Source of the DNA: a virus
Taxonomy: Duplodnaviria > Caudoviricetes
Length of the DNA: 64,000 nucleotides
IMG/VR virus record: IMGVR_UViG_3300028797_000093
Direction: 5' to 3' (one strand)
Part shown: positions 1-64,000 of the stretch, in pieces
How the letters are laid out: each line of letters begins with the position of its first letter
How positions within the stretch are numbered: position 1 is the stretch's first letter
Position numbers and translations under genes: made by a program
Notes under the pieces: model-generated
What the model was told of the DNA's origin: nothing
Seen by the model: the letters and a program-made list of their open reading frames with translations, nothing else
The model's database searches: none

Positions 1-139
1 GAATATCAGGCATTAATCTTATAGAAGATCCTTCAAATACAGGATTATCAACCAATAATTTAACTTGATTTACAGCTGTTTCTTCTACATCATCAGTAAA
101 AATTTTAGCTATAGTATATTTACCAGCTATCTCTATCAT
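1..139 (-). CDS. rtcB: RtcB-family RNA ligase, N-terminal fragment (runs off the window edge)
   Basis: Hand translation from ATG at 139 (GGAGG RBS upstream) gives MIEIAGKYTIAKIFTDDVEETAVNQVKLLVDNPVFEGSSIRLMPDI, matching the typical RtcB N-terminus up to the MPDxH motif. Confidence 0.7.
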   Translation of the reverse strand, partial: MIEIAGKYTIAKIFTDDVEETAVNQVKLLVDNPVFEGSSIRLMPDI

Positions 140-246
140 AATATAAACCTCCAAATATACTTACTAATATAATATATAACCATTTAATAGAATAAAAAAT
201 AAATCGAGGGGTATTTAAACTAATACCCCTCTACTAATTATATTAT

Positions 247-804
247 TTATTTGCCAAATTTATCAATATAGTATTTGGTTGCCATATCTATATTTTTTCC
301 TGGATTTCTTATTTGCCACTCATGATTTGCAGCGGCTTTTAAATTATTTAGATTTTTATATCCATATTTTTCTTTATCATAGAATATTAAATTTATACTG
401 GTATCTAATTTAGATTCATATATTGATACATTCTTTCCATTGATTATTTTACTATTTCTATCATATATAAAATTAAGAATTGTAGTTCTTAAAATAACAG
501 AAACAGCAATAATACCATTTAAATATTGATCAGTTTCATCATTATATTCAATATGAGATACTTTTTCATTAGCAAGTGCATCAAATGGAATATCATAATC
601 AGTAAAAAATCCTACAGATGTCCCATGTTTATCTGAACCTATTGCAAATTTAATTCTATAATTATGAGGGTAAGTTATTCTATTCGTTTCATTTGTAATA
701 TCAATTCTTACTTTTTTATCTTGATCAAGTGTACCAATAGAAACTTCTAATAAAGGTTTCTGTTTAATTTTACTAATAATATCTTCAATTCTAAATACTG
801 ACAT
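247..804 (-). CDS. hypothetical protein, paralog family A
   Basis: Shares GT.V.F...YD.PF, IA.SV..R..IL and W..RN.G..I with 2824..3402. Confidence 0.75.
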   Translation of the reverse strand: MSVFRIEDIISKIKQKPLLEVSIGTLDQDKKVRIDITNETNRITYPHNYRIKFAIGSDKHGTSVGFFTDYDIPFDALANEKVSHIEYNDETDQYLNGIIAVSVILRTTILNFIYDRNSKIINGKNVSIYESKLDTSINLIFYDKEKYGYKNLNNLKAAANHEWQIRNPGKNIDMATKYYIDKFGK

Positions 805-832
805 TATTTTTTCCTCTTTTAATTTATTTTTT

Positions 833-1336
833 TTAATAGTTTTCTTTTAATAGAAATTCTTTATATGGGTATTTTTCTGACATTAACGAGGCTCTTCTTG
901 GTTCTATTGTTTTATTATTGTATACTAGGTAATCAACATAGACATTTTCTATAACATCTCCTTTCATATGAATAGTCATTAGGGTGGAATTTGCGATTAG
1001 TTTTTTGTAGATTTCTATAGCCTCGTCTCTATCAGATATAAGTCCTAGATCAATTTCTTGGTCTAGGACTTTCATTTCACCAATTCTAGTAACAAATATA
1101 AATCCAGTAAATGATTTATCCTTTATAGAATAATCACTTATTTCTGTTCTAGATTTAAAATATTTAATTCCATCATTCCCACTATAATTCATAATATAAT
1201 GATACGGGAGTAATATTTCATAATTAAAATATGGAGATTTATATCCTGTTAATTTATATTCTCCATAATTAATTTCTCTTAAATTTATAATCTCTTTATT
1301 GTTTAAATATTCATTAAGAACATCTTCGAAACTCAC
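833..1336 (-). CDS. hypothetical protein, paralog family B
   Basis: LTG.K...F.YEILLP..Y motif. Confidence 0.75.
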   Translation of the reverse strand: MSFEDVLNEYLNNKEIINLREINYGEYKLTGYKSPYFNYEILLPYHYIMNYSGNDGIKYFKSRTEISDYSIKDKSFTGFIFVTRIGEMKVLDQEIDLGLISDRDEAIEIYKKLIANSTLMTIHMKGDVIENVYVDYLVYNNKTIEPRRASLMSEKYPYKEFLLKENY

Positions 1337-1337
1337 T

Positions 1338-1814
1338 TCAATATTCCTCTCTAGCTATATTATAATAATCATCATATAATAAAGAAACAAAATCAGATGT
1401 TCCATAATCAAACATATTTTCTAATTCATCAAGATTAGAATACAACTGTGTGTAATATACATAAACATTATTTATTGAATGATCTTTATTAAATGAAATT
1501 ACAATAATAGATGATTTATTTACCCTATTTTTATACTCATCTAATATTTCTTCATCGTTATCAATCTCTTCAAAATCCCTTATATAGTGATCAAATCTAG
1601 ATTGGTTTAAATTGAAAACTATAATCTCATTACCAAATTTATCAGAGTTAATTAGATTATAATCTAAATCTTCATTGATATGAGAAAGCCCTAAATGCTC
1701 ATATCCACAATATATCATATAATAATTCTCAGGAAGAAGAATTTCATATTGAAATAATGGAGTTTTTATTCCTCTTAATATGAAATCTTTATATTCAATT
1801 ATTCTAGTAGACAT
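1338..1814 (-). CDS. hypothetical protein, paralog family B
   Basis: GIKTPLFQYEILLPENY motif; start moved to ATG 1814 behind an AAGGAG RBS. Confidence 0.75.
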   Translation of the reverse strand: MSTRIIEYKDFILRGIKTPLFQYEILLPENYYMIYCGYEHLGLSHINEDLDYNLINSDKFGNEIIVFNLNQSRFDHYIRDFEEIDNDEEILDEYKNRVNKSSIIVISFNKDHSINNVYVYYTQLYSNLDELENMFDYGTSDFVSLLYDDYYNIAREEY

Positions 1815-1905
1815 TATTAAATACTCCTTTTGTTTATTCACTCATATTATATATAATTAATTTAAAAATAAATAGGGAGTATTTTCACACTCCCTAACAT
1901 ATCTA

Positions 1906-2808
1906 TCAATATTCTATTCTAGCTAGTCTATTCTCTTTAAGATCATCAGATCTATTTACATATATAAATTCACTATGGCAATTATCACCATTTGCATTCA
2001 TAATATATTCTGTAATAATATTAGTTATATATTTATTTTCTTCATCAAATTTAATATAAGTTATAAATCCAAATATACAAATGTGTTTATATAAAGATAG
2101 TGCATCTTCATCGCCATCAATATAATCCACATCAGTACAAACTATTGGAATAGATTTTGGATTTAAATTAATTATTGTGATTAACCCATTAAATCTTTCA
2201 GAGTTAATTATACTATTATCAATGCTACAACTTCTATATATATTTCCTTGATCTTCATATCCACCATAGATCATAACGTACTCTCCAGGTAGAAGAATTT
2301 CATAAGGAAACAATGGAGTTTTGATACCAGTTAATACATGATTATCATATATAAACTGTTTAATTTGCTTCGTATTATTATCTATTTCTAATAAAGATAC
2401 TGATTCCTCATATTTAAAACAACCAATATTATATTTAAAAGATTCTGGTGATATATACCTAAAATAAATATCAATATCAGAAATCTTTTTATTATCATTA
2501 AATTTTATGAGAATATACTCACAATCTCTAATGATTCTATAATACTTATCTGGATCTTTAGGATCTTCTTCTATTTGTTTAACTTCATGTATATTTAATG
2601 GATGAGAATCAAAATTAACAATTATTATTCTATCTTTTATATATTCTAATTTTAAATCATCGTTAAAACTTTCAATAAAATCTAAATCTGAATCAATTCC
2701 TATATATATTATTTTATATCTATTCGGAAGAATAAGCGAATAATCATATAGATCTGTTTTTAATTTGGTTAAAACATTACCATAATATTCAATTTTCTCT
2801 ATAGACAA
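1906..2808 (-). CDS. hypothetical protein with two family B domains
   Basis: Motif occurs twice: LTKLKTDLYDYSLILP and LTGIKTPLFPYEILLP. Confidence 0.75.
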   Translation of the reverse strand: MSIEKIEYYGNVLTKLKTDLYDYSLILPNRYKIIYIGIDSDLDFIESFNDDLKLEYIKDRIIIVNFDSHPLNIHEVKQIEEDPKDPDKYYRIIRDCEYILIKFNDNKKISDIDIYFRYISPESFKYNIGCFKYEESVSLLEIDNNTKQIKQFIYDNHVLTGIKTPLFPYEILLPGEYVMIYGGYEDQGNIYRSCSIDNSIINSERFNGLITIINLNPKSIPIVCTDVDYIDGDEDALSLYKHICIFGFITYIKFDEENKYITNIITEYIMNANGDNCHSEFIYVNRSDDLKENRLARIEY

Positions 2809-2823
2809 ATACCATCATCCTTT

Positions 2824-3402
2824 TTAATAAGTATTACCTTTATATGAAACAGTTCTAATATCTATACCTTTATTCCTTGCTTTCCACCAAGGATCTAAAA
2901 TTTTTTGTATTTCATCATCATCTGCATTTTCAATACTTTTTAAAGTTCCACCTAATTTATTAAATAGATCAGTAATAGCACTTGCGCAGAAAAATCTATT
3001 TGAATATTCTGTTGTACCACTAGAATTAATATACATCAATATTTCACTTCTAGCATAAACAGAAATAGCAATAGCAAAATATAAATAATTTTTTGTTGAT
3101 GGATAAGTTCCAGATGCTATATCATCATTTTCAATTGATTTCTTAATGACAGAAAACGGTAAATCATAATTTTCCATAAACTCTACAAAAGTTCCTAAAG
3201 TAGTATCACCTTTTAATATTTTTACTCTAAAATCGTGTTTATATTTTTGCAATTCTGACCTTGTTGGAATATGTATTCTAATATATTCAGTAGCTTTTTT
3301 ACTATCTTTTAAATCGACTATTCTACCTTCTGTTAGTATTACATCTCCATTTTCATCAATGTTTTGATTAATTAATTTTATTGGCTCTTTAGGATAAATC
3401 AT
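2824..3402 (-). CDS. hypothetical protein, paralog family A
   Basis: Similar to 247..804. Confidence 0.75.
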   Translation of the reverse strand: MIYPKEPIKLINQNIDENGDVILTEGRIVDLKDSKKATEYIRIHIPTRSELQKYKHDFRVKILKGDTTLGTFVEFMENYDLPFSVIKKSIENDDIASGTYPSTKNYLYFAIAISVYARSEILMYINSSGTTEYSNRFFCASAITDLFNKLGGTLKSIENADDDEIQKILDPWWKARNKGIDIRTVSYKGNTY

Positions 3403-3433
3403 TTTATTTTCCTTCCTTTACTTTAATATCTTT

Positions 3434-3916
3434 TTAATAATATTCTTTACACAAAAATCTGTTACGTTCTTCTGTATAAGCATCATCAATCAACATATCC
3501 CAAGACGTTCCTCCATCATAAAAATCACCATCACCTCCTACAATATATTCGATTGATGTGTTTTCTATATATCTATTTTCATTAAAATAGATATATATAA
3601 TACTAGAACAACGTGTTATCTTTTTTAATATATTAATACAGTTGTCCTGGGATTCCATATCAGGGAAAATACTTATATTTGGTGTATTATCATGTATAAT
3701 TATAGGATTCATATTGATTACACCAATAGTATTTTCAAATTTATCATTACTGATTAAACTATAATTAAAATCAGTATTGATACTTTGTGGTCCTAAAAAT
3801 TCTAATCCTTTATAAATCATATAATAATTCTCAGGTAAAAGAATCTCATAAGGAAAAAGATGTGACTTTAATCCTGTGAGTATATATCCTTCATAATTTA
3901 TCTTTCTAATTGGCAT
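3434..3916 (-). CDS. hypothetical protein, paralog family B
   Basis: LTGLKSHLFPYEILLPENY. Confidence 0.75.
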   Translation of the reverse strand: MPIRKINYEGYILTGLKSHLFPYEILLPENYYMIYKGLEFLGPQSINTDFNYSLISNDKFENTIGVINMNPIIIHDNTPNISIFPDMESQDNCINILKKITRCSSIIYIYFNENRYIENTSIEYIVGGDGDFYDGGTSWDMLIDDAYTEERNRFLCKEYY

Positions 3917-4358
3917 TTTCTTTTTCCTTTCTATGTAAGAAATCTTTTCCTATATATTTATCGTCAGGGTTTATAATAAACTCTACACATGTATATTGAT
4001 CTATTAAATAATATATAGATATTTTTTCTATATATTTATTTTTATTAAAATGAAGTGTTATCATGATAGAAGAATCTATTAATTTCATATACTCTTCTTC
4101 ATTAAATTCATCTATATTAATTTCTTTTCCAAATATTTTAAAATCACCAATTCTATGAACCATCATATCTCCAGTGAATTCTTTTTCATCATTAATCTCT
4201 TCTAAATAAATATCTGTTCTTGTTTTGAAATCTATATTTCCTGTAAAACTGCTATATGTAACAAAATAATTTCCAGGTAAAATTATTTCATATGGATAAA
4301 GATTAGTTGATAAAATTGTATATTCTGTTCCATTATAATATAATCTTTTAAGAGACAT
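3906..4358 (-). CDS. hypothetical protein, paralog family B
   Basis: LYPYEIILPGNY; closest to 833..1336. Confidence 0.75.
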   Translation of the reverse strand: MSLKRLYYNGTEYTILSTNLYPYEIILPGNYFVTYSSFTGNIDFKTRTDIYLEEINDEKEFTGDMMVHRIGDFKIFGKEINIDEFNEEEYMKLIDSSIMITLHFNKNKYIEKISIYYLIDQYTCVEFIINPDDKYIGKDFLHRKEKENAN

Positions 4359-4462
4359 AATATATTCCTTTCTTATTTAATAAACATGATATGATATATT
4401 TATATTATATAATTGATAATAAAAATAATGGGTATAGTCATATAAGACTATACCCATATATT

Positions 4463-5971
4463 TTACAGCATATTCTTTATAGAATCAAATATACGGAGAT
4501 CATCTTGAGTATAATTAGATCTAGATAGTTGTAGAAGAGTATTTACATTAATAAGAGTATCTCTCTGTTGACTATAATCATTAGAGAAATATCCATCATT
4601 CTTAGAGATATACATATTACGTGGGTTAAATACAGTCTCAGAGATATTAAGAAAATCTTGATTAATGATATAAAGAATATTAAGAGTATCACCATCAAAA
4701 TCTGCTCCAAGTCCTTTAATAACTTGAAGAGATATATTCATAGTATACCCTGTAGATATTCCAATACAATAACACTGTAGAATACCACCATAAGATATGG
4801 TAGGATTTCTATTGATAATAATAGGAATCCCTCTTGGAGAATCTTTGATAATTCCAAGAATAATATTTCTTACTAGAGGATTCTCTTGTACAAGAGAATC
4901 TGTTACTAGCATCTTATAAGCATCATCATATCCAATAGAATATGTCTTATGAAGGATATTGATAATAACTTGTTGCAGAAGTCCTACAAGAGATTGATAG
5001 GATAGTCTAATCTCATCAATCTTTAAATCAGGACCAGGAGTAATAACACTTCTAGAAGTAAAGTTAAATCTACCACCAAATACAGATCTAACTGTACCTT
5101 TCTTACCAGATATAATCTTTACAATCTCATCATAGAGTTCATTATACTTAGACTGTAGATTATAAAGCAGTTCATTCTTGGGCTTCTTCTTTCTGAAGAT
5201 CTTAAGAGAGTCTTGATTTATATTAGCTGCTAGTCTAGCCATAATATTATAAAGAGCATTAGTACCCTCATAGTTCAAATTACGACCATCAATCTTAAAT
5301 GGCCTCAAATGAGTAGTATATACAGGAATAGATTGAATGAAGATATTATCCCTATTAGCAATAATATCATCATAATAATCTCTCTTAGTGTTATAATATC
5401 TACTCTTATAATACTCTAATATTTCATCAAACTTATCATAGAAGTCTAACATTCCTAAACCATAATAAGGCTCATCTTTAGGCTTCTTTATATTCTCAAT
5501 TTCCAGTCCGTCTTCATCTTTCTTATTAACTGGATTGATAATATTATTGAAAGCAGTACTACCAATGAAGTATGATAGTGTCTTAAACAAATTAGGATGA
5601 ATAATATGATAAGGATCTTTTAAAGTAATATAACCAAAATATCCGAACTGATCGTCTACATAACGTACAGGTTCTCCACATTTGGGACACACTATACCAT
5701 TATACAATTTAGAATCATAAAATCCACATTTACACTTATATCTATTAGCAAATGGGTTAATATCCTGAAGAGTCTGTCCGAATCTAGAGGAATAAATACC
5801 ATTAGGATCTTTAATATCATCTTTTACAGCTTTAGGACTAGATACAATAAATCCATTCCCTGTAGCAAGATCGTGTTCTCTTTCTTTATCTAAATTAAGT
5901 CTTACAAGTTTAGTTTCAAAATCATAATTAGGATCATTAGGATAATGTAGAGATACATTCAATTCGGCCAT
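4463..5971 (-). CDS. phage multisubunit RNA polymerase beta' subunit, N-terminal half with catalytic motif
   Basis: Zn-finger CKCG...CPKCG, GKKG..R....GGRFNFTSRSVI, NRNPT and catalytic ADFDGD; start at ATG 5971 behind GGAGG. Confidence 0.93.
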   Translation of the reverse strand: MAELNVSLHYPNDPNYDFETKLVRLNLDKEREHDLATGNGFIVSSPKAVKDDIKDPNGIYSSRFGQTLQDINPFANRYKCKCGFYDSKLYNGIVCPKCGEPVRYVDDQFGYFGYITLKDPYHIIHPNLFKTLSYFIGSTAFNNIINPVNKKDEDGLEIENIKKPKDEPYYGLGMLDFYDKFDEILEYYKSRYYNTKRDYYDDIIANRDNIFIQSIPVYTTHLRPFKIDGRNLNYEGTNALYNIMARLAANINQDSLKIFRKKKPKNELLYNLQSKYNELYDEIVKIISGKKGTVRSVFGGRFNFTSRSVITPGPDLKIDEIRLSYQSLVGLLQQVIINILHKTYSIGYDDAYKMLVTDSLVQENPLVRNIILGIIKDSPRGIPIIINRNPTISYGGILQCYCIGISTGYTMNISLQVIKGLGADFDGDTLNILYIINQDFLNISETVFNPRNMYISKNDGYFSNDYSQQRDTLINVNTLLQLSRSNYTQDDLRIFDSIKNML

Positions 5972-6125
5972 AAAAACATATACCTCCAACTTCTATTTAA
6001 GATATAATATGTGTTTAATTATCTGTTTAAATTGAATTAGAATACTAAAAATAAACCACGTAGAGCAGATAATAAACTCTCTATTATGATCAAGAATATA
6101 AACCACTCTACGTGGTTATTATATC

Positions 6126-6452
6126 TTAGAAGCTCTGGACTTCCAGCCCAGGCTTCTTACTCTTGATCATTGTTTCAACCTCATTAACCAAAGAATGTAC
6201 TTTAGAGATAGTTTGAGTCTCTTTGGCAAACTCAAGAACTTCGATCAGTCCATCTCCGATATCAATAATCTTCTCAGGAATTCTAGTATATTCAGGAACC
6301 TCGTTATTAGCAATTTTATTATGAGTAAACTCAAGCAGCTTATTATGATTACTCTTATCATATTCATTACACAGTTTGATAAGACCTCTACGAGAGAAAG
6401 AATTATAAGCAGATACTTTCTCAGCTGAGGTTAGTCTTTTTTCACTTTCCAT
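6126..6452 (-). CDS. hypothetical protein
   Basis: ORF with AGGAGG RBS before ATG 6452. Confidence 0.65.
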   Translation of the reverse strand: MESEKRLTSAEKVSAYNSFSRRGLIKLCNEYDKSNHNKLLEFTHNKIANNEVPEYTRIPEKIIDIGDGLIEVLEFAKETQTISKVHSLVNEVETMIKSKKPGLEVQSF

Positions 6453-6519
6453 AATATGAACCTCCTGAAAATATAATAGATACATAAGTATCAATATAAT
6501 ATTATATTATTGATTAAAA

Positions 6520-6828
6520 GTTTAAATGATAAGGCGGCGCCATAGATCCAGCCGGTAGCACCAGAGTAGTAGTAGAGATAAACACAGAAAACGCCGCAAG
6601 TGAGCCCAGAGGCAGAATAACCACCACGACGAGCATAATGAGTACCACTACTTTGAGAAAAATAATTATTATTAATTTAAATGATAGGGCGGCGCCATTG
6701 ACCCAGCTGGTATTACCAGAGTAGAAGAGAGTAACACAGAAAGTACCACAAGCAATACTAATGTTCGAGGCACCACCACGAAGAGCATAATGAGTACCAC
6801 TACTTTGAGCAAAATAATCACAATAAAA
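6520..6828 (-). repeat. variable-cassette cluster 1: two orphan DGR-VR-like cassettes (about 6520-6666 and 6676-6828)
   Basis: Minus strand translates to YFSQSSGTHYARRGGYSASGLTCGVFCVYLYYYSGATGWIYGAALSFK and FYCDYFAQSSGTHYALRGGASNISIACGTFCVTLFYSGNTSWVNGAALSFK; no start codon or RBS. Confidence 0.9.
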
Positions 6829-6829
6829 G

Positions 6830-6857
6830 AAGAGATAGGAAATTAATCCTATCTCTT
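6830..6857 (-). terminator. intrinsic terminator after 6865..8070, abutting cassette cluster 1
   Basis: AAGAGATAGGA-loop-TCCTATCTCTT hairpin followed by a T-rich tract on the minus strand. Confidence 0.8.
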
Positions 6858-6864
6858 AATATTT

Positions 6865-8070
6865 TTAATATCTATTAGGAACAATGTCAGGATAGTTTAC
6901 AAAGACTCCATATTGTTTTCCCTTATAGACAGTAGTCTTGAGCAAATCATCTCTTAGATCTTTGTATTTATCCAGTAGCTTACTCCATTTCTTGAAGTCA
7001 TCAGGACTAATCTTTTCTGTATTGATATAATCATCAATAATAGATACTCTAGTATTGATCTTTCTCATCAGATAGATAGCATCGTCTTCTTCTTCTACAT
7101 TTTTACATCTCATAGCAATCTCGAAGTAATCTTCATCAAATTGCTTCATAGTATTATACTTAAATTTATGAAGAGTACCTTCATTTACAGGAATGATTCT
7201 TACATGTTCTAGTCCTCTAATAAGAGATTTCATATAATTCTGCTCAAGAACACTAGCAGATAGATCAATAGCTTTTTTAAGAGTCTTAATAGCCATGATC
7301 TTACGAGTAGATAGACTACTAAGAATTCTTAGAGTCCATAGCATTGTAGCAAACGGATTATCTACATCTTCATGTAGCCTAAAGTTATTCTTAGCAATCT
7401 TAGAGATAAGATTCTCAAGCTGATCATCAAGATCTGCATAATGAATAAACTCATCTGCTGTAAACTTATCTCCACTATTAGTGAATAGAGAACTATGCTT
7501 AGAGATATATTCTGCTACAGCAAAAGCCATAAAGTCAATAGCATCTTTATCCTTAAGATTTGCAATTACCTGATCATTAGCAGCACAGTAAGCATCTACC
7601 TGAACTCTTAGATCATCTACAGGAGCAGAGCTATTTACTACATGACCAACCTCATATAGAATAACTGCCATCATTTCATTAGCAGTCATTCCAACAAGAG
7701 GACTGAACATCTTACTATCAAACTCTACATCTACAGTCTTAATTCTTACAGGTTTTTCTTCGAATAGAATATCATCAAGAAGATATCTATCCATAAACTT
7801 GTGAGAAGGCATAACCTTAACACCAAAGAACATCTTATCAGTATTCTCAGTTACAATGAAATTCTCACAACTACTATCAGGACCAAATGTCATATCTTGA
7901 GTAGTATGATAATCAAATACAGAATTGATAGCATCCTGCATTTCTTTTCTCTCTTTCATAGAGACTTTTCCTTGTTTCTCTACATAGAGAGCACAACTAT
8001 CACGAAGCCTAGAGAAGTCATTAGAGATTCTCTTAGGAATAAATCCGCCTCTCAATTCTTCTTTATCCAT
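6865..8070 (-). CDS. probable virion structural protein
   Basis: 401-aa ORF, AGGAGG RBS, AACA-N6-TA promoter at 8118-8129, close to the capsid gene. Confidence 0.5.
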   Translation of the reverse strand: MDKEELRGGFIPKRISNDFSRLRDSCALYVEKQGKVSMKERKEMQDAINSVFDYHTTQDMTFGPDSSCENFIVTENTDKMFFGVKVMPSHKFMDRYLLDDILFEEKPVRIKTVDVEFDSKMFSPLVGMTANEMMAVILYEVGHVVNSSAPVDDLRVQVDAYCAANDQVIANLKDKDAIDFMAFAVAEYISKHSSLFTNSGDKFTADEFIHYADLDDQLENLISKIAKNNFRLHEDVDNPFATMLWTLRILSSLSTRKIMAIKTLKKAIDLSASVLEQNYMKSLIRGLEHVRIIPVNEGTLHKFKYNTMKQFDEDYFEIAMRCKNVEEEDDAIYLMRKINTRVSIIDDYINTEKISPDDFKKWSKLLDKYKDLRDDLLKTTVYKGKQYGVFVNYPDIVPNRY

Positions 8071-8196
8071 AATATATCTTAATCCTCCTGGAAAAAATAA
8101 TATTTGGGTATTCTATTTAATTAATTGTTGATTCAATTAGATCCTCTTATAAAAAATAGTAGGTGAATCTGAGTAATTCACCTACTATTATATACA

Positions 8197-9381
8197 TTAC
8201 ATAAGTTGATCAAGAAGCTTTACAGTGGAAAATCCACTAGCTCCAGCATGTCCTCCACCACCAAAATCTTTGGCAATGACAGATGCATCATATCCTTGCT
8301 CAAGATACTTCTTATGACAATAGATAGAATACTTCCACACATCTCCATCAAAGTGATAAAGAAGACAGAAAGGATAATCTTCAAACTTATCTCCAAATAC
8401 GAAACTATTACCTCTACCATTTACACACAATACGTCAACCATACCATGTTCTTCATCATAGAAGAACCTTCTTACAAAACTATATTTGGTAGAGATCTCT
8501 TCATTTTGAAGATCAATATATCTCTTAATTATATCACCAGCATCAAGAATATCAAGATATTTACCTTCTCTATTATTATGATAATCTCTCATAAGATCAG
8601 TATAAATACTATTATTAAACATTTCAAGACCATAATGGAATGGAAGAGTATCTACATACTCATGCTTCCAAATATCATAGTCATCAATAAGCTTAATATA
8701 CATAGGAGGTTCTATATCATCATATGTATAATTATAAAATATTCTATTATATTTAGATTTATTATAAGTCTCTGTATATACATCAACTGTTCTTCTAGCA
8801 GCCTCTTCAACAGTATATGTATCTAAAGAGTTTCTGAATAGATTAAAGATCTCTTTGATCCTCTCTTCAGTAATATCTATATCATGTATTGGTTTACCAT
8901 TGTCTCTATTATCAAGAATCAATCCATCCATATAAATAGAAAAGAATCTATTCATATACCATGAAGTCATAGAAGATGAAGTTCCATCTACAAGAATAGG
9001 AATAATCTTATAATGCATATCTTCTACTGGTTGTTTCTTATACCACATAGAAGTTTTATGATGATCAGTCCATACTACAAGTCTAGACTTCTCAGCAATT
9101 TTATATAGAATATCAATAGTATCTTCAGTAAAAGAATAGTCTGTAATAAAGACTATTCTATTCTCAGGAATTTTATCAAATGGAAACTCTAAAGGATAGT
9201 TTAAGTTAAGGAATAGATCAGGATCATCGAGAAACTCGATAGCCATTCTCTTATCACTTTCAATATAATGATTTCCAAGACAATCAATACCAATAACAGC
9301 ATCAAACATATTTACCATAGAAGCATATCCATCAGCATCAATATGACTGATGAAAAATACATCATTTAGTCCAATTCTCAT
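8197..9381 (-). CDS. DHH/DHHA1 phosphoesterase
   Basis: HxDADG, TD, DHH and C-terminal GGGGHAGASGF motifs. Confidence 0.9.
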   Translation of the reverse strand: MRIGLNDVFFISHIDADGYASMVNMFDAVIGIDCLGNHYIESDKRMAIEFLDDPDLFLNLNYPLEFPFDKIPENRIVFITDYSFTEDTIDILYKIAEKSRLVVWTDHHKTSMWYKKQPVEDMHYKIIPILVDGTSSSMTSWYMNRFFSIYMDGLILDNRDNGKPIHDIDITEERIKEIFNLFRNSLDTYTVEEAARRTVDVYTETYNKSKYNRIFYNYTYDDIEPPMYIKLIDDYDIWKHEYVDTLPFHYGLEMFNNSIYTDLMRDYHNNREGKYLDILDAGDIIKRYIDLQNEEISTKYSFVRRFFYDEEHGMVDVLCVNGRGNSFVFGDKFEDYPFCLLYHFDGDVWKYSIYCHKKYLEQGYDASVIAKDFGGGGHAGASGFSTVKLLDQLM

Positions 9382-9506
9382 TAATTTCCCTCCTTTTTAG
9401 TAGTTTACTGTGTAAATAGACACAAAATGCCTTTTAAACGCATTTCATGCAAAAATGGCTTCCCAAGTTAATTCAATTGAATGCTCTCAGGAAGGGGTAT
9501 ATCAAT

Positions 9507-9758
9507 TTATTTATCAGATTTGTATAAAATAATCATCATAATATTTTGAGCTATAACTACTAAAACCATAAGAAAAATAGTTACTAAAAATGGAATTCTT
9601 GGATTAATAATATTAAAAACTGAAAGTAGTCCAAGGGTAAACATAATGAATATATACAATAAGCAAAAGATTAATAATATATTTAAAATAGCTTTATGAG
9701 TTATCTTTTTCTTATTGTTTCTTGAATTCTTCAACATCTTCTTCATTATATAGATCAT
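9507..9758 (-). CDS. small membrane protein
   Basis: Two hydrophobic segments. Confidence 0.45.
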   Translation of the reverse strand: MIYIMKKMLKNSRNNKKKITHKAILNILLIFCLLYIFIMFTLGLLSVFNIINPRIPFLVTIFLMVLVVIAQNIMMIILYKSDK

Positions 9759-10029
9759 ATTTTACATTATCAAAATATTTAGAAATATCTATTTCTTTTT
9801 TGATCTCTTTCTCTAATTTATAACGCTTATGTGAGATATGAATATCATATATTATATAAACAACTGAAGTAACTATAGTCAGGATTCCTATAATAAATCC
9901 TCCTATAGTTTTATTAAAGAATAGTATAATAATTCCTATCCATAGAATAATAATATAAGGATAAAAGAATTTATTCGCTATAAAAGATACTACTTTATCT
10001 ATAAAAGGTTTATACTCTTCATCATTCAA
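9712..10029 (-). CDS. small membrane protein
   Basis: Two hydrophobic segments; AAGGGG RBS. Confidence 0.6.
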   Translation of the reverse strand: MNDEEYKPFIDKVVSFIANKFFYPYIIILWIGIIILFFNKTIGGFIIGILTIVTSVVYIIYDIHISHKRYKLEKEIKKEIDISKYFDNVKYDLYNEEDVEEFKKQ

Positions 10030-10105
10030 TATTAATTATCCCCTTTCGATATAAATCTATTATTATAATATATAATTAAATCTAAAAATAAAAAAGAAGA
10101 GATGA

Positions 10106-10728
10106 TTTAAATGATAGGGCGGCGCCATGAGACCAGTCGGCCGCCCCAGAATTGCGACTGAGAGCAATAAAGAAAACGCCACAAATAGAGCCATTACCAC
10201 AGCCACCATTACGAAAAGCATAACGAGTACCACTATTTTGATAAAAATAATCACAATAAAAACACATAGTTTAAATGATAGGACTGCGCCATAGTTCCAG
10301 CCAGTCCCAGAAGACGAATAGAGTAGAGCAACAGAAGTGAAACCACAATAAAAATCAATAACACAGGAACCACCACGTCTAGCATATGCAATACTCGTAG
10401 CTTTATATATAGATATTTAAGATACTGGTTTAAATGATAGGGCGGCGCCACGATACCAGGAAGTATTAGTAGCAACAACATTTAGAGAAACATAAAAAAC
10501 ACCACATCTAGAACCATCGTTTGAATGACCACTACGAAGACTATAATGAGTACCACTACTTTGATAAAAATAATCACTTATTGGTTTAAATGATAGGGAG
10601 GCGCCACTGAACCAGTAGGTAGAACCAGAGCCGACGTTGAGATAAACATAGAAAGCACCACAAAGGAGCCCAGTGTTCGAGGCACCACCACGAAGAGAAT
10701 AATATGTAGTACTCGTAGCTTTATATAT
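10106..10728 (-). repeat. variable-cassette cluster 2: four orphan DGR-VR-like cassettes
   Basis: Four copies of + strand TTTAAATGATAGG..GCGCC at about 10106, 10269, 10418 and 10582. One ends ...GAALSFKPVS-stop. Confidence 0.9.
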
Positions 10729-10746
10729 AGATAAAAAAATAAAAGA

Positions 10747-10773
10747 GGAGGGTACTCATAAAGAGTACCCTCC
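10747..10773 (-). terminator. capsid-gene terminator abutting cassette cluster 2
   Basis: GGAGGGTACTC-ATAAA-GAGTACCCTCC followed by a T tract on the minus strand. Confidence 0.85.
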
Positions 10774-10820
10774 AAAATAGTGCTTAACTATTACAGTCAA
10801 TCACTCGGCTACAGTGTCAA

Positions 10821-12695
10821 TTATGCCTGATAAGGAGCGTTGGCAGTGTAGTCGTTGTAGTCACTGGTCCCGATGGGATTGGTGTTGGGAACCTCAGACC
10901 GCAGGCCAGTGGGGTTCAGGATCTGGAGACGGCCCTGGACAGGCTGATACTCAACAGTCTTGAACCGCTCGAAGGCATGGATTGCGGGGAGTGCAGGATT
11001 CTTAGCGTTGCGGATTTCGTTGCTGACGTACATCTGGTAATCGTAGATACGATACACGATACGGTCAGTGTTCTTGGGGCAGAGGACAACGATCATGTTG
11101 TTGTTGTCACGGAGCTTGTCGCTGGAGATGAACTGATATACACGATTGTCACTGGAGACAACGGTCTTCTTGAAGTCAAGAGTAGCAGGACCGATGTTGG
11201 CAGGAGTCTCATAGGTGTACTCAGTAGGAGTGATCTTACGGATCAGGTCGGGGCGACCAAAGACGCTGATAGTCATGTTGGGATCGTTCAGTACCTGGAG
11301 CAGGTAGGTCACATGAGTATCAAGAGCGTCCATGAAGGTCTTACGACGCCACTCGACATGGTCGAGAGCATAACCGGCACGAGGAGCGAAGTCGAAGGTG
11401 CTAGCCAGCTTCTGGGTGCTGGGGATATGCATGAAGGACTCGTCAAGGAAAGACTTGATCTTGTCGTCCTTGTAGTTGCCAAGAACGCTCTTAACCAGAG
11501 ACAGGATCTTGGACAGCTGGTTGACCTGATAGAGGGCGGAGATGTCCTTTACCTCTTCAGGGCTGACAGTGGTGTTGATGGGAATAGCTTCGGGGATCTC
11601 CACGATGTCAGTACGAACCTTCCAGCTGACGGAGCAGGTGGGCAGGTTGGCGCTACTGGTGTCGAGACGAGCCTTCAGCTTAACCTTGGTGATAGCACCG
11701 TTGGTGGAAGACAGAACGAAAGCGTTCTTCTTTACGTAACCAGCGATGACATCATCCTTGTGCTGCTCGGCATTGTTGTTATCGAAGTAAGTCAGATGGA
11801 AGCCTTCCATGATCTGACGATCGTACTCGCCGTAAGCAGGAGTGAACTTCATTACTGCAGGATACCAGAGGTCCTTGGAGCCAGCGGTAACAGTGGTGCC
11901 GTCGACATAAGTGCCATCAGGCAGATAGTCACCAACACGATAATACACACCAGGTACATAGACCTCGGAGATGTAGGACTCGATGGAGATGTTGTCACCA
12001 TTGCTGCCACCGATAGCGGTGACACAAACAGGAGTACCATGGCCATCAGGAGTTACAGCAGTGCCACCAACCTTGATGTAGCTGTTGGCATTGGTCTGGT
12101 TGTCAACTTCCTTGATGGGCAGAGTCATCTCGATCTCGGTGAAAGGAGCGGTGCTGTCAATGGCAGCAGTCAGCTTGTACTGCTCCTTGTAGAAGTCGAT
12201 CTCTTCACCAGCTGGAGTAGTCAGGATACGCTGCTCCATGGAAAGAGTGAACTTGGGCTCACGTGCGACAAACTTAGGAATGCCACCATTGTCGAACACG
12301 TTGTTCATCATGATGTTCTTGTGGATGGGAAAGGTCATACCAATGACGGGGTTTACAGCACCAAGAGCTGCATTCTCAAGAATGGCCTCACGGTCATTCA
12401 GATACATCTCTTCTGCATCCTCGCACAGGTCTTCCAGTTCCTCATGAGTGATCAGTCCAGCCTCAACCTCAGGCTGATACAGCTGGGCAACACCCTCTAC
12501 AAAGTAGTTCTTCAGAGCATTGTCAGTACTCTTCAGCATCATAGCCTTGTAGGGCTCGGAGAATACGTCGATTCCAGCTTCATGAAGCATGGACTCGCAC
12601 AGATTCTTATACTCTTCAGCATACTTGCGAATGGGATCCTTGGAATAACCACGGCCCATGTTCGCAGTGCTAGCACGATTACCAACACTAGGCAT
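10821..12695 (-). CDS. major capsid protein (precursor)
   Basis: 624 aa; strongest high-expression codon bias in the window; late promoter; acidic N-terminal region ending ILE like a cleaved propeptide; jumbo-phage structural context. Confidence 0.8.
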   Translation of the reverse strand: MPSVGNRASTANMGRGYSKDPIRKYAEEYKNLCESMLHEAGIDVFSEPYKAMMLKSTDNALKNYFVEGVAQLYQPEVEAGLITHEELEDLCEDAEEMYLNDREAILENAALGAVNPVIGMTFPIHKNIMMNNVFDNGGIPKFVAREPKFTLSMEQRILTTPAGEEIDFYKEQYKLTAAIDSTAPFTEIEMTLPIKEVDNQTNANSYIKVGGTAVTPDGHGTPVCVTAIGGSNGDNISIESYISEVYVPGVYYRVGDYLPDGTYVDGTTVTAGSKDLWYPAVMKFTPAYGEYDRQIMEGFHLTYFDNNNAEQHKDDVIAGYVKKNAFVLSSTNGAITKVKLKARLDTSSANLPTCSVSWKVRTDIVEIPEAIPINTTVSPEEVKDISALYQVNQLSKILSLVKSVLGNYKDDKIKSFLDESFMHIPSTQKLASTFDFAPRAGYALDHVEWRRKTFMDALDTHVTYLLQVLNDPNMTISVFGRPDLIRKITPTEYTYETPANIGPATLDFKKTVVSSDNRVYQFISSDKLRDNNNMIVVLCPKNTDRIVYRIYDYQMYVSNEIRNAKNPALPAIHAFERFKTVEYQPVQGRLQILNPTGLRSEVPNTNPIGTSDYNDYTANAPYQA

Positions 12696-12764
12696 AGTAG
12701 TTTTTTCTCCCTTCGATAAATAAGTTATTAAATAATCCTAAGACTATACATTTAGTCAAAGTTT

Positions 12765-12776
12765 TACTAATATGTT
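12765..12776 (-). promoter_or_regulatory. late promoter AACA-N6-TA (capsid gene)
   Basis: Minus strand AACATATTAGTA; the same motif precedes more than 10 genes. Confidence 0.7.
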
Positions 12777-12798
12777 TAATTGAAGTGATTGAATTGTG

Positions 12799-13386
12799 TT
12801 ATTTATTTTCCTCTTTTGGCTCAATTTCTTTCAAAATAAGGGCTATACCTTCTAAAACAGAGTAGCATTGTTTATAATAGATAAGATTTTCTATATAAGA
12901 TTTACTATCATAGATATAATTCAGATAGTCAACCAATCTATCCTTCATATCTTCCATCTTACCAGTAATATATTCAGATACTTTAATAATAGATTCATTC
13001 TTATTAATAAAGATCACTCTATTCATAATCACATTACAAAGATCATATAGAGTAGCCATATCTTGTCTAAGCTTTCTATCTCTAGCAGCTAATTCTGTAG
13101 CAGATAGATCACCAAACATATTGTTATCTAGTTGCTGTATTTCAGAAGGTGGTTCTTCCTCTATAGGTTCTTCCATACCAACCTCTTCTCCAGCATTAGG
13201 ATCCTCTTCAGGATCTTGCTGTAGATAATCATCATCTACTTGAACTTCATCTTCCTGTGGAGGCTGATTATTCTCTTCTTGTTCTCCACCAGTAGTAGGT
13301 TGAGTTTCATCAATATCATTATTTGCAATCAGCTCATCTACTTCATCTTCGGGAGCTTCATGAATATATCTATTAATAACAGGCAT
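12799..13386 (-). CDS. acidic head-assembly/scaffold-like protein
   Basis: Very acidic N-terminal half, directly upstream of the capsid gene, AACA-N6-TA at 13429-13440. Confidence 0.45.
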   Translation of the reverse strand: MPVINRYIHEAPEDEVDELIANNDIDETQPTTGGEQEENNQPPQEDEVQVDDDYLQQDPEEDPNAGEEVGMEEPIEEEPPSEIQQLDNNMFGDLSATELAARDRKLRQDMATLYDLCNVIMNRVIFINKNESIIKVSEYITGKMEDMKDRLVDYLNYIYDSKSYIENLIYYKQCYSVLEGIALILKEIEPKEENK

Positions 13387-13493
13387 ATCATTTATTCCTT
13401 TCTATTAGAGTATTATTGTATTATCTATTATAAAGATGTTGACCTATATAGATTAATAAAGAGGTAATCCTATAAGGACTACCTCATATATAT

Positions 13494-13982
13494 TTAAAGA
13501 TGTTTAATCATAACAGAAATTGTATTGATTAGTCTGTAATAATCAGAAACTACTTCTTTATTATTCATAAAATCAACAACTTTCATATCCTTTGATTCTA
13601 GTTTAGTTTTTGACTTATTTAAGAAATTAATCCATTCTTTTTTGCTCTTTTTACTCTTGCCATTAGATAACTCTTCTGATATAAATTCAATGGATCCAAT
13701 AATACCAGAAATGGCATAAGATATATATGGTTCTTCATACTTTCCACCATACATATTTTCAAGTAATTGAGCTTCTTTTATACTTGCGCAAATAATATTA
13801 ATTGATTTATTAAAAACAGAAATCTGTTCTCTTTGAAGAGGTTTATCTTCTTTTACATCTTTTTCTGCTGACTTAATAATTTTTTCATATTTATCTATAT
13901 ATTTATTAAAATCATCTTCAAATAGAACCTGATTTATATTATTAATCTTGATAGGATTCTTAGCTGCTTCTACTATATACAT
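13494..13982 (-). CDS. small virion-type protein with NPI N-terminal signal
   Basis: Starts MYIVEAAKNPI. Confidence 0.6.
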   Translation of the reverse strand: MYIVEAAKNPIKINNINQVLFEDDFNKYIDKYEKIIKSAEKDVKEDKPLQREQISVFNKSINIICASIKEAQLLENMYGGKYEEPYISYAISGIIGSIEFISEELSNGKSKKSKKEWINFLNKSKTKLESKDMKVVDFMNNKEVVSDYYRLINTISVMIKHL

Positions 13983-14000
13983 ATATCTTTACCTTTCTAT

Positions 14001-14501
14001 CTATTTATTAATTCTATTAACTCTGCAATATGATTTTACACTATCATATTTCACTTCATATTCAGCAATACCAAGATCATCAGATACAACTACAAAATCT
14101 GTAGCAGGATTACCTTCATAGTCTAGTAGATAGTATCTTAAAATTTTATAATTTTTAACCTTTAGATCTTTGGTATACTCTTCTTTAATAATACTATTTA
14201 TCATATTAATTTCTAAATTAAAATACTTAGGGTGATTAAACATATGCTCTTCTTTTACATATTTCTCAGACTCTTCCTGGAGAGGAAATACAATGAATAC
14301 GTTATCAGCGAGTTCACACTTATATACATGATCTCCAGCATCTTTTAGATATAGATATAATTCAGAATCATTTTCATAATTACTTCTAATTGAAATATGA
14401 TTCTTCTTATAAAAATTCTTTAGTTCAGACTGCCATTTAGTTTCTTTATTAACAGTTTCCATAAGAATAATAGGATTCTTTGCAGCTTCTACTATATACA
14501 T
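14001..14501 (-). CDS. small virion-type protein with NPI N-terminal signal
   Basis: Starts MYIVEAAKNPIILME. Confidence 0.6.
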   Translation of the reverse strand: MYIVEAAKNPIILMETVNKETKWQSELKNFYKKNHISIRSNYENDSELYLYLKDAGDHVYKCELADNVFIVFPLQEESEKYVKEEHMFNHPKYFNLEINMINSIIKEEYTKDLKVKNYKILRYYLLDYEGNPATDFVVVSDDLGIAEYEVKYDSVKSYCRVNRINK

Positions 14502-14528
14502 AAATTAATCTCCTTTTACATATCAAAA

Positions 14529-14577
14529 TCTATTACTAAATCGTCATCTATACAAAAAAAAAACGAAAAAATAGTAA
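14529..14577. repeat. 49-bp promoter-containing segment duplicated in inverted orientation at 20224-20272
   Basis: Reverse complement matches TTACTATTTTTGCG(T)nGTATAGATGACGATTTAGTAATAGA with about 1 mismatch. Confidence 0.8.
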
Positions 14578-14627
14578 AGAAAATAGAATAAAGTTGAGGA
14601 TAACCATAGTAGGTTATCCTCTATATA

Positions 14628-14954
14628 TCATTTATTAATCTTAATAGGGTTCTTATAAGACTCTACCAGTACAGTAGATTCTTTCTTAGGAGACTTATAG
14701 TACTTACTGAGTCTATTATCTTCTCCTACATTAATATCTAGATCCAGCTCTCTGATTCTCTTAATAATTCTTCTTGCTAGAGATTCTTCATATTTGGGTT
14801 CTACTTTATTGAAGAACTTAACAGCTGCTCTTACATGAGCTTCATCATTTAGAGGATATTTCCTCTCTTCAGGAATACCAAACTCTTTATCATCCAGCTT
14901 ATTTCTTTCTTTAGATGTAAGAGCTTTCTCTTGTAGATTAATAGTATATACCAT
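14628..14954 (-). CDS. DUF6582-like protein with C-terminal NPI signal
   Basis: L...ER..L.D..FG.P..RKYPL.DE.HVRAA motif; ends VLVESYKNPIKINK. Confidence 0.65.
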   Translation of the reverse strand: MVYTINLQEKALTSKERNKLDDKEFGIPEERKYPLNDEAHVRAAVKFFNKVEPKYEESLARRIIKRIRELDLDINVGEDNRLSKYYKSPKKESTVLVESYKNPIKINK

Positions 14955-14972
14955 CTTAATTACTCTCCTCTA

Positions 14973-15191
14973 TTATTTGAAATGATCTAGAATATAAAAA
15001 TAGTCTGTAATACAAGTTCCAATATCTGGATTTGTATACTCTATTTTAAACTTATTATCAAGTTGATTATAAGAGATTGTATAATTCATATCTTCAATAC
15101 ATATACCATCATTATGCTTAGCTATATTAATTAATTCTTCTCTTGATATAGTTTTTTCAGCAAACTCTTTACCAGTCAATGGACTTCTCAT
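14973..15191 (-). CDS. hypothetical protein
   Basis: AAGGGG RBS, short ORF. Confidence 0.5.
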   Translation of the reverse strand: MRSPLTGKEFAEKTISREELINIAKHNDGICIEDMNYTISYNQLDNKFKIEYTNPDIGTCITDYFYILDHFK

Positions 15192-15308
15192 ATATAAATT
15201 CCCCTTTTACTAATACACTTATTATTTAAATGTGAATGAATATAAAAAAGAAATATGGAGAGCCTAAACTAATAGACTCCCCATATTTCATTGTATAGTA
15301 TTTCTCTC

Positions 15309-16220
15309 TTACTTATTAGTTACAGCTTTGATAGCATTTTCTTTGGTATCAAAGACTGCAATAAACCCAGACTGATGGCAGAACAACAATCCTTCAACAG
15401 GAGGATCTGATTCTCTGTTGAACCCATACCACTCTTCAGGAAGAGGTTTAATGAATTCTCCAGTTTCATTTTTCTGAACAGAGAGATTCCATCCCTCTTC
15501 TCTCTGAGAAGGAAAGATTACATATTCAGTATCAGGATTGAGTTTACCAAGATAAGGAACATATTTATCAAAAACTATGATATGATTAATCTCATTCTTC
15601 TTAGCTTCTTCAATGATCACTTCAGCATCCTTGCTGGCTTTAATATTTTCCAGTTTCTTATTAATAATAAACATACAGAAGCAGATGGCATCCATAAAGT
15701 TAAATGGAACTTCCTCTTCAGGGTCTCCTACCCATTCGATTTCTGCATTCCATACAGGATTCATCTCATTCAACAAATTGGAGAAATCAGAATTATAAGA
15801 TCTGTCTCCATTATCATAACCATCAATCTTACAGACAAAGTTACGATCAAAGAATCTGTAATCTCTATTGTCCTTGATGACATCAATAAGGTTATGATAT
15901 GCTCTTACCACCTTACCAAAAGAAGCAAAGTTATAAGTCTTATATTCCTTTTCTCCATTGGCATTCTTTCTATAATAACCTCTCCACTCTGCACGAGTAC
16001 CATGGTGATCAAATTCACCACCACCAATATCTACAATAATAACATCTTCTCTATCTTTATATTGATCGACGTTATTATTATTAACCCTAATTACATGAAA
16101 GAGATCTCTTACAGTTCTTCCTGCAGCAATATTGAGGAAAGCAATAGCAAATACTTCATCTGCATGAAATACACCATTGTGAGTTACAATATGATTAATC
16201 TTAGAAAGATCAGGAATCAT
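15309..16220 (-). CDS. MYG1-family (DHH-like) exonuclease
   Basis: THNGVFHADE, DIGGGEFDHH, D..DNG and FCHQSGF motifs. Confidence 0.9.
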   Translation of the reverse strand: MIPDLSKINHIVTHNGVFHADEVFAIAFLNIAAGRTVRDLFHVIRVNNNNVDQYKDREDVIIVDIGGGEFDHHGTRAEWRGYYRKNANGEKEYKTYNFASFGKVVRAYHNLIDVIKDNRDYRFFDRNFVCKIDGYDNGDRSYNSDFSNLLNEMNPVWNAEIEWVGDPEEEVPFNFMDAICFCMFIINKKLENIKASKDAEVIIEEAKKNEINHIIVFDKYVPYLGKLNPDTEYVIFPSQREEGWNLSVQKNETGEFIKPLPEEWYGFNRESDPPVEGLLFCHQSGFIAVFDTKENAIKAVTNK

Positions 16221-16645
16221 ACATCTATATCCTCCTCTTTATTGGTTATAGTATTATAGTAAGCGTAACCAGAATCTTTGGTATAATAAACATCTACTAT
16301 ACCAAGATCTTTAATCATTGCTATACAGGATGCACAAGGTTTAGACATTCTTGGCTCTCCTCTTTTATTCTCTCTATAAATATAAAGTTCCACAGAACTC
16401 CAGTCTATATCACTTCTATTCTTAATCAAACAGAGAGCAGCAATCTCTGCATGAAGACTATGAGGAGTATTATCTGCACTAAATCTCTCTTTATTATAAA
16501 TCTTCTGTATAGGATGAGTCTTGTTACTATTAAACCCAACAGAAAGTATGTAGCCTTTATAAACAGCTACACATCCAACATGATATCTTTTAAAAGTACT
16601 AAATTCAGAAGCTTTCTTTGCTTTTGTAAAGAAATGGACATTCAT
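16217..16645 (-). CDS. cytidine/dCMP deaminase-family protein
   Basis: VG.V...G......G.N, HAE and PCxxC zinc motifs. Confidence 0.88.
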   Translation of the reverse strand: MNVHFFTKAKKASEFSTFKRYHVGCVAVYKGYILSVGFNSNKTHPIQKIYNKERFSADNTPHSLHAEIAALCLIKNRSDIDWSSVELYIYRENKRGEPRMSKPCASCIAMIKDLGIVDVYYTKDSGYAYYNTITNKEEDIDV

Positions 16646-17034
16646 ATATGCTCACCCATGTAACTCCTATCATCAGTTAAACCTATCATATACAGAGGAG
16701 ATATATCCAATACTACAGACACTATAAATAGATAGTATCTATAAGCAGATATTCTTACATACTTTCTATCCTTATTTGCTTTATCAACCTTATGATTTCT
16801 AGCTTCAAGATAATATATATGAGATCTATCTATATTCAATTCTTTAGCCAATGCAGCATAGGTTAAGTTTTGATCTTTTCTCTCTTCTTTCAGTCTTTTT
16901 CCAAAGAGTCCTACAGAGTAATAATCAAATACTTCATCTTCTATAGAGTCTACTTGTTTCTTATACAAATGAAAGTTATCAGGATAATCTTTTTCTAATT
17001 TCTTTAAATACTCCTGCTTGCTAATCAAGATCAA
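16642..17034 (-). CDS. XRE-family HTH protein
   Basis: FGKRLKEER....LT...LA..L.I.RS.I...E. Confidence 0.75.
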   Translation of the reverse strand: MILISKQEYLKKLEKDYPDNFHLYKKQVDSIEDEVFDYYSVGLFGKRLKEERKDQNLTYAALAKELNIDRSHIYYLEARNHKVDKANKDRKYVRISAYRYYLFIVSVVLDISPLYMIGLTDDRSYMGEHI

Positions 17035-17074
17035 TCACTCCTAATAGTGATTCTATTTAATATATGATATATAA

Positions 17075-17410
17075 TCATATAACAGTATCCTTAGAGTAAG
17101 AATACTCTCTAGTAAGTTTATCATTATGATACTCATAAATGATTCTAAAATGTTTATCAAATATATAAGTATAAAAATTAGAGTATATATAGTTTCTATC
17201 ATATACTACTATAGTATCTGATTTGATAGAATAGTATATATGATTAGCCTTACCTTTAATGAGTCTAAAAGGAATTTTATCAAAAGAAGATCCTATACCT
17301 TCAATAGATATTACATCATTAGCATAATTCTTCTTTATAATAAATTTATTGCCATTATGAGAATTCTCTAGAGTAATAGTGATTTCAATATCATTATAAT
17401 CAATATCCAT
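17075..17410 (-). CDS. hypothetical protein
   Basis: AAGGGG RBS. Confidence 0.55.
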   Translation of the reverse strand: MDIDYNDIEITITLENSHNGNKFIIKKNYANDVISIEGIGSSFDKIPFRLIKGKANHIYYSIKSDTIVVYDRNYIYSNFYTYIFDKHFRIIYEYHNDKLTREYSYSKDTVI

Positions 17411-17520
17411 ACTATTATCCCCTTGTATTCTTTTTTATTATTAAAAAGTTGAGGATACTGTATCTGTATAAAAAATAAAAAAATAGAGAGATAGAGAATT
17501 AACTCTATCTCTCATTTAAT

Positions 17521-20085
17521 TTAATAAGATTTACCAACAATAGTATCAGACACAGGAATAACTTTTTGTCCGGATACTTTCATACCATACTGGATTCTCT
17601 GTTTATCTCTTTCTAGAGATCTCTTGATTGTAATTAGCTGTTTGTAAGCAACAAGATCTTCTTTTCTTTCTGCAAGTTCTAGATATTTGTCAACCATCTG
17701 TAATTCAATATCAATCTCATCCAGTACCATCATTCTCTCTTTATTCTTAAACTTTTTAGAGCAGATAATGAATGCTAGAATAGAGATAATAGCAAGTACA
17801 GGGAATTTCATTGCTCCTAGAACTTTAGCAGCACTAGTTAAAGTAGCAGCAGTCTTTGTACCTGCAGCAGCTCCAGCAGCTGCTTTTGCAACAGCACCAG
17901 CTGCAGCTTTAGTACCAACAGATCCAACAGCAGATAGACCTGTAGCACCTAATAGAATCTTTAGTGCTTGAGAAGCAGAAGGACATATAGTACCTTTAAT
18001 AACAGCTTCCCTCTGATTAGTTGTAAATAGTCTTCTGAGTCCTTCAACAAATCTATTTACAGCAGAGTCTATAGATCTTGAAGCTTCTTTCTCTTTATCT
18101 CCAAGATTGGCAACAGCATGAGCCATTCTCTCTTTTGCCATCTTTAGAGTATTACCAAAAGAGGTTTCTAGAATAGATCCATATGTATTATAGGAAGATT
18201 CAATAAGAACCAATACACTATTGATTGTATTATATGCTTTAATATAAGCATAAGCTTCTTCAACAGTCATTACAGGATTCTTCTGTTCTTCTTTAAGAAT
18301 ATTAATACAATCATTGTATGTACTCATAGTACTATATTTATCGGTAATAGTAGCAGAAGATACTCTACCCATTTTAATAGCAGTCAGTCTATTCTCCAGT
18401 AGATTGATTACATGCTCAGGATCTACCAATGGAGCATAGTCTCTATTAAACTTACAAATCTCAACAAGTATATCGTTAGGAATAATAGATATATTTCTAT
18501 CTAAATAAGAATCTATATCTATATACTCATCTACTTTTAATTCATTAAGAATAGCAGGGATATAAGCTAGTATTTGTAGATCTTGTTCTGTTAATTCTTC
18601 TTCATTACCTTCAGTCTTTTCAATACTAATGATATCATCAGAAGACTTACCAGTTACATTAGAGATATAGGTCTCTAGATCTTCAATAAAGTTCTCTATA
18701 TACTTTACATATATAGACAGTCTCTCTTTTTGTTCATCATCCTGTTCTTCAGAGATCTTATCGTGTACAATATCTTTTTCTTTATTAAGAGCTACATTAA
18801 GATCTTCTGCTATATTAACAGGATAATCCATTTCTATAAATCTAGATGATAGGAAGTATAGCCATTCCTTGATTTTATCTAGAGAAGTAAGAGAGTATTC
18901 TACAAGATAAATTCTCATATACTCTATTACTGTCATAATATTAGGAACTAGATCAGACTCTTTATTCTTGAAAAGAATATCAAGCATCTTTAGATAACCA
19001 TCATCTTTATCTTCACTCTTTTTAAATTCATTAAAAGAGTCAATAAAGACTAATGGCTTCTTAGTATTATCAGTAATCATTACAGATTCTTTGGTAATAA
19101 AATTAAAGATAGAATCTTCTACAGTCTTACCAATAATACTATTATTAAACTTATCCTTAACTTCAGGATCTTCCATAATATATGAGAGTCCTAATTTATA
19201 GGGATCAGTTATCACAGTAGCATCTAGTACTAGCTTACAAGTATTAGCACCATCATGCTTCAGCATAAAGTAATTACAAGCTGATTCAAACATAGTAGAC
19301 AAATCAATATTATAACCAAATTTACTAAGTCCATACCATACTGTTTCCAGTGTAGTATTCAATTTAATAGTATCTGAAGTATTATATGTATCAATAAGAT
19401 TACATATAGACAGTACTGTTTCTTGAATATTATCTCCATTATAATTCTCAATCAGTACTTTATCTAAATTAAATCTCTTAGATATCATATCATAATTCTT
19501 CAGAATTCTATCTATATGAACCATCTTAGTAGTTTGCTCAAGAATGCTTAAATAAGCAGATTCCATATTAACGAAATCTGCACCAACATCATTAATCTCA
19601 CCAGTATCTGCAGCAACAGCTGTAGAAGAATTATTTGCTTGAGTATTATTATCTATATCACTGATTTTATTGATAATATTTTGAATAGAGTCATCTACAC
19701 CAGAAGTACCAAAAGACTTGCCAACCTCTATTTTGATCTTTCTATTAAACCATCCTAGTTTAGAAGATATAGATCTTTGTAGAGAATCAGCATCTCTAAA
19801 CTTTAGTACTATAGCCTCATTAATAATATCTACACATCTATCAATCTGGTATTTAGATGCTTTAGATTCAGACAATCTATCTATTAGAGCAATAGCTTTG
19901 TATGCTCTTTCTTCTATAGTTCTTCCAGGTAATCTATACCATTGCTCTAAACAGGTAATAATAGAAGAGAATTTACCTGTTTTAACTGCCATATTATACA
20001 CAGAATCTATAGTATTATTGGTCATACTAACAGATTCCGATAGTGCTTTGAGACGCTTATTTATGTCAACGAGTTTAATAATCAC
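17521..20085 (-). CDS. large probable virion protein
   Basis: 854 aa; repeated L/I-x-E motifs; Ala-rich and hydrophobic segment near the C-terminus. Confidence 0.5.
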   Translation of the reverse strand: MIIKLVDINKRLKALSESVSMTNNTIDSVYNMAVKTGKFSSIITCLEQWYRLPGRTIEERAYKAIALIDRLSESKASKYQIDRCVDIINEAIVLKFRDADSLQRSISSKLGWFNRKIKIEVGKSFGTSGVDDSIQNIINKISDIDNNTQANNSSTAVAADTGEINDVGADFVNMESAYLSILEQTTKMVHIDRILKNYDMISKRFNLDKVLIENYNGDNIQETVLSICNLIDTYNTSDTIKLNTTLETVWYGLSKFGYNIDLSTMFESACNYFMLKHDGANTCKLVLDATVITDPYKLGLSYIMEDPEVKDKFNNSIIGKTVEDSIFNFITKESVMITDNTKKPLVFIDSFNEFKKSEDKDDGYLKMLDILFKNKESDLVPNIMTVIEYMRIYLVEYSLTSLDKIKEWLYFLSSRFIEMDYPVNIAEDLNVALNKEKDIVHDKISEEQDDEQKERLSIYVKYIENFIEDLETYISNVTGKSSDDIISIEKTEGNEEELTEQDLQILAYIPAILNELKVDEYIDIDSYLDRNISIIPNDILVEICKFNRDYAPLVDPEHVINLLENRLTAIKMGRVSSATITDKYSTMSTYNDCINILKEEQKNPVMTVEEAYAYIKAYNTINSVLVLIESSYNTYGSILETSFGNTLKMAKERMAHAVANLGDKEKEASRSIDSAVNRFVEGLRRLFTTNQREAVIKGTICPSASQALKILLGATGLSAVGSVGTKAAAGAVAKAAAGAAAGTKTAATLTSAAKVLGAMKFPVLAIISILAFIICSKKFKNKERMMVLDEIDIELQMVDKYLELAERKEDLVAYKQLITIKRSLERDKQRIQYGMKVSGQKVIPVSDTIVGKSY

Positions 20086-20298
20086 TATTAAAACCCCCTA
20101 ATTAACGAGAAAGTTTATTTATTAATTAGTTATAATTTATGATTATTCAAATAGATTCATATACGTACAATTAGAACACATGTAAGTCTAATAAGACTTA
20201 CATGTAATTTTATAATGAAATCATTACTATTTTTGCGTTTTTTTTTTGTATAGATGACGATTTAGTAATAGACTTTAATTAAGTGAGGTTAAATATAA

Positions 20299-20838
20299 AT
20301 GAATCAAAATACAATGAAACTTATTGAAAATGTTTTAGATACTACAATACAAGAGTCTAGATTAGGTAAATATTATAAACATTATGAAGATAGAACTAAA
20401 GAAATTGAAGGCAAATATAAGGACCTTGAAGATAAAGAAAAAAGAAAAATAAAATATTTTAATGGAAATCCAGAAAAGCTAGAGGATCTCCAAAGAAAGA
20501 AAGAATTAGAGTTAGAAGATCTAAAAACGAAATTCTCAGGAAGACCTGGATATCGTTTAGGTATGGAAAATTATAAATATGCAGCAAATGGAGAACTTGA
20601 TCCAAAGTTTGTTAGAACTACTGCTAAAAGAATAAAAAATACAAATAGTGATACATCTGATCTAAATGATAAGCAAGTTAAAGAACTCCTTCTGATTAAT
20701 CAAAACAATAGACCTCAAGGCAAAGCAGCAGGTCTTCATGATAGAATCAATAAGAGAACAGCTGCTTTTGATACTACAGCTAAACATGAAGCTGCTCTTA
20801 TCTTAATTGAAGCTCTTAATACTCTCCTTAATGAATGA
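20299..20838 (+). CDS. small basic virion-type protein
   Basis: KLIENVL..IQE at the N-terminus and HEAALILIEALNTLLNE at the C-terminus. Confidence 0.6.
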   Translation: MNQNTMKLIENVLDTTIQESRLGKYYKHYEDRTKEIEGKYKDLEDKEKRKIKYFNGNPEKLEDLQRKKELELEDLKTKFSGRPGYRLGMENYKYAANGELDPKFVRTTAKRIKNTNSDTSDLNDKQVKELLLINQNNRPQGKAAGLHDRINKRTAAFDTTAKHEAALILIEALNTLLNE

Positions 20839-20886
20839 GATATAGATATAAGAGGATAACCTACTATGGTTATCCTCTATATCAAT

Positions 20887-21357
20887 TTATTGATGAGTGG
20901 TCACTATAGTTTTTCTGTAATTAAAATTCATATTACTATCATTATCTATAGTTCCAGTAAAAATAGAAGAGATAGATCCTGGCATGTCATATGCTAATAT
21001 TACATATGGATCTCCATACTTCTTTCCTTCATATTTATTTCCCAATATACTACTAGGAGCGATTTCTATATGTAGTCTTTTAAATACACTTTCAATAATT
21101 TTATTTTTCTTTTCTTGATTTCTCATCTGAGATGCAGTCATAAAATATTCTGCTGCACTAGGTATGGATTTATCAAGAATAGGAAGTATATTTGATTCTA
21201 TATAATCTATTGCTTTATCTATATCAATATTCTTTATTCTCTTTGAGATAACTAATTTTGTATTACTATATTTTCCATCAAAAGGTTTATCAGTATATTG
21301 ACTAAAGAGACCTTCATTAAGTACAATAGGATTCTTAGCAGCTTCTACTATATACAT
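20887..21357 (-). CDS. small virion-type protein with NPI signal
   Basis: MYIVEAAKNPIVLNE. Confidence 0.6.
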   Translation of the reverse strand: MYIVEAAKNPIVLNEGLFSQYTDKPFDGKYSNTKLVISKRIKNIDIDKAIDYIESNILPILDKSIPSAAEYFMTASQMRNQEKKNKIIESVFKRLHIEIAPSSILGNKYEGKKYGDPYVILAYDMPGSISSIFTGTIDNDSNMNFNYRKTIVTTHQ

Positions 21358-21392
21358 ATATTATAATCTCCTTGTAATAGTCTTTATTAATC

Positions 21393-21734
21393 TTATCCTT
21401 TAGTGAATGGATTGGTATCGTCGTCAATAGTATTACTATTATTCCAACCAGCTAGTTGGGAAATGATTTGATGTACACCTGTAGAAGCTAAACCAGATAG
21501 AAGTCCTACTGTAAGAGTAGATAGATATCTAGCATCACCTGTTAGATAGAATGGATCAATAAAGTAAATAATACTGGCAATCAATCCACCCAATAGAGAA
21601 CAGATTACAGGCAGTAGTTTTCTACCCATACTATTCTTAGTCTTACAGATAAAAGCTTTATATAGTTCAGCTAGCAGATAGCACATGATTACAATGAATA
21701 CAGAACTGCTTTCAAATGGAAGTGCGTAACTCAT
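21393..21734 (-). CDS. holin-like membrane protein
   Basis: Three transmembrane segments; LP......G and GL.SGLASTG.HQ motifs typical of Firmicute phage holins. Confidence 0.75.
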   Translation of the reverse strand: MSYALPFESSSVFIVIMCYLLAELYKAFICKTKNSMGRKLLPVICSLLGGLIASIIYFIDPFYLTGDARYLSTLTVGLLSGLASTGVHQIISQLAGWNNSNTIDDDTNPFTKG

Positions 21735-21846
21735 ATCTTAAACCTCCTAACTTTAATAGATTTAATACTTATTATATAGTTAATCTTATTACTACCATTA
21801 ATATTGACATTATAATAAAACTATTTTAAGGAGAGAATATAAATAT

Positions 21847-22458
21847 ATGATAGTACATTCTTCAAAAAATCCTATTATTTTAAAAGAATCTAGAAGATGG
21901 CAATATAAATATGCAGAAAAATTTGGTATAGATCCAAGTGATGTAAAAAGTAGTGCTAAGCTAAATGGTAGAGATTATGATAAGTTAGAAAATAAAGGAT
22001 TACAACACCTAAAAGATCAAGAAAAAGGAAATAAAATATATGCAGGTAAAGGAAAACCTGTATCTGGTGGTAAAGAATACTATAAACCAACAAATTTAGT
22101 TGCAGGTCAAAGAATGACTACAGAAAGAATTACAGTTCCAGAATATATTCCTGGTAAAGAATATGATAAAACTAAACCAAAAGATAAATCTTTTGGATTA
22201 ATTAATTTAAATAGAAGAGTTGATAGCCATGCCTACAGGGATTCAAAAGAAAATAGAAAGAAACTAATTTCAGAATTAATTAATATTAATAGTTTACCAG
22301 AAAATAATCCAGAGAAAATTGCTCTGAAAAAATATTATAGTACAGATGATATAAAGAGACTTATTAATCAACAAAAGAAATTTGATAAGAATAGCAATAA
22401 TAGATTACCAAAAGAGTTTAAACAAGATCCTGGAGAAGAAGGTATTTTACAGAAATAA
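21847..22458 (+). CDS. small basic virion-type protein with NPI signal
   Basis: MIVHSSKNPIILKE. Confidence 0.6.
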   Translation: MIVHSSKNPIILKESRRWQYKYAEKFGIDPSDVKSSAKLNGRDYDKLENKGLQHLKDQEKGNKIYAGKGKPVSGGKEYYKPTNLVAGQRMTTERITVPEYIPGKEYDKTKPKDKSFGLINLNRRVDSHAYRDSKENRKKLISELININSLPENNPEKIALKKYYSTDDIKRLINQQKKFDKNSNNRLPKEFKQDPGEEGILQK

Positions 22459-22503
22459 TATAGAAAATAGGAGTGAGGTAGATTTACCTCACTCCCATTA
22501 ATT

Positions 22504-23037
22504 TTACTTCTTGAGCATCTGACGGAGCAGTGCAACAGCAGCAGATTCCTTGACTTCGCACTCGCCGTTAGCAGCAGCCACATCTACATCAGTGGGCTTC
22601 TTCTCGCCGACGACTACACAAGTCTCTTCTTTCTCTTCGCTCTCACAAGCCTCTTCAGGAAGACCACCGTCGGTCTCTTCGATACCGGCCTCTTCCATGA
22701 TCTTCTTCAGGGACTTGTTGAGGATGTTGGTAGCCTCTAGCTTAGCTTCGACGCTAGCAGTGCTTTCCATAACAGCACCCATGGCCTTTACAAGAATCTG
22801 AGCAGACTCCTTGCAGGTCTCGGCGTCGACTTCGATCTCCTCAGTCTCCTCCTCATCAGCAGGAGCAGGCTCTTCAACCTTCTCTTCTGCTTCTTCACAC
22901 TCACCAGTGAGCTTGCAGAGCAGTTCTTTTACCAGATCAATGGCAGCCTGCTTGGTCTCAGGTGCAACCTCGACCTCAGTTTCTACCTTCTTTTCGATTT
23001 CAGCTTCTTCATTGAGCTTCTTATAACTAAATACCAT
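22504..23037 (-). CDS. acidic, highly expressed prohead core/scaffold-like protein
   Basis: Glu-rich, capsid-like codon bias, repeated KESA motifs. Confidence 0.5.
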   Translation of the reverse strand: MVFSYKKLNEEAEIEKKVETEVEVAPETKQAAIDLVKELLCKLTGECEEAEEKVEEPAPADEEETEEIEVDAETCKESAQILVKAMGAVMESTASVEAKLEATNILNKSLKKIMEEAGIEETDGGLPEEACESEEKEETCVVVGEKKPTDVDVAAANGECEVKESAAVALLRQMLKK

Positions 23038-23067
23038 TTTTAGTAGGCCTCCTAAAATCCTTTTATT

Positions 23068-23229
23068 TTATTTATTGTTTGATTTGGACTTTTTATCGCA
23101 AGCTTTATCAGCAATGCTTTTGGAACTTTTCTTGACAACACTCTGAATGGCAGCTTCTACTAGAGCAGTTGCCTTATCAGAATGTTCTTTCTTAACGGCA
23201 TTTTCATGCACATAAGCAAAAACTGGCAT
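23068..23229 (-). CDS. small protein absent from the ORF track (53 aa)
   Basis: AAGGAG RBS then MPVFAYVHENAVKKEHSDKATALVEAAIQSVVKK... Confidence 0.55.
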   Translation of the reverse strand: MPVFAYVHENAVKKEHSDKATALVEAAIQSVVKKSSKSIADKACDKKSKSNNK

Positions 23230-23371
23230 TCTTAGTATTCTCCTTTATGAAATGATGCTCAATATTATATGACAAAAATCAGTTAATATTGATTTAAGTC
23301 TTTACTAAAAAGTTAAGTCTTATAATCATCAAATCATAAAAAATAATATTATTTGAAGTGATTATGACTAA

Positions 23372-23959
23372 TTAAGACCGTTTCTTACGTAGAGATTTGA
23401 TATCATTATCAACTTCTACCATAAGATCATTATATTTCTTAGTTAGATTCTCATTATCAAACTTAGAGATATCTAGCTTCTTAAGATTACTTTTAATTTT
23501 ATTTAGAGCATCAAAAGCTTCATTAATAGAACTTGATTTAGAATATATAGAAACAGACTTTACGACATTATATACAAAAGATAATACTTCAGTTAGAAGA
23601 ACAATAAATTCTATTGGAATAACTACTGCTCCGAAGATGATAGCTGCAGGAGCAAAGATAATTGCAATAGAGCTTAGAATAAAAATAGCTAAACTGATAA
23701 GTAGCTTTCTTCCCTCTTTAGATGTACTATATTTAGAAAGATCTACATCTAGAGCTTTATAGATCTCTTTAAATGATTTCTCATTTTTGTCGATGAATTC
23801 TTTAACTTCATCTTCATCATCTTTATTCTTAATTTTTACACTACCGTCAATGATCTTTCTAACAGTGGCTTTAATCTCATCTTTCTTTACATTGAGTTTC
23901 TCAAATAGAGCAAACTCATTTAGAATAATAGGATTCTGAGTAGCTTCAACAATTACCAT
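23372..23959 (-). CDS. virion-type membrane protein with NPI signal
   Basis: MVIVEATQNPIILNE; hydrophobic hairpin; paralog of 25352..25906. Confidence 0.6.
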   Translation of the reverse strand: MVIVEATQNPIILNEFALFEKLNVKKDEIKATVRKIIDGSVKIKNKDDEDEVKEFIDKNEKSFKEIYKALDVDLSKYSTSKEGRKLLISLAIFILSSIAIIFAPAAIIFGAVVIPIEFIVLLTEVLSFVYNVVKSVSIYSKSSSINEAFDALNKIKSNLKKLDISKFDNENLTKKYNDLMVEVDNDIKSLRKKRS

Positions 23960-23972
23960 ATTTATTTACCTC

Positions 23973-24326
23973 TTATTTCTTAACAACAGGTACAAGAGCA
24001 GTCTCTTTAGTCTTTTTTTCCTTAGGAGGTTTTACCTCTTTAAATTTAACAGTCTTAGCATCCTTAAACTTATCTTTAAGTTCTTTATTTTCTTTTGGTT
24101 TACCTTGTACACTCTTATCAACATTGATAAAGCTGCCATTATCAATATCTTCAATCATCTGCTTGGCATCTTTACCTTTGAGTACTCTCTTATTCTTCAC
24201 ATCAATAATAGTAGGGTTATATTTCTTAAGAGGATTACCAGAAAAGTCTGGAGTATTCTTAAGAATCTTACCCATTAAAGATTCATTAATAACAATAGGA
24301 TTATCTTTAGCTTTTACATATCCCAT
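23973..24326 (-). CDS. small basic protein with NPI signal
   Basis: MGYVKAKDNPIVINE. Confidence 0.6.
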   Translation of the reverse strand: MGYVKAKDNPIVINESLMGKILKNTPDFSGNPLKKYNPTIIDVKNKRVLKGKDAKQMIEDIDNGSFINVDKSVQGKPKENKELKDKFKDAKTVKFKEVKPPKEKKTKETALVPVVKK

Positions 24327-24421
24327 ATATCTATAACTCTCCTTAATCTGTGGATTTATTAATATGTGAATAAGAAAGGGATAAGATCATAAAAGATCTT
24401 ACCCCTAATAATATTACTTCT

Positions 24422-25222
24422 CTAGAAACTATCGCACTTCTCGATAGCCTTTTCGAGAGTAGCATCAATCTTATCCAGCTCTTCATCAGTAAACTTAGTC
24501 TTCTGGCTGCTGGTATAAGTGATAATACCAGTAGAAAGAGGCCAAGGAGCTAGCAGGAACAGTAGCCATTCGGGAACTTCCCAATAATGCTTTCCATCAG
24601 GCAGTTTCTTCTTGCCCCTAGCAGCTTTGATGAGAGCACGAGCTTTTACATACTGGTCTTTCAGTTTCTTAACTTTCTTCTCATCATCTTCTTCAATAGC
24701 CTTATCAAGATCATACTCGGCTTTTACTTCAGCCTTTTCAATAGACTTATCCTGATAACGGCCTTCCTTAAGAACCTGCTCAATGAGCTTTACAGCAGCT
24801 TCATGAGTAGCTTCCTTTTCTTTTACAAAGAACTCTTCGACTTTGGCATGAGCCTTCTCTAGAGACTCTCCCATCTTCTCAAGTTCATCCTTTGTAAACT
24901 TGGTTTTACGACTGCTCATATAAGCAGTAATAGCAGCACCAACGGGAGAAAGAACAATAGTGGACAGAACAGCGAGAATCCATTCAGGAGCTTCCCAGTA
25001 CTTTCCATTTGCAACATATTTCAGGGTTTTGGCTTCTTCGATATACTTCAGAGCTTTTTCATATTTAGCTCTTAGATCACGAAGCTTCTTGATGTCTTTG
25101 TTTTTGAGGGCAGTTTCCAGATCATCTTTAACAGACTTATCTGCAACTTCGATATCTTTATCATGGAAACGGCCTTCATTTAGTACCTTGTTAATTAGCT
25201 TAACAGCTTTCTCACTAGCCAT
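24422..25222 (-). CDS. virion-type protein made of two internal repeats
   Basis: Two copies of AVKLI..VL.EGR..DK.IE...YWE.PEW....KTKFT..EL.K. Confidence 0.7.
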   Translation of the reverse strand: MASEKAVKLINKVLNEGRFHDKDIEVADKSVKDDLETALKNKDIKKLRDLRAKYEKALKYIEEAKTLKYVANGKYWEAPEWILAVLSTIVLSPVGAAITAYMSSRKTKFTKDELEKMGESLEKAHAKVEEFFVKEKEATHEAAVKLIEQVLKEGRYQDKSIEKAEVKAEYDLDKAIEEDDEKKVKKLKDQYVKARALIKAARGKKKLPDGKHYWEVPEWLLFLLAPWPLSTGIITYTSSQKTKFTDEELDKIDATLEKAIEKCDSF

Positions 25223-25351
25223 AATATATAATACTCTCCTTCTTAATTAGAATACGAATAATCAATGTTTATATTTATTAATTTGTTATAATATATAAAA
25301 ATAAGTTAATGAGAAAAAGGAGTAGTATGAATTCATACTACTCTATTAATT

Positions 25352-25906
25352 TTAATTATCTCTAGCTCCAACCTGATCTAGAGTATTTTCCATTTCATCC
25401 ATCAGCTTTACAAATCTCTCTTGAAGATTCTTATTTTTGATTTTCTTGATATCTACTTTTTTCATTTCTTTATAAATCTTCTTAACAGCATTTATAGCTG
25501 TTGACATTTTACTACTATTATCTACATTTTTAATGAGAACTAGGATAGATTCAAGAAGAGCAATACAAGAAACAATCAATCCAGCAATAGGATTAATTGC
25601 AACAAGTACACCAGATACTATTACTAGTCCAATAGTAATTATAAAATCATTAATACTAGTCTTCTCTTTATAAAGCTTTTCTACATCTACACGTAGAGCT
25701 TTATTTAACTTATTAAGATCATTCTCATGATCATTCATCCAAGAATCTAGCTCTTTTTGGTTTTCAGGATCCTTGATCTTAAGATCACCAGATAAAATAC
25801 CTGTAATTTTATCTTTTACAGCATCAATTTTAGTTTTTACTAACAGAACTGATGCTGCTTCATTTAGTATAATTGGGTTATTATGTGCAGATTCAATAAT
25901 AATCAT
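25352..25906 (-). CDS. virion-type membrane protein with NPI signal
   Basis: MIIIESAHNNPIILNE; paralog of 23372..23959. Confidence 0.6.
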   Translation of the reverse strand: MIIIESAHNNPIILNEAASVLLVKTKIDAVKDKITGILSGDLKIKDPENQKELDSWMNDHENDLNKLNKALRVDVEKLYKEKTSINDFIITIGLVIVSGVLVAINPIAGLIVSCIALLESILVLIKNVDNSSKMSTAINAVKKIYKEMKKVDIKKIKNKNLQERFVKLMDEMENTLDQVGARDN

Positions 25907-26078
25907 TATTCTATAACTCTCCTTATTCTATAAAGTATTAATAATATGTCATATATAAAAAATAGAGTAGGAAATAAACCTACTCTATTTCTATATATTA
26001 TTACTCGTTAAGGAGAGTATAATGAATAAAAAGAAATAAAAGTTGAGGTACTCTACATAGAGTACCTCATGTATATAT

Positions 26079-26738
26079 TTATTTAAAATATTGTTTATAT
26101 TTAGGAGACTGAGTAATATTTGAGATACTAATATATCCAGAATATTTACTAATATCAATATCTACTTTACCATATCCTAATTTAGATAATTCATTTTCAA
26201 TATCAAGCATTGCTTGACCTGACTGTTTCTGGAATTCAACATCTTTTACTAGATCATTATAAATATCATTATAAGTTTTTGTATTATTTTTTGAATACAT
26301 AATTTCATCAATAGCGTAATCTAATTCAATATTTCCAATTTCAAAAGCATTATTATAACTATTTACATATGAATCTTTTTTAGATTCATCATTTAGGTAT
26401 ACATAAATAAATTCATTAAAATTAATCATATCATTTAATTCAACGATATAATTTAGATCAGTAATACTAAACATATCCTTTACTTTAGGATATTTGGTTA
26501 GAATTTTATTTAATGCTTTTTCTATATCATTTAGCATTTTACTAATAAAAGCTTTATATTTATTCTGTTCTTCAGAAGAAAGTTTTGGAATTCTTTGCAT
26601 ATATTCTTCAAACTCCTGTTTTGAATTATCTACAGTAACAGGAGTGGTTTTATTGTCTTTATTTAAAGACTTTTTATTTCTTCTAAAACCAAATAGTTCA
26701 TTCAATATAATAGGACTCTTAGAACTATGTATAATCAT
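26079..26738 (-). CDS. virion-type protein with NPI-like signal
   Basis: MIIHSSKSPIILNE. Confidence 0.6.
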   Translation of the reverse strand: MIIHSSKSPIILNELFGFRRNKKSLNKDNKTTPVTVDNSKQEFEEYMQRIPKLSSEEQNKYKAFISKMLNDIEKALNKILTKYPKVKDMFSITDLNYIVELNDMINFNEFIYVYLNDESKKDSYVNSYNNAFEIGNIELDYAIDEIMYSKNNTKTYNDIYNDLVKDVEFQKQSGQAMLDIENELSKLGYGKVDIDISKYSGYISISNITQSPKYKQYFK

Positions 26739-26820
26739 CTTATATATTCTCCTTATTAGTAATCTTATTATTATGTAAAATAGAATTACCCATATACCTA
26801 AAGAGGTATATGGGTTTATA

Positions 26821-27126
26821 TTATGCTTTATTGAAAGAGACTTTAATTCTGTTTTTGTTCATCATCATCTGGAGAAGATATTTACAATCATATGCTTGCA
26901 TGACAGTACCATTGAGATAATTATACAGTTTAGATGCATCTTCATGAGTTTCCATTAAGAGTTCAAACTGTATTTTATCCCCCTTATCATCCAACACTAG
27001 AACGTCAATATCATCTCTTCTACCTATTATATTATATAGTGCCATAACTTCATCAAAGTACTTCTTCAATATATTGATTAAGTTATTTGTATCAATGTTT
27101 TTTGCAAATTCTGGAGCTGAAATCAA
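26821..27126 (-). CDS. hypothetical protein
   Basis: AGGAGG RBS, coupled to the upstream ORF. Confidence 0.55.
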   Translation of the reverse strand: MISAPEFAKNIDTNNLINILKKYFDEVMALYNIIGRRDDIDVLVLDDKGDKIQFELLMETHEDASKLYNYLNGTVMQAYDCKYLLQMMMNKNRIKVSFNKA

Positions 27127-27130
27127 ATCA

Positions 27131-27340
27131 TCAACCTCCTTCTTCTATCATATCTACAATATCTTCTATATTAGAAGGGGATTGAATTGGTTGTTGCTGC
27201 TGTCTTCTATTATTATTTTTTGCTTCTTCTTGTTCCTTCTTTTTATTTTCTTCATCAGCTTGGATCTGAAGGAGATTTTGATTGTAAGCACTCCTAACAA
27301 ATTCCTGAAAGAGTTCTACAGGGGCATTGAATAAATCCAT
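27131..27340 (-). CDS. tail/baseplate assembly chaperone-like segment, possibly reached by -1 frameshift
   Basis: Frame is open from 27433 and overlaps the end of 27388..29196. Confidence 0.45.
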   Translation of the reverse strand: MDLFNAPVELFQEFVRSAYNQNLLQIQADEENKKKEQEEAKNNNRRQQQQPIQSPSNIEDIVDMIEEGG

Positions 27341-27387
27341 AATATTTATTCTACCCCTGTAGAAGCTTACTATACTTTCACAAATGT

Positions 27388-29196
27388 TTAGGTAGCTGCG
27401 ATAGCTCCGAGCTGATGCCGTGTAAAAAGCAGTTCATCTGCAGTGGCAGACTCAGCTTCAATCTTAGTTCCACACTTAGGACATGTGCACTCAGGAACCT
27501 GATAGGTAATAATAATATTATCATTATCCATTTTCCTGATATGACCCAATAGAGTAATATATTCATCAGAGGAAAGAGAATTGATGATATTATAACATAC
27601 TCTAATCTTATTGGCAATAGTCTTAGTCTGATCGTTTGCTACAGGCTTAAAGTCTACTGGAATAAGCTCTTCATTTTCTCCATCAATGAAGTAAATCTCA
27701 TCAATGAAAGAATAAATATCAATTAGGTCAGCATACTTCTCCAGGAATTGCTGACTTAGAGATGCAGCCTCAATAACAACAGACCAAATTGTTGGCATAG
27801 TGAGACTTACAGCATAATTATCAGAGATCTGAACTAGATCATTTTCAATCTCGTGATTTCTCGTTGTAGTATCATGCTCAAAGATCTTCTTTACAAGACT
27901 TTCAGCATCATCATTTACATACTTAATCATATCATCAATATTAATATCTGCAATAAAAGTATGTTTACACTTTGGATTAGTGCATTCTCTATTCATAAAG
28001 TTATTTTTTCCAAAGGTAGCTTTATAAATGCAAAAATAATAATGCTCCAGATCATGATATGGAGTGGTCTTAAGCCAAGCTTCAAACTCAGGCTTATTGT
28101 TATCAATAATATGATCATAGATAATTCTATAGATATCTCTGTAAGTATTCAATCTATTTCTATTGCTATTTCTAGGATCAAGTTTAATAATCTCAGTACC
28201 ACTGATAGCACTACAAGAGATAGATCTCCTAGATACAGGAAGTACCCAGTCAGCAATATTAGTCTCTGCCTTAGTAATCTTCATAATAGAACTAATACTG
28301 ACAGGCTTCTTCTTAATCTTAAACCTCTCTAGATCAAATTTCTTAATTGGATTAATATTGTTCTTGATCTGAGTCTTGATCTCATCGACAACTTTCTGTC
28401 TATCTTCTTCAGACATATCCTCAAGATCAGGAGCATCAGGAGTTTCATCTTCATCAGAAGAATATGAATCCCCATCTTCTTCATCTACATCATCTTTAAA
28501 GATATCATCTTCCTCATCGGCAAGATCTTCAAGAATAGTATTTGTACTATTCTTATATTCTTCATATTCATCTTTCTCTTCAACAGGAGCTACAGGTTCC
28601 TGTTTCTTTTCTTCTACAACAGGAGTTTTCTTCTTAGAGCTATGAGCCCTTACAAACTCCTCATCAACATCATCTTCGTTCTCTTCAAGAGAACCTGCTT
28701 CATCATCCTTAAAGAGATCATCAAATTCAGAAGATGTTTGTCCTTCAGGAGCATCAGGTACATTGGAAGCACCATCAACAGGATCTACACCCATTTCAAA
28801 TGCTTCTTCCTGAGCTTCCTCAATAATTCCTTCATGAAGTTCTTGAGTCTGTCTCTTTGTTCTCTCAAGAGCTTCATCCAGCTGATCAAACAGAGCATTC
28901 TCCATTGTAGGACCCTGGAGATCTTCATCCTTAGCAGCAAATACTTTAGGATTAATAGGATTCAGGTCAGCAAGACTGATAGCTTTCTGACTTGGAACTG
29001 ACTGAGTGACAGGTACAAAAGTCTTAAACTCATTAGCTGCCTTTTCAGCAGCTTCTTCTACTTTCTTCTCAAGATCCAGCTTAGGAATATCTTCTACGTT
29101 ATCATATACTGGTGATCTACGAACACCTCTATATTCCTTAGCTGCTTTTTCAGTTCTATTGTCCGATTCTGGTGGTGTAATTTTCTTTGTTGCCAT
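27388..29196 (-). CDS. baseplate hub/tail assembly protein (T4 gp26-like) with acidic N-terminal extension
   Basis: C....C and C-terminal CPKCG zinc motifs; next to a gp25-like gene. Confidence 0.55.
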   Translation of the reverse strand: MATKKITPPESDNRTEKAAKEYRGVRRSPVYDNVEDIPKLDLEKKVEEAAEKAANEFKTFVPVTQSVPSQKAISLADLNPINPKVFAAKDEDLQGPTMENALFDQLDEALERTKRQTQELHEGIIEEAQEEAFEMGVDPVDGASNVPDAPEGQTSSEFDDLFKDDEAGSLEENEDDVDEEFVRAHSSKKKTPVVEEKKQEPVAPVEEKDEYEEYKNSTNTILEDLADEEDDIFKDDVDEEDGDSYSSDEDETPDAPDLEDMSEEDRQKVVDEIKTQIKNNINPIKKFDLERFKIKKKPVSISSIMKITKAETNIADWVLPVSRRSISCSAISGTEIIKLDPRNSNRNRLNTYRDIYRIIYDHIIDNNKPEFEAWLKTTPYHDLEHYYFCIYKATFGKNNFMNRECTNPKCKHTFIADINIDDMIKYVNDDAESLVKKIFEHDTTTRNHEIENDLVQISDNYAVSLTMPTIWSVVIEAASLSQQFLEKYADLIDIYSFIDEIYFIDGENEELIPVDFKPVANDQTKTIANKIRVCYNIINSLSSDEYITLLGHIRKMDNDNIIITYQVPECTCPKCGTKIEAESATADELLFTRHQLGAIAAT

Positions 29197-29203
29197 ATCC
29201 TTG

Positions 29204-29590
29204 TTATCCTCCCATGATTTCGTTTAGAGATCTATAGTCTGTATTAATTCTAAAAGCTTCATCTACAGAAATCATATATACAGTCTTATTGAAAGTAGCT
29301 GTGATATAATACATTCTTTGAAACTCTCTTACATTAATAACTATACCAGTCAATACTGGTATATACTTAGTAATCTGATTTTGGAAATCTCTCTGCAGTT
29401 CATCTGCATGTCCCAAAAAACTATATCTATATTTAGATACAATACCAACACCCATTTCAGGATGTGTATCAAAAGTATTAGGTTCTAACAGTAGTAATTG
29501 AACCAATAATTTACAAACTGCATCAGGACCTGATTTAACCTCAGGTTCCAGAAAAGTGTTTACAGATAATGTATATTCATTTAGAGCCAA
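29204..29590 (-). CDS. baseplate wedge gp25/GPW-like protein
   Basis: 128 aa with LLL.EP.T...HPEMGVGI motif. Confidence 0.6.
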   Translation of the reverse strand: MALNEYTLSVNTFLEPEVKSGPDAVCKLLVQLLLLEPNTFDTHPEMGVGIVSKYRYSFLGHADELQRDFQNQITKYIPVLTGIVINVREFQRMYYITATFNKTVYMISVDEAFRINTDYRSLNEIMGG

Positions 29591-29729
29591 TTGAATATCA
29601 ACTCCTCTCTTCTAATTATATTACCAAATTGTTTAGTGAATTAAAAAATTATAAGAGATAAAAATAATATATGAAATTAGTATTAGATTATATATCATAA
29701 GATAGAAATTTAATAATGGAGGAAACGTA

Positions 29730-30575
29730 ATGAATGATTTAACTGATAATATTAAACAGACATACGTTTGTACAGAATGTAATCATAGTGTATCTTTTAA
29801 TATCAGTAATAGTTTAAATATAACTGATGAGAATGGCAATGATATTGATCCTAAATATAAAATTGATATTCTTAAAGACTATATTCGTAATGATATTATT
29901 AGTGGAAAATATGTAGATGTATTTTGCCCCAAATGTGGATATTCTATGAAGCCTATTAGATCTAAGTTTATTACTATATATAAAGCTTTTAATAGAAAAG
30001 GATATAATGTAGATACAGATCCGAGTTCTGATACTGTATATTGGTATAACTATAAAGAAAATAAACGGGTTGAAGTTAAAGCAAATATTGTAATTTTCAA
30101 TATTCATGATATTCTATATGATATTTTCTATAGACTATTTTATCTTCCATCATTTGAAAATAATAAAAAGAAGCTTACAGAAGAGAATTTTAAATTCTTA
30201 TATGATGATATTGCCAATGGTTTTTGTAAACCCTTTAAACAAGATCCTAAACATAAAGTAAAATATGATGATCTTATAGAAGGATATATTGAAACGATAT
30301 TAGATATTATGATTGATCACCTACTCAATCATCCTATTAGATTCTTTGAATTGCTTAACTTTAAAGAAGAAGAAGAGTTTAATAATCAGCTCACCCCATA
30401 TAATTATCAACCTCGCATAGAAGAAGATATTATTACTGTAACTTGTGAAACTAATAAAACTCTTCTAGAATTGTGTAAGAAACTTCCTAATCTGAGAGAC
30501 ATAAATGAAGTAGTTGATCTATTCAGGAAGTGGATTCCTATGTATGAAGAAGACTTTAGAAAAGATTATTTCTAA
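29730..30575 (+). CDS. zinc-ribbon protein
   Basis: CTEC...CPKC...NRKGY; similar to 37035..37901. Confidence 0.65.
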   Translation: MNDLTDNIKQTYVCTECNHSVSFNISNSLNITDENGNDIDPKYKIDILKDYIRNDIISGKYVDVFCPKCGYSMKPIRSKFITIYKAFNRKGYNVDTDPSSDTVYWYNYKENKRVEVKANIVIFNIHDILYDIFYRLFYLPSFENNKKKLTEENFKFLYDDIANGFCKPFKQDPKHKVKYDDLIEGYIETILDIMIDHLLNHPIRFFELLNFKEEEEFNNQLTPYNYQPRIEEDIITVTCETNKTLLELCKKLPNLRDINEVVDLFRKWIPMYEEDFRKDYF

Positions 30576-30634
30576 TAATAAAAATAAAGGAGTAACCTAT
30601 TATGGTTACCCCTTTATTTTTTCTATATTAAATT

Positions 30635-31024
30635 TTATTTCTTTCTACTGTGGAATAGTCTTCTTAGAAAACTCAGTATATTATTTCTAATATATCTGAT
30701 TTTCTTATCGCTAAAGAATAGTTGTGAATACTTTTCATTTTCTATGTATATGGATACTGTAGAAGGAGAATGGTCAATTACATTAGACACATTGTTGAGA
30801 TTGAATGAAGTTATATGACACATATCTGTATAGTTATTTTTATCACATTCACAAACTATATATAGAGTACGTATCATATAATATTGAAATACTCCATTTT
30901 TGGTCCTTTTATATATCCTCTTAAAAAAGAAATTATCACCATCTGATTTTATCTCATATACATAGTTCATTGAAGATATTCTATTAAGAATATCATTAAT
31001 TTCTTCCCTGGTATAAGTCTTCAA
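30635..31024 (-). CDS. hypothetical protein
   Basis: ORF only. Confidence 0.45.
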   Translation of the reverse strand: MKTYTREEINDILNRISSMNYVYEIKSDGDNFFFKRIYKRTKNGVFQYYMIRTLYIVCECDKNNYTDMCHITSFNLNNVSNVIDHSPSTVSIYIENEKYSQLFFSDKKIRYIRNNILSFLRRLFHSRKK

Positions 31025-31148
31025 TATGTATATTAAACCACCTTTCTCTTACTACTTATACAGAAATAAGCGATTTGGTGAGTTTATCTATTGCTATTAT
31101 GTTATAAAAAAGAAAGTAATAGACGTTAATCTATTACTTTCTATAATA

Positions 31149-31625
31149 TTACCAAGACATCTTAAATATCATTCCATCCTGCCAAGCTTCAATGAAAGTA
31201 TTAAAGGCTTCTACTCCTTTAAACTTATCATCAAAGTATCTGGCTTGAGGATATTTATCTTTAAAATCAATATATTTCTTCATAGCATTTATCATACCCT
31301 TCTTTGTAGTACAAATACATGTAGTGGGTTTCTTATGATAAAAGAATTTATTAGTAAAGAACCATCCTTGTCTATATCGTACTATATCACAAGCAATATA
31401 TTGCATCTTTCCAAATTCATCATCATATAATGTATTCCAATCTAATTTATCAAGAAGCTTCTTATATCTATGATAAGACTTATACCCCTTAAACATACGA
31501 AGCTCATCACTTTTTATGAGAAATGAACTTTCATTAAGACTCATTATTTCCCAATTAAACAGAGCATCAAAAGAACTAAAGAGTTTATCATACTTAGGTT
31601 TTAAAAGAACCATGTAAGCACTCAT
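31149..31625 (-). CDS. hypothetical protein, paralog of 31632..32096
   Basis: Shared C-terminal T.K..M......Y...W..GM.F.M. Confidence 0.65.
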   Translation of the reverse strand: MSAYMVLLKPKYDKLFSSFDALFNWEIMSLNESSFLIKSDELRMFKGYKSYHRYKKLLDKLDWNTLYDDEFGKMQYIACDIVRYRQGWFFTNKFFYHKKPTTCICTTKKGMINAMKKYIDFKDKYPQARYFDDKFKGVEAFNTFIEAWQDGMIFKMSW

Positions 31626-31631
31626 GTTAAT

Positions 31632-41496: not shown

Positions 41497-42699
41497 ATGG
41501 ATATCATTAAAGACAAGACAACACTCACAGAAGAAGAGCTTGCTCAAGTAATCAGTACTCTTGAAGAAGCTAAAAAGAATGATCCCAATATCATAGATGT
41601 GGACTATGAAGAAATAGAGAATGATCCTGATCTGGAACCAGAAAATAAACTGGTTGAGTTAGATGCAAATGGTGTACCTCTTCCTACTACTATTACTGAT
41701 CTTATTGGAGAGAAAGAATCTACTATAAAAGTTACTAATCTATCAATGACAGCTTTCGATACAGATATCAAGAATGATCTGAGAAAGCTAGCTGATGTTG
41801 ATGTTGTTAAGAAGAATCTTGAATCTGTCACAGATATCTCCAAAGAGGAAAATTTAAATTCTATCATTGAAGCCTATGGTGATTATCTTTCTACAGGTGA
41901 TGATAGAATGTATAATAAATTGACTGAAGAAGTTAAGAAAGACATTAGGAAGTACTCCAGTTATATGAGGATTACTCCTAATGAAGCTACTAAGACAGTT
42001 CTGAAAGCTATCTTTAGTCATAGTGCAGTTAAACAGAATAATGCTATTGATATTGAACATATTACTCTAGATGCTATTGGAATGTGTCCATCATCAGATG
42101 AGACTTATCTAGGGTATATGAAAGGATATATTGAGTATATTGATAGAGAAGTTGATAGTAATGATACATATGATGATCTTACTAAGGCTAGACTTCATGA
42201 TATAGCAAAGAGTTTTAAAGATTCTTATACATTCAAACCGATGTATGAGAAGTATGATACTGATAGTAGAACCAGAAAGGCTCTTAGAAGAGATATAGCT
42301 GATAAGAGCAGATATACTAAATACTTTAATGAGTTTAATTACAAGAATGAGAAGTCACTATATAAGATGAGTGAAGCAGGACAATTTGGTAGAGCTCTAT
42401 TTGATATTGTTCTACATTCTGCTGAGTTTACTCTAGATGAAAATAATGATAATTTATTTGGAGTAGATGATGTAAGAAAATTTCTAGTTTTGTTCTTTAA
42501 GACATGTGAGAATCTTAATGCTAATGATCTTAAAGATTCTGCTTATATGTATTACACTATGAAAAATATTACCGAATTATCTAATCCAGAAGAGGCTAAG
42601 ACTCCTTTTGGCGGTGAACTAATTAGTAATATAAAAGAGTTACTAATTTATATCCGCGATAAGGAGGCTAGTTTTAATGCCAATAATCAGTCAAGATAA
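41497..42699 (+). CDS. hypothetical protein
   Basis: 400-aa ORF in operon. Confidence 0.7.
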   Translation: MDIIKDKTTLTEEELAQVISTLEEAKKNDPNIIDVDYEEIENDPDLEPENKLVELDANGVPLPTTITDLIGEKESTIKVTNLSMTAFDTDIKNDLRKLADVDVVKKNLESVTDISKEENLNSIIEAYGDYLSTGDDRMYNKLTEEVKKDIRKYSSYMRITPNEATKTVLKAIFSHSAVKQNNAIDIEHITLDAIGMCPSSDETYLGYMKGYIEYIDREVDSNDTYDDLTKARLHDIAKSFKDSYTFKPMYEKYDTDSRTRKALRRDIADKSRYTKYFNEFNYKNEKSLYKMSEAGQFGRALFDIVLHSAEFTLDENNDNLFGVDDVRKFLVLFFKTCENLNANDLKDSAYMYYTMKNITELSNPEEAKTPFGGELISNIKELLIYIRDKEASFNANNQSR

Positions 42700-45112
42700 T
42701 GTATATATATTAAAATCGCTGATCAAAGCAACTATCAAACCAGATCTTGTACTGACTGTTCTTCAACTAAAGACAGATCAGGAAACAGATCCTAGGACTA
42801 CTTGTAGTTGTTGTTCTTCTGCCTATCAGGTAGAGAGAACTATCCATATATTTGAAGATAGGATCTATAAGTTTACTTACTATAATGAGGGAATCTCTTA
42901 TGAGAATATGATAGGAGAGGTTACCCATATAGAGTGTGATCCTAATTACCCAGATAGTGGATATGTAGAAGTAAAAGCTTATGTTGATGAAGCTGACATT
43001 GAAAGAAAAGTATACGCTAATATTAAGAGAATTCCTATAGCTAATATTCAAGATGCTATAGATATTACACCTTATGATAGTCCAATTGATAAAGGAGATG
43101 ACTATAAACTCATGATCTTAGGAATCAGTGCTCAGAAGGTAAGAGCTCTAGTAATCAATCTGAAGATGATCAATGACAATGAGCTAGATCAGGCAGTTAA
43201 GGAAGTCTCCTTGATTGTTGGAAATAAATACAAAGTATGTTACAATAGTAAAGAGAATGAACTAGACTGCTTTAAGGGAACTCTTACAGGTATGCTAGAG
43301 ATCCCCAATCTTGATCAAGCATTTGCTACAGGTTATAATCCAAACTGTGGATTTGTAAGAGAAGATGGTGAATGTAAATATCCTGAATATAATAAGTATT
43401 ATCTAGGTACTGGAGAATGCTGTTGTGATGGTTGTCCTATAGCAGGTAATTGTCATACAGAAGAGGAAATCTCCTTCTATAATAATACTTATGATAAAGA
43501 TAGATTCCTTAGACTACCTGAAAATATGGTATCTGATGTTCTATTAACTTTTGATATTACTACAGACGAGGATACTTCTACTGTATATAAAAAGATCTAT
43601 CTGTCTCAGATCAGAGATGTATGTGATATGTATCACTACGAAGATCCTGCAAGTACTGATCTTGAGGTAGAAGCTGTTAATAGCACTCTATTTATTTATG
43701 CTAAGAATTCTAGAATTGTAGCCATTAAAGATGGTGAATATAGTAGTTGGGATGAAGCTAATATTAAACCAATTGATATTCATGCCATTTATCCTAATAG
43801 CTATATTCCTACTATGGTTAACATGTATGGTGATGGACAATTTACAGTATTATCAGAATTTATTGATGATACAAGAGCGTTAAAGAACATTAACTTTACA
43901 AGAACAGAGACTACATTAGAAGAGAAAGTAGAAGATTTTGTATCTAAATTTAATGCTTGGGTGGTAAATCATCTATGCTATAATGGAGATTACACTAAGC
44001 CTCTATTAACTGCTTTTTTATCTAATGTAGATGAAACTAATATTATTACCTTTAGGATTAACTATTATAATTCAAATAATATCTCTAATATTGGACAGTT
44101 CATTCAGCTTCTAAATCCAGAAGTTATTGATGACTTCCTTACTAGTGTAGTAATGAAGAGTCTAAATACTATTGATATGACCATCAATGATATTCTAATA
44201 TATGATGATGGTGAAGTTAATCTAGATAATCTATATAAATATATTAAGAGTATATTGGTAAGATTCCTAACTGATGCTACTAATAAAGCTTATGTAAGCA
44301 ATCTAATTTATACTCTTAATGACAATGATAGTCTACTATTTGATTCTGATGAATATAGTGTTCATTATGAGATTAAATACGTTAATGAGACAGATAAAGA
44401 AGAGTTTGAAGATAAAATTGATCTTCTGAATGAACTTGTAAACTTTAGTCTTGTTAAAGGGTCTGATATAGGATTTGATGCTTATAAAGACGATGATGTA
44501 CTGGTTATGGAAGTACAAACTCATAAAGTTTTAGATAACTATCTGAAGAATATTAGTTCTGATCGTAGAAATGCTATCAATAAATTTAATATCAAGAGTT
44601 TTCTTGAGATTTTTGATCATATTGATATTCTAAACGATGACAATCCGTTCAGTATTGATAATGGTGAGGTAAATATTACCTTTAATCCTGATACAAATAC
44701 TGTAGTAAGTATTGATGATAAGACTTTTAATGATCTTATGATTCTTATTCAGAAATTTAATAGAGTAATCTGCCATATTCTTTGTAACTTGCAGAATACT
44801 CTACTATATAAGAATGATAATACAAAAGTACAAATTGTAGATCCTAATAAGATCTTTAATATGGAGCCTATTGATACTTCTTATGAGATCTATGATCCTA
44901 AAGGATTCTATAAACTCTGTAAAGCATTTGAAGATCTATTTACGGATCTTATGAATACAACAAATATGAGTAATTTTGATTACTCCAGTACTCTTACTAC
45001 TACATATAAAGATTCCGCTATTTTTAATGCTTCTGGTATTTGGAATATTGGACATATTGGTTCTCTTACTATTCCATTTACTCTTAATTATATTACAGTA
45101 AGAAATACTTAA
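42677..45112 (+). CDS. large hypothetical protein, probably structural
   Basis: 811 aa, AAGGAGG RBS, Cys-rich patches. Confidence 0.65.
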   Translation: MPIISQDNVYILKSLIKATIKPDLVLTVLQLKTDQETDPRTTCSCCSSAYQVERTIHIFEDRIYKFTYYNEGISYENMIGEVTHIECDPNYPDSGYVEVKAYVDEADIERKVYANIKRIPIANIQDAIDITPYDSPIDKGDDYKLMILGISAQKVRALVINLKMINDNELDQAVKEVSLIVGNKYKVCYNSKENELDCFKGTLTGMLEIPNLDQAFATGYNPNCGFVREDGECKYPEYNKYYLGTGECCCDGCPIAGNCHTEEEISFYNNTYDKDRFLRLPENMVSDVLLTFDITTDEDTSTVYKKIYLSQIRDVCDMYHYEDPASTDLEVEAVNSTLFIYAKNSRIVAIKDGEYSSWDEANIKPIDIHAIYPNSYIPTMVNMYGDGQFTVLSEFIDDTRALKNINFTRTETTLEEKVEDFVSKFNAWVVNHLCYNGDYTKPLLTAFLSNVDETNIITFRINYYNSNNISNIGQFIQLLNPEVIDDFLTSVVMKSLNTIDMTINDILIYDDGEVNLDNLYKYIKSILVRFLTDATNKAYVSNLIYTLNDNDSLLFDSDEYSVHYEIKYVNETDKEEFEDKIDLLNELVNFSLVKGSDIGFDAYKDDDVLVMEVQTHKVLDNYLKNISSDRRNAINKFNIKSFLEIFDHIDILNDDNPFSIDNGEVNITFNPDTNTVVSIDDKTFNDLMILIQKFNRVICHILCNLQNTLLYKNDNTKVQIVDPNKIFNMEPIDTSYEIYDPKGFYKLCKAFEDLFTDLMNTTNMSNFDYSSTLTTTYKDSAIFNASGIWNIGHIGSLTIPFTLNYITVRNT

Positions 45113-45254
45113 ATACTAATAAAATATAGTAGGTAGTTCTTTATGAGCTACCTACTTATTTATTCATATTTGAATGGATATATGAATAAAATCATTTAAC
45201 AATTGAATAAATAAAAATATATTTTCTCATATACAAAGGTAGGGACCATTTGCT

Positions 45255-45728
45255 ATGACTGCTTTAGAATTTATTGCTACTATAGTCGGTATTATTCTAG
45301 GTAGTTCAGCATTAACAGTTTTGCTGAATAATCTTCATGATCGTTGGAAATTAAATCAGGAAAGGAAGAACTCAAAAGAAGATAAACAAGAAGAAAAAGA
45401 GAATATAGTAGATGATCTTCAATCTGCTACTAATTCTCAAGAGAAAAAGATTGAAGCTCTAGAGAATCTATCCAGTAATATGGCAGAAGCTCTTAAGTAT
45501 CTGCTATTGGATAAGATTCTATTCTTAGGTTCTAAATACATTAGAAGAAACTCCATTACTCTAGAAGAGCGTAAGATACTGAAGGCTATGTATAATGTAT
45601 ATCATAATGGTCTCGAAGGTAATGGAGATGCTGATTTTATCATGAAAGGTGTAGATGCTATTACACCAAATGAACTAAAACAGCATGATAATGAAGATAA
45701 GATCAAGAAAGATGATAATGATAATTAA
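45255..45728 (+). CDS. membrane-anchored lysis-module (holin-like) protein
   Basis: N-terminal transmembrane segment, coiled coil, MY..YH..L.GNG motif common in Firmicute phages. Confidence 0.55.
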   Translation: MTALEFIATIVGIILGSSALTVLLNNLHDRWKLNQERKNSKEDKQEEKENIVDDLQSATNSQEKKIEALENLSSNMAEALKYLLLDKILFLGSKYIRRNSITLEERKILKAMYNVYHNGLEGNGDADFIMKGVDAITPNELKQHDNEDKIKKDDNDN

Positions 45729-45839
45729 AAAACAAAAGGATATAGGTTCCATTCCTATATCCTATTTTATTAAGTTAATATATTCCACATCTTAGTAAAA
45801 ATATTATAATGTAATATATAGATTGGAAGTGATTATAAA

Positions 45840-46583
45840 TTGAAATATAAATTTCCTGAGTTTACTAAGCTTATAGATGACACTCTAGTATTTAGTGGAG
45901 ATGGATCTTTTGTTTTTTATGTTCCAGAGGTTTATTTTGATAGAAAGAATGCAGAGATTGAAGGAGAATTTGTAAATCTTATTGGAGTAATTGACTACTC
46001 CGTATTTGATAAAGATGGAAAGTCTATTACTGGTCTTAAGAATTTTGATCTTCCTACAAGATTTTTAACTAGACCTTCTACTATTGATAAGATTAAGAAT
46101 GTTAAGCTAACAAGAACCACTGCTCCTAATGATTATAGAGTTCTTACTTATTATAACAATGATCCTATATTTACAACTATTAGGTTAACTCAAGATATTA
46201 TTAATGTAGAGGATTTCTTTAAGATCTTCAAATCCGGAAAACTTCCTACTACTATTCCTTATGATAAATTACCATTCTATTTTATTGAAGGCGGAGCTAT
46301 GAATAATATCAATTTCAAACTCTCTCTTCAGATCTTTGGTATAGTCATTAGTGAATACTGTAGAAATCCTAATAATCTTAAAGAGCCTTTTAGATATACA
46401 GATATGAAGAACATGACAGCATATAAACCACTTAATATTGTAGATATTCCTAAGTACACAACACCATATGCATCACTTACTAGTGAGAACTGGGATAATG
46501 CTGTAATGGGCTCTATTCTTAATCAAAGCGATGCAAAATCTCCCATGGAAAAAATGTTAATGGAGAGCCAATCTGAAGACTAA
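45840..46583 (+). CDS. possible beta' extreme C-terminal subunit of a second (virion) RNA polymerase
   Basis: IFGIVISEYCR...TPYASLTSEN...AV...SPMEKML resembles the beta' C-terminal HIEVIVRQM...SAASFQE region. 37977..40331 already has its own copy of this region. Confidence 0.45.
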   Translation: MKYKFPEFTKLIDDTLVFSGDGSFVFYVPEVYFDRKNAEIEGEFVNLIGVIDYSVFDKDGKSITGLKNFDLPTRFLTRPSTIDKIKNVKLTRTTAPNDYRVLTYYNNDPIFTTIRLTQDIINVEDFFKIFKSGKLPTTIPYDKLPFYFIEGGAMNNINFKLSLQIFGIVISEYCRNPNNLKEPFRYTDMKNMTAYKPLNIVDIPKYTTPYASLTSENWDNAVMGSILNQSDAKSPMEKMLMESQSED

Positions 46584-46588
46584 CTATT

Positions 46589-46600
46589 AACATACCAGTA
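46589..46600 (+). promoter_or_regulatory. late promoter AACA-N6-TA (tail sheath)
   Basis: AACATACCAGTA. Confidence 0.65.
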
Positions 46601-46685
46601 AAATTGGTAGTTATTTTTTATCCAATAATCATTAATAAAATAATCTACTGAGAAAGGTTTTTGATAAAAGGAGGAAAAGTAATAT

Positions 46686-48791
46686 ATGTATCCAGGAACT
46701 ATAATTGAATACGTAGATCAATCATTTATTGAACCTATTACTATAGAAACTGTTGCAAATAGACCTCTTCTGTTTGCACTGTTTACTTCTGATAAAGGTC
46801 CTGAATCCTTCCAGCGTGTTTATGGTAAGGATTTCTTCAGCCTTTACGGTAATGAGATTTCTTTCGAGAAGCATGGTCAGCCTCTTCTGCAGGCTGCTAT
46901 GTCTATTAATGCTGGTGCTGAACTGTTCTGCAAGCGTATTGTAGCTAACGACTCTACTCTTGCTGGTCGTTCTGTCATCGCTAAGATCAGGACTCCTGTT
47001 GGTGGTACTGATGATATCACCAAGCCAACTATCACCCATTATTCATATTATCCTGGTAGTATCAGTCCTACTGATGCTGAAACTCTTTCTGAAGCTACTA
47101 AGAACTACTGTGAAGAGCTTTTCCGTATCAAGGGTGAGACTGAAGACGTTTATAAGGCAAATCCCGGTACTCAGCTCTATACCGAGAGAACTTGTACTAC
47201 TAAAGTAACCACTGCAGTTACTGATCTTTGTGATGCTGATGGTCTTCTTCTGGTAGATAAGGTTGTACATTATGGTACTTCTGGTGTTACTGAGGGTGCC
47301 TGGTATTTCACTGTATCTAGTACTAATTACTTTGTAGTAGAAAAAGATGCGAACAATAATGTTCAGCTGGAAGATATCTCCAATGAGCATTGGTTCCCTC
47401 TATTTGCTATCACTGAGAATGGTCGTGGTGTTTCCACTAAGTCTTATGATGTACTGGAGAACTCCAGACTGAGTAAGAACCTGAGCTTTGCCGTATATGA
47501 TATTGAGGTTCATGAAGGCCTTGATGTTATTGAGACAATTCACTTCTCCATGGATCCCAGTGCTATCTCTGGTACTACTAGCATGAGCCTTAATGAACAG
47601 GCTCGTGGTGCTATTCAGTTTGATGCTTATCAGGATTCTGCTCAGTATGATAATATGATTCAGCTGATCATGAATAATACTGGTAAGACTAAGGCTGAGA
47701 TTGTAGCAGAAGACTTTGTATTTGCCAGAACCCGTGCTGGCCAGACCAATCTTACTTGGCTTGGTTATATGGATGGTTCTGATGGCAACGTAGAGCATAT
47801 TATTAAGACAGATACTAACTCCGAGACCAATATCAATATTAATAATTATACTGCTCTTGGTATGGTTGGTGGTAGTAATGGTAGCTTTGGTAGCAGACCT
47901 ATCAATGCAGCAACATATGGCTCTGCCATGAATGCTGTGTTTGGTATCGACTCCGTTACCAATGTCGAAAACTATCCCGAAATCTATAACCTCGACGAGC
48001 ATAAGATTATGGCTATCGTCGATGCAAACTATCCTGATGTAGTAAAGGCAAGTCTATCTGAGTTTGTAGCTGTTCGTGAAGACTGCATGTTCCTGCGTGA
48101 TATGGGCACCAATGGCCTGAACACTGCAACTGCGATCACTAATGCTGCAAGCCTGGTAACTAATAAGAGTAAGTTTACTGCTCTTTACTGCCAGTATTAT
48201 GATATTAAAGATCCTTATACTTATAAGCAGATTACTGTATCTATTGGCTACAGCCTGGTTCGTCTGCTGATCAACCAGTATAACAATGGCATCAACCTGC
48301 CTCTTGCTGGTCAGAAGTATAACGTAACTATTCCTGAGGCCATTTATGGTACTCTGAACTTTGCTCCTCTGAATCTGCCTTCTGGCAATCAGAAGGAAGC
48401 TTTTGATGATGCTCGTCTGAACTATGCATCTTACTTCGGTGATCTGCTGGTTCTTGAGACTGAGTATACTACTTACGAGAAGTTCAGCCAGTTCTCTTAC
48501 CTGAACAACATCCTTGGTATTCAGGAAGCCATTCGTGCTGTACGTACTCGTTGTCCTCTTATCCGGTACTCCTTCATCAGTGGTGGCGACTTCGACGCTT
48601 ACCAGGCTGATGTTAATGCAGTACTGTCTAACTACACCAACAACTTCGTCTCCCTTGAGCTGGAGTATCTTGGTGATGATACTTATGTTGCTAATAAGAT
48701 TTTCTATGCTGCTATCAAGGTCAGGTTCAAAGACTTCGTCCAGACTGAATGGTTCAAGGTCATTGCTCTTGGCACTAATAGTGAAGCATAA
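46686..48791 (+). CDS. contractile tail sheath protein
   Basis: N-terminal MYPG..I..VDQS, KGP, FF..YG; C-terminal R.DC...D and LNN...I sheath signatures; followed by a tube-sized gene. Confidence 0.85.
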   Translation: MYPGTIIEYVDQSFIEPITIETVANRPLLFALFTSDKGPESFQRVYGKDFFSLYGNEISFEKHGQPLLQAAMSINAGAELFCKRIVANDSTLAGRSVIAKIRTPVGGTDDITKPTITHYSYYPGSISPTDAETLSEATKNYCEELFRIKGETEDVYKANPGTQLYTERTCTTKVTTAVTDLCDADGLLLVDKVVHYGTSGVTEGAWYFTVSSTNYFVVEKDANNNVQLEDISNEHWFPLFAITENGRGVSTKSYDVLENSRLSKNLSFAVYDIEVHEGLDVIETIHFSMDPSAISGTTSMSLNEQARGAIQFDAYQDSAQYDNMIQLIMNNTGKTKAEIVAEDFVFARTRAGQTNLTWLGYMDGSDGNVEHIIKTDTNSETNININNYTALGMVGGSNGSFGSRPINAATYGSAMNAVFGIDSVTNVENYPEIYNLDEHKIMAIVDANYPDVVKASLSEFVAVREDCMFLRDMGTNGLNTATAITNAASLVTNKSKFTALYCQYYDIKDPYTYKQITVSIGYSLVRLLINQYNNGINLPLAGQKYNVTIPEAIYGTLNFAPLNLPSGNQKEAFDDARLNYASYFGDLLVLETEYTTYEKFSQFSYLNNILGIQEAIRAVRTRCPLIRYSFISGGDFDAYQADVNAVLSNYTNNFVSLELEYLGDDTYVANKIFYAAIKVRFKDFVQTEWFKVIALGTNSEA

Positions 48792-48832
48792 ATTACTGGG
48801 ATATCTATATCCTGAAAGGAGAATAAGAGAAT

Positions 48833-49726
48833 ATGTTTGAATATCTAAAAGAGCCCCGTAACCTTCTAGGTTATACTCTTATGCGTGGTACTACAGACTG
48901 GACTCAGCTCGAACAGTTCAATCTGTATGAAAAAGGATATCCCTTCCTGATCGTTGTAGGTATCCCTGAATTTCTCCGTACTGCTGCTCAGAAGGATGCT
49001 CGTATGAGCAACCTGATTAAGAACTATGTCCATATTCTGGAGTATGAGTTCCGTGGTATGAGTGGTCTTGCAGATCTTACTGCAAACACCTCTCCTATTA
49101 CCAATGGATTCAATGACTTCAATGTAATTACTCGTACTCAGGAGCAGGGTTCTGAAACCTTTACGTTTAACTATACTGAAAAGTCTGGTTCTACACTCTC
49201 TAAGGTTCAGGAATTCTATCTCCGTGGTGTACGTGACCCCAACAGTGGCTTCAAGCATTATAACGGTCAGATCAATAAGTCTAGTGATTCTCTCTACAAT
49301 CCTGCTGTCAGTGGCAGTATTGGATTTGAGAAGGAAACCTTCAGCTTCCTGTATCTGCATACCGATAACACTGGTCTTATGCTTGAGAGAGCCGTATTCC
49401 TTGTTGGCGCTCAGCCCACTAATGCTCCTTTCAGCACTCTCTACAATGCTGACAAGGGTTCCATCGAGTTTGCTGAGATTGGTGTAGAGTTCATGGCTTA
49501 TCCTATCTATGGCACTGAGGTTGACAAGCGTGCTCAGCAGATCCTGGATTGGATGAACAATGAAGCTGCTAACACCTACCATGTTGCTCGTAACAGCTAC
49601 GACTACAAGTGGTCTCGTGTATCCCCCACCGACTTCAAGGGCAACTCCACGAATGTCTACAAGGGAACTCTTCAGGAGACTCACCTTACTGCTGCTTCTG
49701 GCAACGATGCCAGCTGGATCGAGTAA
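48833..49726 (+). CDS. tail tube protein
   Basis: Follows the sheath; high-expression codons; Y..GVRDP.SG and AQPT.AP motifs. Confidence 0.75.
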   Translation: MFEYLKEPRNLLGYTLMRGTTDWTQLEQFNLYEKGYPFLIVVGIPEFLRTAAQKDARMSNLIKNYVHILEYEFRGMSGLADLTANTSPITNGFNDFNVITRTQEQGSETFTFNYTEKSGSTLSKVQEFYLRGVRDPNSGFKHYNGQINKSSDSLYNPAVSGSIGFEKETFSFLYLHTDNTGLMLERAVFLVGAQPTNAPFSTLYNADKGSIEFAEIGVEFMAYPIYGTEVDKRAQQILDWMNNEAANTYHVARNSYDYKWSRVSPTDFKGNSTNVYKGTLQETHLTAASGNDASWIE

Positions 49727-49828
49727 TAAGATTCTATATGGGATGTACTCTATTATGGGTACATCCCATTTTTATAAAAAATAAGAGGATGGTGAGTAAA
49801 TACCCACCATCCTTTAAATATTGCATAA

Positions 49829-50986
49829 TTAGAGGATTTCGGTTTCCTCAATCACTTCATCTACGTTATCATAGGAATCCATATCCTTATAAAAATTGGA
49901 TAGAACAGAAAATTTACTATATAGATTAATATTAAAATCTGTATTATTCTCCAGATACTCTTTGATTCTGATAGTAGTATCATCAGGTCCATCTGGATAA
50001 TCAGATACAAAGAAATCTTCCAAGAACTTATATATCTTCATCTGGATAAAATCATATGTATATTCAATATCATTATGTTTCCTGATAAGGATATTGCACA
50101 TATTGAAGATATGATTAATCCTATCAAAGTATATATCATAATTCTCTCCAAAGAAGTCTTTTAACTGCTCCAGAATATATCCTGGGTTATCTGCATTAAT
50201 GATTACTAGATAATTATCCATTGCAAGTGATTTATCTAGATTTATAAGATCAGAAAGATCATTATCATATTCTTCTGAATCAAGTTCTACCTGAGTGGCT
50301 TCATTGGTAAACATATAGTTTACAACATCGCTCATCCCAGGAATAGTAGTATCATCAAAGATAATAGACTTATAGATCTTATTAGAAGATGCAATAGTTT
50401 TAATTATTTCACTACCAATAATACTGTAGTTAGTACTATAATATCTTCTAAAGTAGAATTTAAAGTATTCAAGAGATCCATATATAAGAACATTATACTC
50501 ATCTATAGCTTTATCATTATTAGTCTTAAATATAGCAATAGAATGATCTGGATTTCTATTATAAGCAGTCCAGTCTGAAATAAATCTATCAAGAGAATTG
50601 ATAACAATAATACTACCAGGCTGAGATGGATCTACTTCAATCTTCATACCAATGATAATATTAATATATTTAGTAAATCCACTGTTATCTAGTAGCTTCT
50701 TATTTTCAATATAGGTATTATACATTTCTTTATAGATACCTTTAATCTTATTGAAATTAAAGTTACTAGATGCATCTGTATAAAGTCTATATAGTTTATA
50801 AAATGTAGGAATAGGAGGAGTACAATTAATAACCTTGGCAGTAATACTATAAGGAACTCCAGGTTTGGTATAAGTAGACTTCTCCTTTTCTACAGGAACC
50901 TCTTCAACTTTCTTTTTCTTTTTAGAGAAGATATTTAGAATATTCTTTTTCTTTGTGGTAAATGGATTATCAGTCTTTTTTGTCAT
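49829..50986 (-). CDS. hypothetical protein
   Basis: 385-aa ORF coupled to the kinase gene. Confidence 0.65.
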   Translation of the reverse strand: MTKKTDNPFTTKKKNILNIFSKKKKKVEEVPVEKEKSTYTKPGVPYSITAKVINCTPPIPTFYKLYRLYTDASSNFNFNKIKGIYKEMYNTYIENKKLLDNSGFTKYINIIIGMKIEVDPSQPGSIIVINSLDRFISDWTAYNRNPDHSIAIFKTNNDKAIDEYNVLIYGSLEYFKFYFRRYYSTNYSIIGSEIIKTIASSNKIYKSIIFDDTTIPGMSDVVNYMFTNEATQVELDSEEYDNDLSDLINLDKSLAMDNYLVIINADNPGYILEQLKDFFGENYDIYFDRINHIFNMCNILIRKHNDIEYTYDFIQMKIYKFLEDFFVSDYPDGPDDTTIRIKEYLENNTDFNINLYSKFSVLSNFYKDMDSYDNVDEVIEETEIL

Positions 50987-51800
50987 ATAGAGATCTCCTT
51001 TTATCTATAAGAGCTTCTATAAACATATAACTTTCATCCATAATCTTAGTAAAGATAAGTTCTTTACTCTTTTCTCTTTCTGCTTCATCAGTAAGAGTCT
51101 TTACAAAGTCAATCTCAGGAAGACCAATATTAATACTCATAGTATTAGTAGGTCCATTAAGATTCTTGATTCTTTTCTTGATCTTTCTATCTTCAATATT
51201 CTTAGAATAGATAAGATCATATACATAATATACATTACCACTAAGTACTTCATCTACTTCATTAAGATCCTTATTACTTTTAGCTAATCTGATTACTCTA
51301 GCTTTCTCATAAGGCATCCTAAGGAATATACTAAGATCTTCTTGAGGAAGACTAAGTAGATTATATTCAAATCCGTATATCCATTCCACTACATCTATAA
51401 CACTATTTACATCAGGCATCATTCTAGCTGCATTGAATAGATTGGAGTTTACGAATCTATCAAAAAGGATAATATCTACCTTACCCATCTGATCTTCAAT
51501 GATATTTTTATATGTATCATATCTATCAAAAGCATAATACATACTATATTTACAACAAAGTTCTCTATTAAGTTCTAAATCTCTATACTTTGGATTGTTA
51601 AGAAACTGTCTCACAAAGTATGAACTCTCTCTATCGTATTGAGGAAAGCTGGTAGAGAATACAGAGTATCCATCACTTTCCAACTGTTTCTTGAGTGCTG
51701 CTACATTGGTCTCCTTAAAAGAGCAATCTAGTCCTTCAACAGAAATAATTGTTGTCTTAGTTTTATTTAGCATTCTTTCTACCTCTTTTCTGGGTTTCAT
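50970..51800 (-). CDS. tmk: thymidylate (dNMP) kinase
   Basis: ISVEGLDCSFKET P-loop variant, FP.Y, YAFDR and FDRFVNSN motifs. Confidence 0.85.
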   Translation of the reverse strand: MKPRKEVERMLNKTKTTIISVEGLDCSFKETNVAALKKQLESDGYSVFSTSFPQYDRESSYFVRQFLNNPKYRDLELNRELCCKYSMYYAFDRYDTYKNIIEDQMGKVDIILFDRFVNSNLFNAARMMPDVNSVIDVVEWIYGFEYNLLSLPQEDLSIFLRMPYEKARVIRLAKSNKDLNEVDEVLSGNVYYVYDLIYSKNIEDRKIKKRIKNLNGPTNTMSINIGLPEIDFVKTLTDEAEREKSKELIFTKIMDESYMFIEALIDKRRSLYDKKD

Positions 51801-52014
51801 TTATTTTAATACCATATATAGGCATATTCTTATTAGTACTTACATTAACCAATCCTCTATTAATCTTTTCTTTTCTGCGAGCTATTTCTTTTTCATTCCA
51901 TCCACATCTATGACATTGTGTAGGGTCACAATCTGTTTTAGATTTTTGTAATATACACCCTTCAATCAAATTAAAGGTTTCTTTTCTACTCAAGTGGTTA
52001 TTCAACTCCTTCAA
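51763..52014 (-). CDS. small Cys-rich protein
   Basis: C...C....C..CGWN. Confidence 0.45.
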   Translation of the reverse strand: MKELNNHLSRKETFNLIEGCILQKSKTDCDPTQCHRCGWNEKEIARRKEKINRGLVNVSTNKNMPIYGIKINETQKRGRKNAK

Positions 52015-52072
52015 ATATATTTGTAAGAGTTAAAGAGAGTATACTAATAAACAGTATACTCTCTTATAAATA

Positions 52073-52897
52073 TCATTCTGTAGGTCTATTCTTTAAATCT
52101 TCAACCTTAGCAGCAATCTTGGGTTTTGCTTCTTCCATCATCTCATCCCAATCACCATTAAGGAAGTAAGTATTATTTCCATTATAATAAGTAGTAATAT
52201 TATTATTCTTATCTTTAATTCTCTTAATATAACCATCAAGAAGTTCAAAATCTCTTTCATAACAATGATAAGAGTTAGCTCTATGAGTATATGATCCAAC
52301 AGGAATATTCAGAGCTTCTGCTACTTTCTGCTGAATAGCAACCAGAGCATACATGTTCATAAAAGCAGCTTTACAAGCATCATTAGATCTAAATAGAGCT
52401 TTAAGATGTAAAGATCCATTACGAATAAAGAACTGCATGTGCTGAAGACAAGCAGGATCATCACTATACATATCAGAAGCATTATCTCTGATATTAATAA
52501 CAGCTCTACGACTATCAGGATTTCTTTTTAGATCTTCAATTACAAACTGAATCTGATCAGCAAATGGAGTCTCTAGTTTGAAAATATTAGGATTCACAGG
52601 GAACTGAGTCATTCTCTGATGATAAGTATACTTCCAATTACCTCTATCAACTTCAAAGTCAAGAATACCATCCACCATTTCCTGAACATACTGCTCTAAA
52701 TCATCAGGTCCACCTGCAAATAGAGCTGAAATACGAGGCTCAAGAAGAGGACGTTCTACAACCATAGTCATACTAAGTTCTTTCTGAGTTGTATTATAAT
52801 CTGGGCAATTTACAATCTCTCCTTCTCTCTGAAGCCAATCAAGAGAGCAATGATAAACTTCAGGAAGAATATTACCAGTAATAAAGCACTCTTTCAT
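52073..52897 (-). CDS. thymidylate synthase-family enzyme (ThyA-like or dUMP hydroxymethylase)
   Basis: YTY..R, SRRAV, PACL, RSND, Asn specificity residue (FMNMYAL) and S.H.Y motifs. Confidence 0.88.
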   Translation of the reverse strand: MKECFITGNILPEVYHCSLDWLQREGEIVNCPDYNTTQKELSMTMVVERPLLEPRISALFAGGPDDLEQYVQEMVDGILDFEVDRGNWKYTYHQRMTQFPVNPNIFKLETPFADQIQFVIEDLKRNPDSRRAVINIRDNASDMYSDDPACLQHMQFFIRNGSLHLKALFRSNDACKAAFMNMYALVAIQQKVAEALNIPVGSYTHRANSYHCYERDFELLDGYIKRIKDKNNNITTYYNGNNTYFLNGDWDEMMEEAKPKIAAKVEDLKNRPTE

Positions 52898-53415
52898 TCT
52901 GCATAAACCTCCAATATATTTGTTGTTGGTGTATTATCTAGAGATAGTTTAAATAGATATTCTTTTATTGCATCATCTAGTTTATATTTTTGATCTTTTA
53001 GAACTAGATGATGGAATCTAGTATCTGCTTCTAGTCCTTTAATATCTTTATCATAATCATTCTTGACCTTATTCATAGCAGTTAGATTCTTCTGGTTTGG
53101 ATCATTTGTATATCTAATAGAGACTTTAAGATTCCAGAAATCTTTAAGATCAATACTAGGATATACAATCAATACAGGAATATCAAGATTTTCTTTAGTA
53201 GCAATATAGTCTCTAGTCCATGGATGAGTTGACATGAATACAATCCTATCTTGGTTAGCAATATGGATAGCCATATCTACATATACTTTATACCAATTAG
53301 GATCTCTTTCTCCATTAATTTTGAATACAGAAGATTCAAGATCTATAAAATCCTTACAATTTCTTGCAAGGGTAGACTTACCAATTCCAGGATAACCGAA
53401 TATGATAGCTTTCAC
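52894..53415 (-). CDS. P-loop NTPase/kinase
   Basis: GYPGIGKST. Confidence 0.75.
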   Translation of the reverse strand: MKAIIFGYPGIGKSTLARNCKDFIDLESSVFKINGERDPNWYKVYVDMAIHIANQDRIVFMSTHPWTRDYIATKENLDIPVLIVYPSIDLKDFWNLKVSIRYTNDPNQKNLTAMNKVKNDYDKDIKGLEADTRFHHLVLKDQKYKLDDAIKEYLFKLSLDNTPTTNILEVYAE

Positions 53416-53428
53416 TCATTATTCTCCT

Positions 53429-53953
53429 TTATAGGTTAGGGTTATATACTATTTGTGACAAATCAAGATCTTTAGGATCTCCCCTATAACAAATTCCTGG
53501 AAATAGATCTACAGATCTTTTTCCTATACTATTATCATATTGAAATAAATATCTCATATTATACTCAAAGCTCATATAATAATCATCATATTCTCTTTGA
53601 GAGAACTGTCCACTCTTTTTCATTTTATTTATATCATCTTTCCATAGTTCTCCATAATCTGGATCTGGATAAATGAGAGTTAGAGGAACTTCTTTCTTAT
53701 TAGTCATATTATGCTCTTTAGCATATTGTAGATTTCTTCTATATTTATCAAACCAATATATAGCTTTCCAATTCAAATACCCTATAACAACATTTCCTTG
53801 TTTAGCAAGTTCTGTTAACAATATAGGATAGTTCTCTTCTAATGCATCGTGATAAATCATCAGTTTATCACTAATCACTACAGTATTATCATTATTTTTT
53901 AATTTTAGTATATTACTACATGGATATACTAAGTAAATATGTCTATAACTCAT
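53429..53953 (-). CDS. possible degenerate paralog of the P-loop protein
   Basis: Shares LA.QG.VV and L.YP......W features; P-loop lost. Confidence 0.45.
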   Translation of the reverse strand: MSYRHIYLVYPCSNILKLKNNDNTVVISDKLMIYHDALEENYPILLTELAKQGNVVIGYLNWKAIYWFDKYRRNLQYAKEHNMTNKKEVPLTLIYPDPDYGELWKDDINKMKKSGQFSQREYDDYYMSFEYNMRYLFQYDNSIGKRSVDLFPGICYRGDPKDLDLSQIVYNPNL

Positions 53954-54058
53954 TATAAACTTCCTAACTTGATTGAATTCGATCTAATTAATTGTTTTAG
54001 ATCAAATTAAATTGTAATTTCAACTGTATATTATTAAATAGATAAGTAGTAAGAAAGG

Positions 54059-55015
54059 ATGCTGACTCTAATGTTTAATATAAGACAAATAGAGAATGCA
54101 GATGATATATTTAAGTTTTATATAGATAAAGTTAGAACTATATTCAATTATTTTAATGGAAGAATCAATAGAATAAATAGTAATGTGCAACTAGTCATAG
54201 ATTATTATGACTATATAAATAGAAACTATGGATGTTTTATATCTCCTAATATAGTATATATTTATATTGGAGAAATAATAGAAGGATCTTATAGATTCTT
54301 TAACTATATGAATCATGATGCTATAGTTACAGAGATTATAATATCATGTATACATGAGTTAGTACATGCAGAGCAAGCATTGGATAATTCTATGTATAAG
54401 AAAGATACTACATATAAAACTCAATTAGAATTACATGCAGAGTTGGTATCTTTTGATTATATAATAAGAAATCAAAAAGAGTTGGAGTATCTATTCTCTT
54501 TTAACGTAAACTTTGGTATAGATAATATACCTGGAATGATACTACAGAATATAAACTATAACACATACACTTCTGTATTTAATAATAGTGATACTCTCAA
54601 TAAATTTGCTTCCATAGAAGATATGTATATGCAAATTTTCAAAAATGAGGGTTTTATGCAAAATTCTGAGGTTTCCTGGCTACTTACACAGGAAAGTGTA
54701 GATAACGTCGTTTTTGCAATTTTTGACTCTCTGAGAGTATTCAATTTAATGCACTCAGGAAGCCATAATTCAAAAAATTTACCATATGATGAAAAACATA
54801 TGGTAATTATTAAGAGAAATAGATTATGGAGCACAGATGGGTTTCCTAAATTTGTAGATATGATTAATAGACAAATTATACAATATAAACCACTTAAATA
54901 TAGAATATCAATTGAAGTATTAAATAGATATGATGAGTTTAAACAATTTAAAAGTTATGGATATATTATATTAAACATAGATAAAGAAAATAGATATATA
55001 AATCCAATAAGATAA
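54059..55015 (+). CDS. HExxH metallopeptidase-like protein
   Basis: CIHELVHAEQ followed by downstream E..AE. Confidence 0.6.
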   Translation: MLTLMFNIRQIENADDIFKFYIDKVRTIFNYFNGRINRINSNVQLVIDYYDYINRNYGCFISPNIVYIYIGEIIEGSYRFFNYMNHDAIVTEIIISCIHELVHAEQALDNSMYKKDTTYKTQLELHAELVSFDYIIRNQKELEYLFSFNVNFGIDNIPGMILQNINYNTYTSVFNNSDTLNKFASIEDMYMQIFKNEGFMQNSEVSWLLTQESVDNVVFAIFDSLRVFNLMHSGSHNSKNLPYDEKHMVIIKRNRLWSTDGFPKFVDMINRQIIQYKPLKYRISIEVLNRYDEFKQFKSYGYIILNIDKENRYINPIR

Positions 55016-55042
55016 AGGATTGGACCAATATCCAATCCTTTA
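55013..55042 (+). terminator. terminator of 54059..55015, bounding cluster 4 on its other side
   Basis: TAAAGGATTGGA-loop-TCCAATCCTTTA plus poly-T. Confidence 0.8.
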
Positions 55043-55050
55043 TTTTTTTT

Positions 55051-55998
55051 GTTTAAATGATAGGGTGGCGCCAAAACTCCAGTCGGTACTACTAGCAGAA
55101 TATGATAAACTAATATAGAAAGCACCACAATAGAGACCACGATTCGAGCGACTACCACGATAAGTATAATGAGCACCATTACTTTGAGCAAAATAATCAC
55201 AATAAAAAGAAGAGGCTTAAATGATAGAGCAGCACCAAGGCTCCAATCTGGACTAGAAGCAGAAAGCATACCACTAACAAAGAAAACACCACAATAGAGT
55301 CCACGACCTGATGCACCACCACGATAGGAATAGTGTGTACCACCACTTTGATAAAAATAATCACAATAATAGCTACCACTAATTTAAATGATAGGGTAGC
55401 ACCAAGGTACCAGTAAATACCAGAAAACAAATAGTTCAGAGCAACAAAGAAAGCACCACAATAAAGACCAGAGTACGAATAACAACCACGATAAGCATAA
55501 TGTGAACCACTACTTTGATAAAAATAATACTATGGTTTAAATGATATGGCAGCGCCAATATACCAGCGATTACGACCAGAATAGTCGTTTAAACTAGCAG
55601 AGAAAACACCACAGCGTAAACCATCGTCGCATTTATCTCCATGAATAGCATAATGATCACTTGAACTTTGATAAAAATAATCACAATAAAAAGACTGGTT
55701 TAAATGATAGGGCGGCGCCATAGACCCAGTAGGTATAACCAGAGCCGTAGTAGAGATTAACAAAGAAAGCACCACAATAGAGGCCATAGCTCGAGGCACC
55801 ACCACGAAGAGAATATACAGTACTCGTAGCTTTATACATGGTTTAAATGATAGGGCGGCGCCAACTCCCCAGTGGGCAAAGCTATCAGAAGACGAGCCAG
55901 AAACAGAGAAAACCCCACAAGCAAAGCCATAACTACAGAGACCACCACGAACAGCATAATGAGTGCTACTACTTTGAGAAAAATAATCACAATAAAAA
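55051..55998 (-). repeat. variable-cassette cluster 4: six orphan DGR-VR-like cassettes
   Basis: Copies begin on the + strand at about 55051, 55214, 55383, 55533, 55693 and 55839; all translate stop-free to ...CG.F...W..GA(A/T)(L/I)SFK. Confidence 0.9.
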
Positions 55999-56030
55999 AT
56001 ATGGAGAGGTAACTTAATACCTCTCCATAT
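55999..56030 (-). terminator. terminator after the HU-like gene, abutting cluster 4
   Basis: ATATGGAGAGGTA-loop-TACCTCTCCATAT. Confidence 0.85.
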
Positions 56031-56033
56031 ATT

Positions 56034-56564
56034 TTACTTCTTGTACATGGGGCATCCACTCTGTACCTTAATAGTATCATGAGCAGGAACAGTAGTGGGA
56101 ACCTTGGAGTAACGAGGAGTTCCGTCCTCATTTACACCAACCTTACGAGGATAGCTCTTTGTAGTCTCAGGAACTTCCTTACGAATGAAGGATACATCAG
56201 AATGTTCGCGGCATCCAAGAGGAAGCTTACGATTAGTCTGCATATAGGTGAGAATAAATTCCTTACCAATACGAACCATAGCATCAGATTCGATCTTGGA
56301 AGCATCTCTTTTCTGAATCAGCTTGATAGCTTCATCAGTACTGATATGGGTAGTATCAGTTACGATCTCTACACACATATTCTTATAGTCTTCAGCAGGA
56401 CAATATTCTCCTTCGAGACCATCCTTACCAAAAACACCAACCTTATAGCTCGTATCATTGAGCATAGCTTTCATAACACGAGACTCGTCTTTCTTAGAGG
56501 AACCCTTCTGAGTTAGATTCTTCTGGATATCCTCAATACAAGCCTTTACAGTTTCGTTTGCCAT
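56034..56564 (-). CDS. HU/IHF-like DNA-binding protein
   Basis: C-terminal beta-arm-like RKLPLG...F.RKEVP.....P......G.......VPAH..IKV; high-expression codons. Confidence 0.5.
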   Translation of the reverse strand: MANETVKACIEDIQKNLTQKGSSKKDESRVMKAMLNDTSYKVGVFGKDGLEGEYCPAEDYKNMCVEIVTDTTHISTDEAIKLIQKRDASKIESDAMVRIGKEFILTYMQTNRKLPLGCREHSDVSFIRKEVPETTKSYPRKVGVNEDGTPRYSKVPTTVPAHDTIKVQSGCPMYKK

Positions 56565-56590
56565 TGTGGTAAAACCTCCTAAAAATCTTT

Positions 56591-56764
56591 TTAATTAATA
56601 ATTACGGGTACTAGTGGATCAATCAATTTTCTTTCTTTTCCTTTTTCTAGAATTAACTGATTGATTTCTTCTGGGGTCATTGAAGCTAAGAGAGTAAGAA
56701 AATTATCTTTTCTAATTTCTTTCTCTTTCTTCTCCTCTTCTGTTAATTCTTTTTTAGATGGCAT
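56591..56764 (-). CDS. small protein absent from the ORF track (57 aa)
   Basis: GGAGG RBS then MPSKKELTEEEKKEKEIRKDNFLTLLASMTPEEINQLI... Confidence 0.55.
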   Translation of the reverse strand: MPSKKELTEEEKKEKEIRKDNFLTLLASMTPEEINQLILEKGKERKLIDPLVPVIIN

Positions 56765-56812
56765 TCTATACCTCCATCTTTTTATTTAATTAGTTTAGTT
56801 TGTATTATTTTA

Positions 56813-57151
56813 TTATATTGAGGAATATGTTAGAAAATCTTTAGGATAAAGGAATTGAAGTTCTGATAATGCTACAGAAGAGTTATACTTCTCATTTACA
56901 GCAGATATCATATCTTCTATTTTCTCTTTATCTTTAATTAGTATATAAATTTCTTGATACTTATCAGCTAGATTGATCTTAGAAGCTGTATAGGTACTAT
57001 TCATAAATATACTGATGACTGAAGCAAAAGCAACTTTAGCAACTATAAAGTCTCTCTCTTCAGTAATATTTTTTATATCTTCTACTTTCTTTTTAAATTC
57101 ATACTCTAATCTTTGTCTCATTATTTCAGGGTTTTGTGGTTTCTTTCCCAT
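56813..57151 (-). CDS. hypothetical protein
   Basis: ORF with AAAGGG RBS. Confidence 0.55.
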   Translation of the reverse strand: MGKKPQNPEIMRQRLEYEFKKKVEDIKNITEERDFIVAKVAFASVISIFMNSTYTASKINLADKYQEIYILIKDKEKIEDMISAVNEKYNSSVALSELQFLYPKDFLTYSSI

Positions 57152-57302
57152 ATATCATTAACCCTTTCTATATTTTTATAGTATTTAATCCTAATTCTAT
57201 TTAAATAGGAACTATTAGTATGTATTGCCTGTTTTAAAAGGTTATTTTAGATCATATTAACAAAATAATAAATTGAAATATAGCCCAATTGGAGGTTTAT
57301 AT

Positions 57303-59837
57303 ATGAAAACAATAGAGGATCTAAAGCCATTACGGATGTATTCTCCAAAAACTAAACTATATGCTCCTACAAATGTAATGAATAAAAGAAAAGGAGCTGC
57401 AATATTACTATTAACTCGTAGTACTGATGAATCAGAAATGATAATGAATCTTCCATATATCTATAACCCAAATCTATTTGTATCTTACTATATCAGCAAG
57501 AATGTAAATGCTTACATTAAGTCTAATAATATAGAAGTAGATACGAATGATATTGATGATGATACTAGTCTGAGTACAAAAGAAATGGATGAGCTGATGA
57601 ATGAAGCTACAATCTTTTCAAGACTAGGAAACAGATATCCTAATATTAAATATGATAATGAATCTTGTTCCACATATGATATAGCTTTCTTCAAAGATGC
57701 TTTGTCTAAGGATTTTATTACTGAATGTATGGAGAAACTTCAGTATAATAATCTATCTGGTACTATCACAGTATTTGCTCATAAAGATCCTGATGATTTT
57801 ATCAGTAAAACCAGTGATGCAAATCCTTACAGTTATTATACTTCTAATCAACTCCATATGCTCTCCAAATCTTCTTGGGAAGCTAATTGTAGTGATAAGA
57901 GCTATACTGATTATATAAGAACAGTATTTGTATCATATATGATCAAGAGAATGAGTCCTAAGATCAATTTCTTCTTAGCTCATCTATATGCTTCTTATAT
58001 TATAAAAAATCCAAATAATAATGTAGTAGAATATACTAATATTTTCAATGGTCTAGATAAACTGGTAGCAGAATTTGGTTTCTCTACTATCTTGGCCAGT
58101 ATTTACAAGTACACCATTGATCCTGTATATAAATTTCTTAATACTAATACAGTAAACTATATTAAGAGTTCTATCAAGACATCTACATCTGTATTATCAG
58201 AGATTACTCTTAATGATGCTATTCAATCACATGGATATTACTATGATGAGAGATGGAATAGTATCATTGAATATAATGGTGATCTATATAGAGAAAGAGT
58301 AGAATGTCTTGTAATAGATAAAGAAGACAAATCTGTCTTTCTTTATTTTAAGAAAGATGGATCATACAATATTCCTGGTGGATCTACAGAAAAAGATAAA
58401 GAAAATGAAGATCAAGTGGCTGCTGAATGTAAAGAAGAAGCTAGAATCTCTATTAAGAATATTAAGAGTACAGAATTGGTTTATCTGGTTAAATATGATA
58501 GTTCTCCAGATTGGATGAAGTTATACCCAATTAAATGGTCTGGAGCAATTAATAGAGTATATACTGCAGATTATGATAAACCATATACTGGTATTATAGA
58601 TGATATAGATAAAGATAATGATATGTATAGGTTTGGTAAGTTCTATAAGATAGAGGATGTATATAAATTTCTATCTCCTATACATAAGGTTGCTATTATG
58701 AATTATCTAAAAACTAATAAGATGAAGATTAGATTAGCTCTTAATACAACCAAAAGTTCAGTAAATGAATCTGGAGATAGATATGAAAAATTAAATCAAT
58801 CCAACTATAATGAAGCTGTTTTAACAGAGAATGGTTATCTTGTAGAAGATGATTATTTTATCTATAATAATATCAATGATGAAAGTATAATTTCTTTCTT
58901 TAACAAACCAGAATATATCACTGAAGCTATTAAAATCAATAAGAAGTTTGATGATACTGTTTTAAGAAAATATCTATATAAAGAACGTATCAGAACTAAT
59001 AGAGAACTAACAGCTATGTATGCTGATATTAAAGCTAGAAACCCATGGATAAAAAGAACTTATCCATATATCAATAGATACATGGGATTTAATATCTATA
59101 TAGATTTTTCATATTATCATTCTGTATTCTTAAAGAATAATATGATCAAAAATGATAAGGGTGTAGGAGTTTATTGGGATATTATTAATAGACTTCTAGA
59201 TACAGAAGAAATTAATAAGAACTATAATAAACAGACTATTATAATTCCTGTGAATGCTAACTCATGGAATGTAAGCAATCCTGAGGATCTATTTAACTTT
59301 AGAGTTAGTATCAATCCAATATCTACTATAGTAAGACTACTAAGAAGTAATCCTATGGAACTTCATAAATGGGATAATAAGAAAATCCTCTTTGTAAGTA
59401 ATAAAGGATTCTTTACACTAGATTTTGGCACTTTCTCTATGGCTAATATAAATAGGTTTAAGAAGTTCATTAGAATGCTGATGAATTTTGAACCTATTGT
59501 ATATGAAGATGACGATGAAGATATTAATGTAGATACTAAAGCTGTAACTATCAATAAAGCTCTAGATAATATTGAGAAGTCTACTGGTGTACAACTCAGT
59601 AATTCCAGTGAACCTCAAATAAATAAAGATATAGTAAATATCAAAAGTGATATAGTATCAGGTTCTGCTATTAGAGTTATGACTCTTACTAAAGCTAAAG
59701 TAGTGCTTCCTATAGTTAATGGAGTTAAGAATCTAGTATATTACCTTACTCCTAGTCAGGATACTACCATTAAGAGTCTAAATAAAGAAGATAATATCTC
59801 TAATAAAAAAGAAATTAAGAATATTACAGTAATCTAA
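57303..59837 (+). CDS. large protein with an internal Nudix hydrolase domain (probably virion-associated)
   Basis: Nudix-box variant PGGSTEKDKENEDQVAAECKEEARI; GGAGG before ATG 57303; AACA-N6-TA at 57259-57270. Confidence 0.7.
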   Translation: MKTIEDLKPLRMYSPKTKLYAPTNVMNKRKGAAILLLTRSTDESEMIMNLPYIYNPNLFVSYYISKNVNAYIKSNNIEVDTNDIDDDTSLSTKEMDELMNEATIFSRLGNRYPNIKYDNESCSTYDIAFFKDALSKDFITECMEKLQYNNLSGTITVFAHKDPDDFISKTSDANPYSYYTSNQLHMLSKSSWEANCSDKSYTDYIRTVFVSYMIKRMSPKINFFLAHLYASYIIKNPNNNVVEYTNIFNGLDKLVAEFGFSTILASIYKYTIDPVYKFLNTNTVNYIKSSIKTSTSVLSEITLNDAIQSHGYYYDERWNSIIEYNGDLYRERVECLVIDKEDKSVFLYFKKDGSYNIPGGSTEKDKENEDQVAAECKEEARISIKNIKSTELVYLVKYDSSPDWMKLYPIKWSGAINRVYTADYDKPYTGIIDDIDKDNDMYRFGKFYKIEDVYKFLSPIHKVAIMNYLKTNKMKIRLALNTTKSSVNESGDRYEKLNQSNYNEAVLTENGYLVEDDYFIYNNINDESIISFFNKPEYITEAIKINKKFDDTVLRKYLYKERIRTNRELTAMYADIKARNPWIKRTYPYINRYMGFNIYIDFSYYHSVFLKNNMIKNDKGVGVYWDIINRLLDTEEINKNYNKQTIIIPVNANSWNVSNPEDLFNFRVSINPISTIVRLLRSNPMELHKWDNKKILFVSNKGFFTLDFGTFSMANINRFKKFIRMLMNFEPIVYEDDDEDINVDTKAVTINKALDNIEKSTGVQLSNSSEPQINKDIVNIKSDIVSGSAIRVMTLTKAKVVLPIVNGVKNLVYYLTPSQDTTIKSLNKEDNISNKKEIKNITVI

Positions 59838-59885
59838 AAAAAATAAATAGTAGAAGGGTAAATATCCTTCTACTATTTTTTATAT

Positions 59886-60034
59886 GATACTGGTTTAAAT
59901 GATAGGGCGGCGCCACGATGCCATACAAGCCCAGAAGCAGCAAAGTTCAGAAAAACAAAGAAAGCACCACAAACGAGCCCATTGTTCGAGGTACCACCAC
60001 GAATAGCATATGCAGTACTCGTAGCTTTATATAT
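59886..60034 (-). repeat. variable-cassette cluster 5: single orphan DGR-VR-like cassette between two hairpins
   Basis: YKATSTAYAIRGGTSNNGLVCGAFFVFLNFAASGLVWHRGAALSFKPVS; hairpins at 59845-59878 and 60043-60080. Confidence 0.9.
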
Positions 60035-60042
60035 GGGATAAA

Positions 60043-60080
60043 AAATAAAAGGTAAGCATATTACAGCTTACCTTTTATTT
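60043..60080 (-). terminator. terminator abutting cassette 16
   Basis: AAATAAAAGGTAAGC-loop-GCTTACCTTTTATTT. Confidence 0.85.
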
Positions 60081-60083
60081 AAA

Positions 60084-61061
60084 TTATTTCTTATCCAAAT
60101 TCTCAAGGTACTTCAATACTCTTGTAGCAGTTTTTCTGTCTTTTACTGCTTTTACAATATTTGTACCATCAGACATATGAGCAAATACTATAGCATTATT
60201 TGAAAATGGATTTGCAACAATCTTTTTATCATCTGTGATAGGATATACTTCAATCATTGGAAAATCACAATACATCAACCAAGGAGTATCATCATTTCTG
60301 ATATTATATTTAACCAAGAAGCATAAATAATCTGTATAATATACAAATCTATAGAAAGCGTATTTGATAGAGATATCTTCACCATCATCTACAAAATTAT
60401 ATGTCTTAATCATATTAAATCTAGTCTGCAAAGCTACCAATATAAGATCTATAACTTCAGCAGAAAAATCACTACCAGGATATGTGATAGCATACTTAGT
60501 TAAATTTTCATCATATACTTTATAATATTCTTTACCATAATCAGATCTACTGATTCTACTAGAATCCTGAGTAGGAAAGCTGTTTTGTCTCAGCATTCTA
60601 GAAGCATATTCAAAAGGAATCTCAATATAGTTTGGATTACCAACTTCTTCTCTGCTTCTTACAAAGAAATGATTATTATTAGTCTTGAAGATAAAATCTC
60701 CAATATGAAGTCTATGATCACCATTTTTACCAGCAGAAGCTTTAAGTACTTTACTGGTTACAAATTTTCCATTTAGAAGAACTTTCTCTTCTTCATATAT
60801 AATATCATTAGAGACTTTAGCCTCAGGATTAGTAAAGATTTTCATAAAGTTAAAAACTTTATCAATATCTCCATCATATTGAATTCCAACGAGAATTCTA
60901 TTATCATGAACTACAAAGCTTAGATCATCTTTATCATATGCAATACAAATAGTATCATACTGATTTATATCAGGAATTTCTTTTTTCTCCTGTTTCTCTT
61001 TCTTAGATTCTTTATATTCTGAAAAGAAACCTGAGACATCTTTCTTCTTATTTTTATTCAT
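60084..61061 (-). CDS. hypothetical protein with degenerate KKPV/GD-family domain(s)
   Basis: GIQYDG.......F...L.IGDFIFK....FF. Confidence 0.55.
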   Translation of the reverse strand: MNKNKKKDVSGFFSEYKESKKEKQEKKEIPDINQYDTICIAYDKDDLSFVVHDNRILVGIQYDGDIDKVFNFMKIFTNPEAKVSNDIIYEEEKVLLNGKFVTSKVLKASAGKNGDHRLHIGDFIFKTNNNHFFVRSREEVGNPNYIEIPFEYASRMLRQNSFPTQDSSRISRSDYGKEYYKVYDENLTKYAITYPGSDFSAEVIDLILVALQTRFNMIKTYNFVDDGEDISIKYAFYRFVYYTDYLCFLVKYNIRNDDTPWLMYCDFPMIEVYPITDDKKIVANPFSNNAIVFAHMSDGTNIVKAVKDRKTATRVLKYLENLDKK

Positions 61062-61367
61062 TCAAACCTCCTCATATGTCTTCCAGAATATATCTGGTTT
61101 ACAAGGATAGAATTCTCCATTTACTCCCTTTATAATAAAATCACCTTTATTAGCAATCATATCACCCTCAAGGGTTCTGATAGCAAAGCTAATTTTAGGA
61201 CTTTCTTTGTTAGGATCAAGAGCATCATATACTTTTACAATACAATTCTCTTTACCAACAAACTGAATAGCATACTCATAGTTATCTTCTGTATACTCTA
61301 GAGCCTCAATAATTACAGGCTTCTTTTTATATTTCCTAATGTTCTCACTCTGTCCTCTATTAGCCAT
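61062..61367 (-). CDS. conserved small phage protein (KKPVxIEA...TLEG...GD.II.G..GE.YPCKPDIF family)
   Basis: Full family motif present. Confidence 0.8.
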   Translation of the reverse strand: MANRGQSENIRKYKKKPVIIEALEYTEDNYEYAIQFVGKENCIVKVYDALDPNKESPKISFAIRTLEGDMIANKGDFIIKGVNGEFYPCKPDIFWKTYEEV

Positions 61368-61418
61368 TATAATATATTACCTCCTAATAAATTAAATTAT
61401 TATTAGGTAATAAATAAT

Positions 61419-62228
61419 TTAAATTTTAAACTTATAGAAAGTTTCAAATTCATTAATTAACCAAATATCTGCTTGGTCAAATGTTTTGGTTATCTTTCTA
61501 TTCATATAAGCAATCCAATCAACAATTTCTTCCTCTTGAGCCCAAGGTCCATATGTATGATTGCAACTGCTCAATAAACCACATTCAGAAAGATAAGCAT
61601 GAACAATCTCATGATGTAGAGTATGTCTTTCTTGTTCATATTTCCATATAGCAGGTTTATCTTTATATCTATCTGTAGTAGATGTATCTAGTAATTTAAT
61701 CTGCTTAAGATTTACATCACACATTCCTTGAATTACAGAATCTATTTCATTAGTTCCATCAGGATATCTAAACATACAATAATCTGTTCCAAGAATAGAA
61801 ATTACATTATTCGTATTTTGAGTCTCTTTTTCTATTCTATCTTCTTGATTCTCACATACAGCTTCTATCATATCTTCTGTTATACTTTTCTTCTCAATCA
61901 TATTTACTTCCTTAAAATTCTTATCAAATATTTCAGGCTTATAAGTATAATAATACTTCTTCTTAATATCATATACTAGATATTCATACGTGAATAGATA
62001 GATATGATCTTCTGTATTATTGAAATCTATCTTAATATCTATATATGTTTTAGAAGTTCCATCATTATATTGATCTGAAAGTAAAGAATAACTATATACA
62101 ATAGGTTTATCATCCAAAAATACAATAGGTCTATTTTCTAAGAATTCTATAACATCTTCTGCATTGTATCCAGTATATAGAATAGCATCATAGAAGTTTC
62201 CTTCTTTGTCTTGATACTTTTTAAGCAT
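61419..62228 (-). CDS. KKPV/GD-family domain fused to an HExxH domain
   Basis: AILYTG.N...V.EF...YKPEIF.K.F..V, then LHHEIVHA...EE..VDW. Confidence 0.6.
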   Translation of the reverse strand: MLKKYQDKEGNFYDAILYTGYNAEDVIEFLENRPIVFLDDKPIVYSYSLLSDQYNDGTSKTYIDIKIDFNNTEDHIYLFTYEYLVYDIKKKYYYTYKPEIFDKNFKEVNMIEKKSITEDMIEAVCENQEDRIEKETQNTNNVISILGTDYCMFRYPDGTNEIDSVIQGMCDVNLKQIKLLDTSTTDRYKDKPAIWKYEQERHTLHHEIVHAYLSECGLLSSCNHTYGPWAQEEEIVDWIAYMNRKITKTFDQADIWLINEFETFYKFKI

Positions 62229-62338
62229 TATTAGATACCTCTCTTCTTATTTCCTTTTATTGTTCTTAATAACTGTAATAGCACATATAATGATAACCAG
62301 TAATAATATAATGGAAAGAGCCATCAAAATATATATGA

Positions 62339-63298
62339 TCATATTTCACCTATCTTACGGAAATGCCTATTCAGTTCTTTTTCAGATTTAATAATCCGAA
62401 TATCGCTAATGTGTTCATATGGTCCTATAATGAAAGCAACATAATCATTATCATTTACTATATCTACACTAACAATCTCATTTTCATCATTAGTCTTATA
62501 TAGATAGATTCTATGATCATCTGTACTACAATCGTAATAGAAAGCATAATTAAACATATCACGAGGTTTGGTAAATTGCTTAATATACCAATTATAGAAT
62601 GATACACAAGAAGGATGATCATTCGAACTAGAGAATTGTGTTACATACACATTGAAATATATAAGAGCATTAGAAGGATTTTCATCTTCAGAACACAAAT
62701 ATTCTGCACACTTAGAATTCTTAAACCTATGTGTAAAATCAGGTATAACCAATTCTTTACCCCATTCAATTTCAGGTTCATCATCTTTATATCTTGTAAG
62801 AGGACTGATCCTGATAAATCTATTACTATCTTCTACTTCTTCTTCCTTCTTGATGAAGTAAGAATTTCGATCAAAAGATTCAAACAGATAGTCTCCATAT
62901 CCTAATTCTTTACCAGAAGCTGTATCTACAAATCGTCCTATACAAGTCTTCTTATTCTTATTATCATTTAAAGACCAGTGAATTTGTTTATAGTCATTTA
63001 CAAGATGATCAAGATCATCTTGAGTTATTCCTAAGAAGGTAATAATATCATCCATATTATCACCATTTTCAAATAGAGTATATCTAATACCTCTAATAGG
63101 CTTTCTATTGTGCAAAAACAAAGAAACTTCTTTTGGATATTCAAATTCCTTTGGAGCATTCTTTCTCTTAAGCTCTTCAGCATTTATCTCTGATTCATAT
63201 TTATTAATAATCTGAGTAATATTCTGTAACTGTTTTCTTGCAGACTTCTCTAAATCTTTTAGAGAAGATAAGAATACCTTTTTGTCATTTAAAGTCAT
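62339..63298 (-). CDS. hypothetical protein with degenerate KKPV/GD-family domain(s)
   Basis: RKPIRGIRY......N..DI..F...YGDYLF. Confidence 0.55.
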   Translation of the reverse strand: MTLNDKKVFLSSLKDLEKSARKQLQNITQIINKYESEINAEELKRKNAPKEFEYPKEVSLFLHNRKPIRGIRYTLFENGDNMDDIITFLGITQDDLDHLVNDYKQIHWSLNDNKNKKTCIGRFVDTASGKELGYGDYLFESFDRNSYFIKKEEEVEDSNRFIRISPLTRYKDDEPEIEWGKELVIPDFTHRFKNSKCAEYLCSEDENPSNALIYFNVYVTQFSSSNDHPSCVSFYNWYIKQFTKPRDMFNYAFYYDCSTDDHRIYLYKTNDENEIVSVDIVNDNDYVAFIIGPYEHISDIRIIKSEKELNRHFRKIGEI

Positions 63299-63831
63299 CT
63301 GATATCATCCCTCACTCTCATAAGAACTTGTCCTAAAAGATTCTGTCCCCATTTATCAAACTCTTTACAAATAAACTCAGAGGATTCTTTACTATAACCA
63401 ATACCCCAGATTCTATCATAAGGAGAGCACTCTACTAATACATATTCTTTAGTGTCAATAAGTTTCTGTTTAATATCACTATTTCTCTCATCAGTAAACT
63501 TAGCTTTAATAACTTCAGTATATATAGCTCTCTTATTGAGATCCCAAATACTTGAATCGAAATTCTTAACAGTTCTTCCTAGATTCTTAGCCACTTTAGG
63601 ATAATCTGTTATCATAATCTTATTAGCAGTTTCTATATCATTAAATAGCATTGCTTTAAAGAAATGAACAGCATGTTCTGATGTCTTAAATTCATAAGAT
63701 TTAACACCATCTTCATTCATATAAGATACAGTAAAAGGACTATAATAAAAATTGCTGAGAAAACCATATTCTTCATTTTCTCTAAAGAATCCAATGAAGT
63801 TTTGCTCTTCTCTATAACCTGATTCAATCAT
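63295..63831 (-). CDS. NADAR (YbiA-like) family protein
   Basis: FLSNFY, SEH....KA..F.D, AK.LGR, LVE.SP.DRIWG.G and G.NLLG..LM.VR motifs. Confidence 0.92.
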   Translation of the reverse strand: MIESGYREEQNFIGFFRENEEYGFLSNFYYSPFTVSYMNEDGVKSYEFKTSEHAVHFFKAMLFNDIETANKIMITDYPKVAKNLGRTVKNFDSSIWDLNKRAIYTEVIKAKFTDERNSDIKQKLIDTKEYVLVECSPYDRIWGIGYSKESSEFICKEFDKWGQNLLGQVLMRVRDDIR

Positions 63832-63906
63832 TATATTAAACCTCCTATCATAAGAATATAGAGATAGTAGAGTAAATTCTACTATCTCTATTATATATAA
63901 TTATTT

Positions 63907-64000
63907 TTACTTATTGATAAAGTCTACATATACGTTATGTGCAGGAGAAGGAACGATAAACTGATTAGTTGTGAACATAAGACCAACAATCTTCACAACA
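63907..64000 (-). CDS. C-terminus of a gene entering from beyond the window, possibly a chaperonin
   Basis: ...VVKIVGLMFTTNQFIVPSPAHNVYVDFINK-stop, loosely like the GroEL 'AGLLLTTE' end. Confidence 0.25.
   Translation of the reverse strand, partial: VVKIVGLMFTTNQFIVPSPAHNVYVDFINK

Follow-up and report, generated by a model that had tools for sequence, protein, structure and literature searches.

Silent tail-tip cassettes directly behind predicted intrinsic terminators in a rumen phage genome, and their possible origin by recombination into T tracts

How do short, coding-like repeats come to stand directly behind transcription terminators in a phage genome? The question was raised by a 64,000-nucleotide stretch of DNA (the window; IMG/VR record IMGVR_UViG_3300028797_000093, Caudoviricetes). 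The phage has been described as a giant rumen phage.

Searches of the window with nhmmer and with anchor sequences gave a total of exactly 16 minus-strand cassettes, grouped into five arrays (2, 4, 3, 6 and 1 units). Array 1 (6521..6829) has two type-A cassettes, the second of which is truncated at its 5' end. Array 2 (10106..10732) has four cassettes with heads B, A (truncated), B and A; array 3 (32622..33060) has three type-B cassettes, which are preceded by a remnant, TAAAGC...AAATC; array 4 (55052..55998) has six, with heads A, B, A, A (truncated), A1 and A; and array 5 (59894..60039) is a single type-B cassette. Heads come in three gene-specific types, of which A1 and A2 each match a different working gene of the related contig L007. 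The type-A head is T-rich (TCT TTT TAT TGT, that is, TTCTTTTTATTGTGA), whereas type-B heads have no T-run. The conserved frame is open across a core of about 40 codons in all units. An in-frame ATG is found in only one of them (55681-55839), where it is made by the linker and lacks a Shine-Dalgarno sequence. The 3' ends are ragged (TTTAAA plus 0 to 12 nt of CCAGTATCTTAA), as an earlier note on this DNA had described, and among about 70 units they never overrun the stop codon, which lies 12 nt after TTTAAA. Scans of the window detected neither a tRNA nor an Rfam family at its gathering score, so the cassettes do not represent RNA genes.

Each cassette repeats, without a promoter, the last ~45 codons of a phage tail protein, the tip that a diversity-generating retroelement (DGR) would diversify. 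L007 has full-length tail genes, members of phrog_5302 (E = 4e-50), and they share their arms with units that have neither start codon nor promoter, which is the arrangement of a silent-cassette archive. Sequence searches of the working tail gene against Pfam and PDB gave nothing useful. In a DGR variable region, variation falls at adenine-templated positions, that is, in NNY codons with a fixed third base. We found this signature at codons 4, 11, 14, 21, 28 and 33, for example, where the entropy at positions 1-2 was 1.2-1.9 bits and the third position was T in 12-16 of the 16 units. One silent unit (L002:933) is 97.5% identical to the variable region of a working gene (L007:3072).

The stem-loop of DGRs lies 3' of the variable region, is GC-rich and has a 4-nt loop (PMC3240598); we looked for one at 4-34 bp past the IMH. 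After all three working variable regions of L007, a GC-rich 7-bp stem with a 4-nt loop is located 28 nt downstream. Neither the window nor any silent array has a stem-loop of this type, so that the silent cassettes do not qualify as canonical DGR targets.

Each array begins behind a hairpin. We examined these hairpins by a consensus scan, by folding energies and on the gene map, looking for a hairpin just past the end of a same-strand gene. All five have the GC-containing hairpin and T tract of predicted intrinsic (factor-independent) terminators, with energies of -15.9 to -25.6 kcal/mol and z of -3.8 to -8.8; their stems and loops (5-8 nt) are mutually unrelated. Array 1 follows the predicted terminator of gene 6865-8070 (6830..6857, minus strand; -15.9 kcal/mol, z -3.8), which takes its T tract from the first cassette head (CTTTTATTGTGA). 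Array 2 follows that of the major head gene 10821-12695 (10747..10773, minus strand; -22.3 kcal/mol), with a T tract of 14 nt (10733-10746). The hairpin before array 3 (33071..33097, minus strand; -21.3 kcal/mol, z -8.8) is a predicted bidirectional terminator that closes a region with few ORFs; the unit upstream of it is the closest minus-strand ORF (33152-33259, 35 aa) or non-coding DNA. Array 4 follows the predicted terminator of gene 56034-56564 (55999..56030, minus strand; -25.6 kcal/mol), for which its first head is the T tract (TTTTTATTGTGA). The predicted terminator of gene 60084-61061 before array 5 (60043..60080, minus strand; -18.8 kcal/mol, z -6.9) was listed by the scan on the plus strand only; read on the minus strand, it has a 9-bp core stem (AAGGTAAGC/GCTTACCTT) and then a T tract (TTATTTTTTAT). 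The other four were listed on the minus strand (6857-6830, 10773-10747, 33097-33071 and 56030-55999).

The distance from stem end to cassette head is 0 nt in arrays 1 and 4, 14 nt in array 2, 10-19 nt in array 3 and about 4-11 nt in array 5. Two details of the earlier note were confirmed here: the T tract merges with the cassette start in two clusters (arrays 1 and 4; TTTTATTGTGA), and clusters 4 and 5 are closed by a second hairpin. These closing hairpins are the predicted terminators of convergent genes, 54059-55015 for array 4 (55009..55046, plus strand) and 57273-59837 for array 5 (59845..59878, plus strand). Wherever a type-A head forms the left border (window arrays 1 and 4; L002, L003, L008/L010/L011 and L015), it abuts the stem directly or after 6-7 T-rich nt, and type-B heads begin exactly at the end of a 9-14-nt T tract. 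T-rich fillers in five internal linkers resemble these terminator-first junctions.

Is this placement non-random? A random intergenic position and orientation falls at most 25 nt behind a strong same-strand terminator with p = 0.07, so that five arrays out of five gives P = 1.7e-6. Because 24 of the 45 gaps of at least 40 nt carry a terminator, the choice of gap alone gives P = 0.035. Array position is thus strongly non-random relative to random intergenic placement, and weakly so at the level of gap choice. The arrays are also co-oriented with the terminated upstream gene in 4/4 informative tandem-gene contexts, which supports the orientation-specific, non-random placement claimed before. The claim that every cluster directly follows a terminator stood for the window (5/5, at 0-19 nt) and did not extend to the relatives. 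Four further independent arrays in related rumen contigs have the terminator-first layout, and a gene-end terminator came first in only 9 of the 12 independent arrays with a readable 5' flank. The three exceptions are L001 and L012, where the array continues from the variable region of a working, full-length tail gene, and L006, which has no hairpin. L001, L012 and L014 are short metagenome contigs and may be chimeric.

Behind the major head gene, 33 distant relatives have a stop codon, a hairpin and a T tract with no cassette, and in most of them the ribosome-binding site of the next gene lies within ~100 nt of the T tract. The cassette peptide is absent from the five closest IMG/VR relatives, whose head protein is 53-59% identical; as empty sites, they count only in a distant sense. 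No relatives were found by IMG/VR searches with two flanking proteins and the cassette 3' anchor or by a GTDB genome scan with the head protein, and megablast against phage GenBank gave no match.

The placement could be caused by selection only. Cassette DNA would then land anywhere by unspecific recombination, and the copies in the neutral bases between terminator and promoter, with the T-run kept, would survive; terminator adjacency would say nothing about the insertion mechanism. The arrays do occupy the stretch from the terminator tail to the next promoter-like TATATATTATA motif or convergent terminator, which agrees with the earlier suggestion of selection for silent sites. Array-free gaps with a terminator are 64-213 nt long (mostly ~100-130 nt), with the hairpin at the very gene end and the promoter-like TATATATTATA only ~25 nt past it, so the neutral space is tiny. 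The barely significant gap choice also favors this explanation, as does the finding that type-B heads, which lack a T-run, always follow a T tract that is complete, as expected from a functional filter. However, co-orientation in the tandem contexts is left unexplained, because an antisense array would be equally silent.

The right borders bear on the same issue. That of array 2 (10074..10105, minus strand) consists of an inter-unit linker and the beginning (11-12 nt) of another type-A head (TTCTTTTTTATT), downstream of which lies the promoter-like region of gene 9712-10029; over a 15-nt prefix, this border matches an internal linker of L010. Such stubs of linker and next head measure 15 nt in array 2, 17 nt in L003 and 11 nt in L006, against a mean of 4 and a maximum of 9 at 145 other TTTAAA sites. 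On the right side of array 1, the left-border hexamer CTTTTA is repeated before the upstream region of gene 6126-6494. The right flank of array 3 starts with CCA plus TTTTTATT, and that of array 5, CCAGTATC plus ATATAAA, looks like the stub of a type-B head. T-runs are found on both sides of arrays 1-3 (CTTTTA; TCTTTTATTTTT; TTATTTTT). The right sides of arrays 2 and 3 have 40 nt in common (10060-10099 and 32584-32623); rather than being part of a mobile unit, this stretch more likely contains a promoter-like TATATATTATA motif, which is also present behind cassette-free terminators at ~180 and 25299. Degenerate cassette remnants and solo heads were looked for at the window's other terminators, and none were found.

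Eleven idiosyncratic linker types each occur in two to four arrays, with three of the pairings involving orthologous or mosaic contigs (L005 array 1, L014). The same array is found in L010 and L012 with a breakpoint exactly at TTCTTTTTATTGTGA, upstream of which L010 runs into the gene-end terminator common to L008, and L012 into the tail-gene body common to L007. At 22 nt, the shared run is in our judgement too short for an assembly chimera, assuming the usual large k. Taken together, the T-run borders, the TTCTTTTTATTGTGA breakpoint, the next-unit stubs and the recurring odd linkers suggest that segments of existing arrays were copied into terminator tails at the DNA level. T-tract microhomology, one of the mechanisms proposed in the earlier note, is supported by left borders within or at the end of T tracts, by right borders in truncated T-rich heads and by the L010/L012 breakpoint. 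Selection only would leave both the right borders in head T-runs and the breakpoint exactly at a T-run unexplained, and we regard it as possible and well short of probable.

We then compared the arrays between strains. Array 1 is 100% identical in L005, and array 3 is identical in L009; at the array 3 site of L004, a relative with 80% identity, there is one unit. Higher conservation of cassettes than of flanks was rejected, because the identical arrays lie within larger zero-mismatch mosaic blocks. Array 2 has 4 units, and its 95%-identical ortholog in L005 has 7 (1 versus 4 internal units), with none at least 85% identical and both end junctions kept. In L014, the distal three units are kept, and this contig is a mosaic with another locus. 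Ordered, polar growth of the arrays had been suggested, and it finds no support in array 2, which differs from L005 in every cassette between its two conserved junctions.

From the observed anatomy, borders, breakpoints, linker reuse and turnover, we infer a recombination route and a role for selection: the arrays may have been founded by DNA-level recombination into terminator T tracts and then filtered by selection (probability about 0.5). The donor would be a segment of an existing array, or a working gene with its trailing array. At the DNA level, it would enter the T tract of an intrinsic terminator through short homology between the T-rich head and the terminator tails, here typically TTTTTATT, and the exit junction would be made likewise in the head of the next donor unit. 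Terminator adjacency would most likely arise because the T-rich cassette start can take the place of the signal's T-rich tail by recombining with it. The route might be repair of a break or a template switch at the hairpin, or an excised circle might enter by a single crossover. Selection would retain insertions in which the hairpin, the T-run and the downstream promoter are intact, so that survivors would be co-oriented in the untranscribed stretch between terminator and promoter. After founding, the terminator junction would be stable, and recombination among arrays and working genes would keep changing the number and content of units.

The pre-insertion sequence in this proposal is a reconstruction. 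Several points argue against the proposal. T-rich matches are cheap in DNA with 70% A+T, and the promoter-side T-run may be functional rather than a duplicated target. Arrays that begin with type B (2, 3 and 5) have little head-to-tail microhomology at the left border, and the head stubs at right borders could equally stem from deletions of longer arrays.

Reverse transcription offers another route. A DGR RT copying variable-region or template RNA would switch onto the U-tail of a terminated transcript, and the chimeric cDNA (gene end, hairpin, U tract, cassette) would recombine into the genome, with repeats adding units on the terminator side. Intrinsically terminated RNAs end just behind the hairpin stem, and the junctions lie there too, 0-14 nt past it. 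The array orientation is as predicted, and the 3' ends that never pass the stop codon and the T-rich fillers in five internal linkers also fit. Group IIC introns, which carry an RT, insert after terminators as well (PMC4424553; PMC3240598). However, the stubs of linker and next head exist only in array DNA, so that they, like the reuse of odd linkers, need array DNA as the donor. The three gene-specific head types are incompatible with one template, no polar growth was seen between strains, and the window's 10 largest ORFs include neither an RT nor a template repeat. RT template switching had been put forward as the source of each unit; linker reuse in unrelated arrays and the linker and next-head stubs speak against it, and we consider this route unlikely. 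It is quite improbable, too, that the terminators are leaders of a retro-archive, in which RT switching onto U-tails would deposit freshly diversified tips beside the hairpins. If that were true, past receptor-binding tips would be recorded in each array in order of time, and the T-rich fillers would be fossil terminator tails of earlier additions.

Hairpin recognition, as raised in the earlier note, would have a structure-specific nuclease or DGR target recognition acting on terminator cruciforms, and it is very improbable: a stable hairpin stands at 9/12 independent arrays and arrays 4 and 5 are flanked on both sides, but the closing hairpins simply belong to convergent genes, the terminators lie 5' of the arrays with unrelated stems and 5-8-nt loops, and the DGR stem-loop, which is 3', GC-rich and has a 4-nt loop (PMC3240598), follows the working genes of L007 and does not occur in the window.

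The preferred reading, recombination into T tracts followed by selection, can be set beside known systems. In Neisseria pilE/pilS and Borrelia vlsE/vls, as in the present phage, the variable end of a surface protein is repeated in partial copies that lack a promoter; these stand in tandem, one to several per array, with conserved arms around a variable core. Unlike those systems, the arrays here are in a phage genome, have DGR-type NNY codons in their cores and are scattered behind the terminators of unrelated genes; we know of no terminator rule for pilS or vls.

DGR targets such as mtd of Bordetella phage BPP-1 (PMC3240598, PMC12875486) are similar in their C-terminal tip, variable at codon positions 1-2, in a GC-rich constant 3' end that resembles the IMH (the constant GC-rich 3' border of the variable region), and in the GC-rich stem-loop downstream of the variable region in working genes. 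However, the silent cassettes lack stem-loop, gene body and start codons, and the array-side hairpin is on the 5' side, as a predicted transcription terminator.

Insertion after intrinsic terminators is also described for group IIC introns (Robart et al. 2007, cited in PMC4424553). They too are repeated elements right behind terminator hairpins, co-oriented with the terminated gene, with silence and avoidance of coding sequence as proposed benefits. In contrast, the cassettes have no ribozyme and no intron-encoded protein (Rfam was empty in the window), they are ~150-nt protein-coding fragments, and their junctions point to DNA recombination. CRISPR arrays share tandem units beside a fixed flanking element and a length that varies between strains, but the present arrays have no constant repeats between unique spacers, and instead of leader-proximal ordered addition they undergo whole-array or internal turnover between strains.

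The siting of this archive suggests that the arrays occupy the one part of a compact phage genome where transcription is probably absent. The first codons of a cassette double as the T tract of the terminator, and arrays are joined to terminators or to working genes with this T-run as the breakpoint. This provides a testable rule for the spread of the archive within a genome and for its discovery in other phages, where coding-like repeats fused to terminator tails can be searched for. It also calls for caution, because ragged ends and linkers mimic the scars of retro-insertion, and here they are inherited and copied between arrays. A silent library of DGR-diversified tail tips would add a second layer to the host-range variation of phages.

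We detected 16 cassettes of about 150 nt in the window by repeat, anchor and profile searches. All are on the minus strand, in five arrays of 2 (6521..6829), 4 (10106..10732), 3 (32622..33060), 6 (55052..55998) and 1 (59894..60039) units, here arrays 1–5. With the reading frame set by the constant …GAALSFK terminus, every one of the 16 is open over a core of about 40 codons. The translation is the module head-AxRGG..G..CGxF…W..GAALSFK, with two types of head, A (FYCDYFxQSSGTHY) and B (IYKATSTAY). A start codon is absent from nearly all units, and the single 52-aa ORF (55681-55839, array 4) takes its ATG from a linker. Variation falls mostly at codon positions 1 and 2, while the third base is constant, T or a pyrimidine. 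Ordinary coding divergence shows the opposite pattern, whereas adenine-directed mutagenesis by a diversity-generating retroelement (DGR) is expected to leave this mark.

The related rumen contig L007 carries three tandem full-length genes (529–530 aa), each with such a module at its end, which match phrog_5302, annotated as a tail protein (E = 4e-50). Downstream of the module they carry CCAGTATCC, the stop codon TAA and a GC-rich stem-loop (loop of 4 nt), which occurs nowhere in the window. One silent cassette is near-identical to a working variable region. Because the units are open modules mostly lacking a start codon, vary in the DGR manner and share the module that ends the L007 genes, they are, judging from sequence comparison, silent copies of a tail-protein tip. 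The L007 trio itself (2941-6612, spacing about 1.77 kb) is paralogous; each gene terminates in the variable module, an identical 12-nt tail and two GC-rich hairpins (TTCGCGC-ACAT-GCGCGAA, then GGGGGAA…TTCCCCC), and the three look like several DGR targets in series. A second cassette class ends in GGTGCTGCT instead of GGCGCCGCC and was found at 5612-6406 of contig L005 and among units of L010, L012 and L001. Its cores are A-rich, with plentiful AAT and AAC codons, and it may be nearer to the unmutated template state or come from a different target gene.

The earlier note observed that every cluster begins within about 0–25 nt of a minus-strand terminator hairpin, and took this as a sign of targeted insertion or of selection for silent storage sites. 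Our terminator scan found minus-strand hairpins for four of the five arrays. For the fifth (array 5) the scan gave solely a plus-strand hit, since A-T pairs prolong the stem into its own tail; read on the minus strand, this hairpin has a 9-bp core stem and then a T tract. Good folds were obtained for all five, and the noted spacing holds, with stem-to-head distances of 0 nt (arrays 1 and 4), 14 nt (array 2), 10–19 nt (array 3) and about 4–11 nt (array 5). Each hairpin lies a few bases past the stop of a minus-strand gene, except at array 3, whose hairpin follows either an ORF of 35 aa or non-coding DNA. Three further details were confirmed: in arrays 1 and 4 the sole T tract of the terminator is the T-run of the cassette head; arrays 4 and 5 are closed by hairpins, which are the terminators of convergent plus-strand genes; and the ragged 3' ends of cassettes extend beyond TTTAAA by 0 to 12 nt of CCAGTATCTTAA.

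The scan lists three to six times as many terminator-like sites as shuffled sequence yields. Because they occupy 24 of the 45 gaps of at least 40 nt, the presence of all five arrays in terminator-bearing gaps is weakly significant (P = 0.035). A same-strand terminator within 25 nt upstream has p = 0.07 per event, and five out of five gives P = 1.7e-6 under a null that takes no account of selection. Gaps free of cassettes are short (64–213 nt, mostly about 100–130 nt); in them the gene end is marked by a hairpin, with a promoter-like TATATATTATA motif about 25 nt further on. Adjacency to terminators might reflect surviving positions only. Such pure selection accounts for array position, but it leaves orientation and breakpoints unexplained, and we regard it as possible though rather improbable.

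The window has a low GC content of about 30% and carries genes for a split multisubunit RNA polymerase, for the major head protein (minus strand, 10821-12695) and for a tail sheath, so its source looks like a jumbo phage. GC reaches 0.46 at 10001-12000, compared with about 0.29 elsewhere; this segment overlaps the major head gene and possibly reflects codon usage linked to high expression, or foreign origin. Next to array 3, 2.6 kb (33100-35740) hold no ORF above 75 aa. In this region lie a 36-nt tandem repeat (33655-33776), a bidirectional hairpin (35428-35454) and scattered TGAATCTTT words; its role could be in regulation or replication, or it could be a small RNA gene cluster.

Searches of IMG/VR gave no close relative, and the cassette peptide was absent from the five closest records. 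In 33 IMG/VR jumbo phages with a head protein 44–59% identical, the equivalent site holds a stop, a terminator hairpin and a T tract, mostly with the ribosome-binding site of the next gene within about 100 nt, and no cassette. With the constant 3' end as query, a single scan of JGI metagenomes retrieved 15 rumen contigs (L001–L015), of which several key ones are short assemblies. Array 3 is the same in L009 (98% identity to the window), and in L004 (about 80%) the site holds one unit, bordered by the hairpin and right flank known from the window. L005 and L013 (about 95%) carry array 1 unchanged. Their array 2 has 7 units against 4 in the window, none at least 85% identical to any window unit, and both end junctions are kept despite the changed contents. 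Arrays unchanged between strains fall inside larger zero-mismatch blocks. Ordered, CRISPR-like growth was not seen in the single informative strain pair. Divergence of window 4494-10277 from L005 and of 27656-33959 from L009 is mosaic, with zero-difference blocks of 0.8–3 kb alternating with blocks of 5–10% divergence, a sequence pattern that indicates frequent recombination between co-circulating strains.

A same-strand hairpin also stands at the start of non-orthologous arrays in L002, L003, the L008/L010/L011 locus and the second array of L015; a same-strand ORF ends 6–10 nt upstream of it in all of these except L015. The rule that every cluster lies behind a terminator, true of all five arrays in the window, fails in three related contigs: in L001 and L012 the first unit forms the end of a tail-gene body, and the L006 array, which lacks a hairpin, begins some 90 nt away from the start of a divergent gene. 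The roughly 190 nt between the two L015 arrays (850-1045, minus strand) start at a promoter-like AATTATATATAATA, end at a hairpin terminator and hold no open frame longer than 38 aa. This stretch is a candidate for a small RNA unit, and its terminator tail is where the second array begins. L014 (1-1505) has an 8-unit array. Its distal three units are those of array 2, and its terminator and proximal units are those of the L008/L011 locus; this reflects either recombination between arrays or a chimeric assembly at a common anchor of 24 nt.

At the left border, the head TTCTTTTTATTGTGA of a type-A first unit is flush with the stem in arrays 1 and 4, L002, L003 and L015, and follows 6–7 T-rich bases in L008, L010, L011 and L014. 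A type-B head, which has no T-run, begins at the end of a 9–14-nt T tract. At its right border, array 2 ends in a linker also found inside other arrays, the first 11–12 nt of an extra type-A head and then unique sequence; L003 and L006 end likewise. Prefix matches to internal linkers are 15 (array 2), 17 (L003) and 11 nt (L006), against a mean of 4 and a maximum of 9 at 145 other TTTAAA sites in the window. The sequence after array 1 is CTTTTA and that after array 3 is TTTTTATT, each a repeat of the run at the left border of its array; after array 5 comes ATATAAA, with which a type-B head begins. L010 and L012 have the same array and diverge exactly at the first base of TTCTTTTTATTGTGA, upstream of which lies a terminator in L010 and a tail-gene body in L012. 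Eleven idiosyncratic linker types (for example CCAATAA+GTGATT, CTATGTG+TTTTTATT and CCAGT+CTTTTTATT) each recur in two to four arrays with differing cores; three of the pairings come from orthologous or mosaic contigs (L005 array 1, L014). A near-identical 40-nt stretch (TTTTTATTTTTAGATTTAATT…TATAT) follows the last units of arrays 2 and 3 (10060-10099 and 32584-32623). It lies upstream of apparently unrelated genes and is either a common promoter class or sequence carried with arrays.

Template switching by a reverse transcriptase at the ends of terminated RNAs agrees with array position and with the sharp 3' limit of units, and has a precedent in group IIC introns. However, it is unable to yield stubs of linker and next head or reused linkers, and one template cannot give three gene-specific head types, so that we consider it unlikely. 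Direction of cassettes by hairpin recognition is more doubtful still, since the array-side hairpins are mutually unrelated and lie 5' of the arrays, unlike the DGR stem-loop, which has a defined form and lies 3' of the variable region.

The explanation that we favour, with a probability of about 0.5 on these sequence comparisons, is that array segments would be copied at the DNA level into terminator tails, with the T-run common to cassette heads and terminator tails as the joining sequence, although microhomology is readily over-interpreted in AT-rich DNA. Selection would then act on the products, in which terminator and promoter must stay intact, and unit content would later turn over through recombination. 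This model would explain the exact position of arrays, their co-orientation with the upstream gene (four of four informative tandem contexts), the T-runs that flank arrays, the head stubs at right borders and a terminator junction that stays stable as the contents of the array change.
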